Source: a virus. Taken from it: DNA of 64,000 bases. The notes below the pieces were generated by a model. It had not been told where the DNA came from. It saw nothing but the letters and a program-made list of their open reading frames with translations, and ran no database searches. The stretch lies in the IMG/VR virus record IMGVR_UViG_3300044640_002221, positions 72,924 to 136,923 of that record, one strand, 5' to 3'. Positions within the stretch are counted from its first letter, which is position 1. The number at the start of each line of letters is the position of its first letter. Positions 1 to 64,000 of this stretch are shown piece after piece. The position numbers and the translations under genes are program-made.

Positions 1-1911
1 GGCGGTACTATTACAAAACTTATCAGCCCTAAACCTCTTTCTCTAACTCCGGTAGAGATACCAACTCTTCCTTTTGTAGCAGCTAACTCTACAACTACTA
101 AGCTATATCTTGAAGGAGATTTAGCTGAAGAAAGAATAGCTCCTTTTACCTTTGTAGGTGGCGACACTCTTTATGTAAATGATGGTGAAGGTACAGAGTA
201 TACTGCAAAACTATCGGCTACAGCTCCTTTCTTTGCTCAAGATAGTAACGGCTGGTACTTTATCACTCAAGCAACTTCTAACGGCATCTATGCTAATAGA
301 GCTTTGATAAACTTATTTCCTATTTCTATCAAAAGGGTGGTTGACGAGAGATCACAAGACGACAGAATCTATTGGTTAAAGCTGGAAGGATTAACCTCTG
401 ACTCTCAGCGTAGACCTTTAGAAAACTTTGTTCTTAGGTTTAACCAGACTTTAATGAGTAAGACTCTCGCAAGAAGTCTATTTGTAGCAGCAGTTAAAAC
501 TACTGATAGTGCCGGAGTTAATCTTGCTACTGGAACTTATTTAATAGCATTACTAAGTGCAGATGGTAATAATGACCTGACTGAGAATATTTATCCACCA
601 ATAGCGGTTAATGCCCCTCTTGAGAACTCTGCTACTAGCTTGACTTACAAGGCTATGCAGACTCTACTCACTGCTTTAGAGATATCACAAGCGGAGCAAT
701 CAACCTTACTGGTGGCATCTAACTCTGAAGCTACTATTCCAGTAACTATCCGTCCTGACTTTGCTAGACCCTCGTTGATAAGATGCTCTATGCACACTTG
801 GGAGTGGCAAGGGTACATGAACTACTCTTCTGCTTTACCTAAGTTTCAACAAAAAGTTTTATCCTTTACTGACTCAATGAAAAGAATAAAGGTAGAAACA
901 GAGGGAGGTCGTGTTTACTCTACTGGTATAGATCAAGACGGTAATTTTATTGTTGGTAATAAGGTTATTGACTTAAAGACTGGTAATGAAAAGGCACTTA
1001 ACGGAGCTAATACAGACTCTCAAGTGTTTAAGAAGCTAACAGTGACTGAAAGGCTGTTAATGTTTCCTAACTCTACTTTAGATTTGAGGTCTACAAAGCT
1101 AAGTATTGATTCACGGACTAGGTTTACAAGCCCTATTACTACTAACTCTCTTACTTACGCCACAACCGAGCAGCCAGGGTTTATAGAGATTGCTAATGTT
1201 GCTGAAGTTATTGCGGGGACTAATAATAAACTAGCTGTAGTGCCTGCTACTTTAAAAGCAGTTACAGACTTGTTAGAAACAGGGATAGGAAACATACTAG
1301 ACTCTTTAGTACCTATATTAGACTCTTTAGTGCCTCTAGGAACAATTATTGAGGCTTCTACTAATACTGCTCCTACTTGGGGAACATGGATGCCTGCTGA
1401 TAACAGAGAAATATCTGTCGAAACTTACCCAGAGTATTATGCTGCTTTAGGAAGTCCAACCTTATCCTCTGAACCTTCATTAGCGGCTCCTTTAGGAAAG
1501 TATAGAATACCAGATAGAAGAGATAGAGTTTCTGTGGGTGCTGGAGGAAGTTATAGTTTGGGGTCTACAGGGGGAGCACCCACTCATACTTTGACTATTA
1601 ATGAGATGCCTACTCATAGTCATACTGCTGATCACACACATACTTATAATGATCCCTCTCACACTCATGTTTTAACTTTAGGAGGAACTCAACTTAGAGG
1701 ATATGCTGAGGGCAATGGAGCAAAAGGAGATGGAGCAGAATTAACCACTATACCCGGGGGTTCTCTAATGTATGCACTTAATTCTTATAGCTATACTGGG
1801 ATTACTATTAATCCTACTTCTGGGCTTACAACCAGCAGTCAAGGTTTAGGGCAAGCTCACAACAATATGCAACCCTACATAGTTCACAATCATTTTGTAA
1901 GAGTCAAGTAG
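1..1911 (+). CDS. Tail fibre protein with C-terminal phage tail-collar domain (5' end outside window)
   Basis: Frame 1 is open from base 1 to TAG at 1909-1911, so the track start at 304 is internal. Collar-type motifs PLGTIIE...WMPADNREISVETYPEYYAALG...YRIPDRRDRVSVGAG...GGAPTHTLTINEMPTHSH...HNNMQPY. Confidence 0.85.
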   Translation, partial: GGTITKLISPKPLSLTPVEIPTLPFVAANSTTTKLYLEGDLAEERIAPFTFVGGDTLYVNDGEGTEYTAKLSATAPFFAQDSNGWYFITQATSNGIYANRALINLFPISIKRVVDERSQDDRIYWLKLEGLTSDSQRRPLENFVLRFNQTLMSKTLARSLFVAAVKTTDSAGVNLATGTYLIALLSADGNNDLTENIYPPIAVNAPLENSATSLTYKAMQTLLTALEISQAEQSTLLVASNSEATIPVTIRPDFARPSLIRCSMHTWEWQGYMNYSSALPKFQQKVLSFTDSMKRIKVETEGGRVYSTGIDQDGNFIVGNKVIDLKTGNEKALNGANTDSQVFKKLTVTERLLMFPNSTLDLRSTKLSIDSRTRFTSPITTNSLTYATTEQPGFIEIANVAEVIAGTNNKLAVVPATLKAVTDLLETGIGNILDSLVPILDSLVPLGTIIEASTNTAPTWGTWMPADNREISVETYPEYYAALGSPTLSSEPSLAAPLGKYRIPDRRDRVSVGAGGSYSLGSTGGAPTHTLTINEMPTHSHTADHTHTYNDPSHTHVLTLGGTQLRGYAEGNGAKGDGAELTTIPGGSLMYALNSYSYTGITINPTSGLTTSSQGLGQAHNNMQPYIVHNHFVRVK

Positions 1912-1912
1912 C

Positions 1913-2929
1913 TTAAAGTATTTCTGGGGCGGAGAGACCTAGTTCTTGAGCTTTAGCTGCTAGTCTTTTCAGCTCCAGGTTACTAATCTGTCTTACTCTA
2001 TAGTGAGTAATATTTAAAATACTTCCTATCTCTTTAGCAGTCATAGGAGCTTCACCATCCAAACCAAATCTCCAAGTCAGGATATTTCTTTCTCTATCGT
2101 TACTGTCTTCCATGAGAAGGGTTAAAGTAGCTAGATAGTCTAACTTCTCTAAGCTTGGAAGTATCTGGTCTTCTGCTTCTATTAACTCTCCTATAGTGCA
2201 TTTCGAGTCAGCAAACTCTCCTGTAACAATATCTGTGGAGCAAACGCTTTGGCTCCACCTCTGCAAATTAACTATTTTTTCATAGGGTAAACACATTACT
2301 TCGGCTAACTGTGCCACTTTAGGAGTGCAGCCGCTTTGTTCTGTTAATACTTTAGTTATTCTTTTTAGCTTATTAACCTGTTCGTGAACCATTACAGGCA
2401 GTCTTATAGTTCTACTCTGTTGAGTTATAGACCTAGTTATAGCTTGTCTAATCCAGCAAGAAGCATAGGTAGAAAACTTAAAACCCTTGTCTGGGTCGAA
2501 CTTCTCGGCGGCTCTATTCAACCCTACAGAACCTTCTTGCACTAAGTCTATTAGAGACTCTTCTTGTTTTCTGGCGTATCCTTTTGCTAAAACTACTACT
2601 AATCTTAAATTAGCTTCTATAAGTTTTTTTCTAGCGTTACTAGCTCTTTTTAATATAGTATTTAACTCTTGTAAGCTTATTCCTATTGTTTCTGCTTGCT
2701 GTAAAGTAGCTATGGGTTTAGCGAGATTTAATTTTAGTTGAGGGTGTTGTTCTGCTAAACCCATAGCCTTTCTTACAATCCTGCCTAAAGACTTTTCCTC
2801 CTCAGCGGTTAGCAGTTTATACCTTCCTATAGCTCGTAAAAAAGCACCAAGGCAATCTTCTTCTCTGCCGTTTGGTTCTTCTATTCTTATATCCTGTAAT
2901 ACTGTCGTTTTCTTCTTGTCTGTCTTCAT
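1913..2929 (-). CDS. RNA polymerase sigma70-family factor (RpoD/group-2-like, cyanobacterial type)
   Basis: Region 1.2 RYKLLTAEEE, region 2 LIEANLRLVV...LVQEGSVGLNRAAEKFDPDKGFKFSTYASCWIRQAITRSI, region 4 HTH RERNILTWRFGL...TAKEIG...RVRQI. Confidence 0.95.
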   Translation of the reverse strand: MKTDKKKTTVLQDIRIEEPNGREEDCLGAFLRAIGRYKLLTAEEEKSLGRIVRKAMGLAEQHPQLKLNLAKPIATLQQAETIGISLQELNTILKRASNARKKLIEANLRLVVVLAKGYARKQEESLIDLVQEGSVGLNRAAEKFDPDKGFKFSTYASCWIRQAITRSITQQSRTIRLPVMVHEQVNKLKRITKVLTEQSGCTPKVAQLAEVMCLPYEKIVNLQRWSQSVCSTDIVTGEFADSKCTIGELIEAEDQILPSLEKLDYLATLTLLMEDSNDRERNILTWRFGLDGEAPMTAKEIGSILNITHYRVRQISNLELKRLAAKAQELGLSAPEIL

Positions 2930-2982
2930 ACGCTGTTAGTTTTAGTAGTTAGGCTTATACTAACAGTTTTGTTGCCTTGTGT

Positions 2983-4335
2983 TCAACCTACCTCTAAGAA
3001 TTTTGATGCTCCACAATTAGAGGCTATATTCTTTAATGCTTCTCTGATACCAAAATGTTCCTTTGCTGAACCATAAACGCAGTGCATTACTGTGTTATTA
3101 ACTTCTACAATTGGTGTAAGAAATCTGTTTAAACACTCTTCCATGCCGTTTTCTATTTCATCATATCCTTCTACTAATTCTGGGGCTTGGTTCTCCTCTA
3201 CTTCTTTATCTAAAGTCTGTAAGTCCACAATCATCTTTCTAGGGGCGTAGTAAGGCGGCTTATAGACTAACGCAATAATAACAGAGGCACACGTGATGTT
3301 TATGCCGACAATACTACGACTGCGACCTGTATGACGGCGCAGAACTAATAGGTGTAAAGGAGTCAGCCCGCCGGCTTCTATAATTGGGCCACAAAACATA
3401 GCTGCTTTATGTCCTATTGTTATCAAACCAAAACCACCAGGCTTGATTATATTACCCAACTGACCGCATAGTTTGATAAAACCTTCCTCTTCATCTTTTA
3501 TAAAGCTATATCTCATAGGAGCTTCTACTACTGCTACGTCAACAGACTCATAAGGTACTTTATTCAAAGCTGTTGGTGCTAAACCTTTATAAACTTTTGA
3601 CTTCATTCCTCCAGTAGAAAGAGCAGCCTTTTCTTTTTGTATTTCCTCATCTTGTGTCTTTTCTTTTTCTTTTTTTATAGATAATAAAGCTTCTTTTGTG
3701 CTCTTAAAGCCAGAGTTAGTATCTGTTACTAAAAGATTTGCTACTTCTATTTGTCTTTTAGCACTCAGTTTAGAAAGGTTCCTTAGTTCCTTTGCGTCCT
3801 CTGCTACACTACTTTCTGCTAAAACATCTATGACTTGTGGGTTTACTCCAGCCTCGGCTAGTTTTATCTTTCTGTATACTTTTATTAAGTCAGTTATTTC
3901 TTCTCTTGTTGGGGGTTCTTTAGATGCAGCTGCTAGTTTAAGTATTTCTTCTTTTACTTCAGGCTCTACAGTTGTTCTGGCTGTGTTATACAAAGCACTT
4001 AAGCTTAATCTAGATATTCCTTTTGAATGCTCTTCACCATGCTCTAAAACTAAGTTATAGAGGTTTATAAGATTATTGGCTGTGTCATGAGATATTTCAC
4101 CTACTAACTCTGTCTCAACCCATCTTTGCCAAAGTTTGCCTTTGTTATTCTTCATGAATATCTCTCTAGCTACTTTAAGCTTTCCACCAATCTCAACCGC
4201 TACTGTCTGGCTTTGTCTTCTCCAAGAAGAACTTATTTCTAAAACTTCAGTGGCAATTGTTTTAAGCTCTTCTGAAGCTGTTTCTTCTATTTCTAGAAAC
4301 TCATTAGTTAAAATTAAAGAACCGTTATTTAACAT
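2983..4335 (-). CDS. DUF3102-like N-terminal domain plus degenerate methyltransferase-like C-terminal domain
   Basis: AVEIGGKLKVARE...LWQRWVETE...TANNLINLY resembles DUF3102. ALNKVPYESVDVAVVEAP...NIIKPGG resembles the MTase SVDLVVTDPPY...LKPGG pattern but lacks DPPY. Confidence 0.5.
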   Translation of the reverse strand: MLNNGSLILTNEFLEIEETASEELKTIATEVLEISSSWRRQSQTVAVEIGGKLKVAREIFMKNNKGKLWQRWVETELVGEISHDTANNLINLYNLVLEHGEEHSKGISRLSLSALYNTARTTVEPEVKEEILKLAAASKEPPTREEITDLIKVYRKIKLAEAGVNPQVIDVLAESSVAEDAKELRNLSKLSAKRQIEVANLLVTDTNSGFKSTKEALLSIKKEKEKTQDEEIQKEKAALSTGGMKSKVYKGLAPTALNKVPYESVDVAVVEAPMRYSFIKDEEEGFIKLCGQLGNIIKPGGFGLITIGHKAAMFCGPIIEAGGLTPLHLLVLRRHTGRSRSIVGINITCASVIIALVYKPPYYAPRKMIVDLQTLDKEVEENQAPELVEGYDEIENGMEECLNRFLTPIVEVNNTVMHCVYGSAKEHFGIREALKNIASNCGASKFLEVG

Positions 4336-4454
4336 ACAGCCTTCCTGTTTTATTTTTAGGTCTCTAGATTATAACTTCTATTTTGTTATTTTGAAACCTA
4401 AAAATAAAATTTATTGTAAGGTGTATACAATTACAGCTTAATGACAGGGGGTGT

Positions 4455-4706
4455 TTAAATACAGCTTACTACGTTAGCTACGCGTGAAAGCAGGTTAAAA
4501 TTGTACCCAATACTACTATATGAATTTGTTAATACTTTAACATCTTCTGGAGTTAATTTATTTTCTGCTAATTGCGGTAGAACATAATACTCTAAAAATA
4601 CCTCAGCTTCTTTCTCTGTTAATGTTAAAACTCCCTCAACTATCCATCTACTAATAACTTGAGTTGGGGGTAGAGAAGATTTCTGATTATCTAAAGAAAC
4701 AAGCAT
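4455..4706 (-). CDS. Hypothetical protein
   Basis: 83-aa ORF co-oriented with neighbours. Confidence 0.6.
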   Translation of the reverse strand: MLVSLDNQKSSLPPTQVISRWIVEGVLTLTEKEAEVFLEYYVLPQLAENKLTPEDVKVLTNSYSSIGYNFNLLSRVANVVSCI

Positions 4707-4885
4707 AAGTGCTACTTTTTACTAGATTGCTTGACTATTATAGTTAAAAGTTAAGTTATATGCCTACTTGAAAAGATTGATGATAAACGACAAAAGCAAG
4801 CATTTACTCTATGGAATGTAAGAGCTATTATGTGTGCAAAAAACCTTTCTTAACTCAACGAACTGTTCGTCGTTTTTTTGCTAAG

Positions 4886-5584
4886 TTAATTGGGTTGAAA
4901 GTTTTTTGCTCCTATACCATGAACGTCAACTACTATATTGCCAAACCTACCATTACACTTACCACAATCTTGACAAGTTATGGCATAGTTACTACTATCT
5001 GCTGGGCAGTAGGTTTCATCCGGCAGTACAGGTTCATGTTTTTGTTTAACTCTAAAGGTCTTCCACCCTCTTGAGTTTGCTTCTGTTTTTAGTCTTACAC
5101 TTTCTACTGAAGCTTGTATATGTTGTCTCCATCTAGAGTCACAATCTCTCCATCTGTGAGTGTACCCTGTTTTGATTCTTGTCACTTTTAGTAATGCCTC
5201 CCATATTTCAAAGGGAACTGCAGTAGCTTCTCCATAAGCGGCTATTCTTAAATCTCTACCATTTAACTTGTAAGAAGTTTTAATTAAAGGATACTTATCT
5301 TCCTTATAAGCCTTGTACACCTGTCCTATAGTCATGTGGTTAACATAACAGATTCTTCCTTTACCTTTATCTCCCCTTAGAGGACAGCTACCACATACTG
5401 ACTCATCTGCTCCACTCCTAATAGCTTCTGTAGGATGAATATCTTTTGGTAAAATCCAAGTCTGTAACATCCAACCTGTCTTGCGATTAGCTGAGGGTCT
5501 AGTTGTACCTGTTACCAGCAAAATAATAGAAGCTCCATTAATTAATGAAGCTCCCTCCCATATAACATTTCCGTTTGGTATCAT
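4886..5584 (-). CDS. Conserved Cys-rich phage protein (radical-SAM-like/Gp88-like, tentative)
   Basis: SANRKTG...CGSCP...CYV, LRIAAYGE, TGYTHRW, C-terminal CPA...TCQDCGKC...VHG. Confidence 0.5.
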   Translation of the reverse strand: MIPNGNVIWEGASLINGASIILLVTGTTRPSANRKTGWMLQTWILPKDIHPTEAIRSGADESVCGSCPLRGDKGKGRICYVNHMTIGQVYKAYKEDKYPLIKTSYKLNGRDLRIAAYGEATAVPFEIWEALLKVTRIKTGYTHRWRDCDSRWRQHIQASVESVRLKTEANSRGWKTFRVKQKHEPVLPDETYCPADSSNYAITCQDCGKCNGRFGNIVVDVHGIGAKNFQPN

Positions 5585-5633
5585 CTGTTCTGGCTTATTT
5601 TAATTTCTTTCTTTCGCTCTCTCTCGTCTTTTT

Positions 5634-6182
5634 TTATTCAGACTTGAACAAGTCCTGCTCAGCTTTTCTTCTTAGGACTAGCCCCTTTAAAATCCCTCTT
5701 CTACCTCTTCTCCATTTTGGCAGCTCGTCCGCCGCCCCGGCATAATCTCCTCTGTTCAGCTTCTTCAGTAAAGAAGACCTTTGAAAAGCTCCGTCTCCTG
5801 TATTAAAAGTGAAAGATACTAGAGCACTAAACTGGTTATCAGTAAGAGGAACCTTTACATATTTACTAACTACAGCCTCAAATTCTTTCATATCTTGCTG
5901 TAGCAGTAGCTCTGCTTTCTCTACTGTAATAGCTCTACCTTGCCTTGCGGTTTTACCTGTATGACCCCACCCAATACTTTTTACACCTGATGGACATAAG
6001 TAAGGTCTTAGGTACAAACCTTCAAAGTGTTTAACCAGTTTTAACCCCGCTGGGTTGATACGTCTTTCTTGTTTAACTGGTTGTATACTGACTTCTTCTT
6101 CTTCTTCTTGCTTAAAGTCTATTAAAGGTGTATGCCACTTGAGAGTAACTGCTAATAGAAGGGATTCAAACATTTCTGTCAA
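5634..6182 (-). CDS. Phage lysozyme (GH24) endolysin
   Basis: INPAGLKLVKHFEGLYLRPYLCPSGVKSIGWGHTG...LTDNQFSALVSFTFNTG...GLVLRRKAEQDLF. Confidence 0.95.
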   Translation of the reverse strand: MTEMFESLLLAVTLKWHTPLIDFKQEEEEEVSIQPVKQERRINPAGLKLVKHFEGLYLRPYLCPSGVKSIGWGHTGKTARQGRAITVEKAELLLQQDMKEFEAVVSKYVKVPLTDNQFSALVSFTFNTGDGAFQRSSLLKKLNRGDYAGAADELPKWRRGRRGILKGLVLRRKAEQDLFKSE

Positions 6183-6268
6183 TTGAGTTCTACATCCGCT
6201 GAAGTGCGGCTAACTATTGGTCTATCCCTATTTTCTCACTAGTTGAAGATTAATGGAATGTTATAAGC

Positions 6269-6305
6269 TAAAAGCCTCTTAAATCAATGATTTAAGAGGC
6301 TTTTA
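6269..6305. terminator. Long perfect hairpin, probable (bidirectional) intrinsic terminator
   Basis: TAAAAGCCTCTTAAATCA-A-TGATTTAAGAGGCTTTTA, a perfect inverted repeat with A/T tails on both sides. Confidence 0.85.
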
Positions 6306-6596
6306 GGTGCTGGCGTAACAGCCTAGAGGTTAACTATCGTTCTGAGAATAACGTATAAGACCTTGTTCTAGGGTTTTATCGAGCGTTGACCCTTAATGGT
6401 TGAGCTTTGATAAATAAGAACTTTGAGCTTTTAGGATTGAAAGTTGAACTTTGAAGGTTGAGCTTTGAAGTCTTTTCTTCGGATGGTTCACTGACCACTA
6501 AAGAACGATACGCTTTATGTACACTTCGCCGAGTGTTGGTTAGCCTTTGCCCCAGCTAGAGGGTTCTCTGATTTAAGTTATTCGCTATGACAGCAC
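6306..6596 (-). ncRNA. Candidate ~290-nt structured ncRNA downstream of the coiled-coil gene
   Basis: Ends pair: GUGCUG/CAGCAC and UCAUAGC/GCUGUUA. Internal helices: GAAUAAC/GUUAUUC, UAUCGUUCU/AGAACGAUA (9 bp) and AAGACUU/AGGUCUU, the last closing the repeat loop. Ends at a terminator. Confidence 0.7.
6376..6468 (-). repeat. 13 near-tandem heptamers (consensus TCAAnnn)
   Basis: Minus strand: tcaaagc tcaacct tcaaagt tcaactt tcaatcc taaaagc tcaaagt tcttatt (ta) tcaaagc tcaacca ttaaggg tcaacgc tcgataa. Confidence 0.9.
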
Positions 6597-6610
6597 TGTA
6601 ATTATAACAC

Positions 6611-7234
6611 CTAAACTTCGATTGTGGTTGTGGAGTTACTAACTGAGATAATGTCATCTACATTATTCATAAAAGCCTCTACGTCATCATGAAGTTTATT
6701 GATTAAAGTAACCAAGTTGAGCGGATCTATAGCAGTAGCTTGATTACGTTCTAAAAAAGGTGTAGCAACGGCTTTATAGTCTGACTCTGCTATATCAGTC
6801 TTTCCTTGAAAGGTAGACTTGATTAAGTCATCTAACCTATCAGAAACTCTGTTATTTAGGGAAGTCACGGTAGATTCTACTTTCTTCAGCTGCTGCTGCA
6901 TTACTTTACCAAGCTGTAGTCGGTACAGGATAGACTGTTTAGTCTCAATAGCAGCGGCTACAGTGTACTCCTTACCAGCAATAGTAACTTTGGTTGCGCC
7001 GTTACTGTTAACTATTGCTTGCTTGATTTTCTCACGATAGTCAATAAGGTCGTTAATAGCCTGGTAACTGCTCTTAATAGCTTTTTCTAACTCTTCTTGG
7101 CTTCGGTAGCCTACTGGCAGCTGACCTGGCTTTTCCATTAAGAAGACAAAAGTAGACTCAGAAGTGAGTTTTGTGATGCGATCGCCTAAAGTTTTGAGTT
7201 CTTTGAGGGCGCGAGTGATTGTTAAGGTTGTCAT
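6611..7234 (-). CDS. Alpha-helical coiled-coil protein, DIP1984/DUF6847-like (tentative family)
   Basis: MTTLTITRALKELKTLGDRI...YQAINDLIDYREKIKQAIVNSNGATKVTIAGKEYTVAAAIE...VDDIISVSNSTTTIEV. Family recalled from motif pattern, not searched. Confidence 0.6.
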   Translation of the reverse strand: MTTLTITRALKELKTLGDRITKLTSESTFVFLMEKPGQLPVGYRSQEELEKAIKSSYQAINDLIDYREKIKQAIVNSNGATKVTIAGKEYTVAAAIETKQSILYRLQLGKVMQQQLKKVESTVTSLNNRVSDRLDDLIKSTFQGKTDIAESDYKAVATPFLERNQATAIDPLNLVTLINKLHDDVEAFMNNVDDIISVSNSTTTIEV

Positions 7235-7269
7235 AAAGAAGATTGATTGTTGAATGTGAATATTGTAAC

Positions 7270-7905
7270 TTAATCTGGAAGACTTGGTAGCTGTACTAGA
7301 GAAGTATCTACCTCGGTTAGCATTGCCTCTTGTGAATGTAGAATCCCCGTGTCTTTAGACCTGGGAGTGTCAAGCTGTATTTTCTTAAGTGTCTTCACTT
7401 TACTAACAACTGTTTCACTGATATTCTGCCATAAAACATTAATAGGAGTCTGAAGAATCTCTATAATAGTAAGTGGGGCTGGTGGAATAACAACAGCTTT
7501 TGATGACTGTTCCTCTACGTCTGCTGATCTTAAAGCTTTTACATTAGATTTTGCGTTAGTCACCATCGTAGTAGATTCTAGGCTGCCAAAATCAAGTTCT
7601 AACTGGATAAACTCTTTATTGAGCTTACTTTCTTCTACTATCTCTGGATTAACTTTATTCTCTACAAAGTGTGTAGCTATGTTAGATAAAAGTAATGGAA
7701 AGTAGACAGCTCCAATACAAACTGTGATCAGACTTAAAGTTATTAGCTGTAGTGCTTTCAAACTTAGCAAGATAGCTTCTTTGAGTTGTTTTAAGGATTC
7801 TTCTGTCCACAAATCATTCTTGGCGTAATGAATAACTTGCTGAGTGTACAAGTCTAAACGCTCTTCTAAAGTTGTTAAAAGTTCTTTTTGACTGGGTAAA
7901 TACAT
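7270..7905 (-). CDS. Hypothetical membrane protein; C-terminus read through an IS605-type right end
   Basis: Hydrophobic segment ITLSLITVCIGAVYFPLLL. LDTPRSKDTGIL is the antisense reading of the IS end. Confidence 0.6.
   Translation of the reverse strand: MYLPSQKELLTTLEERLDLYTQQVIHYAKNDLWTEESLKQLKEAILLSLKALQLITLSLITVCIGAVYFPLLLSNIATHFVENKVNPEIVEESKLNKEFIQLELDFGSLESTTMVTNAKSNVKALRSADVEEQSSKAVVIPPAPLTIIEILQTPINVLWQNISETVVSKVKTLKKIQLDTPRSKDTGILHSQEAMLTEVDTSLVQLPSLPD
7341..7373 (+). mobile_element. IS200/IS605-family right end remnant
   Basis: GAAT-CCCCG-T-GTC-TTTA-GAC-CTGGG-AGTG-TCAA. Guide GAAT, subterminal hairpin and TCAA cleavage site, as in the IS608 right end. Confidence 0.75.
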
Positions 7906-8002
7906 AATTCTTTTCCTTTCTGTTAATTAAATAGTTTGGGGAGTCATAAGACCCCCCCTCTTTCTCTTTTCTTTTCTTTTCGTTTCTCTTACTTTGAGCT
8001 TA

Positions 8003-8263
8003 CTAAAACGGCTCTTGATAGCTTGGATCTAGCTTACTAAACCAATGTTTTATCCTTAAAGTTAGATAAGCCTTTAGAAGTCTTAACTGCTCTAATAAAG
8101 ATGGGCTTAATTCTACACAATCAGTTTCTTCTACTATGCTGTAGTCTGTAAATACTAGAAATGTAGCACCATAACTGTTACCAGAACAGTCACCATACAA
8201 CTCTAGCTCCGAAACCTTGTCTTTCAGCTTCTTGATTCCTTGATTTTTGATTAGATAGTACAT
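8003..8263 (-). CDS. Hypothetical protein
   Basis: 86-aa ORF with GAAGGAG SD-like sequence upstream. Confidence 0.7.
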   Translation of the reverse strand: MYYLIKNQGIKKLKDKVSELELYGDCSGNSYGATFLVFTDYSIVEETDCVELSPSLLEQLRLLKAYLTLRIKHWFSKLDPSYQEPF

Positions 8264-8303
8264 ACTACTCTTCTCCTTCCTGCTTTCTCTTTTCTTTTTT
8301 TTC

Positions 8304-8582
8304 TTACATAGCCAGCTCTGTTATGATTGGGTCTACTTCTATACCCAGTTCCTTTCTCAACAAAGTTAAGTTAGGTTTTGTGTCCTCAAAGCAAGTATTT
8401 CTTGATGTGCTGTATCTTTCTAAGATATTAGTAGTTCTGTTATAGATACCTTCTGGATATAGTGTTTCTGCATCCAGCCCTGCTTGAAGATAGAAATATG
8501 CTCCTGCGTAAGTATCCTCCTCCTGAGACCATAGAACTCCGTAACGCCAGGATAAGGCTACATAGTTATTTATCTTCTTCAT
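8304..8582 (-). CDS. Hypothetical protein
   Basis: 92-aa ORF overlapping the upstream gene end. Confidence 0.65.
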   Translation of the reverse strand: MKKINNYVALSWRYGVLWSQEEDTYAGAYFYLQAGLDAETLYPEGIYNRTTNILERYSTSRNTCFEDTKPNLTLLRKELGIEVDPIITELAM

Positions 8583-9036
8583 TCAATACTCCTGTTAAAC
8601 TAAAAGACTTCTCAGCTTTATCTAATGAGTTTCTTTCTATTCGCATCCAGTCACGCATCCAGCCGTCTACTTGACCGCGAACTGCATCCTCAAGAGGCTC
8701 ACGAATCTTCATGGTTAACTGTCTGCCATACTCTGCTACTAGAGTGTCCACTAACTTCCTAAGATTTCTATCACCAAAGCGATCGGCTATCTCATGAATC
8801 TGCTCTTTAGTTATGCTGGCGGCTATTGCTCTGATTATTCTGTCTTCTTCTTCTAAGAGATCCTCAAGATGCTTTATTTTTTGTTGATGCTCTTCTAACT
8901 GCTTCTCATATCTATTTAGAGAACACATTAAGTCTACTGTCTGCTCAAGTCTTGAAGAAAGACTATTTACTTTCTCTGTTAGTTTAAGAAGCTCTCTGAC
9001 TCCCAAAAGACTTCTAGCAAGGTTTGTAATGTTCAT
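8566..9036 (-). CDS. Hypothetical coiled-coil protein
   Basis: 156-aa ORF with heptad-like E/K/L-rich segment. Confidence 0.7.
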   Translation of the reverse strand: MNITNLARSLLGVRELLKLTEKVNSLSSRLEQTVDLMCSLNRYEKQLEEHQQKIKHLEDLLEEEDRIIRAIAASITKEQIHEIADRFGDRNLRKLVDTLVAEYGRQLTMKIREPLEDAVRGQVDGWMRDWMRIERNSLDKAEKSFSLTGVLNEEDK

Positions 9037-9068
9037 AATTGTTTAGGGTAGCTTAACTCCCCATTTCA

Positions 9069-11315
9069 TTAAATCTTGACTGTTGTTTCACCTAGTACAA
9101 AAGAAACCTTTGCTTGAACTCCATCAAACTGACCTTGTAGAGTACAGTTATCGCGGCTGTCAAACTCCGGGAACCATTGTTTACCAAGGATAACTGAGAA
9201 CTTACTGCGCTGTACTTGCGATCGCAGTTCACGCTGACGTTTCTTAACTACTTCTATCTGGCACTCCAGCCAGCCTTTAATAACTTCATCCTTACAGTTC
9301 TCTATGCAAGTTTTGAAGTAGATTAAAGTATGTACCATTGCTGTAAGAGGAGTTCCAGCTTTAAGAGTGTGAGTTTCTTCCAGAGCCTCAACAGCTTTCT
9401 CAACTTTGGGTAAAGAACTCCAGCCTGCTACTTTTAGCTCAAAGGTCTTCACTTGGTATTGATCTGTTACATCTTCCTTAACTGTTGGTGGTGCAAATCC
9501 ATTCTTAGTTATACCTTTAGACTGCAGGAACGCTGTCTGCTCTTTTGTGTAACCTTCAAAGGAAACTTGTTCTGGTGTTACTTCAGCCAGAAGATATTTA
9601 TAAACCTTTAGCTTGGCTCCCAGAACTTCATCCTCTACTGCTAAGTTAGCTAGAGTTTGACCTGCACCAAGTTGTCTTGCTGATTCGGCGATCGCTTGAT
9701 TGATGAGAGGTAGTTTATATAGTTCTGCTACTCCTTCTCTCCTGGAGCGCGTTGTTATATAAGTACCCCAATTCTCTAGCTCTTGGTTAAAGGGTTCTTG
9801 GTTGAAGATGTCAGAGATAGCTTCATCTGATAATGCTAATGGCAGTCTTGAAGTCCACAGATGACCATCTTTAATGATTGTGTAGTTTCTCCAGGTATAG
9901 GTGCTTATAGCGGCTGTAAGCCCTACTTCATCTGCATCTGGCAGATAAACAATGCCCGGTATCCTAACCAAAGCTGACAGACTCAACTTTGAGCTATTCC
10001 AAGTCAAGCCCGCAATATCAGAACTTGCTCCTTGGATGGGCTGGAACTCTGGATATCCTTCTGCCGTTACTGTCTTTCTACCTGTACGCTTGTACTTAAA
10101 GTCAGGATGAGAAGGTAAGAAAGAAGCATTATGTTCTAGCAGCTTATCTAACAAGTCCAAAACACAAAAAACATTTTTATCTGGCTGGGGATTTGCTTGG
10201 TAGCCAAATGGATATCTGTTACGAACAGGGTTAGGATAGCCAATTGAGTTAAGCGGAGGTATTGGTTTGAAAATGTTAGCTACTTGATTCTCAAACTCTC
10301 CATGCTCTTGTGCAGTAAAAGCTCTATTAAGTCCCTCGAATAGAAACTTATTACCAATTGCAGATGAAAGAGCGATCGCGTCAGCAGTCTTCATTCTTTG
10401 GTTGAGAACTACAGCCCCTGCTAAAGCACCATCAATTAATGAATGATAATCTGGGTCATTAAACTTCAAGTCATTGATAACTACTTTCTTAGAGTCACCA
10501 GCTACATCATTACTAATGAAGTAAACAGAGAAAGTGTCCCCTACGCTAGGCGGAGAGACTAATACTTCCCCAAAGGCTTGCTCATAACTACAGATGCCAC
10601 TGTGAAGAGTAAAGACGTTTAAAATCTCACCCATACCATCAAGCTCAACATTAACTTTCTTTACAGTAGGCATCCCTTCTATAAAGTCAGTCATTGCACG
10701 CCCATAGTCTTGTTGGTCTGAACAGTGGCGTAACTCCCCACCAACTTCAGCAGCCATTTGTGCTAATAATTCTTTGTTGTAGTAGTCACCATAACCAATA
10801 AACTGCGCGGAAGTGAGTCTAGACTCCAACTTTGATAAAGCAGAGCTGATGCTCTCTACTTCCTTTTTATAGTTATTTACTACTGGATAGCCGTCTGTGA
10901 ACAACCACAGCGCAAAGTTTGTACTAATCCATGACAACTCCTCAATAACATTTAAAGAGTCTTGTAGAATCTCAGAGAAGCAAGTGAGAGACAAGGATTG
11001 TTTGTACTTGTTTAGCTCCTGATCCAGCTTGTTGTGGTCTTCTTCTGTCGTCAGCTTCAAGCCTTTAAAGACAAAGCGGTACATTCCTTCCGAGCTAAAG
11101 TATCCAAAAGATAAAGTGTCTTGTGTGTTTAACTCTCTATGGCTTGTCTTGAGGTCGTCAATTAGTCTTGGCAGTTCTCTACTCATAGAACCGCTGCGGT
11201 CTACTAACCAAATGTGGTTTACTGCCGCTCTGACCTTGCTTTCTACCCGAGACTTAACAGTAACGAACTGTTCGTTCAAGTAGAGGTCTCCAAACTTGAT
11301 ATGTCTGTTAGTCAT
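9069..11315 (-). CDS. vWA-domain protein
   Basis: MIDAS motif NHIWLVDRSGSMS and LFTDGYP in the N-terminal part; long C-terminal region of unknown function. Confidence 0.85.
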   Translation of the reverse strand: MTNRHIKFGDLYLNEQFVTVKSRVESKVRAAVNHIWLVDRSGSMSRELPRLIDDLKTSHRELNTQDTLSFGYFSSEGMYRFVFKGLKLTTEEDHNKLDQELNKYKQSLSLTCFSEILQDSLNVIEELSWISTNFALWLFTDGYPVVNNYKKEVESISSALSKLESRLTSAQFIGYGDYYNKELLAQMAAEVGGELRHCSDQQDYGRAMTDFIEGMPTVKKVNVELDGMGEILNVFTLHSGICSYEQAFGEVLVSPPSVGDTFSVYFISNDVAGDSKKVVINDLKFNDPDYHSLIDGALAGAVVLNQRMKTADAIALSSAIGNKFLFEGLNRAFTAQEHGEFENQVANIFKPIPPLNSIGYPNPVRNRYPFGYQANPQPDKNVFCVLDLLDKLLEHNASFLPSHPDFKYKRTGRKTVTAEGYPEFQPIQGASSDIAGLTWNSSKLSLSALVRIPGIVYLPDADEVGLTAAISTYTWRNYTIIKDGHLWTSRLPLALSDEAISDIFNQEPFNQELENWGTYITTRSRREGVAELYKLPLINQAIAESARQLGAGQTLANLAVEDEVLGAKLKVYKYLLAEVTPEQVSFEGYTKEQTAFLQSKGITKNGFAPPTVKEDVTDQYQVKTFELKVAGWSSLPKVEKAVEALEETHTLKAGTPLTAMVHTLIYFKTCIENCKDEVIKGWLECQIEVVKKRQRELRSQVQRSKFSVILGKQWFPEFDSRDNCTLQGQFDGVQAKVSFVLGETTVKI

Positions 11316-11464
11316 GTTTATTGCTTTCTACTAGTAAATCAAACTTCATCTTTAGGTTGTCATACTGCTCTCTCCAGTAACAAACGTCGCATAGAGAAAG
11401 ACTTTCACCTAAAGGTCTGCCACAATGTCCAGGGTTTATAGCATAGCTGCCACATACTCTACAT

Positions 11465-11887
11465 TTAGTTCTCATTCTCTTTTCTTTTTTCTTCCAGTTT
11501 TCCTAGCACAAGGCTAACAAAGCCTTGTATTTTATCTACAAACATTGGTATTGCTATATGTAGCTCTTCAGAAGAGGGTACTCCACTATCAGGTAAGTGT
11601 AGGTGCTTTGGCATTACTTCTGTCCATATAGCCGGAGAGTATTCGGTTTCCTCAATATCTTCTGAGTTAGTTACCCAAAGCCAACCTGCAGTTTCACCCA
11701 AGTCTGTTAAAACAACACCTTCGTTTTTTAGCTTGCTTATTGGGTTTACATAAACATCTATCACTGTGCCATCTGGTAACGTAAATGGAGTTGAAACTTT
11801 TATTTTGCATTTTGGTACAGGTTTATTAAGCCACTCGCAGCTATAACCCTGACCAAGCTGAAGCTGTAATTGATTAGGTGTGAGCAT
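11465..11887 (-). CDS. DUF1828-like protein
   Basis: IKVSTPFTLPDGTVIDVYV...VVLTDLGETAGWL. Confidence 0.7.
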   Translation of the reverse strand: MLTPNQLQLQLGQGYSCEWLNKPVPKCKIKVSTPFTLPDGTVIDVYVNPISKLKNEGVVLTDLGETAGWLWVTNSEDIEETEYSPAIWTEVMPKHLHLPDSGVPSSEELHIAIPMFVDKIQGFVSLVLGKLEEKRKENEN

Positions 11888-11920
11888 GAGATAAAAAAGA
11901 TAAAAAGAAAATAAAAAAAT

Positions 11921-11952
11921 AAAAGAGGAAGATTTTTTCTGCTTCCTCTTTT
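11921..11952 (-). terminator. Intrinsic terminator
   Basis: AAAAGAGGAAG/CTTCCTCTTTT hairpin followed by a U-rich tract on the minus strand. Confidence 0.7.
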
Positions 11953-11966
11953 TATCTTGTTGTAGC

Positions 11967-12890
11967 TTACACTAGGTCTAAGTCTTTGCTGAAAGCCTTA
12001 GTTGTGCGATCGTGTAGCTTAATCAAGTCTTTGAAACAGTCATCAACCTTCTTTTCACCTACGACTCCTATTAGCTTACAAACCGCAACGTCTTCAGCTT
12101 CTTCCTCATCATGGGAGTAAATATCCCAATCTGAATATCTCCAAGGCTTAGGAGTGAGTCGAGCTCTAAAGGTTTCTTGGCTTCTACATAGCAGGGAGTA
12201 TTTAGGGTCAGCATAGAGATTAGTCATCAGCACTTTAGTTTTTGGGCTTGATGGCGACCACTCTTTTGAAGTCTCAATATACCGAAGACCTCCAGCAGTT
12301 CTATAGACTCTGAAGTCTCCGCCATTTTCAGCCTGCCATGCTCTAAGAGCTCCTAGAGCTTGTTTTTCACTAACTACAGCTTCAGAATAGCCATCAGCTT
12401 TTCCCGCTATGTCCACATCAACTATCAACATTCTTTCAGCGTTAAGCACTGTAGCTTGATAGCTGTTAACTGTAGTAATGCCCTGAAAGACCTCTTTGTA
12501 GTAATACTCATCTTCTACCTCCTCTGTAAGAACAGAGTAGCCTGCGTTATACCAGTCACGCTCTAGAAAGCTGTCATTGTAGTTTAAGAACTCAGCTTTT
12601 GGAAATCTGTAAGGAATGACTTTCCACAGTTCTTGCTTCTCTCTAGCTGATAAACACTTATTCCATATTTCGAGGTAAGGTTTAGCCTCCGCAAAGTCAT
12701 CAGTCCGGCTTAGTACCAACTCATGAATATAGGTGTTAACTTCAGCTTGTGCATCATTAAATCTTCTTCTTCTACTAGCCCAATACTTTAACTTTTTAAG
12801 CAGAGTAGGATACTTTTGTTTAAACTGTTGAAAGTTGCGTGGATGGCCTACCATCTCACTTCTGTGACTTTTATAAGCCATTTGTCTCAC
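11967..12890 (-). CDS. Conserved hypothetical protein, AEP-like motifs (tentative)
   Basis: LNAERMLIVDVD, FRVYRTAGGLR, ADPKYSLLCRSQETFRARLTPKPWR. Confidence 0.5.
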   Translation of the reverse strand: MRQMAYKSHRSEMVGHPRNFQQFKQKYPTLLKKLKYWASRRRRFNDAQAEVNTYIHELVLSRTDDFAEAKPYLEIWNKCLSAREKQELWKVIPYRFPKAEFLNYNDSFLERDWYNAGYSVLTEEVEDEYYYKEVFQGITTVNSYQATVLNAERMLIVDVDIAGKADGYSEAVVSEKQALGALRAWQAENGGDFRVYRTAGGLRYIETSKEWSPSSPKTKVLMTNLYADPKYSLLCRSQETFRARLTPKPWRYSDWDIYSHDEEEAEDVAVCKLIGVVGEKKVDDCFKDLIKLHDRTTKAFSKDLDLV

Positions 12891-13182
12891 TACTCCTATT
12901 CTGTGCGGTTATGGAAGAGACTCTACAACAGTACCAATAGCTAACAGGAGTATTGCTTCTTCTATTAGTTCTTGTTACTTCTATTAAGAATCTCTGTTGT
13001 GAAGACCTCTCAGGCTTGAACTTCCGATAGTTAGCTATATAAGGACTATACAAACTATAGAGCAGTTGTAAAGGGTCTTCACCAGCATTTACAACTGCTC
13101 TGACAATACCTATTCTTTCTACAGAGTGTTTTTTACTCCTCCAGCTCACCTGCTGATTTATCTGTACCATTGTTTCCTTCAA
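12871..13182 (-). CDS. Hypothetical protein
   Basis: 103-aa basic ORF overlapping neighbours. Confidence 0.6.
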   Translation of the reverse strand: MKETMVQINQQVSWRSKKHSVERIGIVRAVVNAGEDPLQLLYSLYSPYIANYRKFKPERSSQQRFLIEVTRTNRRSNTPVSYWYCCRVSSITAQNRSSETNGL

Positions 13183-13822
13183 TCTCTAATCGGTTAGTTT
13201 GAGCGATTGCTTTTAAACCTAAAGCTCTAACCTGGTCATCCATCCAAGCCGAAGCTTCTATCTTGCTGCGCGATATTGTGGCATCCATTGCTTCTTGGAA
13301 AGACTTCTCGACCCAAGGAGCTGTGTCAGTTAGATGCCTACTAACTGTTTCTGCCTTTTTTCTTAGCTCAGTCAGGTCTCCTTTGCCTGCTTTACCTTTA
13401 GAAGATAGTTCCTCAATAGCCTTCTTTAGCTCTTCTAAGGCTTCTAAGCCATCAGCTAGAGTATTCTTTAACTCTGATTCAAATTCTGTTCTGGGTGGAG
13501 GAGGAGGGCAGTATCTTTCAACTTCTCCTTTTCCTGCTGGTGTTATCCACTCTAACGTACAGGGCGTACCAGTTCCATTATTTAGGTTGGTTATTAACTC
13601 AGCAAACTGGTGATAAGAAAGTCTAAGAGAAATAACGCCTTTGTCCGGGTGAACATAGTTTCTACTTAATCTTCTAGTTAAGTGAGCTGTGTCAACTCTT
13701 ACCTGTATATGCCCACCTAACTCTAATTCTTCTGCCATGAAGCAATTAGACTTATTACAGCCTTGTCTGGCTATAGAGATAATCCCAAAGGAAGGGTGTT
13801 CATATATTCTGTCGTTGCGCAT
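13133..13822 (-). CDS. Conserved hypothetical phage protein
   Basis: HPSFGIISIAR...QFAELITNLNNGTGTPCTL followed by a coiled coil. Confidence 0.7.
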   Translation of the reverse strand: MRNDRIYEHPSFGIISIARQGCNKSNCFMAEELELGGHIQVRVDTAHLTRRLSRNYVHPDKGVISLRLSYHQFAELITNLNNGTGTPCTLEWITPAGKGEVERYCPPPPPRTEFESELKNTLADGLEALEELKKAIEELSSKGKAGKGDLTELRKKAETVSRHLTDTAPWVEKSFQEAMDATISRSKIEASAWMDDQVRALGLKAIAQTNRLEIEGNNGTDKSAGELEE

Positions 13823-14346
13823 TATTGTTTTGCCTTTTTCTTTAACCAGTTATGAGCGTCTAACCACTCAATACTATCTTTAGTAATCCAACACGCTCCA
13901 CCACCATAAGCACCTGTTGTAGCTCTGTCAGCAGTATTGCTATAACAGAATCCAAAAGGAGGAATATTGTAGGTTTTTACCGCGTACTGAAGAAGAATAT
14001 CTAATCCTACAGGCACTGTCTCGTCATAGTCAAATACTAGAACAGTAGGACTATGAGGGCTACCGTGTGAACAAACTAGGGTTTCAGAAGGATATCCGGC
14101 CTGGTGAAACAACATTATAGAAGCTTCAGAGTAGGAGAATTTAGTTAGAGTTTCTTGCTCATACAACTCAATAATCTTGCTATAAATTGCATGGGTAGAA
14201 ACCTCTGTCAGTCTTTTTAGCTGAACACCAACTAAGTTTAGTTCAGACTGTAAAGCATCATACCCATTTAGAACTGACTCAAACTCCTTGCGGTTCTCTT
14301 CACTTAGTAAGTCTAGCTGAAAGTATACCTTTGTGTAATAGTTCAT
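13822..14346 (-). CDS. Hypothetical protein
   Basis: 174-aa ORF, TAATG overlap with the next gene. Confidence 0.7.
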   Translation of the reverse strand: MNYYTKVYFQLDLLSEENRKEFESVLNGYDALQSELNLVGVQLKRLTEVSTHAIYSKIIELYEQETLTKFSYSEASIMLFHQAGYPSETLVCSHGSPHSPTVLVFDYDETVPVGLDILLQYAVKTYNIPPFGFCYSNTADRATTGAYGGGACWITKDSIEWLDAHNWLKKKAKQ

Positions 14347-14405
14347 AAATTTCTTAATTGTTGAGTTGATTGGTTAGCCCTTTTACAGACTAACCGTTTA
14401 ATTTA

Positions 14406-15308
14406 CTAACAGCCGCCGCGTACAGGTACTCTTACAGGCTGGCTCTCACTCATCTTATTACTTCCGGGTAACAGAGTGGTCAAATAAGCTCTTAATGATT
14501 CACCGCTATAAGGACGACGCACTACTAGACGCTCTCCAAGATTGTTTGTCTCAACATTAATGAAACAAACCTTCTCGGGTGCAGATGAACGCTCCTGCAG
14601 TTGAGATAGATATCTAAATTGAGATACTGCTAAATTAGCCGAGCGGGCGTATCTTGCTGTTTGTTCTAAGCTAACAACATGACAAGGTTGAACTTGGATA
14701 TCATAAATACCTCCTTGGTCAGGGCAAGCGCCATTAATCCAGTCAAAGTCCCCACAAGGTAAGAAACTATCACCACTAGATTGAACAAGCTTCCCAGGCT
14801 CAAAGTTACCACTCCAGTCGGTATCACGAGAAGGTCTAAAAGCTAAAGGGTTAGCTCTATCGAATGTTTCCTCTAAAGTAGAAGGCAACCAACTAGCACG
14901 GGTGTACAATACTAAGTCACCATCCCAGGTTAGGGGTATGGTTTGACTACCAGCTCTTTCAGCTAAACCAACTCTCACGCTCTCATCTGGATGGCTTTTT
15001 AGTTTGTTCCAGAAGTTTACAAGAGGTTGATAAGGAATGCCATCATCTTGAAGCTTTCTGACTCTTGTACCGATACTGGTAGGGATAACTTCATCGTTGT
15101 AGAAATACTCTCCTGATTGATAGCGGAATGCTCCTCCTGTTGTTTCTTGGAGGTAGTTGTCTGTAGAAATCCAAGACTCGCTAAATTCTTGATTACTTAA
15201 CAACTTTGATTTAATCAAGTCAAAGTAAGAATTGCCTAAGTTGGAAATCAAGCGTGTTTGACCATTTGAGAAAACAGTAATTAAGTTATCGCTAATTAGG
15301 TACTTCAT
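14406..15308 (-). CDS. rIIB: rIIB-like protein
   Basis: GIPYQPLVNFWNKLKSHPDESVR...IPLTWDGDLVLY matches the rIIB core; ATGA overlap directly downstream of rIIA. Confidence 0.8.
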   Translation of the reverse strand: MKYLISDNLITVFSNGQTRLISNLGNSYFDLIKSKLLSNQEFSESWISTDNYLQETTGGAFRYQSGEYFYNDEVIPTSIGTRVRKLQDDGIPYQPLVNFWNKLKSHPDESVRVGLAERAGSQTIPLTWDGDLVLYTRASWLPSTLEETFDRANPLAFRPSRDTDWSGNFEPGKLVQSSGDSFLPCGDFDWINGACPDQGGIYDIQVQPCHVVSLEQTARYARSANLAVSQFRYLSQLQERSSAPEKVCFINVETNNLGERLVVRRPYSGESLRAYLTTLLPGSNKMSESQPVRVPVRGGC

Positions 15309-17623
15309 GCGTCACAGTCCTTTATGTATTTTATAATTTCTGGTAACAATGCTTGTTGCTCTTTTGGTAACTCAGCAGAGTACCGAGACTTGTTGAAAGT
15401 GTAGTATCTGAGTATGTAAGTTAATAAAGGGTACTTCTCTACTAGCTTCTTGAAGATAGGTATGTTAGTCCATTGATAACCTTGAAAGTAGTTGTTAGTG
15501 TGGTCAGCAGTGCCTTCTAACCTCCAAGATAGATTTTGTAGCCTTTCTCTTTTCTCTGTTCTTTCTGAGAGAGGCTCAAATACCTCTTTTTGCTCTAACA
15601 AACAGAATCCCTCTGCTGGATGGGAATTGATTATTAGAAACCTAGAACAAGATATATCAGCCAGCCAATTACCTTCATCTGGTTTGTTTAATAGCTCTAT
15701 AAGAACTAAAATATCTTCTCTTTTAATAGAAGAAGCTAACAATATTTCAGCCAGCGCACTTGAGGCTCTTTTATCTCCAAACAAAAAAGTCTTATTAAAC
15801 CAATCTTGGTCTATTGTGTAGTTAATTAACTCTAGCCCTAGCTTATAGTAATCTGTAAGCCGGTCAAACTCTGTACTGCAGTAGTCTCTAAAGTTAATCC
15901 AGTTAGAGTCTTTTCTTAGCTCTTCAGCTATAGTGTTACTCACAAAAAACAAATCTTTTTTGGACAGAGAGGGAGGAAGATGGCAACGCTGGAAAGTATA
16001 TTTAGCTTCTTCAGTCTTGATGTACACTCCTGAATCTGGAAGATCCTCTACTTTTTCTGTAGCTTCATAAATGTTGTGGATGCTCTCATCTGTTAAAGAG
16101 AGAGTTCTTGCGCCTCCTGACTTAACTAAACTTTTTAGACTAGCTTTCTTAGGTGTTAAACTAGAAGTTTTCTTTTTCTCAAAGTTTACAGTGATAACGT
16201 CGTCCATTAAAGATAGGAGTCTATGTCTTTTTACATAGTCTTCAGGCTCTTCTTCTGCTCTAATCGCTAATATGTGTTTATTAGACTCTACGTTAGCCAG
16301 TTTTCTCACTTTGTCTTTTGACATTCCTTTAGGATAAACAACCCAAGCGCAATCTAAGAGATGTTTAAGTGAATGATTTGAACCATGAATAGTCGGTGAA
16401 TCTCCTTGTGGAAGGTTTGCCCAAAATTCTTTGGTGATTTGACTGTATATAGAGTCATAAAAAGCTCCCCAAGTTAGAAAGCAAGATGAAAACAGGTCTG
16501 TGGTCAACCAAATATTTTTAGCACTACTGGCAAAAAAAGAGCATTTTGTAAGAGACACTCCCTGCCTCTCAAAATTAGAAAAAGGGTAGTCGCTATAAAA
16601 AGCTTTTAAGCAACTCCTTAGAGAAGGTAGCGTTACCAACTCAGAAAGTTTGGTTTCAACATCTGTTATTACTGACCACACAAGAGCCTTCAGCTTATTT
16701 AGGTTCTTGTCTGTGTCTTCTATGTTTTCTCTATTAGAAGTAAGTTCCACTGACCCTACAGGTATTCTGATTATTAGGCTACTAAAGATTTTACTGTTAG
16801 CCGTTACCTCTAAGTCAAACTTAGTTAACAAACCTTTTACTTTTTGTCCTGTGATTAAGTAAGGTAGGTCTCCTATTAAAACTGTGACTTTTAGATAAGA
16901 AGTTCCGGCGTTATTAAAATACCAAGGTAAATCAATATCTCCTTGAAGCTTTTTAGCTACTCCTGTAAATTTCCAAGCTTTAGTGTCTTGAAAATATCCA
17001 TACCCTTGTTTGAACACAATGGGTTGCTGCACCCACATAGTAAGTTCTCTGATATAATCAATAACTTTGAATATATCCTCTTCTTGAATAGGAATGCTTA
17101 GCTTTGTGCCATTTGGTTCATTTGTTGGCTGAGTATCTAAAGTAGCAGCGGCACAATTACCTTTTTCATTCCTGTAAAGAACATGGCTATACTTTATGCT
17201 ATCGCATACACTTGTTATAGCTACTTGAGGGGCGATCGCCAGCGCACTAAATCTACCAACACCAAATCCACCCATTTGGGTATTATCTTCTCTTTTAGTA
17301 GACTCACCCCATCTCTTGTAAACCTTATCGAACCTTTCAGCACCAATACCTACACCACAATCTTCAAAAATTAGTAAAGGTTCGTCTTCTGTTGGTAATG
17401 TGATAGTAATAGGTAGATGCTGATTTCGTGCTTCTTTGTTAGCGTCTAGTGCGTTTTGTAGAGCCTCCCTGCAAGCAGCTTTTAAAGGATTTGCATATTG
17501 CTTTCTTATCAATATGTCTTGAATAATCTTTTTAGCTGTACCATCAGTTGGCAGGTCAAACTCTGACTGGTCTTCAGGTCTAAGGTTAGACAGGATAGTT
17601 CGTTCTTGTTGTGCTATTTGCAT
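15305..17623 (-). CDS. rIIA: rIIA-like protein with N-terminal GHKL ATPase
   Basis: YANPLKAACREALQNALDA, FEDCGVGI, STKREDNTQMGGFGVGRFS, IPVGSVELTSNRENI. Confidence 0.9.
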   Translation of the reverse strand: MQIAQQERTILSNLRPEDQSEFDLPTDGTAKKIIQDILIRKQYANPLKAACREALQNALDANKEARNQHLPITITLPTEDEPLLIFEDCGVGIGAERFDKVYKRWGESTKREDNTQMGGFGVGRFSALAIAPQVAITSVCDSIKYSHVLYRNEKGNCAAATLDTQPTNEPNGTKLSIPIQEEDIFKVIDYIRELTMWVQQPIVFKQGYGYFQDTKAWKFTGVAKKLQGDIDLPWYFNNAGTSYLKVTVLIGDLPYLITGQKVKGLLTKFDLEVTANSKIFSSLIIRIPVGSVELTSNRENIEDTDKNLNKLKALVWSVITDVETKLSELVTLPSLRSCLKAFYSDYPFSNFERQGVSLTKCSFFASSAKNIWLTTDLFSSCFLTWGAFYDSIYSQITKEFWANLPQGDSPTIHGSNHSLKHLLDCAWVVYPKGMSKDKVRKLANVESNKHILAIRAEEEPEDYVKRHRLLSLMDDVITVNFEKKKTSSLTPKKASLKSLVKSGGARTLSLTDESIHNIYEATEKVEDLPDSGVYIKTEEAKYTFQRCHLPPSLSKKDLFFVSNTIAEELRKDSNWINFRDYCSTEFDRLTDYYKLGLELINYTIDQDWFNKTFLFGDKRASSALAEILLASSIKREDILVLIELLNKPDEGNWLADISCSRFLIINSHPAEGFCLLEQKEVFEPLSERTEKRERLQNLSWRLEGTADHTNNYFQGYQWTNIPIFKKLVEKYPLLTYILRYYTFNKSRYSAELPKEQQALLPEIIKYIKDCDA

Positions 17624-17786
17624 ATTTAGTTTATTTTAAATTCTCTTTCCCTTTTCTTTTTTCTTACAGGAGAGCTACTACTCTCCTAAATTTGCTACTT
17701 ACTACACTTGTTGTTAACTTGCTCTTTTGATGGATTCAGGTCTGCTATCACTTTTAGCTTAACCGACAAAAGCTCCACCAAGTTCT

Positions 17787-18221
17787 TCAAAGTTCACGTA
17801 CAAACTCTTTAATTCTGTTAATTACTTGCTGTTTTATACCAACTTGCTGCTGGAGGTCGAAGAGATCATCTTCATTTATTTCTACATAACAGCAGACATT
17901 AAATAACCAAAAAGCAGGGGGTATACCTCCTCTCTTATGACTAGGAGTTAACGCAACTTTACTTAATTGGTCTTCAGTTCTTTTTAAACTAAAGAACTGT
18001 TCTACTGCGTCCCAATAAAAGAACTGCTCTCCATCTAAGCATAGCATGGGGCTTCCACTCGGACTTAGTTTAAACCCTCTTTCAATAAACCAAGGGTGTT
18101 GGGCGGCGTGACCAATAGCACAAGCAGTTGTTAAGCAAGTCCAGCTACTAAGGTCAATTAACTCATCTGGAGTAGCTTCTAAAATCTCTACTACCTTCAA
18201 CAATGCTTCTACGTTAGGCAT
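17787..18221 (-). CDS. Hypothetical protein, paralogue 1 of tandem triplet
   Basis: NVEALLKV...TTACAIGHAA...KQQVINRIKEF. Confidence 0.75.
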   Translation of the reverse strand: MPNVEALLKVVEILEATPDELIDLSSWTCLTTACAIGHAAQHPWFIERGFKLSPSGSPMLCLDGEQFFYWDAVEQFFSLKRTEDQLSKVALTPSHKRGGIPPAFWLFNVCCYVEINEDDLFDLQQQVGIKQQVINRIKEFVREL

Positions 18222-18642
18222 TTTTTGTCTTCTCTTCCGGTTTGTAATGTGCCTTAATAAATTGATCTATTACTTGACCAAGAATCTCAGCTCTTTCTTT
18301 ACTATTTTCTGCTGCTCTTGCATAGGCATTATGTAAGTCTACTGGCCAGTAATTTCTATGAAACAGATCCTCGGTAATGTTCCACTCATCATCTGTAAAA
18401 CCTAAGATTTTAGAAGCAGCTTGAGATGCATAGGCTTCTAATGCTAAGTCGTTTAGGTTAGAGTCTGCACTATTCTCCTCAATAAACTTATTAATTATCA
18501 ACTGACCTGCTATACAAGAAACAGTTCCACAGGGAGTGTCACATTCTGTTTGAATCCAAACTCCCATATTTAAGCTTTCAGGTTCAGCTAGTTTTTGAGC
18601 TTTAACTTGCAATAACGCTTCTACACCTTCTTTAGTCAGCAT
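18214..18642 (-). CDS. Hypothetical protein, paralogue 2
   Basis: MLTKEGVEALLQVKAQKLAEPESL...CGTVSCIAGQL...LFHRNYW...ERAEIL. Confidence 0.75.
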   Translation of the reverse strand: MLTKEGVEALLQVKAQKLAEPESLNMGVWIQTECDTPCGTVSCIAGQLIINKFIEENSADSNLNDLALEAYASQAASKILGFTDDEWNITEDLFHRNYWPVDLHNAYARAAENSKERAEILGQVIDQFIKAHYKPEEKTKNA

Positions 18643-18668
18643 TTTGTAGTTCTTCCTCTTGGTAGTTT

Positions 18669-19061
18669 TTAGCCTTCCTCTTGGTAGTTTTTAGCTATGA
18701 ATCTGTTAATTACTTCAGCTACTATTTGAGCTCTTTCATTTGCGGTAGTAGAGTTTTGCCATCTATTATATAAGTCTTTATCCCAGTAAAGTCTATGAAA
18801 TAGAGAATCAGTTATCCTTTGATTATCAGGGTCTCCTTCAAATGGTATTCCCACAATAGAGCCTGCCAGCTTATGACACTCAAAGTCAATCTGTTCAGCT
18901 TCTTTAAGTCTCTGCATACCATACTTATTAAGTATTAACTGACCACCTATGCAAGTTGCTCCAAAATGGTCTAAATAAGTGTGCATTACTAGAGAGTCGG
19001 GGTCTGCAAGCTTTTGTTCTTTAACTTTTAATAGGGCTTCTACGCCGGCTGTTGTTAGCAT
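18669..19061 (-). CDS. Hypothetical protein, paralogue 3
   Basis: MLTTAGVEALLKVKEQKLADPDSL...CIGGQL...LFHRLYW...ERAQIV. Confidence 0.75.
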   Translation of the reverse strand: MLTTAGVEALLKVKEQKLADPDSLVMHTYLDHFGATCIGGQLILNKYGMQRLKEAEQIDFECHKLAGSIVGIPFEGDPDNQRITDSLFHRLYWDKDLYNRWQNSTTANERAQIVAEVINRFIAKNYQEEG

Positions 19062-19189
19062 AATCTGCTTTTCCTTCTTCTATTTGTAAGTTAATTAAGT
19101 GTTGGTCTAGTCCTGGTTCTTTAGCTGGGTCGCTATAAAACCCAACAATCTTGCTACTAGGAATGGTTAGCAAGCCAAGCTTAGGCTGC

Positions 19190-19675
19190 TTATCTCTCAG
19201 CCATATTTGGTGCACTGTCAGTTTGCCAGTTACCATTCTCTTTCTGAACAAACTTGAATCTGGGATAAACCAAGTTACCCCAGCAGGGGTTGTTGTAAAG
19301 CCATTTACCACGCTCTTCTGTAGGTTCTGTAAAAGAGTGCCTAACAAAGAAAACAACGCCCTTCTTGGCAAAGAAAAAGGCGTTCTTGAGGATCTCGAAA
19401 GCTTGGTTAAAGGGTGGGTTTGTAACTACCCAATCTGTCTCTGGAAACTCTAACCAACTTCTAGAGTTAGCAGCATCATAGTGTGAGTCAGCTTTAAGGT
19501 TAGTATTTATGTCATTAGTCCAGACCTTAGTAACGTTCTTGAAGTGAGGAAGGATAGAAGAGAGGTTGCCAGCCCCGCTGCATGGTTCTCCTACTACTCC
19601 ATCAAGAGTTATGTAACTTGGTAAGTGGGTTACAAACCAACCAGGGCTGTCGTAGTGGTCTAGTAAGTTTCTCAT
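19190..19675 (-). CDS. Small N6-adenine DNA methyltransferase; probable C-terminal frameshift
   Basis: Motif I EPCSGAG, WTNDI, motif IV VVTNPPF, TEPT. A plausible C-terminus continues in another frame to 19021. Confidence 0.85.
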   Translation of the reverse strand: MRNLLDHYDSPGWFVTHLPSYITLDGVVGEPCSGAGNLSSILPHFKNVTKVWTNDINTNLKADSHYDAANSRSWLEFPETDWVVTNPPFNQAFEILKNAFFFAKKGVVFFVRHSFTEPTEERGKWLYNNPCWGNLVYPRFKFVQKENGNWQTDSAPNMAER

Positions 19676-19709
19676 CCCCCTATTATCAGTCCTAAGTCAC
19701 CATAGCTTT

Positions 19710-19910
19710 CTACTTTCTCTCTATCACAAAAGAAATGCTCCCAGCTTGTGGGCACTTGGTAGTTTCCAAGTTTAAGGGTGGGATTGGTTTGCTTGGTGGT
19801 CTGTGGTCTGTTCTGACAGGTAGAGTTTGACATTGTAATACCTTATTAATCTCTTGTTGATTCCAGCCATGCCCTGAGAGCAGCACAGCAGCTTCTTCCT
19901 TAGTTCTCAA
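19710..19910 (-). CDS. Hypothetical protein
   Basis: 66-aa ORF, TTG start overlapping the upstream stop. Confidence 0.55.
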   Translation of the reverse strand: MRTKEEAAVLLSGHGWNQQEINKVLQCQTLPVRTDHRPPSKPIPPLNLETTKCPQAGSISFVIERK

Positions 19911-19996
19911 GGTTCTGACTCCTTTATTACAGTCAAGGCAACTGACAGAGCTAGAAGGAGAAATATTACTAACACTCTTAAGATTACAAAACTCAT
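19907..19996 (-). CDS. 29-aa single-TM peptide (not in ORF track)
   Basis: MSFVILRVLVIFLLLALSVALTVIKESEP*, read manually. Confidence 0.55.
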   Translation of the reverse strand: MSFVILRVLVIFLLLALSVALTVIKESEP

Positions 19997-20007
19997 AATT
20001 TCTCTCT

Positions 20008-20109
20008 TCAGGGTAAGTTGAGCAAGCAGACTACGTATGTGTATGCCAAAATAGCAAGGATTGCTACTAGAGACAATAAAATGTCTATCAAGTTCTCTTC
20101 ATCTAACAT
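20008..20109 (-). CDS. 33-aa single-TM peptide (not in ORF track)
   Basis: MLDEENLIDILLSLVAILAILAYTYVVCLLNLP*, read manually. Confidence 0.55.
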   Translation of the reverse strand: MLDEENLIDILLSLVAILAILAYTYVVCLLNLP

Positions 20110-20224
20110 TTAGTAAAACCTTGTTTAAGTTGGTAAAAAGACTAAGCCACAGCAAGTAGCTAATAGAGCTTACTATTAGTGCGGCTACTGGGAAAGCTAT
20201 TAAGTTTTTAATTGTCGTCTTCAT
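20099..20224 (-). CDS. 41-aa single-TM peptide (not in ORF track)
   Basis: MKTTIKNLIAFPVAALIVSSISYLLWLSLFTNLNKVLLNVR*, read manually. Confidence 0.55.
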   Translation of the reverse strand: MKTTIKNLIAFPVAALIVSSISYLLWLSLFTNLNKVLLNVR

Positions 20225-20230
20225 TGTTAG

Positions 20231-20452
20231 TTAGGCGTACCATCTTTCAGTTAATAATTCTTGAGAAGTCAGAATTAACTTTGCTTTCTCCACTAAGTTA
20301 TCAGTACCACCATTAGCTATGTATTCCAGAAACTCCTTGTAGAGGTCATCTTCAATTATGTGGGCAGTTTCAGTGTCTTCTTCTTCTATCTCACTTAAGG
20401 TCTCCTGAATGTACTCCAGGGACATTTCTTCTTTACCTTTGTCATTAGTCAT
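20231..20452 (-). CDS. Small acidic hypothetical phage protein
   Basis: DTETAHIIEDDLYKEFLEYIA...RWYA. Confidence 0.7.
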   Translation of the reverse strand: MTNDKGKEEMSLEYIQETLSEIEEEDTETAHIIEDDLYKEFLEYIANGGTDNLVEKAKLILTSQELLTERWYA

Positions 20453-21287
20453 TCTCTATCTCCTTGTTATACTTAATTGCAAAGTCATTAGCTGCTTCAA
20501 TGTACTTATCTAAGTCAGAAGCATAAACCCCGGCGCAATGGTAAGAACCAAGCTCTGCAACTTTTAACTCAGAGTTTCCTTCCATTCTACTGGTAGTGCA
20601 GATGTCTATACTCCACATAGCAGAAGGGTACCATTTAGCAGACTTAACTATCTTTTCTACTTCTGCTATTAAACCAGAAGAATGTTGACGAATAGGCCAA
20701 ACTTCTCTGTAATCTAGGCTATAGTGGCTGCCAGTGACAAACTTATCACCATACATAAAGCAGCGCCATTCATTGACTATCTCTTGCCTTGGAGCCACCA
20801 GAACCTTAAAGTCTTTACTCTGTCTGAGATAAATACAAAGCTGTTCAAGGCACCGATAGTCTGTAAGGTTAATTACTCCGCCGTGGAACTGCTTTAAGCC
20901 GCTGTCAGGTCTGATAAACAGTTCTCCTTGAGACTGGAAGTAATCAAGAATCTCAGCTCTGCGCCGCCACAGCTCTGATAAAGATAGGATTAGATATTTA
21001 CTGTTTAAAGCATGATTTCCGAAGTGGGTGAGCCAAGTCGAGCAGTTATAGTTTGACCAGTCATCAATTCCCACCTGCTGGTCTAAACCCATTGCTCTAC
21101 AGCTTCTAAAGCTTCCTCTATAGGTTGGAACTTTATCAAACTTTGCTGCTTTGAGTTTAGGAGTAAAGTCATTACGAAGCATAAAGTTCTTATCAAACTC
21201 TAGAACCTCTAAGTTATGTCTTCTTAAAGCAGCAACGAACTGTTCGTCATTGAATACACCATGCTCGTAAATCCAGGTAGGCTTCAC
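20445..21287 (-). CDS. ATP-grasp protein, DUF4343-like
   Basis: LFIRPDSGLKQFHGGVI, EIVNEWRCFM...FVTGSHY, WSIDIC...LKVAELGSYHCAGVYASD. Confidence 0.85.
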   Translation of the reverse strand: MKPTWIYEHGVFNDEQFVAALRRHNLEVLEFDKNFMLRNDFTPKLKAAKFDKVPTYRGSFRSCRAMGLDQQVGIDDWSNYNCSTWLTHFGNHALNSKYLILSLSELWRRRAEILDYFQSQGELFIRPDSGLKQFHGGVINLTDYRCLEQLCIYLRQSKDFKVLVAPRQEIVNEWRCFMYGDKFVTGSHYSLDYREVWPIRQHSSGLIAEVEKIVKSAKWYPSAMWSIDICTTSRMEGNSELKVAELGSYHCAGVYASDLDKYIEAANDFAIKYNKEIEND

Positions 21288-21757
21288 ACTACTCCTCCCA
21301 GTCGGTCTTGAGAAATAATCTGGTCTATAAAGGGTTTGATATTAAACTCTACTGGCTTACCAAATTCTAGCCTTGCACCTTCTTTACCACTTTCAACCTT
21401 ACAAGTTTTAGAAACTCTATCTAGAGATAGTAGAAGACTCTTCTCATAAACAAAGATAACAGGGCGCCATTCAAGAGTAAATAACTCTAGTGACTCAAAG
21501 ACGCTCTTTTGAAGGCAGACGGTGATTTTAGATTCATCTCTGGGTAAAATAACCCAGTTTAACAAGTCAAAGTCTTTTGGAAACCAACTAGGCTGGCAAT
21601 CAACTGTAAGAAACTCACCTCTTTTTAGTAGAGGCTGAGACTTTCTAAAGAAAGAAGCCAGCCTCTCCACGTCTTTGTTTAACTCATTAGCTACTTCTTG
21701 CTCCATCAACTCAAGAAGCTTTTCTGTAGTTTCTCTAAGTCTATGATGTATGTTCAT
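21284..21757 (-). CDS. Hypothetical protein
   Basis: 157-aa ORF with ATGA overlaps at both ends. Confidence 0.7.
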   Translation of the reverse strand: MNIHHRLRETTEKLLELMEQEVANELNKDVERLASFFRKSQPLLKRGEFLTVDCQPSWFPKDFDLLNWVILPRDESKITVCLQKSVFESLELFTLEWRPVIFVYEKSLLLSLDRVSKTCKVESGKEGARLEFGKPVEFNIKPFIDQIISQDRLGGVV

Positions 21758-21966
21758 TGACCTACTCTCTCAAACCTCTTAACAAGTTTACCATCAACCT
21801 CCACGCTTTCATTAAATTGCTCTGGACTTCTGGTAAACAAAGGGTAGGGGCTGGGGTAAAGCGGAATGTAAACTACTCGCATTTCATCTTCATCAGCTTC
21901 TTTAGCTACGCCTATAACCTGGTAGAGGTTGCCTTTGTAATGCTTATAAGTGCCTGGTTGTATCAT
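21754..21966 (-). CDS. DUF1653 domain protein
   Basis: PGTYKHYKGNLYQVIGVA...VVYIPLY...FTRSPEQFNESVEVDGKLVKRFE. Confidence 0.9.
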   Translation of the reverse strand: MIQPGTYKHYKGNLYQVIGVAKEADEDEMRVVYIPLYPSPYPLFTRSPEQFNESVEVDGKLVKRFERVGQ

Positions 21967-22003
21967 TAGTTTTTCTTTTAGTTCCTTACTCTTTTCTTTT
22001 TTC

Positions 22004-22552
22004 TTACTTTACTTCACTAAGTTGAGGTTCTTCTGTTACTTTCTTTTTTCTGGGTTTCTTTACTGTAGGAGAGGCTACTTTACTTTCAGCTTGCTCTATT
22101 TGCTCTGCAGCTTTTTCTAACTGTGTTGCGGCTTTTTCTATTTGCTTTTCTTCTTTTACTACTTTTACTGGAGATAACAAAACCCAAGGCGCGGTGAGTT
22201 GTTCTTTATTGAGAGTTATAACCCAGAGTTCTTTAGGTTCTGCTTGTATTTCCCATTTGATACCTAACCAGAGTTCTTGTTGGATAGGATGGCTGCTGGG
22301 GCGCAGACCAGAGACTACGGTGAAGGAGTTACCGAGTTTCAATTGGGAGATAGTTTGTTTATCATTCACACTATGTACATAAGCCACTCCTGGGCGGAGG
22401 GAGAGAACTTTAGTAAAGAAGAACTCAGCGCGGACGAAGCCTTCTTCTGATAGAAGTTTTGTAAGGTTCTGGGCGCAGGTAGTAGCCCAGGCTGTGAGTA
22501 GGGTATGTTTCTGTTGGTCTGGTAAAACAACTGGATGAGCGATGAGTGCCAT
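22004..22552 (-). CDS. Hypothetical protein
   Basis: 182-aa ORF with K/E-rich tail. Confidence 0.7.
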   Translation of the reverse strand: MALIAHPVVLPDQQKHTLLTAWATTCAQNLTKLLSEEGFVRAEFFFTKVLSLRPGVAYVHSVNDKQTISQLKLGNSFTVVSGLRPSSHPIQQELWLGIKWEIQAEPKELWVITLNKEQLTAPWVLLSPVKVVKEEKQIEKAATQLEKAAEQIEQAESKVASPTVKKPRKKKVTEEPQLSEVK

Positions 22553-22554
22553 AA

Positions 22555-22965
22555 TTAGTGTTGAATAATAGGTTTTTTAAGTGCTCTGCGAAGTTCTTGC
22601 CAAGTAGTTTTAGGAGGGTTTAGTAGAGGCTCGCCTATTGACCTTTCTTGAGGATTGACTGCGATTGCCTTGACTGCCTGAACACCCTGCTCAACTGCTT
22701 GACCAAGTTTCTTCATTACCCAGCTTACTACTGCTTTAACCTTAGCACCAGCTCTCATGTCTTTCTCTATTGCTCCAGCTACAGCAGTTACAAGTTCTTC
22801 TGTGTCTTTTAACGAAGCGTACTTAACTGTTTCTCTAGCTGTAATGACTGGTTTTAGAACAGATTGTGTTGAAGGGTTGTACTTACTATCAGCTCTATAA
22901 AACTTCCTGTATAGAAGTACAAGAGTGTAGGGAGGATTAATTGGTGAATGGTTTGTGATAGTCAT
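22555..22965 (-). CDS. Hypothetical protein
   Basis: 136-aa ORF. Confidence 0.65.
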   Translation of the reverse strand: MTITNHSPINPPYTLVLLYRKFYRADSKYNPSTQSVLKPVITARETVKYASLKDTEELVTAVAGAIEKDMRAGAKVKAVVSWVMKKLGQAVEQGVQAVKAIAVNPQERSIGEPLLNPPKTTWQELRRALKKPIIQH

Positions 22966-23096
22966 AGAGTCTCTCTTTTTTAGTTAAAACCTTACTGTCT
23001 GTAAGGCTATCCCTAATAGGGTGTTATGATTCTTGCTAAAGAGAGTATCACAAATTTCCTGTAAGTTTGTAGTAGTTAATCTCTACTTTTAAACTT

Positions 23097-23696
23097 ATGG
23101 CTATTGACGGTAAGAAAGTAATTGAGTATATGCGCTCCAAGAACTATCGCATACTAGCTCTCAACATTGTTTACCTTGAAGATGTAAATGCTGACACCTG
23201 GGAGCCTATCAAAGGTGAGCTTGACCGATGGGATGATGCCCGCTGTATTATCAGAAACGACGGGGAGGTTCTTTTAAGCTGTGAGGCTACCACAGAACCA
23301 GGTAGATATTACACTAGCAATCCTTTAAACGACAATGGAGCGTTTAGGATTGCTTTTGGTAACTATGAGGACTGCTGGCAGATTGGAGATCACAAAGGTC
23401 AGTTAGCCCTTGTTCAATGTGATGAAGTTGTAGGACATAGAGACTTAAACAAGGACGGTTTTCGGACTAACGATAAAACATTCAAAGGTATGTTCGGGAT
23501 AAATCAACATACTACCAGTAAAACTCCGGGTGCTGCTCCTGAGTTAGTTGGTCTTCAATCAGCGGGTTGTTGTGTGGGTAGATACTCAACTACTCATTAC
23601 AACGACTTTATGCGTATTTGCAGGGCAATGGGTAGGGATAAATTTGATACAACAATCATTCCGGGGGATGAGTTTGCAGCTTGGAAAGCTGTTTAG
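23097..23696 (+). CDS. L,D-transpeptidase-like (YkuD-fold) peptidoglycan enzyme
   Basis: ATTEPGRYYT...RDLNKDGFR...FGINQH...SAGCCV; His...SAGC catalytic-type motif of cyanobacterial peptidoglycan-binding proteins. Confidence 0.7.
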   Translation: MAIDGKKVIEYMRSKNYRILALNIVYLEDVNADTWEPIKGELDRWDDARCIIRNDGEVLLSCEATTEPGRYYTSNPLNDNGAFRIAFGNYEDCWQIGDHKGQLALVQCDEVVGHRDLNKDGFRTNDKTFKGMFGINQHTTSKTPGAAPELVGLQSAGCCVGRYSTTHYNDFMRICRAMGRDKFDTTIIPGDEFAAWKAV

Positions 23697-23709
23697 AAGA
23701 AAGCCAGAG

Positions 23710-24273
23710 TTACTCCCAATCAAATGTAGGCAACTCTGGTACTTCTGCACCCCAGCTAGTCAGCCGTACATAGTCATACTTGCGGCTGATAGCCCAGTTC
23801 CACAGATTAATCAAGACATGGGTGTGACCTTTGACTATTAACTCTTGTTGGATTTTAGACAGGGTAATAGGGTCTTCTGAGCAGTAAGTAGTGTAGAAGA
23901 TATAGCCTGCTTCCTCATCGCCTTTAGCAACAAACATAAACCAAGGATGGCTGTTTGTTGCCTCTTCAAGAAGTTGAAGGTCTTTAGGGTTAATATGGGC
24001 AGTTGAGATATTAACTAGAGACTGCACTTCTAGAGGTTCTATTGGCTGTTCTGCTTGTTCTTTCATTGTCTGTTCCTTGATTCTTTGTCTATTCCAAGAG
24101 TTATAACAGTCATCTGTGACTAATACTGCATCTAGAGCACCCCAACCTCTTTTACACAAAGAAGGCATCCTAAAAACTTTATGAAACTCATTTATTAGCT
24201 CTTGTTTTTCAGGATTACCTAAATCTTTGTAATAATCAAAGTAAGTTTGTTGGCTAGTTATGGCGTTTGTCAT
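23710..24273 (-). CDS. Hypothetical protein with C-terminal DUF5983-like domain
   Basis: ISTAHI...YVRLTSWGAEVPELPTFDWE. Likely start MTNAI at 24273. Confidence 0.6.
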   Translation of the reverse strand: MTNAITSQQTYFDYYKDLGNPEKQELINEFHKVFRMPSLCKRGWGALDAVLVTDDCYNSWNRQRIKEQTMKEQAEQPIEPLEVQSLVNISTAHINPKDLQLLEEATNSHPWFMFVAKGDEEAGYIFYTTYCSEDPITLSKIQQELIVKGHTHVLINLWNWAISRKYDYVRLTSWGAEVPELPTFDWE

Positions 24274-24592
24274 AAGCAATCGCCTTTGTACTATGAAACA
24301 AGTTATTAAAGAACTGTTCAATATCTTCTATCGTGTTGGCACGGTAAGTTATCCAAGCTGTAGAGTCATTAGGATACTCAAAGCAAACTTTGGCATTGAA
24401 CATAGCAGGCGGACTGGAGTATTGCTCAAAGTTCCAATACTCTATGACTATTTGGTAGAGTTTAATATCTTCCCATCTAGAGTATGTGTAGAACTGTTTG
24501 CTCTAGTTCTTTGTACATTTATCAATGCTTGAGACTTGAAACTCTTTATAGCCAGCGGCTAGAATCTTCTCTTCGGTTATTTGGTTGGTCAT
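24254..24592 (-). pseudogene. 112-codon ORF with one in-frame TAG (24503-24505)
   Basis: MTNQITEEKILAAGYKEF...KN*SKQFY...FNAKVCFE...WITYRANTIEDIE; paralogous to the C-terminal half of 24614..25363. Confidence 0.75.
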
Positions 24593-24613
24593 TCTTCTCT
24601 TATACTCATGATG

Positions 24614-25363
24614 TTACTCATCTAATAGTAGTAGTTTATTCTCCCAGGATTTAACGTACAACTGCGAAGGAGTGCGATATGAAGAGGTAAGGTACAGATG
24701 CCTGACCTTCTCTTCTAGCTCTTCAATGGTATCAGCATAGTGGTTTACCCAGTCAGACTTACTTCCCGAAGAGCTATCAAAACACACTCTAGCTTGAAAG
24801 AAGGTGTTGTTTATTAAATCGAAGCTTATTCTGTAGTCTTCAAACTTACCAACTTCTGATTGGCTGTAAAAGGATTTAGTCCAAAGAGTAGGAATGATAG
24901 ATTTATAGCCAGCAGCAGAGAGCTTTTCTAGTGTTACTTGACTAAATCTCTTTCTAGCCGGCATAAACTCTAGTGCAGCATCAAGCATAACTAAGGTCAA
25001 ATCATCAAGCTGAGGAGTTGATGAGCAAAGCATAACTCTGATAACTGAGTCTCCTTCAACTACGCTTTTTATAGATAGTGTAGGAGTGCGCTGCACATAA
25101 TCACGCTGCTCATAATCACTCAAACCTTGATGCTTTTGCAGAAAGTCACGAAGGTTAGAAGGATGGACTTTGTAAAAAACTGTTTTGGCAATTTTACTAT
25201 CTTCTAAACAGAAAATTTCACCTTCTGCTTCGTGTAGGAAACAGCCTAACGTTTTCAGACTGAGAGGTTCAGTCATTAAATGTTCTTGAAAAGCTTTGTA
25301 GTAGGCTTGCTGTAAGTCAAAAGCAAGCTCTTTTACTTTATGTTTGTTGGTCATTATTCTCAA
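24614..25363 (-). CDS. Hypothetical protein
   Basis: 249-aa ORF; C-terminus LSAAGYKS...LWTKSFY...FQARVCFD...YADTIEELE. Confidence 0.75.
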   Translation of the reverse strand: MRIMTNKHKVKELAFDLQQAYYKAFQEHLMTEPLSLKTLGCFLHEAEGEIFCLEDSKIAKTVFYKVHPSNLRDFLQKHQGLSDYEQRDYVQRTPTLSIKSVVEGDSVIRVMLCSSTPQLDDLTLVMLDAALEFMPARKRFSQVTLEKLSAAGYKSIIPTLWTKSFYSQSEVGKFEDYRISFDLINNTFFQARVCFDSSSGSKSDWVNHYADTIEELEEKVRHLYLTSSYRTPSQLYVKSWENKLLLLDE

Positions 25364-25604
25364 AGACTTGAACTATCTCTTCATCAGTCATATCTTTTAA
25401 CTTTGCAAGCTTTACTCTAGCAGCTATAGGCTCCAAGCCGTCACCAAAGGAAGTAATTAGCAAAGACAGTATTACTTCCTGAATGTCATCTGGCAGGCTA
25501 TCAAAGCGCATCCAGTGGTCTCTGACGCACTGACCACCAGCGCCAGATGCTGAGTATTTCTGAAAAGGGGTCATCCACCGACCTCTGGTAAGTAACATTT
25601 CCAA
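25338..25604 (-). CDS. Hypothetical protein
   Basis: ORF overlapping neighbours; start probably MTPFQKY. Confidence 0.6.
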   Translation of the reverse strand: MEMLLTRGRWMTPFQKYSASGAGGQCVRDHWMRFDSLPDDIQEVILSLLITSFGDGLEPIAARVKLAKLKDMTDEEIVQVFENNDQQT

Positions 25605-25924
25605 GTGTTTAAGCTATCAGCAACATCGTATCTGTCTTCAGTTATAATCCACACTGCTCCTGGTGCAGGACTGGTTACATTACTAGGCAACTGCCAGCTA
25701 TGTTTATTCTCAAAAGGAGTTGTATGGGCTATAGTTACTTCCTGTTCGTCAAAGTAGTTAACTTTAGTAGCAAGTTTGAGACTAAGATCAAAAGTAATAA
25801 TCCTGCCCTGAGCGTCTGTTTTCTCTAAGATTACGAGAGTATTATTAGGCAGATTACAAAGTTCCTGAAATGTAAGTAGTTTGCTCCTTTTCTTTGTGCT
25901 CACAATACCACCTACTGTAGTCAA
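25571..25924 (-). CDS. Hypothetical protein
   Basis: 117-aa ORF. Confidence 0.65.
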   Translation of the reverse strand: MTTVGGIVSTKKRSKLLTFQELCNLPNNTLVILEKTDAQGRIITFDLSLKLATKVNYFDEQEVTIAHTTPFENKHSWQLPSNVTSPAPGAVWIITEDRYDVADSLNTWKCYLPEVGG

Positions 25925-26097
25925 ATACTCATCTCTTCCAGAGCTTCTCTCACTAAGGCTTTGATGCTCTCCAGAGCTTCAGACTCAACTGGATCAAGCC
26001 AAGATAAGTTTGGAAACTGTCTGCACGTAGCAATATATTCTTGGCTTGCTGAGCACCATTTTGTAGAGAAGGTGCAATCCTCAAACTTAATAGACAT
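25921..26097 (-). CDS. 58-aa HicB-like protein (not in ORF track)
   Basis: MSIKFEDCTFSTKWCSASQEYIATCRQFPNLSWLDPVESEALESIKALVREALEEMSI*; matches the HicB N-terminal pattern W...Y...C.EFP.LSW....EAL. Confidence 0.7.
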   Translation of the reverse strand: MSIKFEDCTFSTKWCSASQEYIATCRQFPNLSWLDPVESEALESIKALVREALEEMSI

Positions 26098-26102
26098 AGC
26101 TC

Positions 26103-27770
26103 CTAGCTCTCTTTTACTGAATTTGTAGCTTCTTCTGTTAGCTCGACTGTAACAACACCCCGCTGCACTTTAATTACAGCTGTGTTTCCTGAAGGTACAA
26201 GCCAGCTTATACTGTTCTCTACAGCTTCTTGTATTCTGGCTTGAACAGCCTCTTCTTGTGATAAAAGCAGACTGCGGGCTAAAGACCATACCTCACCACT
26301 GAAATACTCTGCTTGAGTATCGTAGCTATCACAGTCTCTATCATCACTTGGACTAAAGAAGCATAAGGTTAAGATATCAACCAGCTCCTCCACCTTGATT
26401 TTGCTATCTTTGGTTAATATTACTACAACCTCATCGAGATCACAGCAATACTCCTCACGAGCCAAAACAAGGTCTGTGAGAAGAGTTAAAGTTCCTTGCA
26501 CGTCATCCTGTTCTATTAACAGTTCCAGCTCTGTAGAGTCCGGTCTATCTTTGTAATCGTCCAGCAACTCTTCTAGTGACAGCTTGTTATTACCATAAGT
26601 AAATTCAGCTTTTACTTCTTCTAGCCTCGCAAGACTCTCGTACCACTGATATCCTTTATAGTCAGTGTTTTGAGATACTAAAGTTATCTGTTCAGAATTA
26701 TTTTCTAAAGCATGGTGCAGAGTATGCTCTTCATACCCTTCTTGGACAACGTTGTATACTACTGCATTGGTAGCTACTACGCTTACCTCTTCGCTGCTAA
26801 ACTCATTATGATAGTCATGAGTCTCTGGATACCACTTAATGAGCTTCTGCTCCGCTTCTGGTAGTTCTATACTAAAAGACTCTTTGGCTTCTAACCATAA
26901 CTCATATCTTAAAGTATGACTACCACCGTCGTCGCAATAGTTCTTTATGTAGTTAAAGACAACTTTTTTGCATTGTTGAAAGAGTAACGGTAAGAAGTCA
27001 TTGGACACAACTTCTTTTCTGCTAGGCAAGACTAGTTGTAGCTTAGGGCAATCAACAATATCTACTCTCACAAACAAGTCATCTTGACCTAATGCTCTAC
27101 TAAAACTAGGTCTTCTTAGGTCGTGGCAGTTAATCTCCAAACCGTAAAAGTTTAGTTTAAACTCTGAGGTGTACCTTTGATGAAGTTTCAAAATACCAAT
27201 CTTTAATCCTTCCCACTCTTCTTCATAAACAGCATCTTCTAGAAAGTCTTTGGGTTTGTTTAACTCCGCGCCATTATACTCTACTTGAACAGGATAGAAC
27301 TTACAGGCTCTCTCTAGCTCGCACTTAAAGTAAAATTCTTCTTCAGTGTTTCTGAATGTGATTCTAGTACCTCTTGAAAAGTCTGACTTCTCAACTTCTA
27401 CCTCTTTAGCACCACTAAAAGCCTCAGCATCTAATCGGACTTTCTTTCCATGTGATTCTATTACACTAGCTAAGTTAGCTAGTGAGAACAACCCACAACC
27501 TGCGGGGTCTTCTCTTTCTTGAGTCTCAGAAGACCACTCACTACCCCCAAGGTTGATAGCAACACCTTTAGAAAAGATTCCTACACCGTTATCTTCAATA
27601 GAAACTGTGTTGGCATTGATACTTTTAAAAACCTTAACTTTAGTAGCTCCAGCTCTGCGTGAGTTTTGTAGTAGCTCATTAAGAATGTCTTCTGTTGTTG
27701 AGTTAAAGAAGTTTCTAGCTTTATCTAGAATCTTTGGGTTTATGCCAATTTTGAATGTGTTAGTTATCAT
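26103..27770 (-). CDS. GHKL/HATPase-domain ATP-binding protein
   Basis: ILNELLQNSRRAGAT, IEDNGVGI, EDPAGCGLFSL, GTRITF. Confidence 0.85.
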   Translation of the reverse strand: MITNTFKIGINPKILDKARNFFNSTTEDILNELLQNSRRAGATKVKVFKSINANTVSIEDNGVGIFSKGVAINLGGSEWSSETQEREDPAGCGLFSLANLASVIESHGKKVRLDAEAFSGAKEVEVEKSDFSRGTRITFRNTEEEFYFKCELERACKFYPVQVEYNGAELNKPKDFLEDAVYEEEWEGLKIGILKLHQRYTSEFKLNFYGLEINCHDLRRPSFSRALGQDDLFVRVDIVDCPKLQLVLPSRKEVVSNDFLPLLFQQCKKVVFNYIKNYCDDGGSHTLRYELWLEAKESFSIELPEAEQKLIKWYPETHDYHNEFSSEEVSVVATNAVVYNVVQEGYEEHTLHHALENNSEQITLVSQNTDYKGYQWYESLARLEEVKAEFTYGNNKLSLEELLDDYKDRPDSTELELLIEQDDVQGTLTLLTDLVLAREEYCCDLDEVVVILTKDSKIKVEELVDILTLCFFSPSDDRDCDSYDTQAEYFSGEVWSLARSLLLSQEEAVQARIQEAVENSISWLVPSGNTAVIKVQRGVVTVELTEEATNSVKES

Positions 27771-27910
27771 TATTTCTACTTTCTTGCGTTGTTTAGTCTG
27801 TAGTTATACAGCCCTTATATTCCACTGATAAAGAGAGAAGTTTAGTCCTTCTGCACCTTTTGGCTTTAGGTTAGCCCTAATGTAATCAATCATCATTTAA
27901 GCCCTTATAG

Positions 27911-28507
27911 TTAAAGAACAATATCCCAATCATCTGGTAAAGCGTTTAAGTCTGCTTGCAATCCAGTTCTTTTATCAATCCATCTGCTGCATATCCAATC
28001 TGGGATGCCCTCTGGATACATCTTCTTTAAGTCACCAACAACAAACCCTACCACACCAGCAGAAGGACTTTTAGCCACATCTATGCCCGCTCTCAAACAG
28101 CAATGCACAGGTGAAGACCACCTTTCAACTATTTGGTTTCTGAGGTTATCATAGGCTTCAAGCCGTTTGTCCTTGCCACGCTGCTCCCATAACTTCTCTA
28201 GCACCTTTAACTCTTTTTCTGTAGAGTGTCTATGGATTCTGGCGTATATCTCATTCTCTATACCTTCAGAGATTAAACTGCTCAATAGCAAGGGCTTATT
28301 TCTAGAGTCAAAATACTTGTGGTCTTCTGCGTAAGGTTCAGTTTCATCCCAGCTTGTGTAAAGAGATAAGTCATCTTTTATCTCTGTGAATATGCAATCT
28401 AAGCTATCCAAAATCCACTCAAGACTAGGTTCTTCACTATCTACATAACAAGCTTTTGCCATTCTGGTTGAGAAGTCTATCCAACGTTCATTAGCTATTT
28501 GCGTCAT
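27911..28507 (-). CDS. Conserved hypothetical protein
   Basis: CCLRAGIDVAKSPSAGVVGF...GDLKKMYPEGIPDW. Confidence 0.7.
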   Translation of the reverse strand: MTQIANERWIDFSTRMAKACYVDSEEPSLEWILDSLDCIFTEIKDDLSLYTSWDETEPYAEDHKYFDSRNKPLLLSSLISEGIENEIYARIHRHSTEKELKVLEKLWEQRGKDKRLEAYDNLRNQIVERWSSPVHCCLRAGIDVAKSPSAGVVGFVVGDLKKMYPEGIPDWICSRWIDKRTGLQADLNALPDDWDIVL

Positions 28508-28998
28508 TACTAACCCACTTATACGTTATGTCATCTTCTGTACTTACAAGACCAAGAGCTTCAAGAACTTTAAGAGTTTGTTCCCCAGCACTCATGAAGT
28601 CGTGAGTCATCCAACTTTCACTTCCTTGACACTCTCAGGTCTAAAGACACTGAGCTTTACGCTTACCGGATATTGCTGTAAGTTAGATACTCTTTAGACA
28701 TATTTACTAAAGCTGTCACTACTTCTTGTTTAGTAACTGCTGCTGGTAGCTCTATAACTAAGAACTTATCCGAGTCTAAAGTAGAGTTTGAACCATAATA
28801 TTCTGAAGATTTAGACCAGGTGTATCTGCCCTCACATAGCTTTTCTACCTTCCCTAACTTTTCAAGAGTATCCAAGCACAGCCAGTCAGTTTCTGTATCT
28901 GCTTCAAGATAAACTGCGTCTAAGTCAGAAAGGTACTGTAAAGCCATCCCTTCTAAAGTTTCTACTAGTTCTGGTATGGTATTAACTGTCTTTTTCAC
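28491..28998 (-). pseudogene. 151-aa gene interrupted by a 52-bp IS605-type insert
   Basis: Removing 28626-28677 joins ...EYLTY to GSESWMTHDFMSAGEQTLKVLEALGLV... in frame (456 nt). Confidence 0.8.
28626..28677 (-). mobile_element. 52-bp collapsed IS200/IS605-type element (PATE-like), target TTAC
   Basis: TTAC|AGCAATATCCGGTAAGCGT-AAAG-CTCAG-T-GTC-TTTA-GAC-CTGAG-AGTG-TCAA|. Confidence 0.85.
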
Positions 28999-29470
28999 CT
29001 TTCAAAAACTCCTCAAATATTTTAGTAACTACTACCTGCGGCAGTTCATCATCACTATCAAAGCAAATAGACACCCATATAGGTTCTTCTGAGGTTCCAA
29101 TTCTTGAGTCTCTTACGCAGTGATGCCACTCGCAGTTGTTTAAGATAATAATTGTTCCAGCCTCTTGGGGATTAAAGTTGTTTTCCTGGTCAACACCTTT
29201 AGCTATTAGACCTGTATTGATCAGAACCAAGTGATAAGCATACTGTGAGAACTCATCATCTGTATGACTAGCCACTCCGCCTGTAGCTATAAAATAAGCA
29301 TCACCAAGAGAGTAACTATCTGTTACTAAGGAAGGGTCAAAAGAAGTAAACTCTTGATGTACGTCTCCTTCAGCTATTAATTCGCCAGCGAAGGTTGTCT
29401 CAACTTGGTTTAGAGGATAAACTTGTCTAACTTGCTCTTCAGTAAACTGTTTCCATTGGTTAAGCAGCAT
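28982..29470 (-). CDS. 2OG-Fe(II) oxygenase/cupin-like protein
   Basis: GVASHTDD (HxD)...GTIIILNNCEWHHCV distal His, in a beta-rich context. Confidence 0.6.
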   Translation of the reverse strand: MLLNQWKQFTEEQVRQVYPLNQVETTFAGELIAEGDVHQEFTSFDPSLVTDSYSLGDAYFIATGGVASHTDDEFSQYAYHLVLINTGLIAKGVDQENNFNPQEAGTIIILNNCEWHHCVRDSRIGTSEEPIWVSICFDSDDELPQVVVTKIFEEFLKGEKDS

Positions 29471-29520
29471 AAAGTTTTTATTTTTATTCTTTCTCTATTC
29501 TTTTTTCTTATTATTTTAAG

Positions 29521-29594
29521 TGCCCTCTGGTGAACTCGAATCACCAACCGATTCCTTAGAAGGGAATTGCTCTGTCCAATTGAGCTAAGAGAGC
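29521..29594 (-). tRNA. trnR: tRNA-Arg (TCT)
   Basis: GCTCTCT/AGAGGGC acceptor stem, anticodon arm ATTCC-CTTCTAA-GGAAT, T-loop TTCGAG. CCA not encoded. Confidence 0.95.
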
Positions 29595-29598
29595 TTGA

Positions 29599-29669
29599 AG
29601 CTGGTAATAGGATTTGAACCTATGTCTTTCCTTTACAAGAGGATTGCACTGCCATTATGCTACACCAGC
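29599..29669 (-). tRNA. trnT: tRNA-Thr (TGT)
   Basis: GCTGGTG/TACCAGC acceptor, TCCT-CTTGTAA-AGGA anticodon arm, GGTTCAAATCC T-arm. Confidence 0.9.
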
Positions 29670-29673
29670 AAAG

Positions 29674-29746
29674 GTAGCATGAAGAGACTTGAACTCTCAA
29701 CCTGCTGCGCCACAAGCAGCCGCTCCACCTTTGAGCTACATACTAC
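29674..29746 (-). tRNA. trnH: tRNA-His (GTG) with encoded G-1
   Basis: G-1:C73 pair, TAGTATG/CATGCTA acceptor, GCTGC-TTGTGGC-GCAGC anticodon arm, GTTCAAG T-loop. Confidence 0.92.
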
Positions 29747-29757
29747 ATCTTTTTTTT

Positions 29758-29766
29758 ACTATACCA
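29758..29766 (-). promoter_or_regulatory. Extended -10 element upstream of the tRNA cluster
   Basis: TGGTATAGT (TGnTAnnnT) about 12 nt before tRNA-His. Confidence 0.5.
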
Positions 29767-29773
29767 CAGCTTG

Positions 29774-30190
29774 CTATGAATTTCTAAACCTATCATAATA
29801 AGTTGTGATTCCGCACACTACTGTGCCTTTCTCTAGCTTCAAAGGAGCAGCAAGAATGTTATCTGGGTTAATTCCTAACTCAACTGCCATCTTTCTTGCT
29901 CTGACAGCTAATAATTCACTCTTCTGGGCGTTGAACCCCTCAAGACATACTTTATACTCTTGAGCCGCAAATAAAGCTGCTAACAGAATCTCTGTAGTAG
30001 AACCAAACCCTCTGCTATTTTTTATCCAATCAGCTTTTTGATAAGTAGTGAGCTTATTATTATCTAGTACGTCTTTTACTACCTTAACAATGTAGTCCCA
30101 AGGTTCTAAAAGCCCTAAAGCTTGTCTTATGTCTTCTACAGATTTGTACTTTAACTCTGTCTGTAACGAACTGTTTGTTCCTGTAATCAT
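29774..30190 (-). CDS. Hypothetical protein
   Basis: 138-aa ORF, GGAGG SD upstream. Confidence 0.7.
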   Translation of the reverse strand: MITGTNSSLQTELKYKSVEDIRQALGLLEPWDYIVKVVKDVLDNNKLTTYQKADWIKNSRGFGSTTEILLAALFAAQEYKVCLEGFNAQKSELLAVRARKMAVELGINPDNILAAPLKLEKGTVVCGITTYYDRFRNS

Positions 30191-30259
30191 CTAAACCTCC
30201 ATTTTAAAAGCCTACAAGATTACCTTGTAGGCTTACTCACACCACACTTCACTTGATCT

Positions 30260-30781
30260 TCACACAGCTAAGACTTCTTGCATAGCTTCTGCCTCTGAGT
30301 CTAAATCACGGTTCACACTCAAGTCACTATCAAACTTATCAGGGTAACGAGCACGAAGTTTAGCAATATTAGCCTCCATAGCTCTGTTAACATCTACACC
30401 TCTTGTGGAAGTGAAGAGAGCTAGAAACCATAGTAAGTCTCCAGTTTCCTCAAACTCGTTAAGCTCTCCTGTTTCATCAATAAAACCTAACAAAGCTTCT
30501 ATTGACTCACCAACAATACCTAACAAGCTATGCAAAGTATCGAAGCCTTGCTTACCATATACCATTGGGTAAGTTTCTGTAACTTTATATTCTTCTTCCG
30601 AAGCAGTTAACTCCTCTTGAGGCTTACCATAGAATAAAGCTCTTTTCAGCTTAGTAATTTTTTCTTCTGCTGCTCGGAGCATTAGGATAAGTTCTGCTAA
30701 GGCTGAGGCTTTTACTGTATCTCCATAAAAGTTAGGAGAGAGAGTTCTTAACGCTTGTGGTGTGTAATCTTGAAATTCCAT
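30260..30781 (-). CDS. MazG-like NTP pyrophosphohydrolase
   Basis: LHSLLGIVGESIE...EETGDLLWFLA...AMEANIAKLRARYPDKF. Confidence 0.9.
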   Translation of the reverse strand: MEFQDYTPQALRTLSPNFYGDTVKASALAELILMLRAAEEKITKLKRALFYGKPQEELTASEEEYKVTETYPMVYGKQGFDTLHSLLGIVGESIEALLGFIDETGELNEFEETGDLLWFLALFTSTRGVDVNRAMEANIAKLRARYPDKFDSDLSVNRDLDSEAEAMQEVLAV

Positions 30782-30926
30782 GCTACTATTGCTACTCTAT
30801 TAAGCAGCTTTAATGTTTTCTTCTGTTTTTACTACTATTCTCAAAGGCTAGTGTATCTACCAGGAAACCATACCTGATTTGTTATAGAAACTACAAAGTT
30901 TTCATGAACTGGTGTTATTTTTATGC

Positions 30927-31724
30927 TCATTTTAGCTGCCCTAACTTTCTAAAATGTCTTTCATAGTCCTCAAATCTTATCTTGGTGATGAATGAGCGAT
31001 CGCCATTTCTCACAATAATACCTTCTGGATTTCCTGTTGCTTCCTTTGACAGTTTGCACTGCGTAGAGTCAATCAATCTCTTCAGAAAGTTGTAGGTTTC
31101 TTCTATTCCGGTTGGTAAAACTACTGGCTGACTCTTATTTAGCATTGGTACCAAGTCTAAGTAATTACTTTCTGCAAATGCCTCTAAGAACACACAATTA
31201 AAGAACTCTTGCCCACCATTATCTCTCCAAGAGGCTATAGCAGGCAAACTATCGTCTAGTCTAGACAAGGAAACCCTTGATATATCAAACAACCTGTAAC
31301 CAACTTCTCCAGTAGAGTAATTTTTAAAGTTAGGTTGTGTGGACTCTCCATAGACTTCAAAGTAGAGAGTGGTAATCATATCCTCTAGATAATTAAAGGC
31401 TTTACTACATAGTTCTTCTGCTAGAGGTTTTAGAGTTTCTACAATATTTTGGGTGTACACCTGTAAGAAATCTCCCTTGCTATACAACAACTCCTCTCTG
31501 CTTCCTATTACGTATCTCCACTTGTTATTGTGCATAAAGAGGCTAATCCTAGAGTTACAGCCATCCACCTTTTCTGTGGAGTATAGAACACTCTGCATAG
31601 GATTCTTATTAGCTGGAGGAGTTACGTTTAGTTCCTCTGTCAATAGCCCTTTCTGCCCATGCTTATGGTATGACAGGATGGAAGGGTACTTTGTTGCACT
31701 GTTTAGTGCTGTGATGTTGACCAT
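30927..31724 (-). CDS. RNA ligase (Rnl2-like nucleotidyltransferase)
   Basis: KYPSI, motif I TEKVDGCN, IGSR, FEVYG, YRLFDI, EGIIVR, KIRFED. Confidence 0.85.
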   Translation of the reverse strand: MVNITALNSATKYPSILSYHKHGQKGLLTEELNVTPPANKNPMQSVLYSTEKVDGCNSRISLFMHNNKWRYVIGSREELLYSKGDFLQVYTQNIVETLKPLAEELCSKAFNYLEDMITTLYFEVYGESTQPNFKNYSTGEVGYRLFDISRVSLSRLDDSLPAIASWRDNGGQEFFNCVFLEAFAESNYLDLVPMLNKSQPVVLPTGIEETYNFLKRLIDSTQCKLSKEATGNPEGIIVRNGDRSFITKIRFEDYERHFRKLGQLK

Positions 31725-32019
31725 TTAATCTCCTCTCTATTTCTTTTGATTTCATTAGTTCTGCGATCGCTTCTTTTAGACTCTCAGCAGCAGCCTCAGC
31801 AACTTCATAGCTGCCATTAATCTCACCATCTACCTGAATAATGTAGTTAGTAATGACGGCTCTCCACTGCTTTTCTTTAGACTCATAAATTAGAAAAAAT
31901 TCATGAGTCCAACACTGCTCTCCCATTTTAATCCTGCTCTTAGCGTTCAGAGCCTCACAGAGGACTACTATTTCTTGAATTGGAAGCATTTTTATTCTAT
32001 TGATTTCATAAGCGACCAC
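31663..32019 (-). CDS. Hypothetical protein
   Basis: Paralogue-like to 31992..32180 (W-R/V-A ... AE ... LMKS). Confidence 0.6.
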   Translation of the reverse strand: MVAYEINRIKMLPIQEIVVLCEALNAKSRIKMGEQCWTHEFFLIYESKEKQWRAVITNYIIQVDGEINGSYEVAEAAAESLKEAIAELMKSKEIERRLNGQHHSTKQCNKVPFHPVIP

Positions 32020-32180
32020 AGCACCTCTTCCGGGTTCTCAGCGGTAGCACTGGCAATTATTTGACCACCGACTTTGTAGATAGATGCTACCCACTTTGCC
32101 TCGGCGTTGTTGTAAGTAAGAGAAAAGTCTGCATTTAGCTTTTTGCAGGTGTTAGTTACTGTTCTATTAGGGTCTAGCAT
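31992..32180 (-). CDS. Hypothetical protein
   Basis: 62 aa, GGAGAGG SD upstream. Confidence 0.65.
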   Translation of the reverse strand: MLDPNRTVTNTCKKLNADFSLTYNNAEAKWVASIYKVGGQIIASATAENPEEVLWSLMKSIE

Positions 32181-32293
32181 TTAAACAACCTCTCCTATTA
32201 AGTAATAAGAAACATCAAGTTATCTAACACGGCGGCTATTAACTCAAGGTTTTTTGCTTCTAGCCTTATCTTCTTACCTTCTTCATAGCCTAA

Positions 32294-32494
32294 TCAAGCG
32301 GTTGTATTCGGCAGAATATGAAAGTTGTCTGGATGGTACTCAAACTTTATACCCACAGAGTCATCGCTTTCACTAAAAAACCAAGTTCCCGGATGGACTA
32401 AATGAAAGTTATTAAGCTCAAGAGTCTTTTCAATAAGCTGAAAAGCTTTTAGTACAACTTCTGTCTTAGTTTTTGGGTAGTATTCTTCTTCCAT
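32294..32494 (-). CDS. Hypothetical protein
   Basis: 66-aa ORF. Confidence 0.6.
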   Translation of the reverse strand: MEEEYYPKTKTEVVLKAFQLIEKTLELNNFHLVHPGTWFFSESDDSVGIKFEYHPDNFHILPNTTA

Positions 32495-32498
32495 TATT

Positions 32499-33299
32499 TC
32501 AAACCTTGACGAACTGTTCGCTGCGTATCTCCTTACTACAAGCTACCAAGGCTAACAAACTATCTTCTAGTTCATCTAGCCCCCGCTCATTTAACAAAAC
32601 AATATCAGCTAACTCTTTAAACCTTGCTGTATCTTCACTAGCATGAGCGTCGGCAGCTTCAATTGCTCTATCTACATAAATCAGCAAAGCGCCTTGCTGC
32701 CGAGCCCATAAAGCTTCATTCTCAAAGCGACCATCTGTAACTACAATTTTACAGTTAGGGTCTTGCTTTCTTAACTCTTCTATCTGCACTTGCAAGGCTA
32801 AACACCAGGTATCAGGATGGATAGACCTGAATACTTCTGTTCCTAAGATTTGAAGAGCTTGGCGAGGAGATAGATCGTAAGGGTAGATGTACTTCTGTAA
32901 CAGTGAACTAACCAGTCCTACAGCTTGTAAATAGCTTAAGCCATTAAACTTATAGTTTGGAACATTATTAGGCTTTTGGTAGCCATAAATCATTTCTAGA
33001 ACTGTTGGTAACTTAGCAGTCCACAAATACTCATGTGTATTTCTGAATCCAGAGATAACAGCATCTTTATGGTACTCCCGGCCTGTTCTCAAGTCAGGAT
33101 GTGGATACTCCCTCCATGCTCTATCTTCTTCTGTCAGCCCATCTAACCTGTCCCTTGGTAAATCATATACCCAAGCCACAATGTCCTTTAGACGGCTGGC
33201 AAAGCTCATCTGGTGATAGCCGTAGTTCTTCATAAGAAATCTACCACAAGTGGACTTACCGCTTCCTTTTGGTCCGCTCAGAATGATTAGATTATTCAT
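32499..33299 (-). CDS. Deoxynucleoside monophosphate kinase (T4 gp1-like)
   Basis: P-loop SGPKGSGKST, SFASRLKD, PRQALQILGTEVFR, VVTDGRFENE. Confidence 0.9.
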   Translation of the reverse strand: MNNLIILSGPKGSGKSTCGRFLMKNYGYHQMSFASRLKDIVAWVYDLPRDRLDGLTEEDRAWREYPHPDLRTGREYHKDAVISGFRNTHEYLWTAKLPTVLEMIYGYQKPNNVPNYKFNGLSYLQAVGLVSSLLQKYIYPYDLSPRQALQILGTEVFRSIHPDTWCLALQVQIEELRKQDPNCKIVVTDGRFENEALWARQQGALLIYVDRAIEAADAHASEDTARFKELADIVLLNERGLDELEDSLLALVACSKEIRSEQFVKV

Positions 33300-33570
33300 A
33301 GAACTTTTTCAATGATTGATACATAAGCTGAATCTTTGAACTCATTAATACCAACGCTGTCAATATCAACTAACGCGCAGTTTAGTAAAGCTGCTTTTAG
33401 TGCGTCTTGCTGTTGATTTGTTCTTTCTTGAGCAGGTACTGTTAAGGCTTGTTTGAGTAAGCCTTCCAAGTATCTATACCAGCACGTCTAGCTAAAACTG
33501 GCATACTACTTATATACCGCTTCGCCCATGCTGGTAAGTCTAAGCTGTATACGTCTGTTAAATTACTCAT
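33296..33570 (-). pseudogene. ~91-aa gene split by an apparent 1-nt deletion
   Basis: MSNLTDVYSLDLPAWAKRYISSMPVLARR in one frame, WYRYLEGLLKQAL...IIEKVL* in another. TAATG and ATGA overlaps at its ends; span 275 nt. Confidence 0.6.
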
Positions 33571-33755
33571 TAGTCTGGTAGTTTACTTTCTACTAGGTTT
33601 GCTAAACTCTGAATGACCTCTTCAACTTGCTCTTGGTTATCAAGTCTAATCTTTAGATAGTCCCACATGAGATTGATAACGGCTTCAAGAGTGTCTATTT
33701 GGTCACGGTGGGACTTACTCTGTTCAGCAAGCATTATTACGTCTTCAATGTCCAT
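33570..33755 (-). CDS. Hypothetical protein
   Basis: 61-aa ORF coupled to neighbours. Confidence 0.65.
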   Translation of the reverse strand: MDIEDVIMLAEQSKSHRDQIDTLEAVINLMWDYLKIRLDNQEQVEEVIQSLANLVESKLPD

Positions 33756-34268
33756 TTAATCTCTAACCCATAAGATGCCGTTGTTTAATCTTCTAGTAAT
33801 GTCTTGTTCAAGCACAAAAAGCTTCTCTTCTAACCCATTAAGAAGAGAAAACCAATGTTGGTAAGCAAACAAGCCAATATACTTAAGCGGTAAAGATGCT
33901 GAGTCTAAAGAAAACCTGTAAACCCTGTCCCGCTCAAGTTCAGTAGCCACACGATAATCACCATCTACACACCTTTCCACCTTTCCTTTATAGAAAATAG
34001 GCTTAGAGATATCTTCTACACTCTGTAAAGGCTGTCTTTGGTAGTAATCTTCTAAAGCTGCTAAAGCCACAGTCGCGACTTGAATTAACTCTTCTGCATA
34101 GTTGTCTGAATCTCCTTCTCTCACTGCTCTGGCTACTTCACCAAACTCTTCACCAAGAATAGTTAGCCACGCAGTTGCGTTAAGGCTCTCACCTTTACTA
34201 CCAAACTTTTTTATCTGGCGATCACGCTCGGCAAGAATAGCATCAAAAAAGTCTGTTGTTGTTTTCAT
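33756..34268 (-). CDS. MazG-like NTP pyrophosphatase domain protein
   Basis: ILAERDRQIKKFG...WLTILGEEFGEVARA...EELIQVATVALAALE. Confidence 0.85.
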   Translation of the reverse strand: MKTTTDFFDAILAERDRQIKKFGSKGESLNATAWLTILGEEFGEVARAVREGDSDNYAEELIQVATVALAALEDYYQRQPLQSVEDISKPIFYKGKVERCVDGDYRVATELERDRVYRFSLDSASLPLKYIGLFAYQHWFSLLNGLEEKLFVLEQDITRRLNNGILWVRD

Positions 34269-34272
34269 GGTT

Positions 34273-34737
34273 TTACTCTCTAACGTGACAAAATACCTGC
34301 GGCTCTTTGATGTCTAACTCTTTTACTTCCAGCAAATCTGGTAAAAACTTTTGAGTTTCTTCACACGCTAAACTAGGAAAATCTTCGTTAGCTACCACCC
34401 AGCCCTCTTCTTTTAAAGCTAGTTCTAAGGCTTGTTCTTTAGAGTATGCAGACACTATCGTTTCTATAGGTGTACTGCTATAAGCAGATGAAGGGTCACT
34501 ATAACCAACTGAGTAGATGTTTAAAGCCGCTTTTTCGATGTCTAACAAATCTACTTCTCTTAAACGCCAGTAGATAGATAACCAGTTAAGACCTTCACCT
34601 TGCTCTCTTTTTATCTTCTGCAGTAATTGTTCTGCAAATTCTTCACTTGTCCCTAAAGGTAAAGAAAACATTGGGGAGTCATTCTTACAAATTACAAACT
34701 GTTTAGTCATAATGTGGGTTGGTTTATTGTTAAGCAC
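34273..34737 (-). CDS. Hypothetical protein
   Basis: 154-aa ORF. Confidence 0.65.
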   Translation of the reverse strand: MLNNKPTHIMTKQFVICKNDSPMFSLPLGTSEEFAEQLLQKIKREQGEGLNWLSIYWRLREVDLLDIEKAALNIYSVGYSDPSSAYSSTPIETIVSAYSKEQALELALKEEGWVVANEDFPSLACEETQKFLPDLLEVKELDIKEPQVFCHVRE

Positions 34738-34958
34738 TTACAGACCACTACCGTCGGTTTGGGGGTGGTTTAATCGGAGGACTATCTGAGTCTTTCTTTT
34801 GTGGTTTTTCTTCTTTATCTTTTGCCATAACTAGTCTCCTTTGTGATTTTGCCTTACTCTTTTCTTTTTGAGCTATTACTAGCTCTTGTAGTTCTGGATT
34901 TAATAAGAAACAGCAGAAGTTTCGCATCTCGCTCTTAAGAGTGAGTGTGTGGAGTATG

Positions 34959-35109
34959 TCATTGCTCTCTAGCTAAGAACTCTTTAATTCTTGATATGAC
35001 CTCTTGCTTAGTAGTGAACCCTTTTAGTCTGTAGAAGTCAGCATTAATTGACACTCTCAGGGCTAAAGCCGCTGAGTTTTACGCTTACCGCGAGGTCTTA
35101 TAAAAACAT
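34959..35109 (-). pseudogene. 32-aa ORF interrupted by a 52-bp IS605-type insert
   Basis: Removing 35048-35099 gives MFLFNADFYRLKGFTTKQEVISRIKEFLAREQ*, similar to the C-terminus of 17787..18221. GAGGTG SD upstream. Confidence 0.6.
35048..35099 (-). mobile_element. 52-bp collapsed IS200/IS605-type element, target TTAT
   Basis: TTAT|AAGACCTCGCGGTAAGCGT-AAAA-CTCAG-C-GGC-TTTA-GCC-CTGAG-AGTG-TCAA|. Compensatory T-A to G-C change relative to the 28626 copy. Confidence 0.85.
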
Positions 35110-35110
35110 C

Positions 35111-35440
35111 TCACACCTCTATAGTTTCTGTTTGGTAGTCTTCTAGCTGTCTAATAACGTTCTGGGCTGATAAAGTGTTTATAAACCTATTAACTGTTGC
35201 TCTTTCTAGTAGAAGAGCCCAAACTACAAACTCTTTGTACTTTTCACAGTCTTGCTCTAACAAAGCCAGAAGACTCTCGACGCGAATCTCCCCCGCATCT
35301 ACACGGTGATATTGACCTACAGTTAGAAATAGTTGGTCAACAAAGGTATGCTCTTTTCTTGTAAGATAACCTTCTATCTTTGAACCTTGTCCATTCTCTA
35401 TTAAGTCTTTGACCCTTGACTCTTTCTGTTCACACCACAA
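35111..35440 (-). CDS. Hypothetical protein
   Basis: 109-aa ORF. Confidence 0.65.
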   Translation of the reverse strand: MWCEQKESRVKDLIENGQGSKIEGYLTRKEHTFVDQLFLTVGQYHRVDAGEIRVESLLALLEQDCEKYKEFVVWALLLERATVNRFINTLSAQNVIRQLEDYQTETIEV

Positions 35441-35473
35441 TGCTAATTTAACGCCACTCTTTTTACCTTGCTC

Positions 35474-35704
35474 TTATCTTTTTTTCTTCAATAAGGGATT
35501 GTTGTTATAACTCGCCGCATTGTTGTTTGCAAAAGCTAAATATTTTTCAACTTCTGTTATAAAGTTTTTCCTTAGCTCCTCCTCTGTTTGTCCTTTAAAC
35601 ACTACAACACCATCAGGCGAACAACCTATTACTTTTCCTACCCACTTCCCTTCTTCTTCACTAGCTTCTCCTATGTATCGATCATGCTTTAAGTAAACTA
35701 CCAT
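35474..35704 (-). CDS. HicB-like protein (standalone)
   Basis: YIGEASEEEGKWVGKVIG...VVVFKGQTEEELRKNFITEVEKYL matches the HicB pattern G.V.G...F.G.SV.EL...F...V..YL. Confidence 0.7.
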   Translation of the reverse strand: MVVYLKHDRYIGEASEEEGKWVGKVIGCSPDGVVVFKGQTEEELRKNFITEVEKYLAFANNNAASYNNNPLLKKKR

Positions 35705-35717
35705 TCTTCTAACTCTC

Positions 35718-35993
35718 TCACAAACCTAATAACCAATTCCACAACTTCACCAGCTCTGCTACCTCTTTGCAAACTCCATCTTCCATCTCACCCGCTCCCC
35801 AAACCTTTATATAAGTAACTCCCTCGTCCCCTCTATATAAAGTCAACTTTCTCCTTTCATGCCACCACTCATATACATAATCACTGCCATGAGTTCTATT
35901 CTCTAAAGGACTCCAGTATTGCAGCCCAAGCCCTCGCACTCTTCCTATAAATCCTCTCAGTAATAGGTTACTCACTAGCTGTGACTCCTTCAA
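35718..35993 (-). CDS. Hypothetical protein
   Basis: YVYEWWHERRKLTLY...YIKVWGAG...WNWL. Confidence 0.65.
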   Translation of the reverse strand: MKESQLVSNLLLRGFIGRVRGLGLQYWSPLENRTHGSDYVYEWWHERRKLTLYRGDEGVTYIKVWGAGEMEDGVCKEVAELVKLWNWLLGL

Positions 35994-36147
35994 TAATTAA
36001 AACTCTTAAAAATAACTCTGGCTCAATCTTTAACAAGAAGTCCTTAAACTCATTAAGGGTCATTGCCTCTCCGTCGGCAAGACTGAATGATCTTCCTAAG
36101 TTAGTCTTAAACACTCTATACTTTGGTTCTGTTCCTTTCATTATTTT

Positions 36148-36330
36148 CTACTCCTTTAATAAAGCTAACAATGGAGCCACACGCAGCTTATACTCCGCGC
36201 CAGCCCCTCCTATTACACAAGAAATATACAACTCATCACTGTCTACCTCTAACCTGTCCACCTTTAAATGAACTACCTCTGACCTTTCGGTTCCATAGGG
36301 TACTGGCGTTAAAGGAGGATAATGTTTCAT
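36148..36330 (-). CDS. Hypothetical protein
   Basis: 60-aa ORF. Confidence 0.55.
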   Translation of the reverse strand: MKHYPPLTPVPYGTERSEVVHLKVDRLEVDSDELYISCVIGGAGAEYKLRVAPLLALLKE

Positions 36331-36645
36331 TGGTATTTCATAATTTACCCACAGCCCGCCTCGCTCCTACTCTTTTATTCTACTCTTACCTTTTTTCTCA
36401 TTATTAACCACTTACAAACACCACAAAACACCCCACAAATGGCTATATAGCTTGCAAGGGTGCTATGTTGGGGTTAAAGTACCTAATTATTAGAATCCCT
36501 CGTGAGCTTGCGCTCCGAGGGACTTTGAAGTGTTAATTGGTAAGAATAGTTATTGCAAAATAATGAAGGCAGAAAAGGTGGGGGATTGATTGTATCACAG
36601 CTCACAACTGTACTGAGATAACAACTTAAACTTTCCCTTATTACC

Positions 36646-36674
36646 AGTATACAACCTTATTACAACCCTGTCAA
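36646..36674 (-). promoter_or_regulatory. Near-consensus sigma70 promoter
   Basis: TTGACA-gggttgtaataaggttg (17 nt)-TATACT on the minus strand. Confidence 0.8.
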
Positions 36675-37070
36675 GGGGTAAAACAAAGAAATATTGTTAA
36701 GAAATAATAAAGATTTTGACAAGAATTGTTAAGTGCGGCTGTAGTACAAGAAAAAAGGATTAAAAGATAAGAATAAGGATAGACACAACAAAACTCACTT
36801 ATACCGCAGTAGGGTTAAGAGAAATTAAGGTGAGCTACTAAGGACTTCACCGGGCGGTCTATTTGGTTCGTATCTGTGAGATTGAGGGAGGTTCTCTGCA
36901 CTTCTGTTATCTTTTAGGACCTGTCATGCCCAATCTATTTGACCAGGAGATGTTAAGGGGACTAGACTCAGGAAATGAATTGAACTGCGATCGCTCTCGG
37001 TTTGGTTCTTGACGCTACCAGGAACCTGACTTATCGCTACTTGCTTTCTCAAGGCAGTAATGCGGCTGTC

Positions 37071-37119
37071 CTTTCTACTTCTATAACTATCATATAACAA
37101 TAGTTATAGAAGTAGAAAG
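37071..37119. repeat. Perfect 20-bp inverted repeat with 9-nt spacer
   Basis: CTTTCTACTTCTATAACTAT-catataaca-ATAGTTATAGAAGTAGAAAG. Confidence 0.95.
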
Positions 37120-37395
37120 AATTTTGGAAATATTTTTTAAATCTTTTTCTTTGAGATTTGGTTGTTTATTGCGGCTGTACCGAAAAAAGAAGAAGCTAGA
37201 AATCCTAACTCCCGGCTGCTTTAAAGCTCTGATAGTTTACAAATCAATCTACCATTACCTAATCTATCTAAAGCTACTAACTCATCCTCTGTTAGAGGGG
37301 GGGGGCAGTTGAACGAAGTAAACACATCCACTACTTTCTCTGATTCAGTTCTTGGTCATTCTTGATAGCTTTAGTTATTCTGCTTGCTACATCAT

Positions 37396-37818
37396 TCATC
37401 TTGAATACTCCGCTGCTAGTTTGTCTACCTTTCTATTGAGATAAGCTGAGCTGCTATTACTATTCTGATGCCCGCGCACCCACTTTGCTTTCAGCTCTAC
37501 CTCATCACCTACAGTATCTCTCAGAGCCTGTTGAATCTCTTTCAGGTCTGAACGTCTACTAAATCTTTCTTCTACAGCGTTAATTGCCAGTTTGAGAGCT
37601 TGTTGAGAGTCTGACCTTACTAACACTCCTTCTATCTTTCTCCACTTCTCCACGCACTCTCTGATGCCCTGGACTATGGCAAACAGCTCACAGGCTATAG
37701 AATCTCTATAACTACACTTTCCTCCACGTTCTAGCTTACCGTAGCTAGAAACTCCATATATACCATAACCACCTAGCCCGCTGGCATCGGTGTATAACGT
37801 CACCCAGTTGCTTTCCAT
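37396..37818 (-). CDS. Ribonuclease HI-like protein
   Basis: LYTDAS, CELFAIVQG, VRSDSQ, KWVRGH, NRKVDKLA give the D-E-D-D catalytic set. Confidence 0.9.
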   Translation of the reverse strand: MESNWVTLYTDASGLGGYGIYGVSSYGKLERGGKCSYRDSIACELFAIVQGIRECVEKWRKIEGVLVRSDSQQALKLAINAVEERFSRRSDLKEIQQALRDTVGDEVELKAKWVRGHQNSNSSSAYLNRKVDKLAAEYSR

Positions 37819-37925
37819 CTCTGATAACTCTGATAATCATAATTTGTTTTAGAAGTCCTGCGTGTAGTTGTTGTTGACGAAGTAATTACCACTGTCTTGT
37901 ACCTGTGTAGTGTATGTGGACAATA

Positions 37926-37983
37926 AGACCACCGCCCATTCGATGGGCAGCCCTCCCAGTTGGGAATCAGGCTTGGATGGTCT
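37926..37983 (-). ncRNA. Candidate 58-nt three-way-junction RNA element
   Basis: AGACCAUC/GGUGGUCU closing stem enclosing GCC..UCCC-AACU-GGGA..GGC and GCCCAU-CGA-AUGGGC. Confidence 0.45.
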
Positions 37984-37991
37984 AGTTAGCT

Positions 37992-38186
37992 TTAAGTCAT
38001 GTAGTGTATGTTAGTAATCCAATGAATGATTACTGCTTTACCATTCTTGCCATTATATTCATTGTTTAGTGCTGTAGCCCAACTCATTGCGTTACTTTTA
38101 GTTGTTGGACTTTCTGATTTACCACTAGCGCCTGTGGTTTCATTAAACCAGCAAACAACGTACTGCTTTTCTTCTTTACTGGGCAT
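37992..38186 (-). CDS. Hypothetical protein
   Basis: 64-aa ORF, GAGGA SD. Confidence 0.65.
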   Translation of the reverse strand: MPSKEEKQYVVCWFNETTGASGKSESPTTKSNAMSWATALNNEYNGKNGKAVIIHWITNIHYMT

Positions 38187-38333
38187 AGAATCCTCTTTTG
38201 TTTAAACTGTGTCTGAGTCTGGTAGGGAGTGGAAATTAGTTATAGAGTTAATTTCACTCTTTAGCTTCAAAGCTTCCTGCCAGACTGAATACTCTTGCTT
38301 CTTCTTGTTCATTTAATTTAAAGGTTAGTCTCT

Positions 38334-39446
38334 TCAACTAACCCACATTGGAGCCATTATCACCAGCGATCGCACTTCGGGTGCTTCTGGCATTAATGAC
38401 CTTTGTAATAATGCTAATCCTAGCCCCACTGGAATGATAACTACCGCTATCAGCCCGGTAGAGGCGAAGGCTTGAATAATCATTATAAAGATGATTACAG
38501 TCGGGTCTGGTTCTATCCTTTCAGTTGACATCCAGTACACCACAATAGCTGGTAGCACTCCTAATAAAAACACAGCTACTAAGGGATAAAACCCTAAACC
38601 TTGACCATCTAAGGCTGGTGATTGAGTAAGTTTGTTAGTAGTGAGGAGTAAATCAGCAAGTGGTGTTTTGCTTGCACTACCCCCACCTCTGATAATCAAT
38701 CCCAGATTCCATGCTTCTAAAGCCACACTCACGAGATTAGCTATTAATACTCTATATACTCCAGGAGCTATTAGAGCATTAGTAGCCGCAGAGAGTGATA
38801 AGCCCGGTGTTATCCAGGCTAAACCAAACACATACAATACCAAACTCACTCCAGGCGGTTGGTCTATCCCTCTTTCTGCTAGACTCTTGCCGGGATACTG
38901 CGGGTCTATAAGATTAGGTATTGCTAACCCTGCTAGTAGGGGAAGCATTGGCGTGTTTACTAACCAGAACATCTTGAGTAACCAAAACACTACCGCCGCT
39001 ATTCCTACACTCATTGCAGTGAGTGTCAAGAAGCCGAGGTAAGTGCCTCTATGCCATACATCTTTATTGAGGTATATGAGTGAGCCTACTATTAGCAAGG
39101 CTACTACTCCAGTTAAATAACCTGGTGGTTTTGGTATTGGAAGCCAGAGGAATGCGACCAGCGTTATCACTCTTGCTACTTTCATCCACCCTGCACCAGA
39201 TAACTCAACTGCTGACTCCTCCCCGCGTGCTAGTAATTGGTTAACGTCTACATCTTCATTAAGTAGATAAACCAATAAGTAAGCCAGCACCACTGCTATC
39301 ACTTTGGCAGGTGGACTGGCTTGTAAGTAATGTGAGATTGTGAGAGTTGCCGCCCCTGCTATATAAGGACTGGTTAAGGAATATTTTGCTAAGGCAGTCG
39401 TTGTCCATAAGAACAGGAGCAGTGCGATAGCTAAAGTGAGATTCAT
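38334..39446 (-). CDS. Multi-pass membrane protein (weakly TctA-like)
   Basis: About 10 hydrophobic segments; LLAGLAIPNL and ITPGLSLS motifs. Confidence 0.6.
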   Translation of the reverse strand: MNLTLAIALLLFLWTTTALAKYSLTSPYIAGAATLTISHYLQASPPAKVIAVVLAYLLVYLLNEDVDVNQLLARGEESAVELSGAGWMKVARVITLVAFLWLPIPKPPGYLTGVVALLIVGSLIYLNKDVWHRGTYLGFLTLTAMSVGIAAVVFWLLKMFWLVNTPMLPLLAGLAIPNLIDPQYPGKSLAERGIDQPPGVSLVLYVFGLAWITPGLSLSAATNALIAPGVYRVLIANLVSVALEAWNLGLIIRGGGSASKTPLADLLLTTNKLTQSPALDGQGLGFYPLVAVFLLGVLPAIVVYWMSTERIEPDPTVIIFIMIIQAFASTGLIAVVIIPVGLGLALLQRSLMPEAPEVRSLVIMAPMWVS

Positions 39447-39533
39447 ATAGTGGTGAAAGTGGTACTAATTCCTTACTCTATTCTTTTTTCTGGCAGCCTA
39501 ATATCCTTTCTACTTAGTTGATATAAGGGTCAA

Positions 39534-39962
39534 TCATTTCTTACACTCCACAGTTTCATAAGTTCCATTAGGCTTGCCGAACCTATCGGTAATCTCTTGA
39601 TAGCCTACAACTCTTGCACCTGACTGGCTTATGCGAACTGCCTCTCGGCAAGCAGTCCGTACACCTTTATGCAAGGTATTTTGCTCTAACTCCCGGTCTT
39701 TGTTCACCACTACATCAATCCATTCACTACCAATAGCTAACGCCGCCCTAACTTCTATTTCCCCTCTTTCAGTTGAAAGGATTATAGTGTCGTTAAAACG
39801 ACCTGTCCTAGTTACTATTGCTTCTTTATACAATCCGGTAGATTCATTTCTCCAAGGTGAGGCTGGTGCTGCTGATATAGGTAAAGAACGATAGGAGTCT
39901 AACCCTGCGACTGCTAATAGTACAAACACTAACACTTGTAGGAAGTTTTTCATTGCTTCCAA
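39534..39962 (-). CDS. Hypothetical protein with N-terminal signal/TM segment
   Basis: FLQVLVFVLLAVAGL. Confidence 0.7.
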   Translation of the reverse strand: MEAMKNFLQVLVFVLLAVAGLDSYRSLPISAAPASPWRNESTGLYKEAIVTRTGRFNDTIILSTERGEIEVRAALAIGSEWIDVVVNKDRELEQNTLHKGVRTACREAVRISQSGARVVGYQEITDRFGKPNGTYETVECKK

Positions 39963-40261
39963 CCTACAAGTGTTGGACGGTTATAACCATCTACAGATAG
40001 TCTTGCTGTACCATTACCTAATACCTTCACAGCTTGGCGTGTGTCTTCAACTCTCATTCTCTTGCCATCAAACAGCAGAACTACACAGGTAACACTACAA
40101 AAGCCCCGCACCTCAGCCTTTACACTATAAGTCCCTGGAGCTGGATAAACAGAATACTTTAACTCTGGATACTCTCCACTTGCAGGACTGACAGCGAGCC
40201 CAGCTAACCCTAAACACCCAAGGCTGCTGATGAGCAGCCATACAATCTTCACTCTTTCCAT
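39950..40261 (-). CDS. Hypothetical protein with N-terminal signal peptide
   Basis: IVWLLISSLGCLGLAGLAV-SPA. Confidence 0.65.
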   Translation of the reverse strand: MERVKIVWLLISSLGCLGLAGLAVSPASGEYPELKYSVYPAPGTYSVKAEVRGFCSVTCVVLLFDGKRMRVEDTRQAVKVLGNGTARLSVDGYNRPTLVGWKQ

Positions 40262-40343
40262 TGGTACTTTTACAGTAATGATTATTGAATCATAGTCTGA
40301 AAGTGTTTGATAGGGTTTGAGAGTTTATGAAAGAGTTTGTTGG

Positions 40344-40371
40344 AAATGTGTCCAGTAAAATGGACACATTT
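40344..40371. terminator. 11-bp perfect hairpin
   Basis: AAATGTGTCCA-gtaaaa-TGGACACATTT, intergenic just after the stop at 40388. Confidence 0.55.
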
Positions 40372-40387
40372 AGGAGTGAGGATTGCT

Positions 40388-40978
40388 TTAGACGTAGGTT
40401 AAGCTGGTGAGCTTTGTAGACTCTCTTAGATTAAGTTCATACTCTGCCAAGCTAGGACGTTCAGGACGTTTGATAGGTACATCAACTCTAATACCCTTGC
40501 TCACAGGTTGTTCAAGGATAGAGACTAGTAAAACTTCACCTTGAGGAAAGAATAGGATGCGACCACCCGCTTCAGGTTTAGCAGAACGAAGGTAATCACC
40601 CCCGTCCTGCTTCTTAAATAGCAAGTCATCATTGTCATGCTCAATGGTTAGTTCAGTTGGACTGGTGGATAACTCTACCTCACCATTAGGGAATAGAACA
40701 GTCCAGCAACCGCTAGCTGGTTTGTTCACAAAGGGAACTACTAGCTCCATAGTCACATTGTTGAAGCTTGACTCTAGCTTCTCGTCCCAAAACTCATGGG
40801 TTCTTTCGTATATTAATGAGTCAGTCGTGCGGAACCACTCTGCCCGCAATAGGATAGCCAATACTCCGCTTACATGGTGTTCAGGAAACTTTGAGCCTAC
40901 AGCTTTGATAACTATCTTGGCTCGAACTTCAGATACTCTCTGAACAGTTCCTCTGTGTAAGATTCTTTCTGCAGTCAT
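40388..40978 (-). CDS. Hypothetical protein
   Basis: 196-aa ORF. Confidence 0.7.
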   Translation of the reverse strand: MTAERILHRGTVQRVSEVRAKIVIKAVGSKFPEHHVSGVLAILLRAEWFRTTDSLIYERTHEFWDEKLESSFNNVTMELVVPFVNKPASGCWTVLFPNGEVELSTSPTELTIEHDNDDLLFKKQDGGDYLRSAKPEAGGRILFFPQGEVLLVSILEQPVSKGIRVDVPIKRPERPSLAEYELNLRESTKLTSLTYV

Positions 40979-41060
40979 GATACTATGCTCCGATACTATA
41001 AGCGATGTGACTATTAGAAAACAAGCTTGCGGCTTATTTACCTTGCTCTTTTCTTTTTTC

Positions 41061-41264
41061 TTACTTTAAAACTCTCTGTGGTTCATCACCCTCAGCTTCC
41101 TCACAGTTTCTATGAACCATTCCTACAGGCTTCAAGCTGTAAGGTGGATATAACCAATAAGGTCTATTACTGTATCTGAAGGTAATCTTGCCTCCGCAGA
41201 GCCAGCAGTAGTTCCCTGGTGGACTGTTATTGTAAGGTGGTTGATTTATGTTGTCGTAGTTCAT
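41061..41264 (-). CDS. Hypothetical protein (CxxC...HxxC)
   Basis: 67-aa ORF. Confidence 0.55.
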   Translation of the reverse strand: MNYDNINQPPYNNSPPGNYCWLCGGKITFRYSNRPYWLYPPYSLKPVGMVHRNCEEAEGDEPQRVLK

Positions 41265-41341
41265 AGCTTATATAGAAAAGAAAGAATAAAGAAGATAGAA
41301 AGATAAATAAAAGAAGAAAGGGCGGCTGCGCCCTCTATTCT

Positions 41342-41800
41342 CTAATTAGTAATGTAGTCTTTAATCCAGTAGATTAACTCCTGTAAGAAATCATCAGAGT
41401 CTCTGCTGAGGTCTCTTGGAGCTTCTGCTACCATTGTGGAGATTCTAACCATCTGCTCTGCAAGCACATTTATCGTATGACAGGCTAATGGGCTTATCTC
41501 CTGTAAGGCTTTACCTAAGTCACTCTCCGATTCTATAATTCACTGCAGAAGCTCGCAGGGAACACTTTCTCTAGAGTAGTGGGCTGCTGGATTCTGAGTA
41601 GCCCATAGTTGTCTGAGATGGTCTACAGGTATATAAGCTTCTACTCTGCTCATCTCTCTACCATCACAATCTTCTACGGTTACACCAGATAAATCATGCC
41701 TTAACCTACTGACGTTGATATAGTTCTGTTTAACAGCCAGCACTTCATCTTCCGGCAGGTCACTGTTAGCGTCTACCAGAATCCATTTGATATCTGTCAT
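41342..41800 (-). pseudogene. Paralogue of 41853..42449 with in-frame TGA (41540-41542)
   Basis: Frame continues past TGA: ELLQ*IIESESDLGKALQEISPLAC...ELIYWIKDYITN*; aligns to EIILWHQ...ELVYWLKEYI. Confidence 0.8.
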
Positions 41801-41852
41801 TACTCTTTCTCCCTTTTGTTTTAATAGGAAAGAGGGTTGCCCCTCTCTCAAT

Positions 41853-42449
41853 TTACTCTTGACCAGCAATATATTCCTTGAGCCAATAAACAAGCTCATC
41901 CATTACTACTGTGTCAGCAATCATCTGTTCTGCACGCTTCTCCTGATAAGTTTCCTTAACCATTCCCTCGGCTATAAATCTTATTAGCTTGGTACAGTCT
42001 AAAGGACACTCTTTTAAAGCAGAGTGGAGAGGTTCTTTTAAGACCTGCTCGCCATCTTTTTGGTGCCAGAGTATGATTTCATAAGCCTGACTCTCTTTAG
42101 AGTACCTAGCTGCTGGGTTCTGTTCATCCCACAGTTGCCTGAGTTCTTCCAGAGGTATGTAACCAGCCCCAACCACAAAAGTAGGGCTTTTATCTTCATT
42201 AATGATTGGTACATCTGAAACAAGCCTTAAGGAGGACAAGTACATCATCCCCTCTTTACTGATAGCCAGCACCACACCTTCCGGTAAGTTCTCAGCATCT
42301 ATGGGAATCCATTTAACCTGATTGCTTGTAGAATCTGTCATTGTTTGGGACTCCTCTTCGGTTTCTGTCATTCTTGTTGTTGCCTCATTAATAAAGCTAA
42401 CGTTGGAATCATGAACAAGCATACTATCACTGCCTGCAAGCTTCCCCAA
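41853..42449 (-). CDS. Hypothetical protein
   Basis: VKWIPIDAENLPEGVVLAI...GYIPLEELRQLWDEQNPAARYSKES; true start probably downstream of the track start. Confidence 0.75.
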   Translation of the reverse strand: MGKLAGSDSMLVHDSNVSFINEATTRMTETEEESQTMTDSTSNQVKWIPIDAENLPEGVVLAISKEGMMYLSSLRLVSDVPIINEDKSPTFVVGAGYIPLEELRQLWDEQNPAARYSKESQAYEIILWHQKDGEQVLKEPLHSALKECPLDCTKLIRFIAEGMVKETYQEKRAEQMIADTVVMDELVYWLKEYIAGQE

Positions 42450-42661
42450 TCAGAGAACAGCTCTTGGACACCAAACACTATCATGATTGGCAGTAAGCAG
42501 GCTGTGGCTACACAGAAGTGATATAACCAGAAGGTCTGGTCATCAAGAAACATCAGAAAGTATCTGAGATTGTAGTTGAGTAAGAGGACAGACATTGCTG
42601 TCAGCACTCCTATAGATACTTTTAGCAGGGCTGTTAATGGTTCAAATAACATCTGTTCCAT
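42368..42661 (-). CDS. Small membrane protein
   Basis: Three hydrophobic segments. Confidence 0.65.
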   Translation of the reverse strand: MEQMLFEPLTALLKVSIGVLTAMSVLLLNYNLRYFLMFLDDQTFWLYHFCVATACLLPIMIVFGVQELFSDWGSLQAVIVCLFMIPTLALLMRQQQE

Positions 42662-42897
42662 TAATCTTCCTTCTGTCCTTGTACCACTCCAGCAGCAACC
42701 AGTGGGGCTGTGCTGACTAAAGCTGTGGTTTCTGATTTATTTACAGCAGCACTTACAAAACCACCGACTGCTACTACTGCTAACGCCGCTGAGGCAATAC
42801 TAGCTAAATCATTCTTGGCTTCACGTTTAGACATTTTTTTCAGCTTTCTGTATTGTTGATTGAGGGACATCGCGGCTGCTTTGCCCCTCTCTATCAT
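42661..42897 (-). CDS. Small membrane-anchored protein
   Basis: ASIASAALAVVAVGGFVSAAV. Confidence 0.65.
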   Translation of the reverse strand: MIERGKAAAMSLNQQYRKLKKMSKREAKNDLASIASAALAVVAVGGFVSAAVNKSETTALVSTAPLVAAGVVQGQKED

Positions 42898-43782
42898 CTA
42901 TGGACGTTTGTAAACCCAGTTACCAGAAGACACCTTGCTAGGAGCTTCTATAGAGCCACCACTGCGAGAGTCAATGCTCACAGTGTCACTGGCTTTACCA
43001 ATGAGTTTGAAAGCGCCGGGAGTCCAGCCTTTTAGAATTATGCCAATAGACTCCCGTTCTTTATCGAAGTCAGATTCTTCATAAGGAAGACCCGTTGCTG
43101 GGTTGATTGAAGCAGCTGCAATCTTAATCTTCTCATCGCCTGAAAGAGGACGCATACGAACGTCGCAGAGAAATAGGAAGTTGCCCTCCTTACCATCCAC
43201 GTTGGTAAGGTAAGGTCTTATGTTTGTATACTCCTTGTCCTTGGAGTAATTCTCATTTCCAACTTCTTGGTAGAACTCAGCGTGAGTGTGAAGATAACCA
43301 ATTTCTTTCTGGGTCAAAAGACCCGCTTCAACAACATCGTCTCCAAGATCTAGAGACAGGGAGCGGAAGCCAGTTAACCAAGGAACTTTTTCACCTGGTT
43401 TTAAATTAGTCTTTGCCTTATTGTCTTTGGACAGTGAAATAAACTGAAAGCTTGTGCGGTCAACAACAGCAGAGAGTCTGAACTTGGTGCTGACTACACC
43501 AACACTTGATACACCATCTTCATCCTCAACTTGAGGACTGACGGTTACTGCCTGCTCTAGGACGATGTTCAAAAATCTATCTTTTATCATTTGTGTTGGA
43601 ATGATAAAGTGACTAGCACCTTGTTCAGCTTGCTGCCAGAAGAACTCCGGCATTAACTTGGCTAGGTGTTCGCGTGACCCACCTTCTTGAAGCATATCAA
43701 TGAACTCTTGAGGTGTTAACTCAGAAGATGAACGAGTAACTTGAGACTGAGATTCTGTTTGGTTATTGTTTGGACGTGGCAT
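42898..43782 (-). CDS. Hypothetical protein
   Basis: Likely start MPRPNNNQ at 43782 (AAAGGA SD). Confidence 0.75.
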   Translation of the reverse strand: MPRPNNNQTESQSQVTRSSSELTPQEFIDMLQEGGSREHLAKLMPEFFWQQAEQGASHFIIPTQMIKDRFLNIVLEQAVTVSPQVEDEDGVSSVGVVSTKFRLSAVVDRTSFQFISLSKDNKAKTNLKPGEKVPWLTGFRSLSLDLGDDVVEAGLLTQKEIGYLHTHAEFYQEVGNENYSKDKEYTNIRPYLTNVDGKEGNFLFLCDVRMRPLSGDEKIKIAAASINPATGLPYEESDFDKERESIGIILKGWTPGAFKLIGKASDTVSIDSRSGGSIEAPSKVSSGNWVYKRP

Positions 43783-44025
43783 GATAGTTTTCCTTTTAGT
43801 GGTTTGATAGTTTGCTGAGAGTGTTTGATTTGTGGTCTGTCTCTCATTCCCTTTTCTTTTTTCTTCATTTAAAAAGACCACAGTTGCTCCCAGAGCTGGG
43901 TAGGCTTTAGGGAAACTGCAGTCTTTTTGTGAGGATAAAGCTCGGCTTTCGGGGTGTGGAAGAAACCACAGTTATCTACTAGCACGGCCTTGTTCCATTC
44001 CCTTTTCTTTTTTCTTAAATTAAAA

Positions 44026-44052
44026 AGGCAGAGAGGTTAATACTCTCTGCCT
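44026..44052 (-). terminator. Intrinsic terminator
   Basis: AGGCAGAGAG/CTCTCTGCCT stem followed by TTTTT on the minus strand, right after the stop at 44058. Confidence 0.85.
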
Positions 44053-44057
44053 ATTAC

Positions 44058-44870
44058 TCAAAACCCGTAGGCTTCTGTTTCGCTCTCTACGACGCTGTAA
44101 ATGCGTCCTGAACCCCGCTTGTTATAAACAGTAACCATTTTCAGCTTTTGAAGAAGGTTGAGGTCGTAAGACACAGTGGAAGCAGCACAAGGAAAACCTT
44201 GCTCAGATAGAGCTTGTGCAATCTGGACTTGCTGTAGTCCTTCTTGTCCACGCTCTCTGATCAATCTTATTAATGCTTCCCGGCGTTCTATGGTTTTAAG
44301 AGTCGCGTTCTCTCTTGGTGAGAGAACTATATGTAAAGGTTGAAATATCTCTTCCTTTATTTCTTCTGGTAGTTCTTTAACCAGCTTTGGACGTGAGTAA
44401 ACCACCGGAGTAGGCATAGGCTCTTCAACCTCTTCAACCTCTACAGGTTCTTCAACTTTGAAGTTAGTAAACTCACAGCTTGTAAGCTTACCTTCTTTGG
44501 TAAGCTCCAGCTTTAAATCTCTAGTTTGGATAACTAGACTATCTTTGTCGTCTAATGCTTCCTGAATCAGTAAAGCTATTGATTCAGGAATTGAGATGAT
44601 TAAATTTGCCATTGATGTTTCCTTCACCACTGTGTTTGGTTTAATTTCGCTATCTGTGAACAGTTCCTCTAATAACAGAGCTTCTAGAAAGCTCCTCCTC
44701 TGCTTTGTAGTCCAGAATCCTTTTTCTTCTCTCCAAAATAGGAGTCTAGATATAAAGTGCTCTGCTGGTAGATTTAAAGCTTGCCCACGCTTTACCAGCT
44801 CTTGCTCGGATGTGAAACTTTCACATCTGGAGCTTGAAGAAGTATTTAGGTGTGAAGACAATTCACTCAT
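44058..44870 (-). CDS. Protein with C-terminal winged HTH (ArgR-like pattern)
   Basis: RREALIRLIRE...QVQIAQALSEQGFPCAASTVSYDLNLL. Confidence 0.7.
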   Translation of the reverse strand: MSELSSHLNTSSSSRCESFTSEQELVKRGQALNLPAEHFISRLLFWREEKGFWTTKQRRSFLEALLLEELFTDSEIKPNTVVKETSMANLIISIPESIALLIQEALDDKDSLVIQTRDLKLELTKEGKLTSCEFTNFKVEEPVEVEEVEEPMPTPVVYSRPKLVKELPEEIKEEIFQPLHIVLSPRENATLKTIERREALIRLIRERGQEGLQQVQIAQALSEQGFPCAASTVSYDLNLLQKLKMVTVYNKRGSGRIYSVVESETEAYGF

Positions 44871-44967
44871 TACAAACTCTTATAAGTTATCAAACTCTTT
44901 TCTTTTTTTCTTTTAAGGGGCTTAAAGCCCCAACGAACTGTTCGTTGCTCAAGTTGAGCACGGCGGC

Positions 44968-45234
44968 TCACCCTTTCACAACTTCCACACTGTCAGGGTC
45001 AACCCCCCAGCGCAGACTGTACTGTAGCCTGAGATTAGCTATCGTAGCATGAAGACCTTTCATGCCACTTACTTTACTCTGTACCACTGTCTTGACGTTA
45101 TGATACGCCTTGGCTGCTAAAGACACCTGGATGTAGTAGGTTTTGCTGGGGTTCAGCTTTATAGCCTTATGTAACCCCTCTTCTATATTGTACTCCCCAA
45201 CTATGGGACATTTACGGTACGGGTTTGTAGTCAT
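44968..45234 (-). CDS. Hypothetical basic protein
   Basis: 88-aa ORF. Confidence 0.65.
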   Translation of the reverse strand: MTTNPYRKCPIVGEYNIEEGLHKAIKLNPSKTYYIQVSLAAKAYHNVKTVVQSKVSGMKGLHATIANLRLQYSLRWGVDPDSVEVVKG

Positions 45235-45237
45235 AGC

Positions 45238-45483
45238 TTATGAAAAGAAGTTAGCTAATAAGTCAGCAAAAAACAAAGGATCACAGTGACAGTTAATAAT
45301 TCCTCCTGTAGGAAGTTTAACTAAGGTATTTTTGATGGCTGAATAATAACGTACTATTCCACTGGAGAACGTAAGAACAATTACGTCCCCTTTTACCTTT
45401 GCCAACTTCACTTCTCCTTCTGTTCTTAGAAAAACTTCCCCTTCATAGAAAGAAGCTTCTGCATAATCAAGCGTAAACACCAA
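45238..45483 (-). CDS. Hypothetical protein
   Basis: 81-aa ORF. Confidence 0.6.
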   Translation of the reverse strand: MVFTLDYAEASFYEGEVFLRTEGEVKLAKVKGDVIVLTFSSGIVRYYSAIKNTLVKLPTGGIINCHCDPLFFADLLANFFS

Positions 45484-45700
45484 CTAGAGAATCTTCTTCT
45501 TTTAACTCTCCGCCGTCAGCTCCACTCCACAGCTCACACCTAAAGTGGTTAAACCCATCATTATCCTCAAGGAACTCCTTCTTAAGTTCCTCCCACGCCT
45601 GTCTTGCACTCTCATTTGCAAATCCCAGATACTTTGGCTCGTCATCAGTCTTACATTCAATGATTAATATCATCCGTAGGCTCCTTAATAAACCAATCAC
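45467..45700 (-). CDS. Hypothetical acidic protein
   Basis: 77-aa ORF; likely start MILIIECK. Confidence 0.6.
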   Translation of the reverse strand: MIGLLRSLRMILIIECKTDDEPKYLGFANESARQAWEELKKEFLEDNDGFNHFRCELWSGADGGELKEEDSLVGVYA

Positions 45701-45751
45701 TTATCTTTTTTCTAAAGAAATAAGAGCCAGCACCACGCCAGCTCCACCTCC

Positions 45752-46089
45752 TCAAGTCACAATCTCTTCCACAGTGCCTTGGACAAATACAGGCTCACCC
45801 TTCTGGAAAACCAGACTGTCTGCGTTTAATATGTCTGACAGCCAAGAGGTGTATTCACTCTCTAAGGTCTGACTGTTTAGTATAGTTGCTAGAGGGTATC
45901 TGATATATGCTCTTCTACCCTCCCAATCTAGGGGACTTAACTCTCCCAGACCTTTGTACAACTTGCCCCAGAACCAAGCCCCGTTCTCTTTACCTTCAGC
46001 TACCAGCCGTTCGGCATCTGTCCACTCATTTGAATGAGGAACTCAGCTTGAAGGTTATGATTCACAAGCTTAATAGTTTTAGATTCCAT
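45752..46089 (-). pseudogene. ~112-aa gene split by an apparent 1-nt deletion
   Basis: MESKTIKLVNHNLQAEF then other frame PHSNEWTDAERLVAEGKENGAWFWGKLYKG...; span 338 nt. Confidence 0.55.
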
Positions 46090-46147
46090 GACTTACTCTC
46101 TAAGGAACAAATACCCTGCACTCTTCTTTTTTTCTTTTAAAGAGAAA

Positions 46148-46164
46148 AGGGGCATCAAGCCCCT
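46148..46164 (-). terminator. Intrinsic terminator
   Basis: AGGGGC/GCCCCT stem followed by TTTCTC on the minus strand, after the stop at 46169. Confidence 0.75.
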
Positions 46165-46168
46165 CATT

Positions 46169-46495
46169 CTAACCTTCTATAATTACCTTCTCTCTTGTTA
46201 GTTCTACATTCTCGTTAAAGCTATTAACTAGCTCAGTTAATGAGCTAGTTGGGTGTAAAGAGATAGTTCCATCTTTATGTCCTACAATACTACCAAGAGT
46301 TGGGTGGAAAGCTTCAAACAGTCCCGCATCATAGTCAATATACTCAATCGTCCAGTGAAATCCTTCTGGAGTAGGAAAACTCCACTGTATCCGCTCCCGT
46401 TCTAAAACCACACCGTTTGGGTGCTTTGGAGTCTTTACAAGCTCCCACGCTTCCGCCTTTCTGTTTGTAGTGGTGTCTATAACTTTAATCTCCAT
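46169..46495 (-). CDS. Hypothetical protein
   Basis: 108 aa, GGAGA SD. Confidence 0.7.
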   Translation of the reverse strand: MEIKVIDTTTNRKAEAWELVKTPKHPNGVVLERERIQWSFPTPEGFHWTIEYIDYDAGLFEAFHPTLGSIVGHKDGTISLHPTSSLTELVNSFNENVELTREKVIIEG

Positions 46496-46598
46496 GACTG
46501 TCTCCTAGAAATAATGAAAGAACATATACCCTTCACTCTTCTTTTTTTCTTTAACATAGTGCTTGCACACACTTCTGTTAATAAGCTGCTACTATAGA

Positions 46599-46628
46599 AA
46601 TAGGTGTCTAATATATTAGACACCTATT
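46599..46628. repeat. Perfect 30-bp palindrome between divergent genes
   Basis: AATAGGTGTCTAATA|TATTAGACACCTATT. Confidence 0.95.
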
Positions 46629-46652
46629 CAAGTTCACATCATTTAATTAATT

Positions 46653-47324
46653 ATGACAGACCAGAGCGCTTACGTCATCGAAGAGTTAGAATTTATAGAT
46701 GAGCAAATGCCGTCTGTATACCTACTATCTTATCACACTGCCAGTATGAATGAACTCTCTATAGCTAAAGAAGCTTATGACACCTCTCAGCAATACCGCT
46801 TTAAGAGTCTCACTCACTATAAGAACTCTGGCGAGTTTCTGATAAAGATAAGAGAAGCTCTGCGGGGTGCAACAAGAGAAAAGCCTATTGTCTCTGATAT
46901 AGGAACATTTAACTCCTTTGAGCACTATATGCAGACCTTCTTTGGTAAGGAGACTACAACAGGCTTAAAAAGAGCTCAAGCTAGAAACTACATGAGGCTG
47001 GCAGAAAACTGGGATGTCGTAGAAGACTTAAAGCTAAACGAAAGCGAAGCTTGTTACAGGTTAGTAGCAACCTTAAAGATTATCTCTTGGGGTCTCAAGA
47101 AGAGAGAGGCTGGCTATAACCTTAAAGAGTTAGACCACCACCTCTACTGGGATGAGAGAGACGAACTAGCCGCTCAACAGGAACGGACTGGTGAACTATC
47201 AAAGCCTCAACTAAAAGCTCTTGTTAAAGAACTAAATAAGAAGGTAGAAGACTTAACACAAGAGCTATTGGTCTACAAGCGACGGTTTAGTGTTGACATT
47301 CTAGAAGAGAGCTTCGCCCGGTAA
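46653..47324 (+). CDS. DUF3102-like protein
   Basis: SGEFLIKIRE...FEHYMQTFF...LKRAQARNYMRLAENW, plus a C-terminal coiled coil. Confidence 0.65.
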   Translation: MTDQSAYVIEELEFIDEQMPSVYLLSYHTASMNELSIAKEAYDTSQQYRFKSLTHYKNSGEFLIKIREALRGATREKPIVSDIGTFNSFEHYMQTFFGKETTTGLKRAQARNYMRLAENWDVVEDLKLNESEACYRLVATLKIISWGLKKREAGYNLKELDHHLYWDERDELAAQQERTGELSKPQLKALVKELNKKVEDLTQELLVYKRRFSVDILEESFAR

Positions 47325-47347
47325 ACTACTCTCTACTTTTTTCAATT

Positions 47348-47386
47348 AAAAGACTGGTAAACCTAATGAGGGCTCGCCAGTCTTTT
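47348..47386. terminator. Bidirectional terminator between convergent genes
   Basis: AAAAGACTGG...CCAGTCTTTT. Confidence 0.65.
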
Positions 47387-47658
47387 TAGTTTGTAGGGTT
47401 GCTTTTCTTAAACCCTAACTTCTGCATAGTCTGTTGAGAAGAGTGCAGCGTTCCGCTCTCCAACTCAACCACTATGTCATTCCTTTCATGAGAAACTACC
47501 ACACCATTGTCGGTGGGCAGCTCTCCTTCAATAGGGTCTCCAACAACCCACCTATCAGACCCTGTTGGGTCATCAGGAAAGTTGTTGGGGTCTACTGGCT
47601 TGGGTCGGGACACTCTAGCCACGCGCCTGCTCCTTAACGTAAGCCTCCACTTCCTCAA
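47386..47658 (-). CDS. Hypothetical protein
   Basis: 90-aa ORF. Confidence 0.55.
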   Translation of the reverse strand: MRKWRLTLRSRRVARVSRPKPVDPNNFPDDPTGSDRWVVGDPIEGELPTDNGVVVSHERNDIVVELESGTLHSSQQTMQKLGFKKSNPTN

Positions 47659-48037
47659 CAGAGGCGAACTTCTGAATCTCTGTCAAGTCTCCATCTGTAT
47701 AACCCTCATCAGAGCTATACAGAACAATGTCGCCATTGTCTTCTTGCCAGATGACGTGGGAGACAGGCAAGGCTTCAAAGAGTGGACCACAAGCATAGGC
47801 ATCCCAGCCTATCATTTCTTCGAGTTCCCTAATGGGAACTATGTACTGGTCTGTAGGCGACCAGCATCCCTCAGTGGTCATTACAACCTCTGGTTTAGTA
47901 GAGTAGATATCTCGCACCTCATTTAGAGGAACGAGAGTATGTTTCCATAGACAGTTAGGCATCTGTCCCGTCTCCCATATCTTCAAGTTGGGCAAGGCTG
48001 TATAAACAGCCATTTCTTGCTGCTTCTTGTAGCTCAA
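47615..48037 (-). CDS. Hypothetical protein
   Basis: 140-aa ORF. Confidence 0.65.
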   Translation of the reverse strand: MSYKKQQEMAVYTALPNLKIWETGQMPNCLWKHTLVPLNEVRDIYSTKPEVVMTTEGCWSPTDQYIVPIRELEEMIGWDAYACGPLFEALPVSHVIWQEDNGDIVLYSSDEGYTDGDLTEIQKFASVEEVEAYVKEQARG

Positions 48038-48130
48038 CTATCATCTCTAATGTTATAAATTCCATAAATCTAGGATTAAAGATACCCTTCACTTTACTTT
48101 TTTCTAAAAGGGAGATTGCTCCCCAAATAA

Positions 48131-48400
48131 CTACCAAGGCAAAGCACCTTTACGCTCCTTGGTTTTATAAGGTCTTTTGTCACATAGAGGCAAGTGACTA
48201 GCTATGAAGCTCAAGGCTTCTTTGTGCCCTTGTGGAGTACAAGGAAAGTATGCGTTGTATTCATCCTGTGGGTCTTCTGGCAATGCGTACCCCACAACGT
48301 AGCAGTCTACCAACTGCTGTTTCTCTCTTCTGGCATTTTCCTTATGCCACTCAGAAGGACGTTCTAAAGCTTTTGACATAAAACTCCTATAAATTACCAT
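48131..48400 (-). CDS. Hypothetical protein
   Basis: Likely start MSKALERP (AGGAG SD). Confidence 0.65.
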   Translation of the reverse strand: MVIYRSFMSKALERPSEWHKENARREKQQLVDCYVVGYALPEDPQDEYNAYFPCTPQGHKEALSFIASHLPLCDKRPYKTKERKGALPW

Positions 48401-48455
48401 TCACTTTACTTTTTTCTTTAAAAGAAAGTGAGAGCGTGATCGCTCCCAACAGTCT

Positions 48456-48926
48456 TTATAGAGCACTACGCTCGGCGTGCTTCTGTTCCACTGATACAGC
48501 AGCCCCAGCCCACTGCTCAGAGACTACTTCAATCTTCTTGATATGAAGTAGCCCCGCATAATTGAAGACAACAGATTTGTCTTCTAATACTACACGATTG
48601 TGTTGGGGAACCAAGAAGGTCTTTACACCTGCCTTTAGCCAGTCAATCTGGAGGGGTAAAGGAGCCACAGCAACAACTATAGAATATGCAGGAATAGCCC
48701 ACTTCACATCTGCAGGAGTTACACCTGCCTCTTGTTCCTCCTTTGTAGGAAGAGGAGATTCTGTAAATGTAATCTGGTCACCATTTGCTCTAATGTCCTT
48801 GATAGAACCTTTGAATTGTTCTGTAATGCCACCCAAGTCAGCAACCATTTCAGGAGTAGCTGTGTGGCGGGAGAAGAAGTATATGTTAGCCATGAGAAAG
48901 AGTTCCTTTAATAGTAATAATTCCAT
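48456..48926 (-). CDS. Small Rossmann-like protein with N-terminal SRH motif (Csx16-like, tentative)
   Basis: MANIYFFSRH...IVVAVAPLPLQIDWLKAGVKTFLVP; likely start MANIYF. Confidence 0.5.
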   Translation of the reverse strand: MELLLLKELFLMANIYFFSRHTATPEMVADLGGITEQFKGSIKDIRANGDQITFTESPLPTKEEQEAGVTPADVKWAIPAYSIVVAVAPLPLQIDWLKAGVKTFLVPQHNRVVLEDKSVVFNYAGLLHIKKIEVVSEQWAGAAVSVEQKHAERSAL

Positions 48927-48963
48927 TCCCTCTTCTTTTTTTCTAAGAAAAGAGTGGAAGCAA

Positions 48964-49227
48964 TTAAGCTTCCTTCTGTTGAACTAACCAGTCAGCTCCT
49001 TCAGGAGTTATTTTATACTGTCCATCGGTCTTCTGAATAAGACCTTCCTGTTTCAACTTGGTCATTACTGACCTTGAGGAGACAACCTGCAGTTCTTCAC
49101 TGCTGGCTGCTCCTGTCTCCAGGTACTCTAAAGCACGGGCCTTAGAGTTGGAGTTTTTAAGAGCCCCGCGCTGGCGAGACTCATCTAGAGTTTGGTCGTC
49201 GTAATGACGACCGTTTCTGTCTATCAA
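48964..49227 (-). CDS. Small winged-helix protein
   Basis: ARALEYL...SSEEL...VMTKLKQEGLIQKTDGQYKITPEG. Confidence 0.7.
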   Translation of the reverse strand: MIDRNGRHYDDQTLDESRQRGALKNSNSKARALEYLETGAASSEELQVVSSRSVMTKLKQEGLIQKTDGQYKITPEGADWLVQQKEA

Positions 49228-49733
49228 GCAGACACCTCCTCTAGAGCTGGAAACTCTATGGTTTCTATACCGTCGAATATCTCTTTCAGCTCTCCTGGTG
49301 AGAGTCTACCAAGGTCATAGTGATGCAACAAGAGGCGACTGTACCATTCACCCCACTTAGTGTTTGAGCCATACTTCATTGCCTCAAAAGCTTTTCCTTT
49401 GTCGAAGAAGCTTGTAGATTGCAAGACCAAGAAAGTATGCTCTACCAAGTCATGGTCAGGTTTATCCATTCTCCACTCTCTACCTTCTTGTAGTAAAGCA
49501 AGAACCTTGTCTACTGCGTCTTTGTAGACGACTAACTCAAGCGTTCTTTTCTTGAAAGGACGTGCGCCATTAACTGTTACTAGTTTAAATACGGACATGG
49601 TAACTCTCCTTAAAGAAATAAAAATTCCATTCCCTCTTCTTTTTTCTAAAACAGATTTGCTGTCCATTCTAGATTGAAAGCTTGAGAGAGTGGTGCTCAT
49701 CACCTCCTTCATAGAAGTACAAACGGCTCCCAC
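49224..49733 (-). CDS. Hypothetical protein
   Basis: Likely start MSVFKLVT (AAGGAG SD). Confidence 0.65.
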   Translation of the reverse strand: MGAVCTSMKEVMSTTLSSFQSRMDSKSVLEKRRGNGIFISLRRVTMSVFKLVTVNGARPFKKRTLELVVYKDAVDKVLALLQEGREWRMDKPDHDLVEHTFLVLQSTSFFDKGKAFEAMKYGSNTKWGEWYSRLLLHHYDLGRLSPGELKEIFDGIETIEFPALEEVSA

Positions 49734-50004
49734 TAAACACTCTCTCTAACGACTCAAGCAAAGCCGAGAACGTCCGTGTTCCACGCGCATTAGTTAGTAT
49801 AGCTGTTAATTCAGCACTGCTCCTACTCACTTGTTGATTCCTTAGACTTCATCACCTCCCTCTGTTGAGGTTCAAACGGCTCCATCCTTTGGACAAGCTT
49901 CGGACATTACAGCACAGTTACCTGTGTATCTAACTAATGTTCCTTGCTCTTTTCTTTTTTTCTTAAAGAGAATAGCATGACACTGTTATCATGCTACCCA
50001 AAAA

Positions 50005-50196
50005 TCATCCTTCAACTCTGTTATAAACATCAATAGCATCCTGTAGCTTCCCACCTTGGAAGCGGAATGCACCCTTGTCATAGACCAAGTATGCTACCTG
50101 GCTCTCAGGAAGCCACAGCTCTGCAAGGAGAGATTTTTCCCCTTCAGTAACTAGGACAACCCTCGTCCTGTCTTCTAACTGTTCTACTGTCAGCAT
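50005..50196 (-). CDS. Hypothetical protein
   Basis: 63-aa ORF. Confidence 0.65.
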   Translation of the reverse strand: MLTVEQLEDRTRVVLVTEGEKSLLAELWLPESQVAYLVYDKGAFRFQGGKLQDAIDVYNRVEG

Positions 50197-50368
50197 AAAT
50201 TAATAAAATAATAAAAAATCCGCCCTCTCTTCTTTTTTTTTCTTAAACAGCGATCGCCTACTGTACCAACCTGTCCTGTTGTCATAAAGAAACAAACCAA
50301 CTGGCGGCGGCTGCTTTTTTATTAAAAGAAGTATAGCAGCTAACCCGGATGGATTAACTGCTATAGGA

Positions 50369-51139
50369 TTAGACGTTAGCTGCAAGTACAGATTGGTCTA
50401 CCTTTGGCGGAACTTCTGGAGGCGTACTTCCTGCTCTAACGCGAGTTTTTGGAGCCTCTGAAGGTGAAACTGCTTTAGGAGCAGGTGGAGCTTCTGGAAT
50501 ATCTCTTGTGGTTACACTAATAGGAGCCCCAGTTTCAACCTTCTTAGGTTGGGGCTTGCCGTTACGGAAGTAATCATTTAATTCCACTTTTCTACCCCTA
50601 ATACCATCCCCATGCCACTCCAAGTTTCTATAAGCCCAACCACTAAAGCTGAGCTGACCCTCCTTATTAATTTTTGGTAATAGCTGCAATCCAGCATCAC
50701 CATCTTGGGGCTCAAACCAAAGATTTGGGCAGTCTTTATAGTTTGGTTTAGAACCAGACTTAAGAATCTCGCCGGCTTCTCCAGTCCATTCTAGAAGTAC
50801 ATTTAGAGCAGCAACTACCTCTGGTTCTAAATCTTCTTCATGCAGAACTACATAACCGCCGATTTCCCATAATGAATTATCGCCAGCAGCTTTAGCCGCA
50901 GCGATATCTTTTGGTAAAGGTACAAGCTGCCAACCGTCTTCTGAAGAGCTAGTGCGACCTTGAATCTTTAACTGCAGGCTGAACCTGCCTGGAGTGTCTT
51001 GATAAACACCCCAAACGCGGGGTTTAACCAACTCTAACTCTTCGCTCCACATTGTGATGCGCTGACCAGCTTGTAGCTGCTCACAGAATAGAGCGGGTAG
51101 ATTTAGGTCTTCAGCTAACTTTAATAAATCTTGAGACAT
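50369..51139 (-). CDS. Hypothetical protein with Pro-rich tail
   Basis: 256-aa ORF, AAGGA SD. Confidence 0.75.
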   Translation of the reverse strand: MSQDLLKLAEDLNLPALFCEQLQAGQRITMWSEELELVKPRVWGVYQDTPGRFSLQLKIQGRTSSSEDGWQLVPLPKDIAAAKAAGDNSLWEIGGYVVLHEEDLEPEVVAALNVLLEWTGEAGEILKSGSKPNYKDCPNLWFEPQDGDAGLQLLPKINKEGQLSFSGWAYRNLEWHGDGIRGRKVELNDYFRNGKPQPKKVETGAPISVTTRDIPEAPPAPKAVSPSEAPKTRVRAGSTPPEVPPKVDQSVLAANV

Positions 51140-51689
51140 GATAAATATCCTTTAAAGTTGAATGATTCAGTCCCTAATCTTTTTTTTCTTAAAAAAATAG
51201 ACCCCACCTGCTTACAACAAGTGGGGTCTTGAGATTAGGAATCCATGCTCTATTCTTTTTTTCTAAGAAGAAAGTGGGGAACTATAATTCCCCAAAAATC
51301 TACCAAGAGATATTTAAAAAAATATCTCCACACATACCACTAACACAACTATCTGTGACAAAGCCCGCCTCAAACGCGGGGTACTTACTATTTACCAACT
51401 CAACTACTTCATCTTCTGAAGCAACAATGATTTGGAAATGATTTCTCGAAACTTCTTTAATAGACATAACAAACCCCTAGAGATGAACAACATTCACTCA
51501 TCTTTTTTTATAAGAAAAAGAAGCAAACCATTATCAACCAGAGTGTTAAGGCACCCCAGTCAGTTTGCTCCTTGGAAGATTTATGTCATCCATTCCCTTT
51601 TCTTTTTTTTCTTAGAGGGTATCAGATATTGGGACTTTCTGTCAATAGGGATGAGAAGTTTTAGAGGGGCTTCTCACCCCTATTGAAGG

Positions 51690-54600
51690 TTAGCAAACAG
51701 CTTGTTCTTTAAGCCAGTTGATAACATGAAGGTTGGTTCTATAAGAGTTAAACATCAACCTTCTATAGGTACTAGCTCGGTAGTTTCTTTGTTCTTTAGT
51801 CTCTGTGACTAAATCAACAGTATCGCAGCCAGTGTAGAAGTACAGGTCTTCTAGTTTTCTAACGCGGCTAGAGCCAACGTAGAAGGCATTGTTTTGGAAC
51901 ATAGGTCTCTTTGCACCATACTCCGTTCCGTTCAACACTACATCTACTGTTTGACCGTCATTAGGACGGACTCTCTTACGGGTGTAAGCGTGGGCAACTA
52001 CTTTATCCTCTGTCATACCTTGACAGCCGTGAAAGGTTATCGCCCATGCTAAGACAATAGGAATCTGGTTGAATCTTCCAACTGGGATTTGATTCTCATC
52101 TAATGGAGCATGGAGGTCTACTCTACCAATCTCAATGATGTTGCCATTACGAAGCTTGACATCAACTGAGTCATCATTAAGAGCTACAATAACTCCACGA
52201 CTACCTTTAGCTGCTAATGGTAGTTTATTAGAGTCGCTAGGGTCTTTAATCTCCTGCTTAACTCTAATTGGAGCCCCAACTACTAACTCCAAGTTTTCTT
52301 CTACAGGCTTAAAGTTCTCTATGAAAGATGCCCTAGTGTAGCTTCTGTCATTAACAGAGATATTAGCTGAGTAGACTTTACTCCTGTTACCTTTAGCTTT
52401 GAGTTTAGTTAGTTCTTGACGGTTCCATTCAATTAGTTCGTCATTTAGTGCAAACACATGAAGAGCATCTTCTGGCATTTCATCCAGGGAAGCTTTCAAC
52501 CGACCTTTAATCAAAGGACAGTTTTCTAGCTCTCTGTGTTTACCGTGTCCTTCACCAAGAGCTAGTAGGTTCAGCTCTTGGGCAAACTCAGAGCCTTCAG
52601 CCTGTCTCATCTGCTGCTTGAGGTTGATGAGTTTCATGTCTAGCTTGTCCATTAAGGAGGCTTTTATTACTTCCTCACCCTTGTGGTTGAAGACAGCTCT
52701 ATTCATAATCATCTCACCACCAACAGGCTCTAGTTGTTTGAAATCACCGACACAGAGCCATTGGATAGGAGTCTTGCGAGCCTTGTTTGCAGCAGCTTCA
52801 TCGCGTTGGTTAATTTCTAATCCTTCAGAGATTACATAACCAAGGCAGGTGTCTAGCATAGATACTTCATCTATCAGAAAGATGACACCTTTATACTTTC
52901 TGCCTTTCTGTACTTCAGAAAAGCGTTTCTTGGTTTTATCAGAGGTTACACCACCAACCATCTTCTGAGCTGCTGACCACTCTCTAGCTCCGTTATCAAA
53001 GCCTTTACCAACACCTGTAGCTCGGTTGATAGTACCTTGAGAGTCTTGCAGGTTCATGGAAGCTAAACCAGTTGTTGCTACAGGAACAATCCAGTAGCCC
53101 AACAGTTTAAGTATCTTAACTGCAACTGAAGAAAGGTGAGATTTACCCGTCCCGGCATTACCTGTTAGGACATAGTTACCTCCTAACAGGATTAAGCGGA
53201 GTGCTTGCTGTTGTTCGGGGTTTAGTCCTTTTACAAGGGCTGTAACCTCATTAGCAGTCCAAGTTTCCAGTTTTTCTATGTAAGGAGTTAACCAAGCTAA
53301 TGGATCTAACTTAACAACACTTCTGGCTCTTCCAGTAACTTTAGGAGCAGCGGGAGTTAGTAACCAGTAGCCTTTATAGCTGCAAGCAACCCACTCGGCT
53401 GAGTAGTTCTTACTCTCAACATAACTCTTGAGCAACTCATCAACGCCGCTGCATCCTCCGACAACAAACTTACTGCTTGCTGCGATAGCTTTATTTACTA
53501 AAGGAATGTAACGCTCGTTGAATACTTTTGCGGCATCAGCTTCTGTAATGCCACTGCTTTTGAAGACACCAGAGCCAGATACCATTACTACATCATTAGC
53601 AGTGTAGACACCTATGTTGGCTCTAGCACCCCAAGCTATACGATAGTTTTCTGTACTGCTTGCTACTCCAGGTTTAGCTGGGAAGCCGATGAATTGAGTG
53701 GCTACAGCAGCCATTGCATCATCTTTGATTTTGTTTCTTTCTGCACCAGGTACAGAGGGTAAACCATCAAGAGGGTGTTTAGCAACGAACTGTTCGTCAA
53801 CGGTAGTCGCACTCTCTGAGGACTTGTATTCCACAATTACAGCGTGAGGAATAACTTGTGCAAGAATATTCTGAACTTCTGTCCAAGTTGCTGTTTTAGA
53901 AGCTTCAGTTGGTCCCCCTGCTAAACCCGAACCTAGCCTGTGAGGAACATAAACAGTAAGATTCTGCTCCTCAGCAAATCTTCTTACTTCCTGCAAGCCT
54001 TTTGCTAAAGCATCAAAGTCAGTTTGTCTAGACCTTGTACTATAGTAATGCTGTCCCGCAACGTTGGCAACGTACAGTTTGTCTGCCACTTTGACAAACT
54101 GAACATCTCCCAACTTCCATTCTTTAGCTTTATACTCTTTGTCTACTAAAGGCCATTTCTGACCTATGGCTAAAGCTAGACCAGCGCCACTAACATTACA
54201 GCAGTTTACTTGTTGCACTATCACACCACAAGTAACATCTAAAATGTTGGTTAAGTTAGTTTGCGGCTTGGCTAAAGGTTCACTAGCAGGTGCAACGGAG
54301 TTTGCTTCAGGAGTTTCTACTGCTATGCCACCGCCATTACTATTAGGTCTTGGTCTTCTATTTATCACAGGGATGCCACCTTGTTCATCTTTCTGCTCAG
54401 TAAAGAGAGCTATAGATAAAGGTGCTTGCTTTTCTTCTTCTTCTACAACTGGAGGTACTTCAGGTAAAACTATTGATCTTCTACTTAAAGGTGTAGCAGG
54501 TGGCTTAGCCCGCTCTGGTTTCTTAAGGCTGTTATCCCAAGCAACTACAGTAGCCTCTTGAGCATCTACTTCATTTTGCTCTGCTTCTGTTAGTTCAGGA

Positions 54601-57600
54601 ACGGTAATTGGTTCTTCAACTACTGTTGGAGCAACATAAATGCTTGCTTCCCAAACTGCACGGCTGCCAGCTTTTTCTAAGTCACCTTTTACAACATCAA
54701 GATGACACTGTTTAGGACTGCACCAGCATTTAACTTCTACAAAGCCATATTCTTCAACCTTGTTCCATAGTTGAGCTATAGCAGAAAGAAAGTTAACTCT
54801 TGTAGGTTTCTTCCAAACTCTAGCTATATGGAAGTTATTATCTAAACCTCTCAAAACTGTCTGAGCAGCTCTTACTGGCTCAACACCTTGGTAAACTACA
54901 AGATTGTAGTAGTTACCATAAGCAGCCACAGATATAGCTCGGAGAGCTTCCTTGCGGTAGTCATGCTTGAAAGGATTACCTAACAGACTTTCTCTGTCTC
55001 CATCAACTCTTACCTCTTCTGGAGAGTCGTAAGCGTGCTTTTTATTCACAACGCTAACAAGACTCTGAATTAGAGAGTTTTGTTTTGGAGCTTCTTGCAC
55101 TATAGGCTCAGCTACTGCAGGCTCTACCACAACTGGTGTAACAGCCTCAGCGTTTACCTCTGCAACTAACCCTCTTACAAAGCAAAGAGCTTCTTCCCAC
55201 TTAGCTGCGGGTAGAGTTTCTTTAACTTCAACTAACTGTTTTAACACGCTGTGCGCCTCTTCTTTTGTTTCTTCTATTACAACTGATTCTATCTCAACAG
55301 GCTCTTCAAACACAGCAAAGTCAATAGGTTCAATAACTGCTAGAGCTGACTTAAAAGATACAGGAGCTTGCTGCGCTTCTTTCTTCTCTGCAATATCTAC
55401 AGGTAACTCAGCTTCTACTTCACGAGTTGCCACAACTCTTTGAAGAGTAACAAATCTACCTTTAACTAACCGAACATTAGTAAACTCTTCTGCATGAGCA
55501 ATAGATTCTGGTTGCTCTTCATCAATGTTCAAGAATTTAATCCATTCAATTTGGTTATGGAAAGTATAAACACCATATCTACGACCTTCTTCTTCCCACA
55601 CTTCTTCATCCGGTAAGAAGTAACGTTGCGTGCTGGCATCGTCATCCTCTTCTGTTACAAGAATGTCAGCCTCAACCCAGGTAACTGTTTCTTCTACAGT
55701 TTCTACAACTGGCTCAACATTAACTGTTTCTGCTTCTACTTCTACAATGCCTTTAGCAGCCAAAGCTTTGAAGTATTCTAATTGATGGGGTTGGAGTTTA
55801 GAAGGCATAACTTCTCCTGCTGCACGTCTGCCAGAACGTTCTTCAGCTTTTGCACCATATAACAGCCAATCACACTCTTCTATGACTTGATTGAGTTGAT
55901 AGCAGACTAATGACTCCTTAATCATGCTGGGGTTTTCTTTCAAGAATGTCCGAGCCATTTCCATAGCTACTTTGTGTCCTGTAGCTTTTGGATTCTTGTT
56001 ATCTGATAGCACGCCATTAAAGCCTGCAAACTTACCTCGTAGTAGCTCAAAGCTTACTAGAGCCACAGCTAACATCTGTTTGATGTTTTGTGGTACAGCC
56101 ATCTTGGTAGGTACACCATTGCTCAAGATGTGGTCACAGAACTCACCATGCTTCTCTAGGAAGAACAGTTGGTGAGCAGCGAGCATTAACTTTAAGAAGC
56201 CTTCAGATTTATCTCCAGCCATACCAAGAGCTACAATATCTTGGTTAAACTCTTTTAAGTTTGGTCTCGCTACTGTTCTTTCACCTTCTTTCAGACCTTT
56301 GAGGTACTTGCTATAGACAGTCCAGGCAGGGTTACTGAAACCACCTAGAATAATTTCGTACATAGCAGCCGTACCTGGTACTAAGTCAGCATTAGCAGCG
56401 TTGCTCCAATCCCAGCCAGTATTAGTTTTTGGGTCTTTATGGTCTATATCTATTCCTAGTTTTTGAGCAGCTAGAAGAATGTCCACAAAGTGTTCAGACC
56501 ACATAAAGATAGAGTGAGCAATACCTACAGCTTTAGTTTGTACCTCACGAGTCTTTTGGTTAAAGTCTATGTACTTATCTAAAGTCATAGTTACTTTACT
56601 GCTCTTAACAGATTTAGGCGTACCACTCAACGTCAAGGCTACTTTTTCCCAAGGTTTAATGTTGTAGTGATCTGCGGCGTACTGTTCGTTTAGGTTATCT
56701 TTATCTTCGTTTGGCTCGTCTTTTTCATTTGTAAAGACGTTAAACATTGGATAGCCTAACAGCTTACTAAGAAACTCAACATTCTCTTCAAAGCTGGTAG
56801 CTTCAAACTTTCCTTCTAGTTGAACAAAGTAATGTCCATCTCCGTCAAAGTCACCCAAATCCATTGCACAGCTAATAGGGCTTAGTCCTACAGAGTCAGC
56901 ATTAATTTGGTAGAAGTTAGCTAGGTTCTCCTCCTCTTTGATGATTCTCAACTTGAGGATTGGACCATCTGTCAATGGTGCGCGAGAGTTATGGTTAAAT
57001 ACTGTTACTTCACCAGTCTCTATCTTGTCAATCTTGAACCCAGAACGGGCGAGCTTCTGACAAACACTGTTAGGCGCAGAGGAATAAAGAACCCAGATTT
57101 CTCCGGTAGGAATGTTTGGTAAAGCAATACGTTTACCAGTGACGTTACCAGCTGCGCTGATTAGCTGTTTAGTCTTTTTGGAGTCGCATAGTTTGTCAAG
57201 AATACCGCTAACTCTCTTCTCTTCTAGAGTGGTGACAGTCACACCATTAAGGCAAGGAACTAAGATATCTCTGAAGAACTTCTGCGACATATTGTTACTA
57301 GAATCCTCAGTCTTAAGTGCCGCGGTCGCTAGTAGTGCTGGCAACCACAACTTTTTACCAGCTGCATCAAATGCCACATCTCTAAAGCAATGAGCAACCC
57401 TCTTAAACAAGTCTTGCTCATGGTGAGCTAGAGTTACATCAATATCACTAGCGGCTAATAACTCCTTCAAGTAGGCTATGTCAGCGGGTGCTAAAGACAA
57501 GGAGTCTATTTCCTTCTTAGGGTCTTTAAGAGAGATAAACTTAACTACTTTAGAACAACCAAAACTGTCACCAGATGCCATGCCTGCTATTACTAGGGAC

Positions 57601-60600
57601 ATGAACATACTTTCTTTACCAGCATCTAGGAGCTTCTTAGCTGCTTCAAACATTTCTGCTGCTGGATCTCCTGGCATCCTAGAGAATGAACGAACACTGG
57701 AAGCCATGTGGTTTGAGTCTGAGACAGCTTCTGCTACAGTGGAAGACTCGAACAACTCAACGCCATAAACAGGCGCTCCAGGAGCCCCGATGAAGCAGTA
57801 AGAGCGTTGGTAATACTCTACCAAGTCATCTTTACTGACGAATATGATGGCGTTCTGTTTAGGGTTATTAGCATAGTCAAGTGACTCAGCTATAATACCC
57901 ATTGTTTTGCCTTCAGCCTTCAAGCGGTGGTATAGAGCTAGTTCTTCTGCACCCCAGTTACTACTGCTCTTAACGTCAACCCAACCAAACTCTGCTTTTA
58001 CCTTTCTTGGGTAGAGTTCGGTCATGATTCTACCTTGATCGCCACATTGAGCTACGTGCATCCATATAGCACTACCGAAGGTTTCCTCAAAGTAGTTAAT
58101 CATTTCTTGGTACAGCCCAGCAACAACGCTGTAAGACTCAATAACCAAGTAAGGTAAGTTAGCTTTCTCACCAAGAGCAGCATGAATATCTTCTTTGAAC
58201 TCATGAAGCTTCTTAATTGCTTCTGCCTCTGGGTTGCTATAACGTAAGGTATTACCAATGACTTGCAGCCAAGAGTACAACATATCAGACTTGATAGTAT
58301 CTTGTGGTGCTATCAGTTTAATGTCCCCTAAACCTAAAGCTTGAAGGTCAGGGTTCATTGCGTTGTACAGAATCTCATGTTTAGCCTGACCCATCATAGC
58401 TTTGATGATGCCACGTAATTTAGGATTGCGGTGGGTTAGATAATAGTCGTACTCAACAGCCAGTTCTGTTGCTTTACCAACAGTTTGTACTTCAAACCAA
58501 CGAATTTCAGCTAAGTCGGCTTTATCATGCTTATTGAACTCTACAGAACCCCATACCCCTGTTTCTTTAGGAATCCAAGCTAGTTCTGTTCCAAAGAGGA
58601 TTACAGGCTTTTCAGTAAACTTAAGGGTGTGCACTCCCGTAATTTCATCAAAGCTGTATGTAGGTTCAGCGTAGTCACCCAAGCGATGTTCAATTATAGA
58701 TTGTCCCTTGAGAGTCACAGCATCCTTTAACTTCTCACCAGCAGTGTAATCAGCGAAGACTAATCTTTCAGTCTTCATGAAGTAACCAATTGGCTTTTGT
58801 TCTTCTGTACCTAAGAACAATGCCATACCTGGAGGCATAACAAAAGTAGGAGCCATACACTCTTGAACTAACCAGCCTTTCAACAACTTGGTTTGGTTAT
58901 AGTATTTGTACCCAGCTTCTACTTCACCTACTACATGGACTGCTTTAGCCATTGAGAGTGTGGCACGTTTAGCACCCTTAGATGCTTTCAGAGTCAAGGA
59001 GACAACGTAATCAGCGGCTACTTCGGCTTTTAGTCCAGTAGCTAATAGCATCCTAGCAAATAGGTTGGGAGCGCGCTCTTGTGCTAATGCTAGAGACACA
59101 TGGGTGATGCCAGCCAAGAATACTCCTTTGGCAAAGTGGAAGCCTAAAGACCTGTATTTAGGCATAGCTGCGAGCATTGCTGCTTGTTCTACTTCATCTT
59201 CAGAGTCCTTGAGAGTTTTTACTACTTGACCAGTTTTGGTCTTCAGTAGTAGTTTTAGCTCATCAGCAGTGACAGACCTTGGTTCTGTTTCGCCATTAGT
59301 CAACCACATCTTCTTGCTCTTACCCTTCTCAATTTCTCCACGCATTAAGAATGCAGTGCTGTGAGCCAGTCTACCTGTTTGTTCAGGAGTAAACTCAATA
59401 TTAGGGTTGAATGGTCTATGAATCAACACTTTCATGTTGTTTTGTAAACCGTGTAAGAAGCCGCCGTTTTGACCTAGAACTTCGGTCAACGTTAGAGGGA
59501 ACATATCATCCCCTTCTCTTAGGAGCTGAGGGAAGTTAGCAGCTAGACCATCACGAACATTAATCTTGTTATTGCCTAGCATTAACAAGAAGCCGCAGAA
59601 AGCTTGCATAAACTTACCAGTTGATGAGGCTGGTTTGACTCTAGTTACGTGAGGTGTTTTAACCTCTTGTAGTAGGTATTTGTCATCAACTAACACTTCT
59701 TTGCTGGAGATCTTGTGATAGCCACTGACTTCTATAGCTTGCTCAAATGAACGACCTTCTTGGTCATAAGCCCGACCGTCATTGCTGATTAAGATTGCGG
59801 TTGCACCACCAAAGTTGATGTTTAGCTCTTTCTCCTCGGTCATGTGGTAAGACAGAGTAGCGACACTTACTTCGTTATCTTTACTCCATCTAGCAGTTAG
59901 AACAGCAAGAACCTTTTCGACATCTTCAGGAGACCAAGAGTAGTATTGGACTGGGTTTCCATTAGTTCTTCCAAATATGTACTCTAAGGTAATCTTGGAA
60001 GCTTTTAAATCTGAACCACAGTCGTAATACTCTAGTTCTATTGCTTCTTCATCTACTTCTTTAGGAGCTCCCAAAGTATCAAAGGTTAAGTTAACTGCCT
60101 TGTACAAAGCTTCCAGCTCATTGTCTACGTTAGCGGCTACAATAGCTTTTTCTACTTCTGGGGTTTGACCTCTTCTTCTACGGGTAGAAGAAACTTGTTC
60201 AGTAGATGCCACTGGTTGTTCTACAGTCTTCTCAGCCTGAACTTTAGTAACTGGTTTAGTCCCGTTTGTTTCTTTAGTTATGGCTGCTTGAACTTTAAGA
60301 GCTTCTATACCTAATAGAGCGTAAGGACAGAAGTTCAAGATATTCTTACTACCAAGAATGGCATCTCTATCTTCTACTAGAAACACTTCAACCTTGTAGG
60401 GATAGATTCTCCACTGTATACCACCCTTATCCTTCCCTAAAGCTCTATCTTTTTTAAAGGAAGCAACAGTCACTAATGTTTGCTTTTTTCCATCTTTTAG
60501 TATTTCAGCAAGACCTCGTTCTCCTTTGTAGGTGAGAGTAGCTGTAGTTCTTTCAGGTTTTGCGTTACCTTCCCTATCTTTTACTTGACGGAAAGATTTG

Positions 60601-63600
60601 AGATCTACACTTTTACCTGTTTCTATAGCCTCTCTTATTAACTTTCTGCAGTTAACAACTGAGTCAGGTATGGTGTTATTCTTACCAAACCAACCAGCAT
60701 CAAACATATCAAGAATGATCTGTATGCCAGCGGTTGCTACAGCCTTTTCAGCCTTAAAGGTTCTTGAAGCGTACATAACTGGAGTAAACTGTGCCGTGCT
60801 GCCATTCACACAGTATTGAGCTACACAAAGATTGAAGGGTGAGGAGTCATAGGGTAGTTTGTTACCTGGTTCTGTACCACCTGACAACAAGTTATTGTTA
60901 TCTTTGGGATGTACGTCATCCACCCAATAGCTCACAAACTCTGAGTCTATGCAGGGAGAAGGCACGTTCATGGTGCATTTAGCAAACACTCCATCTTCCA
61001 TACGAATGTTAGAGCCAGCTATCACAATCTCATCTGGCTTAGCCTTTTCAGCATCAGACATACCTGTATGCTCAAAAGTAAATAAGCTTGTTAACCCAGG
61101 AACGGGGTAAAGCTCATTAAATGTAGTGCCAGGGTCTAGCATCTTAACTACTTCAGTAACACTAGACTGAGGAGTAGTGGAGATAGTTATCTCTTTGGCT
61201 GGCTTTGTAGCTTGTGTAGACTCAGTAGGGCGTTTACGAGTTTGTGGCACAGTTTGCTGCACAGTTAATAATTCCTCCTGTTTAACAATTGGTTTCTTAA
61301 CCATTCGCACGGTTAAGTTAATTCTGGTACCCTCTTCGATGTTGCCAGCGTAAGAGTGTATGCACTTGCGGTGCTTACCGTAGAACATGAACAAGTCACC
61401 TTTATTAAGAGTGAACTCGGTTACTTTGGCGTTTGGCTGCCAACTGTCTTTAATGTTGAACTTACCAGCAGCTCCTAGTGATAAAGACACAATAGGCGCG
61501 TCCACCTCTTCTGACTGATCAACGTGGTAGTTTAGAGCATTACCTGATTGGTAAACATTAACCAAGCAGCTCTCAGCCACAAACTCACCATCAAAGATAC
61601 CTTTAAAGGTGACATTGACTAGGTGTTCAACCATGTCTTTCAAGAAGGCTGGCATAGCTTTAATAGTTGTATCATCTGGTTGAGTAGTAAGGTACTCTCC
61701 TACTTTCTTGCTCTTGTCCCAAACCCAGTAGTAGTCTCCTAAACAGATGTAGTGATAACCATTGGTTTGGAATGAGGTTTTATTGGTTGCAGGGTTGTTC
61801 AGAAGGTCTACTACTTCACCCCACACTTGGTCATAAGCCTCGTTTATTAGATAGTTGGAGTAATGCTTTAACCCATCTTTGTCTACTAATGCTGTACATA
61901 CTACAGGTTTTTGAGTTGCTGGTTTTATTAACACTTCACTACAGTTGGTGCTACTGTTCGCAAAACCAAATTCTCTTAACAAACTGTCAGCTTCTTCTGA
62001 GAGAGAAGTGTCATAATAAAAACGCAACTCTCTACCTTCGTAATCTTTTAAAAAGAGAGATAACTTCAGGCGTAACTCCGTTTCTATTCCTAGCTCCTGC
62101 CATATCTTAGTGTCTTCAGCCTCACAGGGATAAGTGGTCTCAGAAGACTGAAACTTGTACACTCTCTCCTTACTAGTTTTGGACTCAAGGGGTTCACCAT
62201 CAATTTTGATGATCAGCACATCTTCTAGCTCTTGGACTAGCTCTCCTTTGTAATAATAGCTACAATCAAGAGCTTTCACTTCTAAGCTAATATCAGCTTT
62301 TACTGCTTGCACAGTAGAAGTTGTAGCTAAAGGTAAAAGTCCTCTTCTACTTTGCATGGAATCATCCTCTTTTCTCTCTTCTTTTTTCTTGCGTGGTTCA
62401 CCTAAAGGTTTTACAGACAAATTCTTGTCTAACCACAGCCAGTCAGCATCAGGATGTATTTCAAACTTTAAGGAAAGAAGGTACTCTACTACCCCTTTAA
62501 CAGTGCACTCTGCTTTATTAAACAGAACGTGCTTTCCTCTAGCCTTACCAGCTAGAACTATGTGAAGAGTGGTTTTGTTATTGTCTGTAACAAACAACTG
62601 CTGTGAGTTCTCATTAAAGTTCTCTAGTCTGGTTACACCATTAGAAGGTTTGTTTTCTACTTTGCTCTTCTCTTTTTTCTTGCTGGTAGGCGATTCAAAC
62701 TCTGGTACAACAGTATCTCCGGCTAACCATAGCAATTCAGAAGCATTCGGATTGACTTGAAAGCCAATGCTTAGTAGGTAGTCTGCAGCACCACGAATAG
62801 TGCAAGTTGGGATATGAAAACTTACTTTGTAAGTTCTTACTCCCTTTAAGTGGTTATGGATTGCTTGCCTGTTGTCTTTGTTAATAGACAGCAGCATACC
62901 TTCAATCCATTCAACCTTTTCAAGAGTTACAGGCATTACAGTTTCAGACTTCATAGACATCTCTAGGTCTGCTGTGCCTGTAGCCTCAGCAGTAGCTTTG
63001 TAGTCTGCTACTGTTTCCTCAGCTTGTTGAACATGAGACTCTGGCACAACCCCAGAGTAGAGGTTGACATCAATAGCTTCCCGCAGAGCTTCAAGCTGCT
63101 CCAAGAAAGTATCTACTATTTCTGGTATTTCCGCACTAGCAGAAACACCGGCTTTTTTCTCTTTTCTCTCTTCTTTTTTCTCGACTTTTGCTACCTCCTT
63201 CTCTAATCTTTCCATTAACTTCTCTGCGTGACGGAGTTTCCGCTCTGCTTTTGTTAGCTGTACTGGGCGTGCTGTAGGAGATACAGCTAGAGTTTCTAAC
63301 TGCTCCTCTAGCTGAGTTTTCTTCTTTGACAATTTAGCCAGCACAGGGCGTTGGTCAGGCAGCACCATTGTCTTACGAGCCTTCAACTGCGCTGGGCGAC
63401 GCATAGAAGCAGTGATTGGCTTCTCTATTTGTGTACGACGGTGTAAGCGTACAGCAGGAGCTGTCTTTAGCTGTCCTTGCCCATCTGATAAATGAGCATA
63501 TTTAACAACAGTCTCCACAGACTGCTTGGTTGCCATTACCACTGTTGGTATAGCAGGAACAAAGCGGGTTTGCTTCCGGCAGAGGGCTTGGAACTCAGGA

Positions 63601-63944
63601 GATTTAGCCCAGCCATTCTTAGCTTGGCGTGCACGGCGCACGTTAGCAGCTAGACGGTGTTGAGCCTTGCGGGAGGCTCTTGCAATTTTGTTTCTCATGT
63701 TACGTGAAGGAGCGACCTTCTTAACGCTATTAACTACAACGGACAAAGAAACTAACAACGCAGACAAATTAACATTAGCCATGAGATTGGATTCCTTAAA
63801 AGTGATAAACGATTTGACCAAAGCCTTAATGGAAGTCAGACATGAACCAACAACTGCGGCTGTACTCTTGTAGCTATAGCTGGGTTGGTTAGAGCTAACC
63901 CGTGCTATAGCAGAAGAAGAGTTGGACGGTTGTTGGTCAGCCAT
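51690..63944 (-). CDS. Giant (~4084 aa) multidomain protein: AlkB, two-barrel RNA polymerase, DUF4326, macro, SLOG-like, Pif1/RecD helicase
   Basis: Start MADQQ at 63944 with AGGAGG SD. AlkB LVNVY...YHVD...IVSLSLG...H...RINLTVR (~61300-61600). KLRGIIK (~58410), RAP and GDFDGD (56838-56852). GNPF...CWCSPKQCH (~54690-55060). Macro VQQVNC...GAGLALAI...LGSGLAGG (~53830-54250). Helicase GNAGTGKS, DEVSML, VGDFKQLEPV, AITFHGCQG (~51750-53230). Confidence 0.9.
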   Translation of the reverse strand: MADQQPSNSSSAIARVSSNQPSYSYKSTAAVVGSCLTSIKALVKSFITFKESNLMANVNLSALLVSLSVVVNSVKKVAPSRNMRNKIARASRKAQHRLAANVRRARQAKNGWAKSPEFQALCRKQTRFVPAIPTVVMATKQSVETVVKYAHLSDGQGQLKTAPAVRLHRRTQIEKPITASMRRPAQLKARKTMVLPDQRPVLAKLSKKKTQLEEQLETLAVSPTARPVQLTKAERKLRHAEKLMERLEKEVAKVEKKEERKEKKAGVSASAEIPEIVDTFLEQLEALREAIDVNLYSGVVPESHVQQAEETVADYKATAEATGTADLEMSMKSETVMPVTLEKVEWIEGMLLSINKDNRQAIHNHLKGVRTYKVSFHIPTCTIRGAADYLLSIGFQVNPNASELLWLAGDTVVPEFESPTSKKKEKSKVENKPSNGVTRLENFNENSQQLFVTDNNKTTLHIVLAGKARGKHVLFNKAECTVKGVVEYLLSLKFEIHPDADWLWLDKNLSVKPLGEPRKKKEERKEDDSMQSRRGLLPLATTSTVQAVKADISLEVKALDCSYYYKGELVQELEDVLIIKIDGEPLESKTSKERVYKFQSSETTYPCEAEDTKIWQELGIETELRLKLSLFLKDYEGRELRFYYDTSLSEEADSLLREFGFANSSTNCSEVLIKPATQKPVVCTALVDKDGLKHYSNYLINEAYDQVWGEVVDLLNNPATNKTSFQTNGYHYICLGDYYWVWDKSKKVGEYLTTQPDDTTIKAMPAFLKDMVEHLVNVTFKGIFDGEFVAESCLVNVYQSGNALNYHVDQSEEVDAPIVSLSLGAAGKFNIKDSWQPNAKVTEFTLNKGDLFMFYGKHRKCIHSYAGNIEEGTRINLTVRMVKKPIVKQEELLTVQQTVPQTRKRPTESTQATKPAKEITISTTPQSSVTEVVKMLDPGTTFNELYPVPGLTSLFTFEHTGMSDAEKAKPDEIVIAGSNIRMEDGVFAKCTMNVPSPCIDSEFVSYWVDDVHPKDNNNLLSGGTEPGNKLPYDSSPFNLCVAQYCVNGSTAQFTPVMYASRTFKAEKAVATAGIQIILDMFDAGWFGKNNTIPDSVVNCRKLIREAIETGKSVDLKSFRQVKDREGNAKPERTTATLTYKGERGLAEILKDGKKQTLVTVASFKKDRALGKDKGGIQWRIYPYKVEVFLVEDRDAILGSKNILNFCPYALLGIEALKVQAAITKETNGTKPVTKVQAEKTVEQPVASTEQVSSTRRRRGQTPEVEKAIVAANVDNELEALYKAVNLTFDTLGAPKEVDEEAIELEYYDCGSDLKASKITLEYIFGRTNGNPVQYYSWSPEDVEKVLAVLTARWSKDNEVSVATLSYHMTEEKELNINFGGATAILISNDGRAYDQEGRSFEQAIEVSGYHKISSKEVLVDDKYLLQEVKTPHVTRVKPASSTGKFMQAFCGFLLMLGNNKINVRDGLAANFPQLLREGDDMFPLTLTEVLGQNGGFLHGLQNNMKVLIHRPFNPNIEFTPEQTGRLAHSTAFLMRGEIEKGKSKKMWLTNGETEPRSVTADELKLLLKTKTGQVVKTLKDSEDEVEQAAMLAAMPKYRSLGFHFAKGVFLAGITHVSLALAQERAPNLFARMLLATGLKAEVAADYVVSLTLKASKGAKRATLSMAKAVHVVGEVEAGYKYYNQTKLLKGWLVQECMAPTFVMPPGMALFLGTEEQKPIGYFMKTERLVFADYTAGEKLKDAVTLKGQSIIEHRLGDYAEPTYSFDEITGVHTLKFTEKPVILFGTELAWIPKETGVWGSVEFNKHDKADLAEIRWFEVQTVGKATELAVEYDYYLTHRNPKLRGIIKAMMGQAKHEILYNAMNPDLQALGLGDIKLIAPQDTIKSDMLYSWLQVIGNTLRYSNPEAEAIKKLHEFKEDIHAALGEKANLPYLVIESYSVVAGLYQEMINYFEETFGSAIWMHVAQCGDQGRIMTELYPRKVKAEFGWVDVKSSSNWGAEELALYHRLKAEGKTMGIIAESLDYANNPKQNAIIFVSKDDLVEYYQRSYCFIGAPGAPVYGVELFESSTVAEAVSDSNHMASSVRSFSRMPGDPAAEMFEAAKKLLDAGKESMFMSLVIAGMASGDSFGCSKVVKFISLKDPKKEIDSLSLAPADIAYLKELLAASDIDVTLAHHEQDLFKRVAHCFRDVAFDAAGKKLWLPALLATAALKTEDSSNNMSQKFFRDILVPCLNGVTVTTLEEKRVSGILDKLCDSKKTKQLISAAGNVTGKRIALPNIPTGEIWVLYSSAPNSVCQKLARSGFKIDKIETGEVTVFNHNSRAPLTDGPILKLRIIKEEENLANFYQINADSVGLSPISCAMDLGDFDGDGHYFVQLEGKFEATSFEENVEFLSKLLGYPMFNVFTNEKDEPNEDKDNLNEQYAADHYNIKPWEKVALTLSGTPKSVKSSKVTMTLDKYIDFNQKTREVQTKAVGIAHSIFMWSEHFVDILLAAQKLGIDIDHKDPKTNTGWDWSNAANADLVPGTAAMYEIILGGFSNPAWTVYSKYLKGLKEGERTVARPNLKEFNQDIVALGMAGDKSEGFLKLMLAAHQLFFLEKHGEFCDHILSNGVPTKMAVPQNIKQMLAVALVSFELLRGKFAGFNGVLSDNKNPKATGHKVAMEMARTFLKENPSMIKESLVCYQLNQVIEECDWLLYGAKAEERSGRRAAGEVMPSKLQPHQLEYFKALAAKGIVEVEAETVNVEPVVETVEETVTWVEADILVTEEDDDASTQRYFLPDEEVWEEEGRRYGVYTFHNQIEWIKFLNIDEEQPESIAHAEEFTNVRLVKGRFVTLQRVVATREVEAELPVDIAEKKEAQQAPVSFKSALAVIEPIDFAVFEEPVEIESVVIEETKEEAHSVLKQLVEVKETLPAAKWEEALCFVRGLVAEVNAEAVTPVVVEPAVAEPIVQEAPKQNSLIQSLVSVVNKKHAYDSPEEVRVDGDRESLLGNPFKHDYRKEALRAISVAAYGNYYNLVVYQGVEPVRAAQTVLRGLDNNFHIARVWKKPTRVNFLSAIAQLWNKVEEYGFVEVKCWCSPKQCHLDVVKGDLEKAGSRAVWEASIYVAPTVVEEPITVPELTEAEQNEVDAQEATVVAWDNSLKKPERAKPPATPLSRRSIVLPEVPPVVEEEEKQAPLSIALFTEQKDEQGGIPVINRRPRPNSNGGGIAVETPEANSVAPASEPLAKPQTNLTNILDVTCGVIVQQVNCCNVSGAGLALAIGQKWPLVDKEYKAKEWKLGDVQFVKVADKLYVANVAGQHYYSTRSRQTDFDALAKGLQEVRRFAEEQNLTVYVPHRLGSGLAGGPTEASKTATWTEVQNILAQVIPHAVIVEYKSSESATTVDEQFVAKHPLDGLPSVPGAERNKIKDDAMAAVATQFIGFPAKPGVASSTENYRIAWGARANIGVYTANDVVMVSGSGVFKSSGITEADAAKVFNERYIPLVNKAIAASSKFVVGGCSGVDELLKSYVESKNYSAEWVACSYKGYWLLTPAAPKVTGRARSVVKLDPLAWLTPYIEKLETWTANEVTALVKGLNPEQQQALRLILLGGNYVLTGNAGTGKSHLSSVAVKILKLLGYWIVPVATTGLASMNLQDSQGTINRATGVGKGFDNGAREWSAAQKMVGGVTSDKTKKRFSEVQKGRKYKGVIFLIDEVSMLDTCLGYVISEGLEINQRDEAAANKARKTPIQWLCVGDFKQLEPVGGEMIMNRAVFNHKGEEVIKASLMDKLDMKLINLKQQMRQAEGSEFAQELNLLALGEGHGKHRELENCPLIKGRLKASLDEMPEDALHVFALNDELIEWNRQELTKLKAKGNRSKVYSANISVNDRSYTRASFIENFKPVEENLELVVGAPIRVKQEIKDPSDSNKLPLAAKGSRGVIVALNDDSVDVKLRNGNIIEIGRVDLHAPLDENQIPVGRFNQIPIVLAWAITFHGCQGMTEDKVVAHAYTRKRVRPNDGQTVDVVLNGTEYGAKRPMFQNNAFYVGSSRVRKLEDLYFYTGCDTVDLVTETKEQRNYRASTYRRLMFNSYRTNLHVINWLKEQAVC

Positions 63945-64000
63945 GTGGTACCTCCTACGGTGTATTGGCTGTTGGTCATAAAAAGTGACCCACAACGAAC

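Follow-up and report, generated by a model that had tools for sequence, protein, structure and literature searches.

The described systems closest to the element reported here include dispersed DNA palindromes read by protein dimers. The matS/MatP, NBS/Noc and SBS/SlmA systems use palindromes of 12–16 bp in tens of dispersed copies, whose position outweighs the neighbouring gene; matS has a length of 13 bases and a free centre. The Gram-positive LexA (Cheo/DinR) box, CGAAC-N4-GTTCG, is read by a winged-helix dimer, as are the Fur, PerR and Zur boxes, which are 15-bp 7-1-7 repeats. Fur-family proteins are documented to bind such 7-1-7 repeats (PMC11353095, PMC2189734). Annotation of large uncultured phages has mostly proceeded one gene at a time, and almost nothing is known of their cis-acting DNA signals.

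We analysed a stretch of 64,000 nt (the window), which makes up the right-hand end of a virus contig of 137 kb; the source is an uncultured lake phage with a genome of roughly 200 kb. An earlier note had described a 13-bp palindrome recurring along the window, two of its copies intergenic and one cut in half by the edge, and had considered it far too frequent for chance. All of the coordinates were verified in the window sequence: the exact copies read ACGAACTGTTCGT, those at 4858 and 44933 are indeed the intergenic ones, and the half copy at 63995 is genuine, the final letters of the window being ...CACAACGAAC. Rarity by chance was upheld as well, with 12 matches at ≤1 mismatch against 0.01 expected (mean of 100 dinucleotide shuffles). 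The copies in the window, to which no strand is assigned, and the two proteins considered as binders are the following:

4858–4870, no strand: exact copy, intergenic, 15 nt past the stop of a 232-aa gene (4886–5584, minus strand), with 151 nt between it and the next ORF start
11263–11275, no strand: exact copy in the vWA gene, codons 14–18 (LYLNEQFVT)
21235–21247, no strand: exact copy in the ATP-grasp gene, codons 14–18 (DEQFV), 43 nt past the stop of the upstream gene
30166–30178, no strand: one-mismatch copy, ACGAACTGTTTGT, codons 5–8 of a 138-aa ORF in another frame (TNSS), after a terminator-like hairpin
32509–32521, no strand: one-mismatch copy, ACGAACTGTTCGC, within the final six codons of the dNMP kinase gene, the next start following after about 20 nt
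44933–44945, no strand: exact copy, intergenic, 22 nt past the stop of an 88-aa ORF
53785–53797, no strand: exact copy midway along the giant gene (TTVDEQFVAKH)
63995–64000, no strand: left half, cut by the contig end and completed by positions 122–134 of contig G031
2983–4335, minus strand: 450-aa protein matching DUF3102 at its N terminus, encoded in the gene row that lies downstream of the copy at 4858
44058–44870, minus strand: 270-aa protein, candidate binder, with a C-terminal winged helix-turn-helix at about residues 185–260

The second IMG/VR contig, G031, overlaps the end of the window by 127 nt at 100% identity, and the joined genome, of about 199 kb, holds 14 exact and six one-mismatch copies at intervals of about 10 kb. 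This is the sole over-represented 6-1-6 palindrome in the genome, which contains no everted copies of it. Once completed, the arms of the edge copy are perfect over 17 bp, and a U-run follows them on the minus strand; the copy is an intrinsic terminator that follows an upstream gene after 23 nt and precedes the ATG of the giant gene (63944, SD AGGAGG) by about 50 nt. That the contig ends within the motif is accounted for by this 35-bp perfect palindrome, which broke the assembly, together with the k=127 overlap, and not by a physical DNA end at 63995–64000.

Four of the in-gene copies in the window, in the vWA, ATP-grasp, dNMP kinase and giant genes (11263, 21235, 32509 and 53785), share the frame xAC GAA CAG TTC GTY and encode EQFV, as the earlier note had observed. 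The EQFV peptide occurs six times, against 0.35 expected, and its codons are always GAA CAG TTC GTY, although TTC (30%) and CAG (39%) are minority codons and the commonest Val codon is GTA. Shuffling of synonymous codons (300 rounds), which leaves the four intergenic copies in place, gave 0.22 coding copies against the five observed. Conservation at synonymous positions was found at one orthologous site: in the related phage G055 (42% protein identity), the ThyX-like gene has at its 5' end a site that matches at 17/18 nt, and 5/5 identical residues share their codon, compared with 38.5% along the whole gene. The DNA sequence itself is under selection; a short DNA word is strong enough to dictate residues in six or more unrelated proteins. 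The copy at 11263 is truly coding, because homologues conserve this N-terminus of the vWA protein.

Most of the sites are not conserved in G055, whose contig (59% complete) retains two copies of the palindrome, and the copy at 32509 is missing from dNMP kinase relatives of 63–75% identity, which have NKQFMEV there, indicating that individual sites turn over fast. At the position equivalent to 21235, ATP-grasp relatives carry either DEQFV or DELFV; the second would differ from the first by a change of the centre base alone if the Leu codon is CTG. The motif was absent from distant relatives from similar habitats, and a text search of the literature for it returned unrelated primers only.

Across the 14 exact copies, the element extends to a 15-bp 7-1-7 inverted repeat, R-ACGAAC-W-GTTCGT-Y. 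The flanking base is a purine on the own strand of each half-site (A 15, G 7), flanks that would pair G with C do not occur, and both of the variants disrupt pairing on one strand. The arms are invariant and show no covariation, and the centre is A at one and T at the other of two paralogous tail-fibre upstream sites. The symmetry is one of base identity rather than of pairing, a pattern that a homodimer reading two RACGAAC half-sites would give. The layout is that of the Fur, PerR and Zur boxes, but the half-site is ACGAAC here and GATAAT there, and those boxes lie at −35/−10 whereas the present copies lie past stops and in 5' coding regions. In length, copy number and independence from the neighbouring gene, the palindrome also resembles matS, NBS and SBS; in contrast to those systems, it lies in the genome of a lytic-type phage, its copies favour the 50 nt past stops, and proteins like MatP, Noc or ParB were not found.

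Placement follows gene ends closely, with 9/14 exact copies lying 0–50 nt past a stop codon (5.9% for random positions, P 1.4e-8); in long intergenic spaces, copies keep near the stop and not near the next start. Five copies lie 17–47 nt inside the next gene (RNR, vWA, ATP-grasp, a 136-aa ORF and the 138-aa ORF), and the one at 53785 is the only window copy distant from any gene boundary. This placement could reflect tolerance alone, that is, the space available past stops, variable N-termini and linkers. The copies are spaced more evenly than at random (CV 0.51, P 0.0007 for 20 sites; P 0.017 for the 14 exact copies), in a test that leans partly on the one-mismatch copies and on the joining of two contigs. 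A sigma-70 scan and an A-rich motif put promoter-like elements elsewhere than over the copies, most of which lie 6–50 nt past the upstream stop. A rule of this kind, past stops and about every 10 kb, is not fully explained by a promoter operator, a terminator, parS or Chi.

The earlier note had proposed a dispersed protein-binding site that organises the genome, in the manner of parS, matS or NBS. What stands of this is a non-random, DNA-selected and evenly dispersed palindrome of the kind bound by dimers; the parS/ParB version does not, since ParB_N (PF02195) gave zero matches at E up to 0.1 in contigs G000 and G031 while control genomes were positive. There is in our judgement an even chance that the palindrome is the docking site of a dimeric phage DNA-binding protein that marks gene ends, with the 270-aa protein as candidate; protein binding, the identity of the binder and the effect of binding are all what we infer from the pattern. 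The palindrome would work as double-stranded DNA, on which a sequence-specific dimer made by the phage would dock at about 20 sites across about 199 kb. Bound protein might mark the ends of genes or transcription units as a roadblock, insulator or architectural anchor, a role that would differ from that of a classical promoter operator. It is a bolder and unlikely proposal that a lineage-specific winged-helix protein on about 20 evenly placed palindromes forms a genome-wide boundary system of a jumbo-size lytic phage. Such a system could be a protein-mediated terminator or insulator, similar to mTERF or Reb1, or a set of loop anchors, which would divide the 200-kb genome into roughly 10-kb units. 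To our knowledge, no genome-wide boundary system of this type has been described for phages.

Gene-end placement would also suit an element acting in RNA, alone or bound by protein, as a terminator, attenuator, 3'-end stabiliser or processing site, a reading that we consider improbable. In its favour are the nine exact copies within 50 nt past a stop, the nearness to the stop rather than to the next start in long intergenic spaces, and the related phage G055, which terminates with one conserved hairpin sequence (GGTAGCCGCGCGGCTACC). Two exact copies form the ends of −27 kcal/mol hairpins, at their tips, with U-runs; as these are strong terminators, and placement after stops is typical of terminators, the element may have a role in the transcript. 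However, by the criterion of a stable G+C-rich stem with a U-run, only these 2/14 exact copies qualify as intrinsic terminators; the other 12 lack the U-run and fold at −2 to −6 kcal/mol, a range that holds for the RNA hairpin of the 13-mer in general, which is mostly unformed in context. The arms are invariant instead of covarying, the variants break pairing, and termination at the five copies inside the next gene would abolish the expression of the translationally coupled genes that hold them. The comparison with the PeSL cassettes of T4-type phages and with repeated terminator hairpins such as that of G055 runs the same way: all are repeated gene-boundary elements of large T4-like phages, two of the present copies are embedded in real terminators and a role as recombination joint is hinted at, but most copies here are of 13–15 bp without a U-run, half lie in coding sequence, and the promoter-like A-rich motif stands apart from them.

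A phage nuclease or recombinase that nicks, cuts or recombines at the palindrome is distinctly improbable. It may start recombination-dependent replication, load clamps or shuffle modules, with the 13–17 bp of identity serving as in-frame microhomology. Homodimeric nucleases typically recognise odd-centred W palindromes, and the even spacing of about 10 kb would suit such an enzyme, as would a related contig that is alike through the copy at 21235 and diverges 2 nt beyond it, in frame (...AAAPVDEQFV). Nevertheless, this is a single junction whose coincidence with a copy has a chance of about 0.2, given roughly 100 joints or loose ends in 17 kb. The 35-bp palindrome and the k=127 overlap account for the break of the contig in the motif, the 19 other copies were assembled unbroken, and no nuclease is tied to the site.

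The phage might instead borrow the site of a host transcription factor with CGAAC half-sites, LexA-like or another global regulator, so that host physiology gates phage genes, but we hold this to be very unlikely. The half-site CGAAC/GTTCG is that of the Cheo box, whose reader is likewise a winged-helix dimer, and several copies lie near the nucleotide-metabolism genes RNR, ThyX-like, dNMP kinase, primase and helicase. Against this, copies are spread alike over early, replication and structural modules, and distant relatives of similar habitats lack the motif. The Cheo geometry does not apply: every copy has a spacer of one base and not four, and its half-sites therefore lie on helix faces other than those of the Cheo box. 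SOS genes are absent, and the candidate binder is without the S24 peptidase domain of LexA.

The claim that all copies have the same orientation was correct for the window, where the centre is T on the plus strand in 7/7 full copies, but fails genome-wide. Unlike these seven, the edge copy completed by G031 carries A on the plus strand, and on coding strands the ratio of A to T at the centre is 11:3 when exact copies are counted and 14:6 when all are. In general, AACAGTT exceeds AACTGTT 3:1 on coding strands, and against a background of 0.7 the ratio among the copies has a P of 0.36. We rejected orientation as a functional polarity, since 11:3 is close to this 3:1 and the centre flips between paralogous sites; the shared EQFV frame follows from codon constraints. 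A polar signal on one strand (an N4-type hairpin promoter, an ops/RfaH-type hairpin or a Chi/KOPS-type sequence) would agree with A on the coding strand in 7/7 full window copies, with the lone inverted copy upstream of the window lying in a plus-strand gene block and with a GDFDGD motif in the giant protein, but is extremely improbable, being largely refuted by the genome-wide ratios and by centre flips at the paralogous tail-fibre sites and in ATP-grasp relatives, and facing the lack of a NusG/RfaH-like gene, flanks without a conserved element at a fixed distance and a promoter-like element that is the separate A-rich motif. The hairpin promoters of the N4 virion RNA polymerase are similar as 13-base near-palindromes with a 5–7-bp stem and a 3-nt loop in a giant-protein phage; here, however, the centre base is not strand-fixed and copies occur past start codons and in all gene classes. 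Five copies are downstream of confirmed start codons and are therefore not promoters for those genes.

For the reading as a docking site marking gene ends, the leading binder candidate would be the 270-aa protein with its C-terminal Fur-like winged helix. The earlier note had listed DUF3102-like and winged-helix proteins as possible binders: a winged-helix protein does adjoin the copy at 44933, but nothing ties the DUF3102 450-aa protein to the motif. The 270-aa protein is single-copy, and has only five relatives among 1.84 billion representatives. Its residues 190–263 match the Pfam families FUR (E 2e-4) and Arg_repressor (E 4e-4). In the structure model the winged helix has a pLDDT of 83–90, the best PDB folds are PerR, Fur, ArgR and Nur, and structural matches in the Atlas include Fur-domain clusters. 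The DNA-binding domain is thus nearest to the Fur family in both sequence and fold. Membership of that family was rejected, given that the score against PF01475, 21.9 bits, is under the curated cut-off of 23.1 and that a Fur dimerisation or metal-binding domain is missing from the protein; the match covers profile positions 3–76 of 121, and the winged helix is C-terminal, not N-terminal. Because only the DNA-binding domain is Fur-like, with a score below the cut-off, what connects protein and site is adjacency and the 7-1-7 analogy. The G055 fragment, a 59% complete contig that keeps two copies, yielded no homologue.

If this winged-helix neighbour binds, it would form a simple pair of protein and site, makeable from sequence alone, with which the partitioning or insulation of a 200-kb phage genome could be tested; if it does not, the motif still marks a phage lineage and recombination joints. 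The ATG of the candidate gene is 62 nt downstream of the copy at 44933, a distance that would permit autoregulation. Two other small hairpins flank this copy, and an A-rich promoter-like motif lies 38 nt downstream of it.

The palindrome ACGAACTGTTCGT is a real signal, is under selection at the DNA level and is partly conserved. A search allowing up to one mismatch recovered the copies reported in the earlier note, exact at window positions 4858, 11263, 21235, 44933 and 53785 and with one mismatch at 30166 and 32509, and the claim that they far exceed chance held, with a mean of 0.01 matches in dinucleotide-preserving shuffles. The window derives from G000 (positions 72924-136923), a 136,923-bp virus contig from lake-water metagenomes (CheckV 71%), which contains nine exact copies, eight with a + strand central T and one, at 71024, inverted within a + strand gene block, as well as five one-mismatch copies.

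Two 15-mer scans of IMG/VR returned around 200 single, chance-level matches, plus the sequences G031 and G055, the latter from a related phage. From its sequence, G031 (IMGVR_UViG_3300044640_001993), a 62,397-bp IMG/VR record with five exact copies, seems to continue the same phage genome, which would then measure 199,193 bp over the two joined pieces. The last 127 bases of G000 recur at 100% identity as the first 127 of G031, with no further match between them, which is the pattern of adjacent contigs in a k=127 assembly graph; this overlap, together with the agreeing base composition and the synteny of G055 with both pieces, led us to treat G031 as the continuation.

Overlap between the two contigs
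Window 63874-64000 and L153 (the locus of G031) 1-127, 127 identical bases

The window ends in ...CACAACGAAC, and the half copy at this edge is completed in G031, inside a perfect palindrome whose arms span 17 bp and which UUUUUAU follows on the gene strand. This structure is a -27 kcal/mol intrinsic terminator, situated 23 nt past the upstream gene and about 50 nt ahead of the ATG of a giant gene (window 63944, preceded by AGGAGG). Because a long perfect palindrome (35 bp) lies at the join, the contig end within the motif was attributed to an assembly break, and its reading as a physical DNA end was dropped. The joined genome contains 14 exact and six one-mismatch copies. In an unbiased k-mer and palindrome census, this motif was the sole over-represented dispersed 6-1-6 palindrome of the genome, where the everted form GTTCGT-N-ACGAAC had zero occurrences; a text search of the literature with the motif retrieved unrelated primers only. 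AGAAGAGTTAAAGAA was ruled out as a second motif, since it merely codes for EELKK-type peptides.

Selection acts at the nucleic-acid level. The contig encodes the peptide EQFV six times, as compared with 0.35 expected, with the codons GAA CAG TTC GTY in all six cases, despite CAG (39%) and TTC (30%) being minority codons and GTA the commonest codon for valine. The excess withstood a codon-shuffled control (300 rounds, synonymous within each ORF), which yielded 0.22 coding copies vs five observed, and four intergenic copies remain besides. The common reading frame that had been described is indeed shared by the listed EQFV copies, but other frames are also used, by copy 30166 and by two copies in G031; the frame is shared because the other two require rare ACG/TCG or CGA/CGT codons. 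A swapped 14-codon leader, common to three genes and ending at the motif, was ruled out, as these leaders bear no relation to one another.

No close relative emerged when IMG/VR and JGI metagenomes were scanned using proteins, alignments and a degenerate N-terminal DNA pattern. The motif is absent from 21 IMG/VR phages with a vWA protein 28-36% identical to that containing copy 11263, and two of these distant relatives, G001 and G011, both read completely, have no analogous palindrome. MTNRHIKFGDLYLNEQFVT is kept in proteins sharing 76-86% identity with the vWA protein, and DE[Q/L]FV in relatives of the ATP-grasp protein (copy 21235) down to 58% identity. Relatives of the dNMP kinase (copy 32509) with 63-75% identity show NKQFMEV at the place of the motif, so this copy is either young or has been lost elsewhere. 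The related phage G055 (87 kb, 34% G+C, 42-77% protein identity) contains two exact copies, one of which matches the place of the one-mismatch copy at genome position 36560, in codons 13-17 of a ThyX-like gene. Conservation at synonymous positions, proposed as a check in the earlier note, was confirmed at this one site: 17 of 18 nt are identical between G055 and G000, and the codon is the same in 5/5 shared residues vs a gene-wide codon identity of 38.5% for shared residues. The motif is missing at five other orthologous positions in G055, indicating that sites turn over quickly.

A contig from lake run X13 matches the window through copy 21235, diverges at window 21249 and reads in frame ...KSGGGAAAPVDEQFV in place of the ATP-grasp N-terminus; it may have arisen by recombination at the motif. 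G055 also contains a G+C-rich palindrome, GGTAGCCGCGCGGCTACC, in about 12 copies, most of them just past stop codons and ahead of a T-run, which makes it a repeated-sequence terminator.

Examples of GGTAGCCGCGCGGCTACC in the related phage
Loci L157-L161, e.g. G055:16910, 18026, 23081, 55371 and 82004

Copies of the motif gather at gene ends. The centre lies 0-50 nt past a stop codon in nine of the 14 exact copies (5.9% at random, P 1.4e-8), a start codon is at most 75 nt away in eight (P 8e-4), and ten are intergenic or no more than 60 nt from an ORF end (P 9e-5). In long spacers, the copy is 6-30 nt from the upstream stop and anywhere between 34 and 158 nt from the next start; with abutting genes, it falls within the first 5-18 codons of the next gene. 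The coding status of copy-bearing N-termini is backed by homologues (vWA, ATP-grasp), and hence the motif is not the promoter of those genes. Other copies occupy variable linkers, or insertions missing from G055, and two copies are the tips of strong terminators. Spacing is evener than expected at random, the CV being 0.51 (P 0.0007) over all 20 copies and 0.565 (P 0.017) over the 14 exact ones, with a smallest gap of at least 2.3 kb (P 0.006). A scan for sigma-70 promoters and terminators around copies 4858 and 11263 performed no better than shuffles, the search for a NusG/RfaH-like gene came up empty, and around 45 neighbouring ORFs gave mostly no matches to Pfam and PHROGs.

The best-supported mechanism, to which we assign an even chance, is that the motif is a duplex-DNA site for a putative dimeric phage protein, which would mark gene ends at regular intervals. 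What is conserved in the motif is R-ACGAAC-W-GTTCGT-Y, extended to CA...TG in some copies, with no further conserved positions within 35 nt of the motif. Each half-site is flanked by a purine on its own strand; flank pairs G..C are never seen and A..C "mismatches" are as frequent as G..T, indicating a symmetry of base identity and not of pairing. A transcript-level hairpin at gene ends is rather unlikely, because the 13-mer as RNA has a folding energy of just -2 to -6 kcal/mol and for the most part does not form in 93-nt contexts; both window variants, moreover, disrupt pairing on one strand each. Together, the base-identity symmetry, the weak RNA fold and the unconserved flanks fit a homodimer on two RACGAAC half-sites of duplex DNA better than a hairpin.

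For such a homodimer, a 270-aa protein, whose gene lies 62 nt downstream of copy 44933, is a candidate binder, as a lead and not a demonstration. Its residues 190-263 match the DNA-binding domains of Fur (E 2e-4, just below the cut-off) and ArgR (E 4e-4), and its sole PDB sequence match is H. pylori Fur. AlphaFold, with an alignment of the five known relatives, predicted a confident winged helix at residues 185-260 (pLDDT 83-90), for which the best solved folds were PerR, Fur, ArgR and Nur, and the ESM Atlas was in line with these matches. Dimers of the Fur family recognise 7-1-7 repeats (PMC11353095, PMC2189734). The candidate is single-copy and limited to this lineage, and no homologue was seen in the G055 fragment. 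The DUF3102 protein previously put forward as a binder is present (window 2983-4335), but nothing links it to the motif. Two genes downstream of it lies a gene for a phage sigma-70-type factor (window 1913-2929, minus strand; phrog_351, E 2e-60).

We regard a nuclease or recombinase site as unlikely and a site for a host factor as decidedly so, and the parS-type reading was not supported, because neither G000 nor G031 encodes a ParB-like protein. A strand-polar signal is highly improbable. The coding-strand centre is A in 7/7 full copies of the window; contrary to the earlier claim, however, the orientation is not always the same, since across the genome exact copies stand at 11:3, and at 14:6 once variants are included. 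On coding strands, AACAGTT and AACTGTT occur at 43:15, a background against which 11/14 is unremarkable (P 0.36). Additionally, the centre flips between paralogous sites upstream of two tail-fibre genes of around 1250 aa, being A at 71024 and T at G031:36979. The sole peptide change among ATP-grasp relatives, DEQFV to DELFV, corresponds to the centre base provided that Leu is encoded by CTG. From the ratio relative to background and the flipped centres, we take the centre to be W and the polarity to be without function, and readings of the Chi, ops or N4-promoter kind thereby lose their main argument.

The polypurine sequence AAAAAAGAAAAGAG (up to one mismatch) has 35 copies on the minus strand and a single one on the plus strand; they typically follow a hairpin, lie 11-60 nt ahead of a start codon and are nearly missing from the + strand structural block. 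Read on the coding strand, the sequence frequently has TAAG before it and aAAGG after it. Judging from its sequence context, it is likely a class-specific promoter, separate from the palindrome, to which it bears no fixed relation.

Copies of AAAAAAGAAAAGAG, minus strand
Window 44895-44908
Window 21989-22002
Window 11477-11490
Window 8287-8300
About 30 more

A small, uncalled Cys-rich ORF (MRTKCRVCGSYAINPGHCGRP...; window 11320-11462, minus strand) starts directly after an A-rich motif and lies just upstream of the vWA gene. This one phage genome also contains three giant ORFs.

Giant ORFs
Window 51690-63944, minus strand, about 4084 aa
Genome 7353-19574, plus strand, about 4073 aa
L153:9120-20915, minus strand, about 3931 aa

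For the giant protein of the window, the DFDGD region had no sequence match in the PDB; this protein contains 2OG-Fe(II) oxygenase, DUF4326, phosphatase-like and Dda/PIF1 helicase domains, with a GDFDGD motif at residue 2383. Finally, TAAAG-N-CTTTA is found eight times in the contig and 11 times in the joined genome, with a crude expectation below one; all copies are within coding sequence and their flanks are not shared.

Copies of TAAAG-N-CTTTA, genome positions
5442
10903
26589
32788
61062
72386
93730 (window 20807)
104317 (window 31394)

Follow-up and report, generated by a model that had tools for sequence, protein, structure and literature searches.

A candidate protein-RNA module of phages: a phrog_1491-family gene linked to a pseudoknotted RNA with eleven heptanucleotide repeats

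Introduction

The trp leader RNA of Bacillus subtilis carries eleven short repeats with non-conserved bases between them, and each repeat is bound by one subunit of TRAP, a beta-sheet 11-mer ring that reads 3-nt units in an mRNA leader. In sponges of the CsrB/RsmZ type, a single RNA contains a short motif many times over and thereby binds many molecules of a dimeric protein. The type III toxin-antitoxin system ToxIN pairs a protein gene with a neighbouring repeat RNA, and this RNA binds the protein. Phages also encode structured RNAs that form architectural assemblies, such as phi29 pRNA, GOLLD, and ROOL, and the latter two are often located near tRNA genes. A RAGATH motif adjoining a protein gene is described in PMC11061315, according to which the RAGATH-18-derived reRNA co-occurs stably with an upstream IS607 TnpB, the pair being an RNA-guided DNA endonuclease.

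The locus described here is located in a 64,000-nt stretch of DNA (hereafter, the window) and combines a protein gene with an RNA that carries eleven 7-nt units (heptads). The number of short RNA repeats is the same as in the TRAP target. Unlike TRAP, the protein is modelled as a helical hairpin, for which dimers are predicted, the 7-nt units are split 7 + 4, and the array is located in a stand-alone knotted RNA. No TRAP chain is present among the fold lists obtained for the protein, and absence from those lists excludes no family. The CsrB/RsmZ-type sponges are similar in having many short motif copies on one RNA, and a dimeric protein is predicted here too; however, their GGA motifs are located in hairpin loops and vary in number, and their protein is a host regulator encoded elsewhere. 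As in ToxIN, a protein gene lies beside a repeat RNA, but the ToxIN repeats are about 36 nt in length, lie upstream, and are cut into monomers by the nuclease toxin, whereas the units here are 7 nt in length and lie downstream of the gene. With phi29 pRNA, GOLLD, and ROOL, the RNA shares phage origin and structure and, for GOLLD and ROOL, the vicinity of tRNA genes; it has no sequence or Rfam relation to them, and they are not known to contain a heptad array or an obligate adjacent protein gene. The RAGATH-18 reRNA is a nuclease guide; at the present locus, neither a nuclease fold nor a guide-like variable end is seen, and the RNA has a repeat array instead. Eleven fixed 7-nt sites on a knotted scaffold are without a characterised counterpart.

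Organization of the locus

The source phage is a cyanophage. All features of the locus lie on the minus strand of the window. The gene at 6611-7234 encodes a 207-aa helical-hairpin protein of the phrog_1491 family with a probable, distant DIP1984/3kdq fold. Its TAG codon is followed by a 14-nt spacer (6597-6610) and then by GUGCUG at 6596, with which a 290-nt RNA begins (6307-6596, from the 5' strand through the 3' strand of helix P1). A terminator-like hairpin at 6268-6306, a perfect 19-nt inverted repeat that folds as about 18 bp (18-19), adjoins the RNA 3' end directly. The preliminary description of this DNA, made from its letters, had placed an element with pairing ends and a directly following terminator at the same positions, and both are present. 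In Rfam, the hairpin gave weak, chance-level matches to plastid 3'-UTR hairpins on both strands.

The spacer contains a possible extended -10 promoter, TGTTATAAT (6601-6609), by sequence reading. It is kept as TGTTAGAAT in L003, the closest relative, and it was not called by a simple promoter scan. Just before P1, TAnnnT was found in 28 of 91 elements, compared to 11 of 91 in a control window; because this enrichment is only modest, a promoter of its own is not general for the RNA across the family. A 40-aa ORF inside the RNA (6376-6498) is broken in L003 by two 1-nt indels and is therefore not coding.

Conserved helices and pseudoknots

The 5' strand of P1, GUGCUGUCAUAG (6585-6596), is followed immediately by CGAAUAAC (6577-6584), a variant of the CGAAAAC motif of the family, and the 3' strand, UUACGCCAGCAC (6307-6318), is directly preceded by the invariant GGCUG (6319-6323). 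P1 of the window is thus flanked as in the rest of the class, with CGAAUAAC on its 5' side and an exact GGCUG on its 3' side. The UAACU partner of P3 is located at 6576-6580, and the variable 5' domain (6475-6571) contains the 5' strand of P7, UCAGAGAA (6564-6571), and three hairpins (6541-6558, 6521-6536, and 6475-6505). In other phages, this domain is variable in length and can hold whole tRNA genes. The heptad array (6382-6467) comes next, followed by the CGAUAAAACC motif (6372-6381, part of 6367-6381), whose form in the family is UCGAUAAAAUCC and from which the 5' strand of P2, CCUAGA (6367-6372), is entered. The window's form of the UCGAUAAAAUCC motif is UCGAUAAAACCC; P2 starts from the CC of this motif and is closed by the GG of GGCUG. 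The 3' core (6322-6348) contains the 3' strands of P7 (UUCUCAGA, 6341-6348), P3 (AGUUA, 6331-6335), and P2 (UCUAGG, 6322-6327).

RNAalifold applied to a 32-sequence MAFFT alignment gave P2 alone because the ends were misaligned; for this reason, base pairs were counted from anchors in the sequence, and partners exchanged at random among the sequences served as the reference (permuted partners). A negative control of the permuted-partner test gave a z of -1.0. In the window copy, P1 comprises 12 positions with two mismatches (6585-6596 with 6307-6318). Across the family, each of 10 P1 positions is paired in at least 89% of the sequences (87 of 98 at position six, at least 93% at the others), every standard pair type occurs, and the true partner forms 11.3 bp as against 5.0 bp with permuted partners. 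Between the window and L003, there is one compensatory change of C-G to U-A. The sequence after GGCUG finds its best partner just before the CGAAAAC-like motif in about 58 of 65 loci. P2 (CCUAGA/UCUAGG) is 93% paired across the family, AU, UA, GC, and CG pairs are all common in it, and all four Watson-Crick pair types occur at two positions. P3 (UAACU/AGUUA), which is 5 bp in length in the window copy, has a z of 9.9 against permuted partners, and P7 (UCAGAGAA/UUCUCAGA) has a z of 6.9. P1, P2, P3, and P7 are conserved, covarying long-range helices; P2, P3, and P7 are mutually crossing, which creates two pseudoknots. Helix covariation, which had been suggested earlier as a check on the RNA, is strong.

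The inner helices of the preliminary description, GAAUAAC/GUUAUUC, UAUCGUUCU/AGAACGAUA, and AAGACUU/AGGUCUU, are all present in the window, though UAUCGUUCU/AGAACGAUA is weakened in L003. The stem AAGACUU/AGGUCUU, said to close the array, is kept in L003 but has no family-wide support (z 1.2), and it is specific to the clade of the window. A hairpin between the array spacer and UCGAUAAAA was considered and dropped, being unsupported across the family (z -1.7).

At the level of sequence identity, comparison with L003 shows stronger conservation of the RNA (about 85-89%) than of the neighbouring protein (only 62%).

The heptad array

The array consists of seven heptads (6419-6467), a 9-nt spacer CUUAUUUAU (6410-6418), and four heptads (6382-6409), after which CGAUAAAACC begins. 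There are thus 11 true units, arranged as 7 + 4 around a conserved spacer, and not the 13 heptamers counted at first. The consensus is N-A-A-r-g-y-U, that is, U-N-A-A plus three looser bases. The units align one to one across 32 elements, in which A2 is conserved at 94-100% and U7 at 97-100% in the first seven units, while U7 drops to 56-72% in two of the last four. Of 102 unique elements, 95 are matched by the array profile, most often over an aligned length of 99-103 nt. A count of units by a position-weight matrix collapsed to N-A-A-N-N-N-U and over-counted; it was replaced by the alignment and the profile.

The 7-nt, non-coding periodicity seen from the window alone holds: periods of 7, 14, and 28 were found by TRF in the window array, identity at lag 7 averages 0.43 in 91 related elements (background 0.24), and the ORF overlapping the array is the one broken in L003. 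The array alone folds weakly (-12.6 kcal/mol, z -2.4). The core presents exactly 7 + 4 heptads as a single-stranded array. Their consensus hardly differs among phages of cyanobacteria, Proteobacteria, and Bacillota, whose proteins are 30-40% identical.

Relation to RAGATH-27 and known RNA classes

Rfam holds only the 5' 86 nt of this RNA class, as RAGATH-27 (RF03100), a candidate sRNA of unknown function. The RF03100 model matches the elements L067, L068, and L070 at 92-93 bits, exactly at the element start, and gives sub-threshold matches in L053 and L032; in the window, there is no match within 5500-8000 even at E 10 (gathering score 76.1 bits). RAGATH-27 has the same CGAAAAC...AAACU string and first hairpin as the RNA class described here. 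The corresponding string of the window is the variant CGAAUAAC-UUAAAUC followed by hairpins, a match made by eye and not by score. The RAGATH-27 model covers only about a quarter of the RNA, treats its first 46 nt as unpaired, and includes neither the heptad array nor the protein partner, nor any of the helices P1, P2, P3, and P7. The earlier statement that no characterised system matches the locus was correct, but the 5' part of the RNA was already in Rfam. A literature search on RAGATH-27, DIP1984, heptanucleotide repeats, and T5 small RNAs revealed no description of the RNA.

As for other classes, ARAGORN found three tRNAs only, elsewhere in the window, and no Rfam tmRNA match was obtained in 5500-8000. 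A reverse transcriptase, which a retron or a diversity-generating retroelement would require, was not found, as no RVT_1 match was obtained in the 136.9-kb record, which is estimated to be 71% complete.

Linkage of the RNA to the phrog_1491 gene

Starting from the protein, the same repeat array was found just downstream of the gene in 106 of 128 distinct related loci and upstream in none of the 128. Starting from the RNA, the protein gene was found upstream of all 36 true RNA copies. The RNA, 230-490 nt in length across the family, always lies on the strand of the gene and starts 3-124 nt downstream of its stop codon. No third conserved gene is located nearby, since no other gene is common to more than 21 of 140 loci. 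The pairing of a protein gene with an ncRNA, proposed initially from one locus along with an inspection of the regions downstream of homologues, is borne out by these counts. Owing to the linkage counts and the strong helix covariation, an obligate protein/ncRNA gene pair is well supported, and the start of the RNA 3-60 nt after the stop codon makes co-transcription likely for most members.

The pair is present in thousands of phage lineages, among them T5-like phages and named phages of Proteobacteria and Bacillota. In many phages, the module has tRNA genes, self-cleaving ribozymes, and tmRNA as neighbours, and the RNA itself can enclose tRNA genes.

The phrog_1491 protein

The 207-aa protein matches phrog_1491 with an E-value of 1.8e-56 (residues 1-207 on profile positions 2-209 of 211). 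It is a stand-alone protein of about 200-215 aa throughout the family, which comprises 3,595 clusters at 50% identity, and occurs mainly in virulent phages. Of 50,697 deposited phage genomes, 745 carry it, and T5-like phages infecting E. coli and Salmonella are among these. In SP15 and FFH1, both T5-like, the gene has metallopeptidase, RNase H, and nucleotide-metabolism genes on one side and lysis and tRNA genes on the other. In SP15, the 442-nt gap at 41821-42262, where the RNA would lie, separates ORF83 from the ORF82 gene, which immediately precedes the endolysin. Rad, the anti-retron protein of the T5 family, is a different gene (ORF75, 189 aa). No support was found for the annotation "tail fiber protein", a common GenBank label of phrog_1491.

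The AF2 model (pLDDT 91) is a helical hairpin with a small sheet. Its sole structural neighbour is 3kdq (DIP1984/DUF6847), which is itself uncharacterised; the similarity was seen by profile (E 0.0098), Foldseek (E 0.01), Atlas (TM 0.48), and VIA (Z 10.8, rmsd 8.4, 151 aligned; next rows Z at most 7.4). The DIP1984-like assignment made previously stands as a probable, distant fold relation, with no match to Pfam or NCBIfam. The remaining entries of the fold lists (F-BAR, ESCRT-III, IpaB; Z at most 7.4) are generic helical hairpins and were regarded as noise for helical proteins. Neither a recognised RNA-binding fold nor a nuclease fold was found in the protein by fold searches.

The homodimer prediction reached a score of 0.60, while the best of three controls reached 0.00. 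In a benchmark, 20 of 30 proteins whose structures are pairs of one chain scored as high, as did 1 of 23 whose structures are single chains, counts that hold only roughly, as our own alignment was used for the prediction. The runs agree in at least 95% of contacts, with a partner pLDDT of at least 88, and the predicted interface is that of a symmetric dimer, not of a head-to-tail polymer. The modelling thus supports self-association of the protein.

Possible function of the module

We favour, with moderate confidence, the reading that the RNA at 6307-6596 of the minus strand is a stable, doubly pseudoknotted ncRNA of a very widespread phage class, which makes up a two-part module with the phrog_1491 gene directly upstream, and that RNA and protein form a ribonucleoprotein particle with the heptads as docking sites. 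The knotted core (P1/P2/P3/P7, CGAAAAC, GGCUG, and UCGAUAAAAUCC) would form a rigid platform, on which the eleven heptads would dock copies of the protein, probably as dimers, giving a particle of defined stoichiometry and not an open-ended filament. In the preliminary description, each heptamer was proposed to bind one subunit, the protein polymerising on the RNA. The fixed number of units and the presence of only two or three conserved bases per unit are consistent with multi-site protein binding, and it is plausible that the protein sits on the heptads. Several points weigh against the particle reading: a symmetric dimer by itself gives no polymer, the number of sites, 11, is odd, no RNA-binding fold is recognised in the protein, whose only fold neighbour is the uncharacterised 3kdq, and in the window copy P1 has two mismatches and P3 only 5 bp.

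The location among tRNA, ribozyme, and tmRNA genes, together with the tRNAs nested in the RNA, points to a possible role of the module in the biology of phage RNA, of tRNA, or of translation, or as a countermeasure to RNA-acting host defences. T5-like phages keep counter-defence genes in tRNA-rich accessory regions (bioRxiv 10.1101/2023.03.15.532788), and the presence of the module in such regions makes it a natural candidate for phage-host RNA warfare. More speculatively, and with considerable doubt, it can be proposed that from T5 relatives to cyanophages this is an undescribed phage ribonucleoprotein in which a doubly knotted platform with eleven 7-nt docking sites templates a defined assembly of a helical protein, acting on host tRNA or translation or blunting RNA-targeting defences. 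In one form of such a role, the particle would serve UUN tRNAs as a rack or decoy for their anticodon loops, the targets of anticodon nucleases.

Action of the RNA on a universal host component, with the protein as a helper, chaperone, or processing factor and the heptads as a sponge, rack, or decoy, appears unlikely to us. The heptads might pair with anticodon loops, likewise 7 nt in length, of the Gln, Lys, and Glu tRNAs, whose anticodons have the form UUN, as the complement of the consensus, read as y-U-N-A-A-r-g, is C-Y-U-U-N-A-R, the form of a UUN anticodon loop; or they might soak up a conserved host RNA-binding protein or nuclease. The almost constant heptads in phages of three phyla, whose proteins diverge to 30% identity, are explained by a universal host partner as well as by the particle reading, and the tRNA, ribozyme, and tmRNA islands with tRNA genes nested in the RNA also fit such a partner. 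However, only A2, A3, and U7 are conserved per unit, which is typical of protein recognition and not of 7-bp pairing; a pure host sponge would not need the protein that is always present, and the analysis found no host partner.

That the RNA is a cis-acting 3' UTR of the protein mRNA, serving stability, termination, or feedback without a function of its own, is improbable. Its constant position on the gene's strand, 3-124 nt past the stop codon, the hairpin at its end in the window, and the lack of room for a separate promoter in most copies would suit this explanation; but 230-490 nt with two pseudoknots and a fixed 11-unit array exceed the needs of a 3' stabiliser, the RNA is more strongly conserved than the coding sequence, whole tRNA genes lie inside it in some phages, and a -10-like box is kept before it in the window and L003. 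Still less credible is a toxin-antitoxin-like pair with type III logic, where the repeat RNA would neutralise the protein. Here, the adjacency of gene and repeat RNA is as in ToxIN, yet the units are 7 nt and not about 36 nt in length, the RNA follows the gene and does not precede it, the repeats form part of a large knotted RNA, and in the family, mainly found in virulent phages, no nuclease fold was detected. Short direct repeats in an intergenic region could also act as DNA, i.e., as iterons, a packaging site, or a promoter array; we give this next to no weight, as the helices covary with G-U pairs, workable on one strand only, all loci have the element in one and the same orientation with respect to the gene, and a 7-bp period keeps no single face of the DNA helix.

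If the pair does form the particle of the favoured reading, it would be among the most widespread uncharacterised RNA-protein modules in tailed phages and would represent a new way for RNA to template protein assembly. The question is open to direct testing in T5-like phages by standard genetics. The Rfam family RAGATH-27, 86 nt in length, can be enlarged to cover the whole RNA.

Search for related sequences

A blastn search of 6200-7300 against deposited phages revealed no match. In viral contigs, a scan with the single protein found nothing, while alignment-based scans worked. A search by nhmmer with the two-sequence alignment revealed dozens of distant loci on the same strand, 100-400 nt after a homologous gene. 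An exact 20-mer was found in the genome collection in one GC-rich contig of a Methylocella MAG, inside and at the end of a coding region, and was considered a chance match. Among viral contigs, an exact 19-mer from the RNA occurs only in the contig of L003. The closest relatives in Logan encode proteins that are 79-93% identical.

The Heptad RNA and Its Locus

The window comes from a 136.9-kb IMG/VR virus record whose completeness is estimated at 71%. The heptad RNA, a non-coding element of 290 nt (6307–6596, minus strand), is flanked on one side by a 207-aa ORF (6611–7234, minus strand) and on the other by a phage lysozyme gene (5634–6182, minus strand; Phage_lysozyme, E 2e-44); the element and its neighbouring genes all lie on the minus strand. 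All sequence features listed in the preliminary description were found in the window sequence. The TAG of the ORF is followed by 14 nt and then by GUGCUG at 6596, the ends of the element pair (6585–6596 with 6307–6318), and a perfect 19-nt inverted repeat (6268–6306), folding as 18 bp, forms a terminator-like hairpin directly 3' of the element. The 7-nt periodicity can also be noted, Tandem Repeats Finder giving periods of 7, 14 and 28 at 6398–6470. The region including the element folds better than 100 of 100 shuffled sequences (z −3.4), a value to which the terminator hairpin contributes. An Rfam search of the element revealed no family, the sole matches being chance-level hairpin matches to the terminator, and ARAGORN detected neither tRNA nor tmRNA at the element.

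The closest relative, the L003 locus, is located on a viral contig of 196.9 kb and encodes a protein 62% identical to that of the window, followed by the same element. The level of identity of the two elements is about 85–89%, with long invariant runs; thus, the RNA is better conserved than the adjoining coding sequence. In P1, the helix closing the element ends, one C-G pair is replaced by U-A, and the helix UCAGAGAA/UUCUCAGA of the window corresponds to ACAGAGAA/UUCUCUGU in L003, with a U-A to A-U swap. The TGTTATAAT box immediately 5' of the RNA is retained as TGTTAGAAT. An internal 40-aa ORF is broken in L003 by two 1-nt indels, so the repeats are not coding, as had been proposed from their period.

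Two low-complexity tracts are found near the module. The endolysin (5634–6182, minus strand) is extended at its N-terminus, with a hydrophobic beginning and then six glutamates, for which a perfect (GAA)6 repeat at 6092–6109 codes (CTT ×6 on the plus strand). An intergenic purine tract (7945–7995, minus strand) upstream of a 211-aa ORF (7270–7905) consists of GAAA/GAAAA repeats ending in seven G; the Rfam frameshift-element match at 7931–7957 is weak and at chance level.

RNA Family and Linkage with the Protein Gene

An nhmmer search with the two-sequence alignment of the window and L003 elements revealed dozens of loci whose proteins are merely 30–41% identical, the matches always being on the gene's own strand, 100–400 nt downstream of it. 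The elements all have the same layout, in which a 5' strand and CGAAAAC precede a variable hairpin domain, an A-rich row of heptads and UCGAUAAAAUCC; GGCUG follows after about 60 nt, together with the 3' strand pairing to the element start. When the partner was searched without the CGAAAAC constraint, the stretch after GGCUG paired best just 5' of a CGAAAAC-like motif in about 58 of 65 loci, and the resulting end helices are 9–17 bp long and unrelated in sequence among loci.

In the protein-first set (128 distinct loci with enough downstream sequence, scanned for 900 nt on each side), the array was found downstream on the same strand in 106 loci and upstream in none (0/128). The closing stem ascribed to the array in the preliminary description (AAGACUU/AGGUCUU) is retained in L003 but is not a feature of the family (z 1.2). 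All 12 inspected cases among the 22 misses contain visibly variant copies, among them the Pseudomonas Flaumdravirus type, with GAGCUG and a hairpin in the spacer, and copies in which nested tRNA genes lengthen the 5' domain. Conversely, a motif scan of viral contigs yielded 80 loci; the 36 true copies among them, defined by a real P1 and a CGAAAAC-like motif, are all preceded by the protein gene (E 1e-8 to 1e-64). The other 44 loci comprise 42 chance matches lacking both P1 and a CGAAAAC-like motif and two too near the contig end for scoring. No other ORF family is common to more than 21 of 140 loci. The heptad RNA is obligately linked to a single protein gene, and no third partner accompanies the two.

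Among the named phages that carry both gene and RNA are the T5-like FFH1 and SP15, where a 442-nt unannotated gap separates the protein gene from a small ORF followed by the endolysin, in the same gene order as in the window phage, as well as Klebsiella, Vibrio and Ralstonia phages, Bacillus phage G, Lactococcus phage 949 and Brevibacillus phage Jenst. Two very large contigs, Ga0209728_1000004 (349 kb; L089 and L101) and JGI24024J18818_10000001 (332 kb; L109 and L111), each carry two copies of the protein gene, every copy with its own downstream RNA.

RAGATH-27 (RF03100, 86 positions) is listed in Rfam without a function. In three loci (L067, L068, L070) its match exceeds the gathering score and coincides exactly with the element's 5' end; in two others (L053, L032) the match is below threshold, and the RNA of the window has no match to it. 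The RF03100 consensus starts with the P1 5' strand and CGAAAAC, modelled as unpaired. As RF03100 represents only the 5' end of the element, the class has been catalogued merely as a 5' fragment, and no description of the full RNA, the heptad array or the protein partner was found in the literature.

Helices and Pseudoknots

Pairing was assessed over 102 unique elements by our own counts anchored on sequence motifs, not by R-scape, and as a control each partner strand was replaced by those of other members. P1 is paired in at least 89% of cases at each of ten positions (87/98 at the sixth, at least 93% at the other nine), with AU, UA, GC, CG and GU pairs all frequent; its longest perfect helix is 11.3 bp with the own partner vs. 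5.0 bp with swapped ones. P2 comprises five pairs, in which the CC of AAAUCC and a further three bases meet the GG of GGCUG and the three bases preceding it. Where P2 is fully variable, at two positions, pairing is 93% and all four Watson–Crick types occur; RNAalifold recovered this helix independently. P3 pairs the bases that follow CGAAAAC with those immediately before the P2 3' strand (z 9.9), and in P7 the 5' region pairs with the 3'-domain hairpin (z 6.9), the negative control giving z −1.0. The covariation that the preliminary description called for is therefore present in P1, P2, P3 and P7, by anchored pair counts and swapped partners. The spacer/UCGAUAAAA hairpin is unsupported across the family (z −1.7). 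Since P3 crosses P2 and P7 also crosses, the core contains two pseudoknots.

Elements range from 228 to 494 nt; given the constant array size, most of this variation appears to come from the 5' domain. In three loci (L006:3213-3287, L021:2237-2326, L025:3238-3314), tRNA or tRNA-like genes are nested in this domain, downstream of CGAAAAC and upstream of the array: a tRNA-Tyr, a tRNA-Thr and a third whose anticodon loop is odd. Processing of such RNAs by RNase P/Z would give two pieces joined via P1, P3 and P7. Several other loci (L008, L078, L102, L155) have a T-arm-like GGUUCGAAUCC hairpin immediately before the array.

The Heptad Array

When 32 elements were aligned with MAFFT, the repeats matched up unit by unit: a block of seven heptads is separated by a 9-nt spacer (CUUAUUUAU) from a block of four, after which comes CGAUAAAAUCC. 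The heptad consensus is N-A-A-r-g-y-U. A2 and U7 are conserved at 94–100% and 97–100% in units 1–7, and at 90–100% and 56–97% in the last four; A3 reaches about 70–90% in most units, and the remaining positions are loose. The array profile matches 95 of the 102 unique elements, and the aligned length has its mode at 99–103 nt; a minor class has one extra unit and a few elements have a hairpin inserted at the spacer. The window copy shows the exact 7 + 4 layout on the minus strand (units 1–7, 6419–6467; spacer, 6410–6418; last four units, 6382–6409), i.e., 11 heptads instead of the 13 originally counted. Averaged across 91 elements, identity is 0.43 at lag 7 and 0.41 at lag 14, compared with 0.24 for the background. 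The isolated array folds weakly. The heptad RNA is thus a conserved, covarying, doubly knotted RNA with a fixed 7 + 4 array.

The Protein Partner

The 207-aa protein has no match in Pfam or NCBIfam and matches phrog_1491 over its full length (E 1.8e-56). Neither gene context nor fold supports the "tail fiber protein" label of this family; in T5-like phages the gene lies among non-structural genes, beside tRNA and lysis genes. This annotation is widespread in GenBank (e.g., NC_024139.1 gp130, NC_023719.1 gp530, NC_015263.1 ORF93). The protein is present in 745 of 50,697 deposited phage genomes, and the family comprises 3,595 clusters at 50% identity, nearly all stand-alone proteins of 200–215 aa.

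The AlphaFold model (pLDDT 91) shows a long helical hairpin, one end of which carries a small sheet. Its sole outstanding structural neighbour is 3kdq, a Corynebacterium protein that is itself uncharacterised (profile E 0.0098; Foldseek E 0.01; VIA Z 10.8, rmsd 8.4 over 151 residues, vs. Z of at most 7.4 for generic helical hairpins); Atlas gave DIP1984/DUF6847 at TM 0.48. A two-copy prediction passed with a score of 0.60, the best of three controls scoring 0.00; 20 of 30 proteins whose structures were solved as pairs of one chain attain this mark, as does 1 of 23 single-chain structures, counts that hold roughly here because the prediction used our own alignment. Contact agreement between runs was at least 95%, partner pLDDT at least 88, and the interface symmetric. 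The model supports, rather than demonstrates, self-association of the protein.

Possible Mechanism and Genomic Neighbourhood

The RNA and the protein probably assemble into a particle; its knotted core would present the array, and protein copies, probably dimers, would dock on U-N-A-A sites. Protein recognition with a defined stoichiometry, rather than an open filament, is favoured because merely two or three bases are conserved per 7 nt, because the unit number is fixed, and because gene-adjacent partner RNAs have precedents, one being the RAGATH-18-derived reRNA of IS607 TnpB (PMC11061315). No known RNA-binding fold was recognised in the protein, which counts against docking. A further point against it is that the heptad consensus is conserved to the same degree among phages of three phyla, as would likewise be expected if the target were a universal host component.

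In related phages, the RNA genes near the module comprise tRNA arrays, twister and hammerhead ribozyme matches, RAGATH-36 and a phage tmRNA. This company, together with the nested tRNA genes, points to a role of the putative particle in RNA, tRNA or translation biology, or in counter-defence. In T5-like phages, an anti-defence island has been described in the tRNA-rich region (bioRxiv 10.1101/2023.03.15.532788), which the module borders.

The neighbouring RNA-gene sites are L053:1144-1205 and 1664-1806, L032:785-839 and 1428-1555, L051:937-1065 and L040:448-857. The twister-P1-like matches are below the gathering score, RAGATH-36 is above it, the RAGATH-1 hammerhead is weak, and the phage-encoded tmRNA of L040 scores 114.9 bits. 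The heptad RNA lies inside a tRNA array in many other phages, unlike in the window, where a cluster of three tRNA genes (Arg-TCT, Thr-TGT, His-GTG; 29520–29745, minus strand) is far from it.

Follow-up and report, generated by a model that had tools for sequence, protein, structure and literature searches.

A purine-rich 22-nucleotide motif, candidate phage-specific promoter, beside a giant protein with a predicted two-barrel RNA polymerase core in a freshwater cyanophage

The giant open reading frame and its polymerase core

The DNA analysed here is a window of 64,000 nucleotides, numbered from its first letter, that forms part of a 136.9-kb contig from an uncultured freshwater cyanophage (G000 in the genome comparison). 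A giant ORF encoding a polyvalent protein stands at one end of the window, upstream of a cluster of small genes, and a gene for a sigma-70-family factor lies towards the other end:

51690..63998, minus strand: giant ORF, more than 4,100 aa, open at the contig end
aa 711-897 of the giant ORF: AlkB-type 2OG-Fe(II) oxygenase
about aa 1810-2580 of the giant ORF: predicted two-barrel RNA polymerase core
56259..58571, minus strand: polymerase core as modelled, 771 aa
aa 2985-3103 of the giant ORF: DUF4326
aa 3250-3404 of the giant ORF: phosphatase
aa 3590-4051 of the giant ORF: Dda/PIF1-type helicase
1913..2929, minus strand: sigma-70-family factor with regions 1.2, 2, 3 and 4; nearest solved relatives are cyanobacterial SigA

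Searches of Pfam, PHROGs and PDB sequences returned no polymerase for the giant ORF, and no T7-type polymerase was found in the phage. The core carries K-x-R-x3-K in barrel 1 (HRNPKLRGIIK) and NSRAP...GDFDGD in barrel 2, DFDGD being encoded at 56838-56852; a site of this type occurs only once per genome. The signatures K-x-R-x3-K and R-x-P...GDxDGD are invariant across about 80 homologues (25-52% identity), the unchanging residues being K180, R182, K186, R659, P661 and G702-D703-x-D705-G706-D707. An AlphaFold2 model of the core (pLDDT 86.5, pTM 0.84) was compared with known folds. Every one of the best 50 Foldseek matches is the largest subunit of a multisubunit RNA polymerase (bacterial beta', phage AR9, plant Pol IV), with E-values all above 1e-3 (best, 3.8e-3). 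VIA-align placed the model on Pol II, Pol IV, Pol I and archaeal RNAP at Z 9.0-9.3 and matched both barrels in QDE-1 (Z 8.9, 339 residues aligned), P23-45 gp96 (Z 8.2, 265) and P74 gp62 (Z 8.2, 212); with Z at 8-9.8 these fold matches are moderate, scores of 7-8 being common among unrelated models. Of 30 feature matches in the ESM Atlas, 24 fell in PF05183 RdRP clusters. The model and the invariant signatures indicate that the giant ORF does contain a previously unannotated RNA polymerase core. The initial annotation had spoken of an adjacent giant RNAP: the polymerase core is present, as signatures and fold matches attest, but the protein is a polyvalent one in which oxygenase, DUF4326, phosphatase and helicase accompany it.

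A strand-polarised motif between terminators and start codons

Alignment of the motif contexts yielded a single purine-rich consensus of 22 nt, (t/a)AAGAAAAAA-GAAnAGnGnAnGG, that is, (t/a)AAGAAAAAA followed by GAA(n)AG(n)G(n)A(n)GG, with an A/T-rich stretch 3' of it and no conserved position past +13 in the aligned sites. Its strand bias is pronounced: AGAAAAAA occurs in the window 33 times on the minus strand and twice on the plus strand. A weight matrix derived from intergenic seeds (threshold at least 16 bits) found 41 sites on the minus (coding) strand against 3 on the plus strand of the whole contig, compared with a mean of 0.35 sites in 20 dinucleotide shuffles of the same contig. An independent pattern search gave 26 reverse and 0 forward copies (reversed control, 0/2). 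The sites are mostly intergenic, in a contig whose non-coding share is only about 8%; motif-like copies deep in coding sequence lie at 63173, 62672 and 62381 in the giant ORF and at 15554.

Two subclasses can be told apart. Subclass I has a T-rich upstream tract and T at +11, while subclass II, gcAAGAAAAAAGAAnAgAG (gcAAG..., A at +7 and +10), is found genome-wide before replication, rIIA-like and other non-structural genes. The strong sites within 39474-51615 number 16. The copies in this dense cluster, with reference to a 197-kb relative (G001; 94% complete, 50-70% protein identity to this phage), are as follows:

51590..51611, minus strand: motif, 27.1 bits; first copy downstream of the giant ORF stop; next ORF of at least 45 aa starts 135 nt on
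51243..51264, minus strand: motif, 25.6 bits; after hairpin 51294-51275; ORF-less mini-unit
51167..51188, minus strand: motif, 19.3 bits; right after terminator 51229-51199; ATG 51139 is 40 nt from the anchor G
50220..50241, minus strand: weaker motif, 15.7 bits; before ATG 50196
49942..49963, minus strand: motif, 27.0 bits; after hairpin; next ORF more than 120 nt away
49627..49648, minus strand: motif, 25.3 bits; AAGGAG, then ATG 49598, 41 nt from the anchor
48923..48944, minus strand: motif, 25.1 bits; after hairpin 48973-48956; same motif at the G001 orthologue
48397..48418, minus strand: motif, 27.0 bits; after hairpin 48448-48429; AGGAG, then ATG 30 nt from the anchor
48085..48106, minus strand: motif, 22.4 bits; after hairpin
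46529..46550, minus strand: motif, 22.1 bits; AGGAG, then ATG 46495
46114..46135, minus strand: motif, 20.8 bits; after terminator 46165-46147; before ATG 46089
45693..45714, minus strand: motif, 20.4 bits; after terminator 45745-45723
44890..44911, minus strand: motif, 22.5 bits; after hairpin; ATG 44870
43995..44016, minus strand: motif, 30.5 bits; after terminator 44052-44026; first of a tandem pair
43844..43865, minus strand: motif, 29.3 bits; second of the tandem pair; before gene 42898-43881
41041..41062, minus strand: motif, 30.0 bits; before gene 40388-40978; also at the G001 orthologue
39471..39492, minus strand: motif, 26.6 bits; before gene 38334-39446

Elsewhere in the window the motif is found at:

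35466..35487 (site 35478), minus strand: 23.9 bits; subclass II region
29488..29509 (site 29500), minus strand: 29.1 bits; just past tRNA cluster 29521-29745; also at the G001 orthologue
21984..22005 (site 21996), minus strand: 29.9 bits; ATG 30 nt on
17644..17665 (site 17656), minus strand: 29.6 bits; before rIIA-like gene 15305-17623; also at the G001 orthologue
11472..11493 (site 11484), minus strand: 29.9 bits
8282..8303 (site 8294), minus strand: 25.5 bits; ATG 31 nt on
7959..7980 (site 7971), minus strand: 24.1 bits

More sites lie in the 73 kb of contig to the left.

Terminator-like sites number 36 against 10.4 expected, and the 50 nt upstream of the motif fold at -10 kcal/mol or below in 21 of 32 dense-class sites, pooled from this contig and G001, versus 20% of random positions. 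These hairpins differ in sequence and size, are absent at about one third of the copies, and look like terminators of the preceding gene. Where strong hairpin and T-tract elements abut the motif, 12-34 nt remain to the start codon, most of it ribosome-binding site; if the terminators work, any new start of transcription would therefore have to use the motif itself. Between motif and ATG there is a separate Shine-Dalgarno sequence, and the spacing ranges overall from 18 to more than 300 nt, the anchor lying 25-47 nt from the ATG at 35 of 57 sites. So narrow a spread of distances would be expected of a 5'-leader element as well, which counts against reading the motif as a promoter. In both this phage and G001, some copies have a terminator 15-130 nt further on and no ORF between; at 51243..51264 the terminator hairpin starts 27 nt past the anchor G and 14 nt past the motif end. 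Units of this kind are explained by a promoter and not by a translation signal. The frame opened by ATG 46089 is only 29 aa long and is a frameshifted paralogue of the 46495 gene.

No -35/-10 pair of the sigma-70 type accompanies the motif, and sigma-70-like promoters are not enriched (21 versus 19.6 expected). Much of what the initial annotation had read from this region is borne out by these counts: more than 20 copies biased to the minus strand, the lack of TTGACA/TATAAT, and the order of stop, hairpin with U-tract, motif and gene, including both examples cited for it, with terminator 46165-46147 preceding motif 46135-46114 and ATG 46089, and terminator 44052-44026 preceding motif 44016-43995. 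Its view that each small gene at 41-52 kb is its own unit is supported by the upstream terminator-like hairpin and motif copy that each possesses. The motif had been called densest in that interval; copies, including those of subclass II, occur genome-wide.

Conservation and drift in related phages

G001 carries 40 sense sites and 1 antisense site, with no motif before its terminase, sheath or fibre genes (Fisher p = 2e-5). Among motif-bearing genes with an orthologue there, 10 of 16 have the motif in G001 too, against 3.1 expected (p = 1.8e-5), and the tandem pair (43995..44016 and 43844..43865) is conserved. Identity between orthologous pairs is 0.80 inside the motif, a value inflated by weight-matrix selection, and only 0.31-0.38 in all flanks, among them the segment leading to the ATG.

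The more distant relative G002 carries a shifted motif, AACAGAGAAGAGTA(A/C)A(a)GA, in the same layout, with 24-26 sense and 4-6 antisense copies; the 10-kb bin starting where its giant gene ends holds 11 copies, of which at least 8 lie downstream of that gene. This version differs from that of the present phage at -4, -2 and +8, and the two polymerase cores are 28% identical. A third relative, G003, has the motif AAAAAAGnAAAGCG (14 versus 1). The comparison of the motif spans three or four genomes.

Candidate readers of the motif

Judged from sequence, the 22-nt motif is very probably a phage-specific promoter, as the initial annotation had proposed. That reading gains from the lack of -35/-10 elements, the absence of the motif from structural genes, its retention in G001 amid randomised flanks and its shifted version in G002; the placement, however, is wider than the small-gene cluster. 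As for the enzyme, we lean slightly towards the two-barrel polymerase embedded in the neighbouring giant protein.

It is unlikely that the motif is instead a promoter read by host RNA polymerase redirected by a phage factor. One such factor would be the sigma-70-family protein, whose -35-reading residues and W433 equivalent are unusual. All four related genomes encode a full-length sigma (regions 1.2-4), so co-occurrence cannot separate the polymerase from sigma, or from another shared phage protein, as the reader. In its region 4.2 H-Y replaces R584-E585 and in region 2.3 C replaces W433, making its specificity non-canonical. The -35-reading residues nevertheless differ between this phage (T-H-Y-R) and G001 (S-P-E-R), while the motif is the same, and the sigma gene itself sits inside a motif-served block, from which sigma could not bootstrap its own expression. 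The phage sigma is a candidate alternative reader of the motif and more likely the late-gene factor. The other option is that an activator or appropriator occupies the purine-rich box, which would stand in for a -35; for this role the dense cluster offers a winged-helix protein (44058-44870). The precedent is T4, whose middle promoters combine a MotA box at -30, used with AsiA, and a sigma-70 -10 element; there too a phage-specific box replaces the -35 for one temporal class of genes. The A/T-rich stretch 3' of the motif would suit such an arrangement, but the canonical TAnnnT -10 that T4 needs at a fixed distance is absent here, nothing is conserved past +13, sigma-70-like sites are at chance level, and a -10 placed after the motif would put the start in or beyond the ribosome-binding site of many genes.

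Action at the RNA level is quite improbable. The motif would then be a 5'-leader element of early or middle mRNAs (a translational enhancer, or a site for a phage RNA-binding regulator or nuclease) whose genes are transcribed by read-through of leaky hairpins. A purine-rich, unstructured word that is confined to the sense strand, usually stands 25-47 nt ahead of the start codon and in some copies lacks an upstream hairpin fits that description. Against it stand the G positions that stay fixed over 22 nt, whereas A/U-rich enhancers are degenerate, the absence from highly expressed structural genes, and the location directly after strong terminators, which leaves a promoter no other place. The initial annotation had kept a translational enhancer as its alternative, now disfavoured by the variable ATG spacing, the separate Shine-Dalgarno and the ORF-less, terminator-ended units in both genomes. 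An operator for a phage DNA-binding regulator (a repressor or timing switch), or another DNA-level signal that is not an initiation site, is highly implausible: as a DNA word the motif is long, conserved and asymmetric and marks a single gene class, but it is neither palindromic nor repeated like typical operators, no separate promoter was found beside it, and the terminator-to-ATG space is too short for both.

The nearest known systems come from several other phages. T7-group promoters span 23 bp, from -17 to +6, with lineage variants in T7, T3, SP6 and K11; likewise, the motif is a long asymmetric consensus right before short leaders, often after a terminator, and versions in related phages differ at few positions. 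The motifs share no sequence, and the T7 enzyme is a single-subunit right-hand polymerase, of which none was found here. The N4 virion polymerase is giant (3,500 aa), injected, and serves early genes. It resembles the 4,100-residue protein with its embedded polymerase in size, but the N4 enzyme belongs to the T7-like class and its promoter is a conserved DNA hairpin, unlike the hairpins of this phage, which are variable, terminator-like and missing at about a third of the copies. The crAss-like phage phi14:2 encodes gp66, a two-barrel RNA polymerase that transcribes early genes and is the best-studied of the single-chain virion enzymes; it too is a giant protein with R-x-P...DFDxD (RIPNQ...DFDID in gp66). 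No profile-level similarity to the giant-ORF family was found, and 6VR4, pertinent to the gp66 comparison, is absent among the fold matches listed. No common upstream motif was found for gp66-dependent early transcripts, which counts against the reading proposed here. In Thermus phage P23-45, the virion enzyme gp96 reads an AT-rich motif and the non-virion enzyme gp64 a GC-rich one, each private motif being common to relatives only when the enzyme is present (bioRxiv 10.1101/2022.12.01.518664). The present phage shares with P23-45 a private upstream DNA motif (before pre-early and early genes in P23-45), a polymerase embedded in a giant multifunctional protein, and a core model that aligns across both barrels to gp96 and to the gp64 homologue P74 gp62 (Z 8.2 for each). 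It differs in having no detectable sequence similarity, in its carrier (an AlkB/phosphatase/helicase polyvalent protein here, the tape measure there), and in its motif, which is purine-rich, 22 nt long, of two subclasses, placed before most non-structural genes and paired with putative start sites.

We propose a model whereby the motif would be recognised as double-stranded DNA by the phage's single-chain double-psi beta-barrel RNA polymerase, whose core is part of the 4,100-residue polyvalent protein; the gene for that protein lies immediately upstream of the small-gene cluster. Analogy with N4, crAss-like phages and P23-45, together with gene order, suggests that this protein probably travels in the virion and enters the cell together with the DNA. 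The predicted transcription start lies at the 3' end of the motif or a few bases past it (around GG at +12/+13). The resulting leaders, about 10-35 nt long, would contain the ribosome-binding site, and each unit would end at the hairpin and U-tract before the next motif. Subclass I would serve the small-gene cluster next to the polymerase gene, presumably early genes, and subclass II the replication and other non-structural genes, including the operon with the phage sigma factor, which may in turn guide host RNA polymerase to the structural genes that lack the motif.

Sequence and placement of the motif

The window contains 33 copies of the sequence AGAAAAAA on its minus strand and two on its plus strand. 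Alignment of the copies on the G that follows the A-run (+1) gave a 22-nt purine-rich consensus, (t/a)AAGAAAAAA followed by GAAnAGnGnAnGG, in which G at +1, +6, +8 and +12 and A at +5 are invariant. A weight matrix applied to the whole contig at a threshold of at least 16 bits identified 41 minus-strand and 3 plus-strand sites, compared with 0.35 in dinucleotide shuffles, and an independent pattern search returned 26 copies on the sense strand and none on the other. The sites are mostly intergenic, oriented and located upstream of genes, far above chance. The initial annotation had reported the motif as densest at 41–52 kb. Its count and coordinates hold, with 16 strong copies at 39.4–51.6 kb, and the cluster is real, but further copies precede larger genes across the contig. 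The motif falls into two subclasses, which may mark early and middle gene classes.

Principal features of the window
39.4–51.6 kb, minus strand: stretch with the densest motif copies
51690–63998, minus strand: giant ORF of more than 4,100 aa, a polyvalent protein with a predicted two-barrel RNA polymerase core
1913–2929, minus strand: phage sigma factor of the sigma-70 family
29521–29745, minus strand: tRNA cluster (His, Thr, Arg-UCU)

Four motif-like copies are buried in coding sequence; the N-terminal, Lys/Glu-rich part of the giant ORF accounts for three of these. Those within the giant ORF (window 62360–63190, minus strand; 62853 and 63033 in the close relative G001) score 20–24 bits, and the pair in G001 constitutes a direct repeat of 180 nt; coding coincidence and internal promoters are both possible explanations.

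The layout first proposed, in which a terminator is followed by the motif and then by the next gene, was borne out: the 39–52 kb stretch contains 36 terminator-like sites where 10.4 are expected, a three- to fourfold excess, and the best of these directly abut a motif copy. For 21 of the 32 dense-class copies pooled from the contig and G001, the folding energy of the 50 nt upstream is −10 kcal/mol or lower, a level reached by 20% of random positions. Between the preceding T-tract and the ribosome-binding site there is room for the motif alone.

An A-rich translational enhancer had been offered as the alternative, and a fixed short distance to start codons would have spoken for it. Measured from the anchor G, the next credible start codon is most often 25–47 nt away (35 of 57 sites in two genomes), but the range runs from 18 to more than 300 nt, and ribosome-binding sites of the usual kind (AGGAG, AAGGA) intervene before the ATG. 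Therefore, the motif and the ribosome-binding site are distinct, and no fixed spacing separates the motif from the start codon. One copy in the contig has a strong terminator 15 nt after the motif, and a tandem motif pair surrounds a short, terminator-ended, otherwise unconserved unit before the same gene in both the contig and G001. Because the motif precedes terminator-ended units that hold no ORF, a promoter accounts for these units while a translation signal does not. Given the variable spacing, the separate Shine-Dalgarno sequences, the ORF-less units and the lack of motif copies at structural genes, a Shine-Dalgarno or enhancer role is disfavoured.

A host-type promoter fares no better. 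Sigma-70-like promoters in 39–52 kb number 21 where 19.6 are expected, which is chance level and agrees with the original observation that TTGACA and TATAAT are lacking. A search for −10 TAnnnT and −35 hexamers at 16–18 bp spacing likewise found consensus sites at chance level and no conserved column beyond +13. Reading TAGAAA as a −35-like element paired with a −10 at +14 to +19 was rejected, because those columns are not conserved and transcription would begin within ribosome-binding sites; an UP-element reading was dropped because its geometry places the start past the ATG. An N4-type hairpin promoter was discarded since hairpin sequence and size differ from copy to copy and many copies have none. 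The motif is very probably a promoter.

Several observations concern the surroundings of the motif. The tRNA cluster has no upstream motif of its own and a motif copy immediately downstream; tRNA genes were therefore dropped as non-coding targets, the motif being placed after the cluster and not before it. Rfam detected the three tRNAs and nothing else. The ATG at 46089 (window 45700–46140, minus strand) opens a frame of 29 codons whose peptide is like the N-terminus of the neighbouring 108-aa gene (46169–46495), suggesting a frameshifted paralogue or an assembly error. The palindrome ACGAACnGTTCGT is present 9 times in the 137-kb contig (window 4858, 11263, 21235, 44933 and 53785, and four more elsewhere in the contig) and 11 times in G001, compared with an expected ~0.01, and frequently supplies the stem of hairpins where genes end; a terminator family, an operator, and a target of a mobile element or endonuclease are all conceivable.

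The phage and its relatives

The 136,923-bp IMG/VR contig whose right 64 kb form the window has a completeness estimate of 71% and a GC content of 40%; 170 of its 193 long ORFs lie on the minus strand. Their products include ribonucleotide reductase, primase, helicases, a clamp loader, a split DNA polymerase, a UvsX-like recombinase, an rIIA-like protein and the sigma factor. The HIP1 octamer GCGATCGC occurs 26 times in the contig against ~1 expected (26-fold enriched), the phage DNA is present in lake-water metagenomes, and the closest solved relatives of the phage sigma are cyanobacterial SigA proteins. Together, these findings identify an uncultured freshwater cyanophage whose host is apparently a cyanobacterium. 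HIP1 counts of 34 in G001, 5 in G002 and 0 in G003 (the latter two being more distant relatives) suggest that the contig and G001 have a cyanobacterial host and that the distant relatives may have different ones. Neither a near-identical nor a protein-level relative of the contig was found among GenBank phages, and the sequencing runs listed for the phage comprise 24 DNA runs, with no RNA dataset among them.

G001 (IMG/VR contig 3300046777_002658; 196,877 bp, 94% complete) encodes a homologue of the polymerase region and is syntenic with the contig, with 89 ORFs matched, mostly at 50–75% identity. At 14 bits or more, its motif copies number 40 on the sense strand and 1 on the other, and they are densest in the 11 kb directly after the giant gene. 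The genes for its terminase, tail sheath and tail fibre occupy a block on the opposite strand that contains no motif copies (Fisher p = 2e-5), so that the motif is restricted to a gene class. Among 16 motif-bearing genes with orthologues, 10 share the motif where 3.1 are expected (p = 1.8e-5). Within orthologous pairs, identity is 0.80 over the 22 nt, a value inflated by the way the sites were chosen, compared with 0.31–0.38 in all flanks, including the stretch to the start codon. With flank identity at the random level, conservation does not extend to any second element such as a −10 box.

Use of an intermediate-depth profile revealed two further IMG/VR phages, G002 and G003, with polymerase cores 28–29% identical. 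The G002 contig is 155,913 bp long and its giant gene encodes 4,182 aa. An unbiased count of k-mers in its intergenic DNA gave AACAGAGAAGAGTA(A/C)A(a)GA, with 24–26 sense and 4–6 antisense copies. The 10-kb bin that opens where the giant gene ends contains 11 copies, of which at least 8 are downstream of the gene, and the element lies after a hairpin and T-tract and before a ribosome-binding site and ATG. When the two motifs are aligned on GAAGAG, the G002 variant is the same as that of the contig at +1 to +3, +5, +6, +10 and +12 and differs at −4 (C), −2 (G) and +8 (A). G003, with a polymerase gene of 2,319 aa containing GDCDGD, has a weaker relative of the motif, AAAAAAGnAAAGCG (14 copies versus 1). 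The motif is therefore kept, with lineage-specific changes, in relatives that carry the enzyme (three to four genomes, all of which also encode a sigma factor). G003 also displays runs of an AAAACC repeat directly before start codons at 37038, 141042, 165204 and 186102, an A/C-rich leader unlike anything in the other three genomes.

Scans for the exact motif returned isolated chance matches only, in 53 contigs of IMG/VR and among the at least 120 matches listed for GTDB genomes, where no host was identified. Because these matches are single and scattered, no multi-copy carrier of the motif that lacks the giant gene was seen within the limits of the scans. IMG/VR searches with the phage sigma and helicase yielded no close relative and one with a single polymerase-region sequence yielded no match, while the A1 profile had G001 as its sole match in IMG/VR and none in JGI metagenome contigs or GTDB genomes.

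A predicted two-barrel polymerase in the giant ORF

Pfam and PHROGs assign to the giant ORF an AlkB-type oxygenase, DUF4326, a phosphatase and a Dda/PIF1-type helicase, and match nothing in residues 900–2980. Searches of PDB sequences by phmmer and profile matched the helicase and not the polymerase region, Pfam found no polymerase family in eight polymerase-region homologues, and an HMM of the family did not match phi14:2 proteins, gp66 included. The absence of a curated-family match is usual for divergent two-barrel members. The T7-type polymerase family PF00940 had no match in the genome, in a search whose controls were likewise silent.

The giant ORF contains RAP...GDFDGD and HRNPKLRG, both invariant in 14 close homologues. 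An exhaustive HMMER search extended the family to 77 representative homologues (25–52% identity; 216–4,532 aa, most 1,100–4,500 aa); homologues of the polymerase-like part occur in very large proteins. Across ~80 homologues, K180, R182, K186, R659, P661 and G702-D703-x-D705-G706-D707 are essentially invariant. The conserved basic residues K180, R182 and K186 belong to the predicted barrel 1, and NSRAP...GDFDGD, with its R-x-P and metal-binding DxDGD loop, to barrel 2; these residues match the pattern of the beta-like and beta'-like double-psi beta-barrels (E. coli GRHGNKG; NRAP...NADFDGD). The two-barrel active-site signature is found once per genome.

An AlphaFold2 model of 771 residues built from 44 sequences reached a pLDDT of 86.5 and a pTM of 0.84, compared with a pLDDT of 46 when the 14 close sequences alone were used. 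All of the best 50 Foldseek matches are largest subunits of multisubunit RNA polymerases, AR9 nvRNAP being first, with a best E-value of only 3.8e-3. VIA-align gave moderate scores: Z 9.0–9.3 to Pol II, Pol IV, Pol I and archaeal RNAP, and matches to both barrels for QDE-1 (Z 8.9, 339 residues), P23-45 gp96 (Z 8.2, 265 residues) and P74 gp62 (Z 8.2, 212 residues). These last three align over model residues 43–771, while residues 475–590 align to DPBB domains and RNA polymerase largest subunits. With ESM Atlas features, 24 of 30 matches fell in clusters of PF05183, the RdRP of QDE-1/YonO type. That the giant ORF contains a two-barrel polymerase is well supported, and we regard this prediction as very likely correct. 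A "hypothetical" giant cyanophage protein is thereby reassigned as a polyvalent protein carrying a polymerase.

The lineage has three proteins of ~4,000 aa (G000:C1:7353–19574, plus strand, on the contig itself; G001 41425–53187, plus strand, and 183614–196333, minus strand), one with an N-terminal nuclease and a peptidase-like region and one without any family match. The trio is reminiscent of the giant cargo proteins that crAss-like and N4-like phages eject.

Candidate reader of the motif and a proposed transcription programme

We lean towards the embedded two-barrel polymerase as the enzyme that reads the motif. It is favoured because the motif lacks the elements needed by a sigma-70 holoenzyme, because the densest copies begin right after the polymerase gene in three genomes, and because the motif sequence is altered where the polymerase has diverged. 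There is also the precedent of P23-45, which has two two-barrel enzymes, each with a private motif present only in enzyme-carrying relatives (bioRxiv 10.1101/2022.12.01.518664). The assignment is made less certain by the transcripts of phi14:2 gp66, which have no common motif, by the sigma factor encoded in all four genomes, and by the unusual region 4.2 and W433 equivalent of this sigma.

In the phage sigma, C replaces the W433 wedge and H-Y replaces R584-E585. Its −35-reading residues differ between the contig and G001, which share the motif, and its gene is located inside a motif-served block; on these grounds the sigma is assigned to the motif-less structural genes. The region upstream of the G001 sheath gene contains a T4-late-like TATAAATA. 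A/T-rich boxes with TATAAATA or TATATATTTA lie at ~30840–30940 of G001, before the tail-sheath gene, and upstream of its terminase gene; they look like promoters of the T4 late type and could be what the phage sigma or another late factor targets. The G003 homologue of the sigma (G003:C1 ~7700–9500) has an insertion of ~280 residues in region 2.3, with C as its first residue and T after it, that looks like an intein.

The giant gene has no upstream motif, and in G001 it is found within a motif-free block adjoining the structural module. By analogy with other giant virion polymerases, this position would fit late expression and packaging. The arrangement suggests a three-step programme that passes from phage polymerase to phage sigma to late genes. 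We put at about even chances the proposal that the whole non-structural programme is run by a self-contained pair consisting of a two-barrel polymerase in an injected 4,100-residue polyvalent protein and a 22-nt promoter whose sequence changes along with that of the enzyme in related phages.

A phage polymerase with a private promoter is known; the motif sequence, the enzyme family (~80 representative clusters, annotated in no database) and the polyvalent-protein setting are new. Phage two-barrel RNA polymerases are widespread and mostly unannotated, promoters are known for very few of them, and for the crAss-like prototype no promoter motif could be found. Here, ~40 copies of a sharp 22-nt consensus, in two subclasses and with variants at three positions in relatives, make enzyme-promoter specificity directly testable. 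If the proposal is true, giant virion-type two-barrel polymerases would have their first clear series of promoter consensuses, and cyanobacteria, a group in which orthogonal transcription tools are wanted, a candidate system for orthogonal expression.
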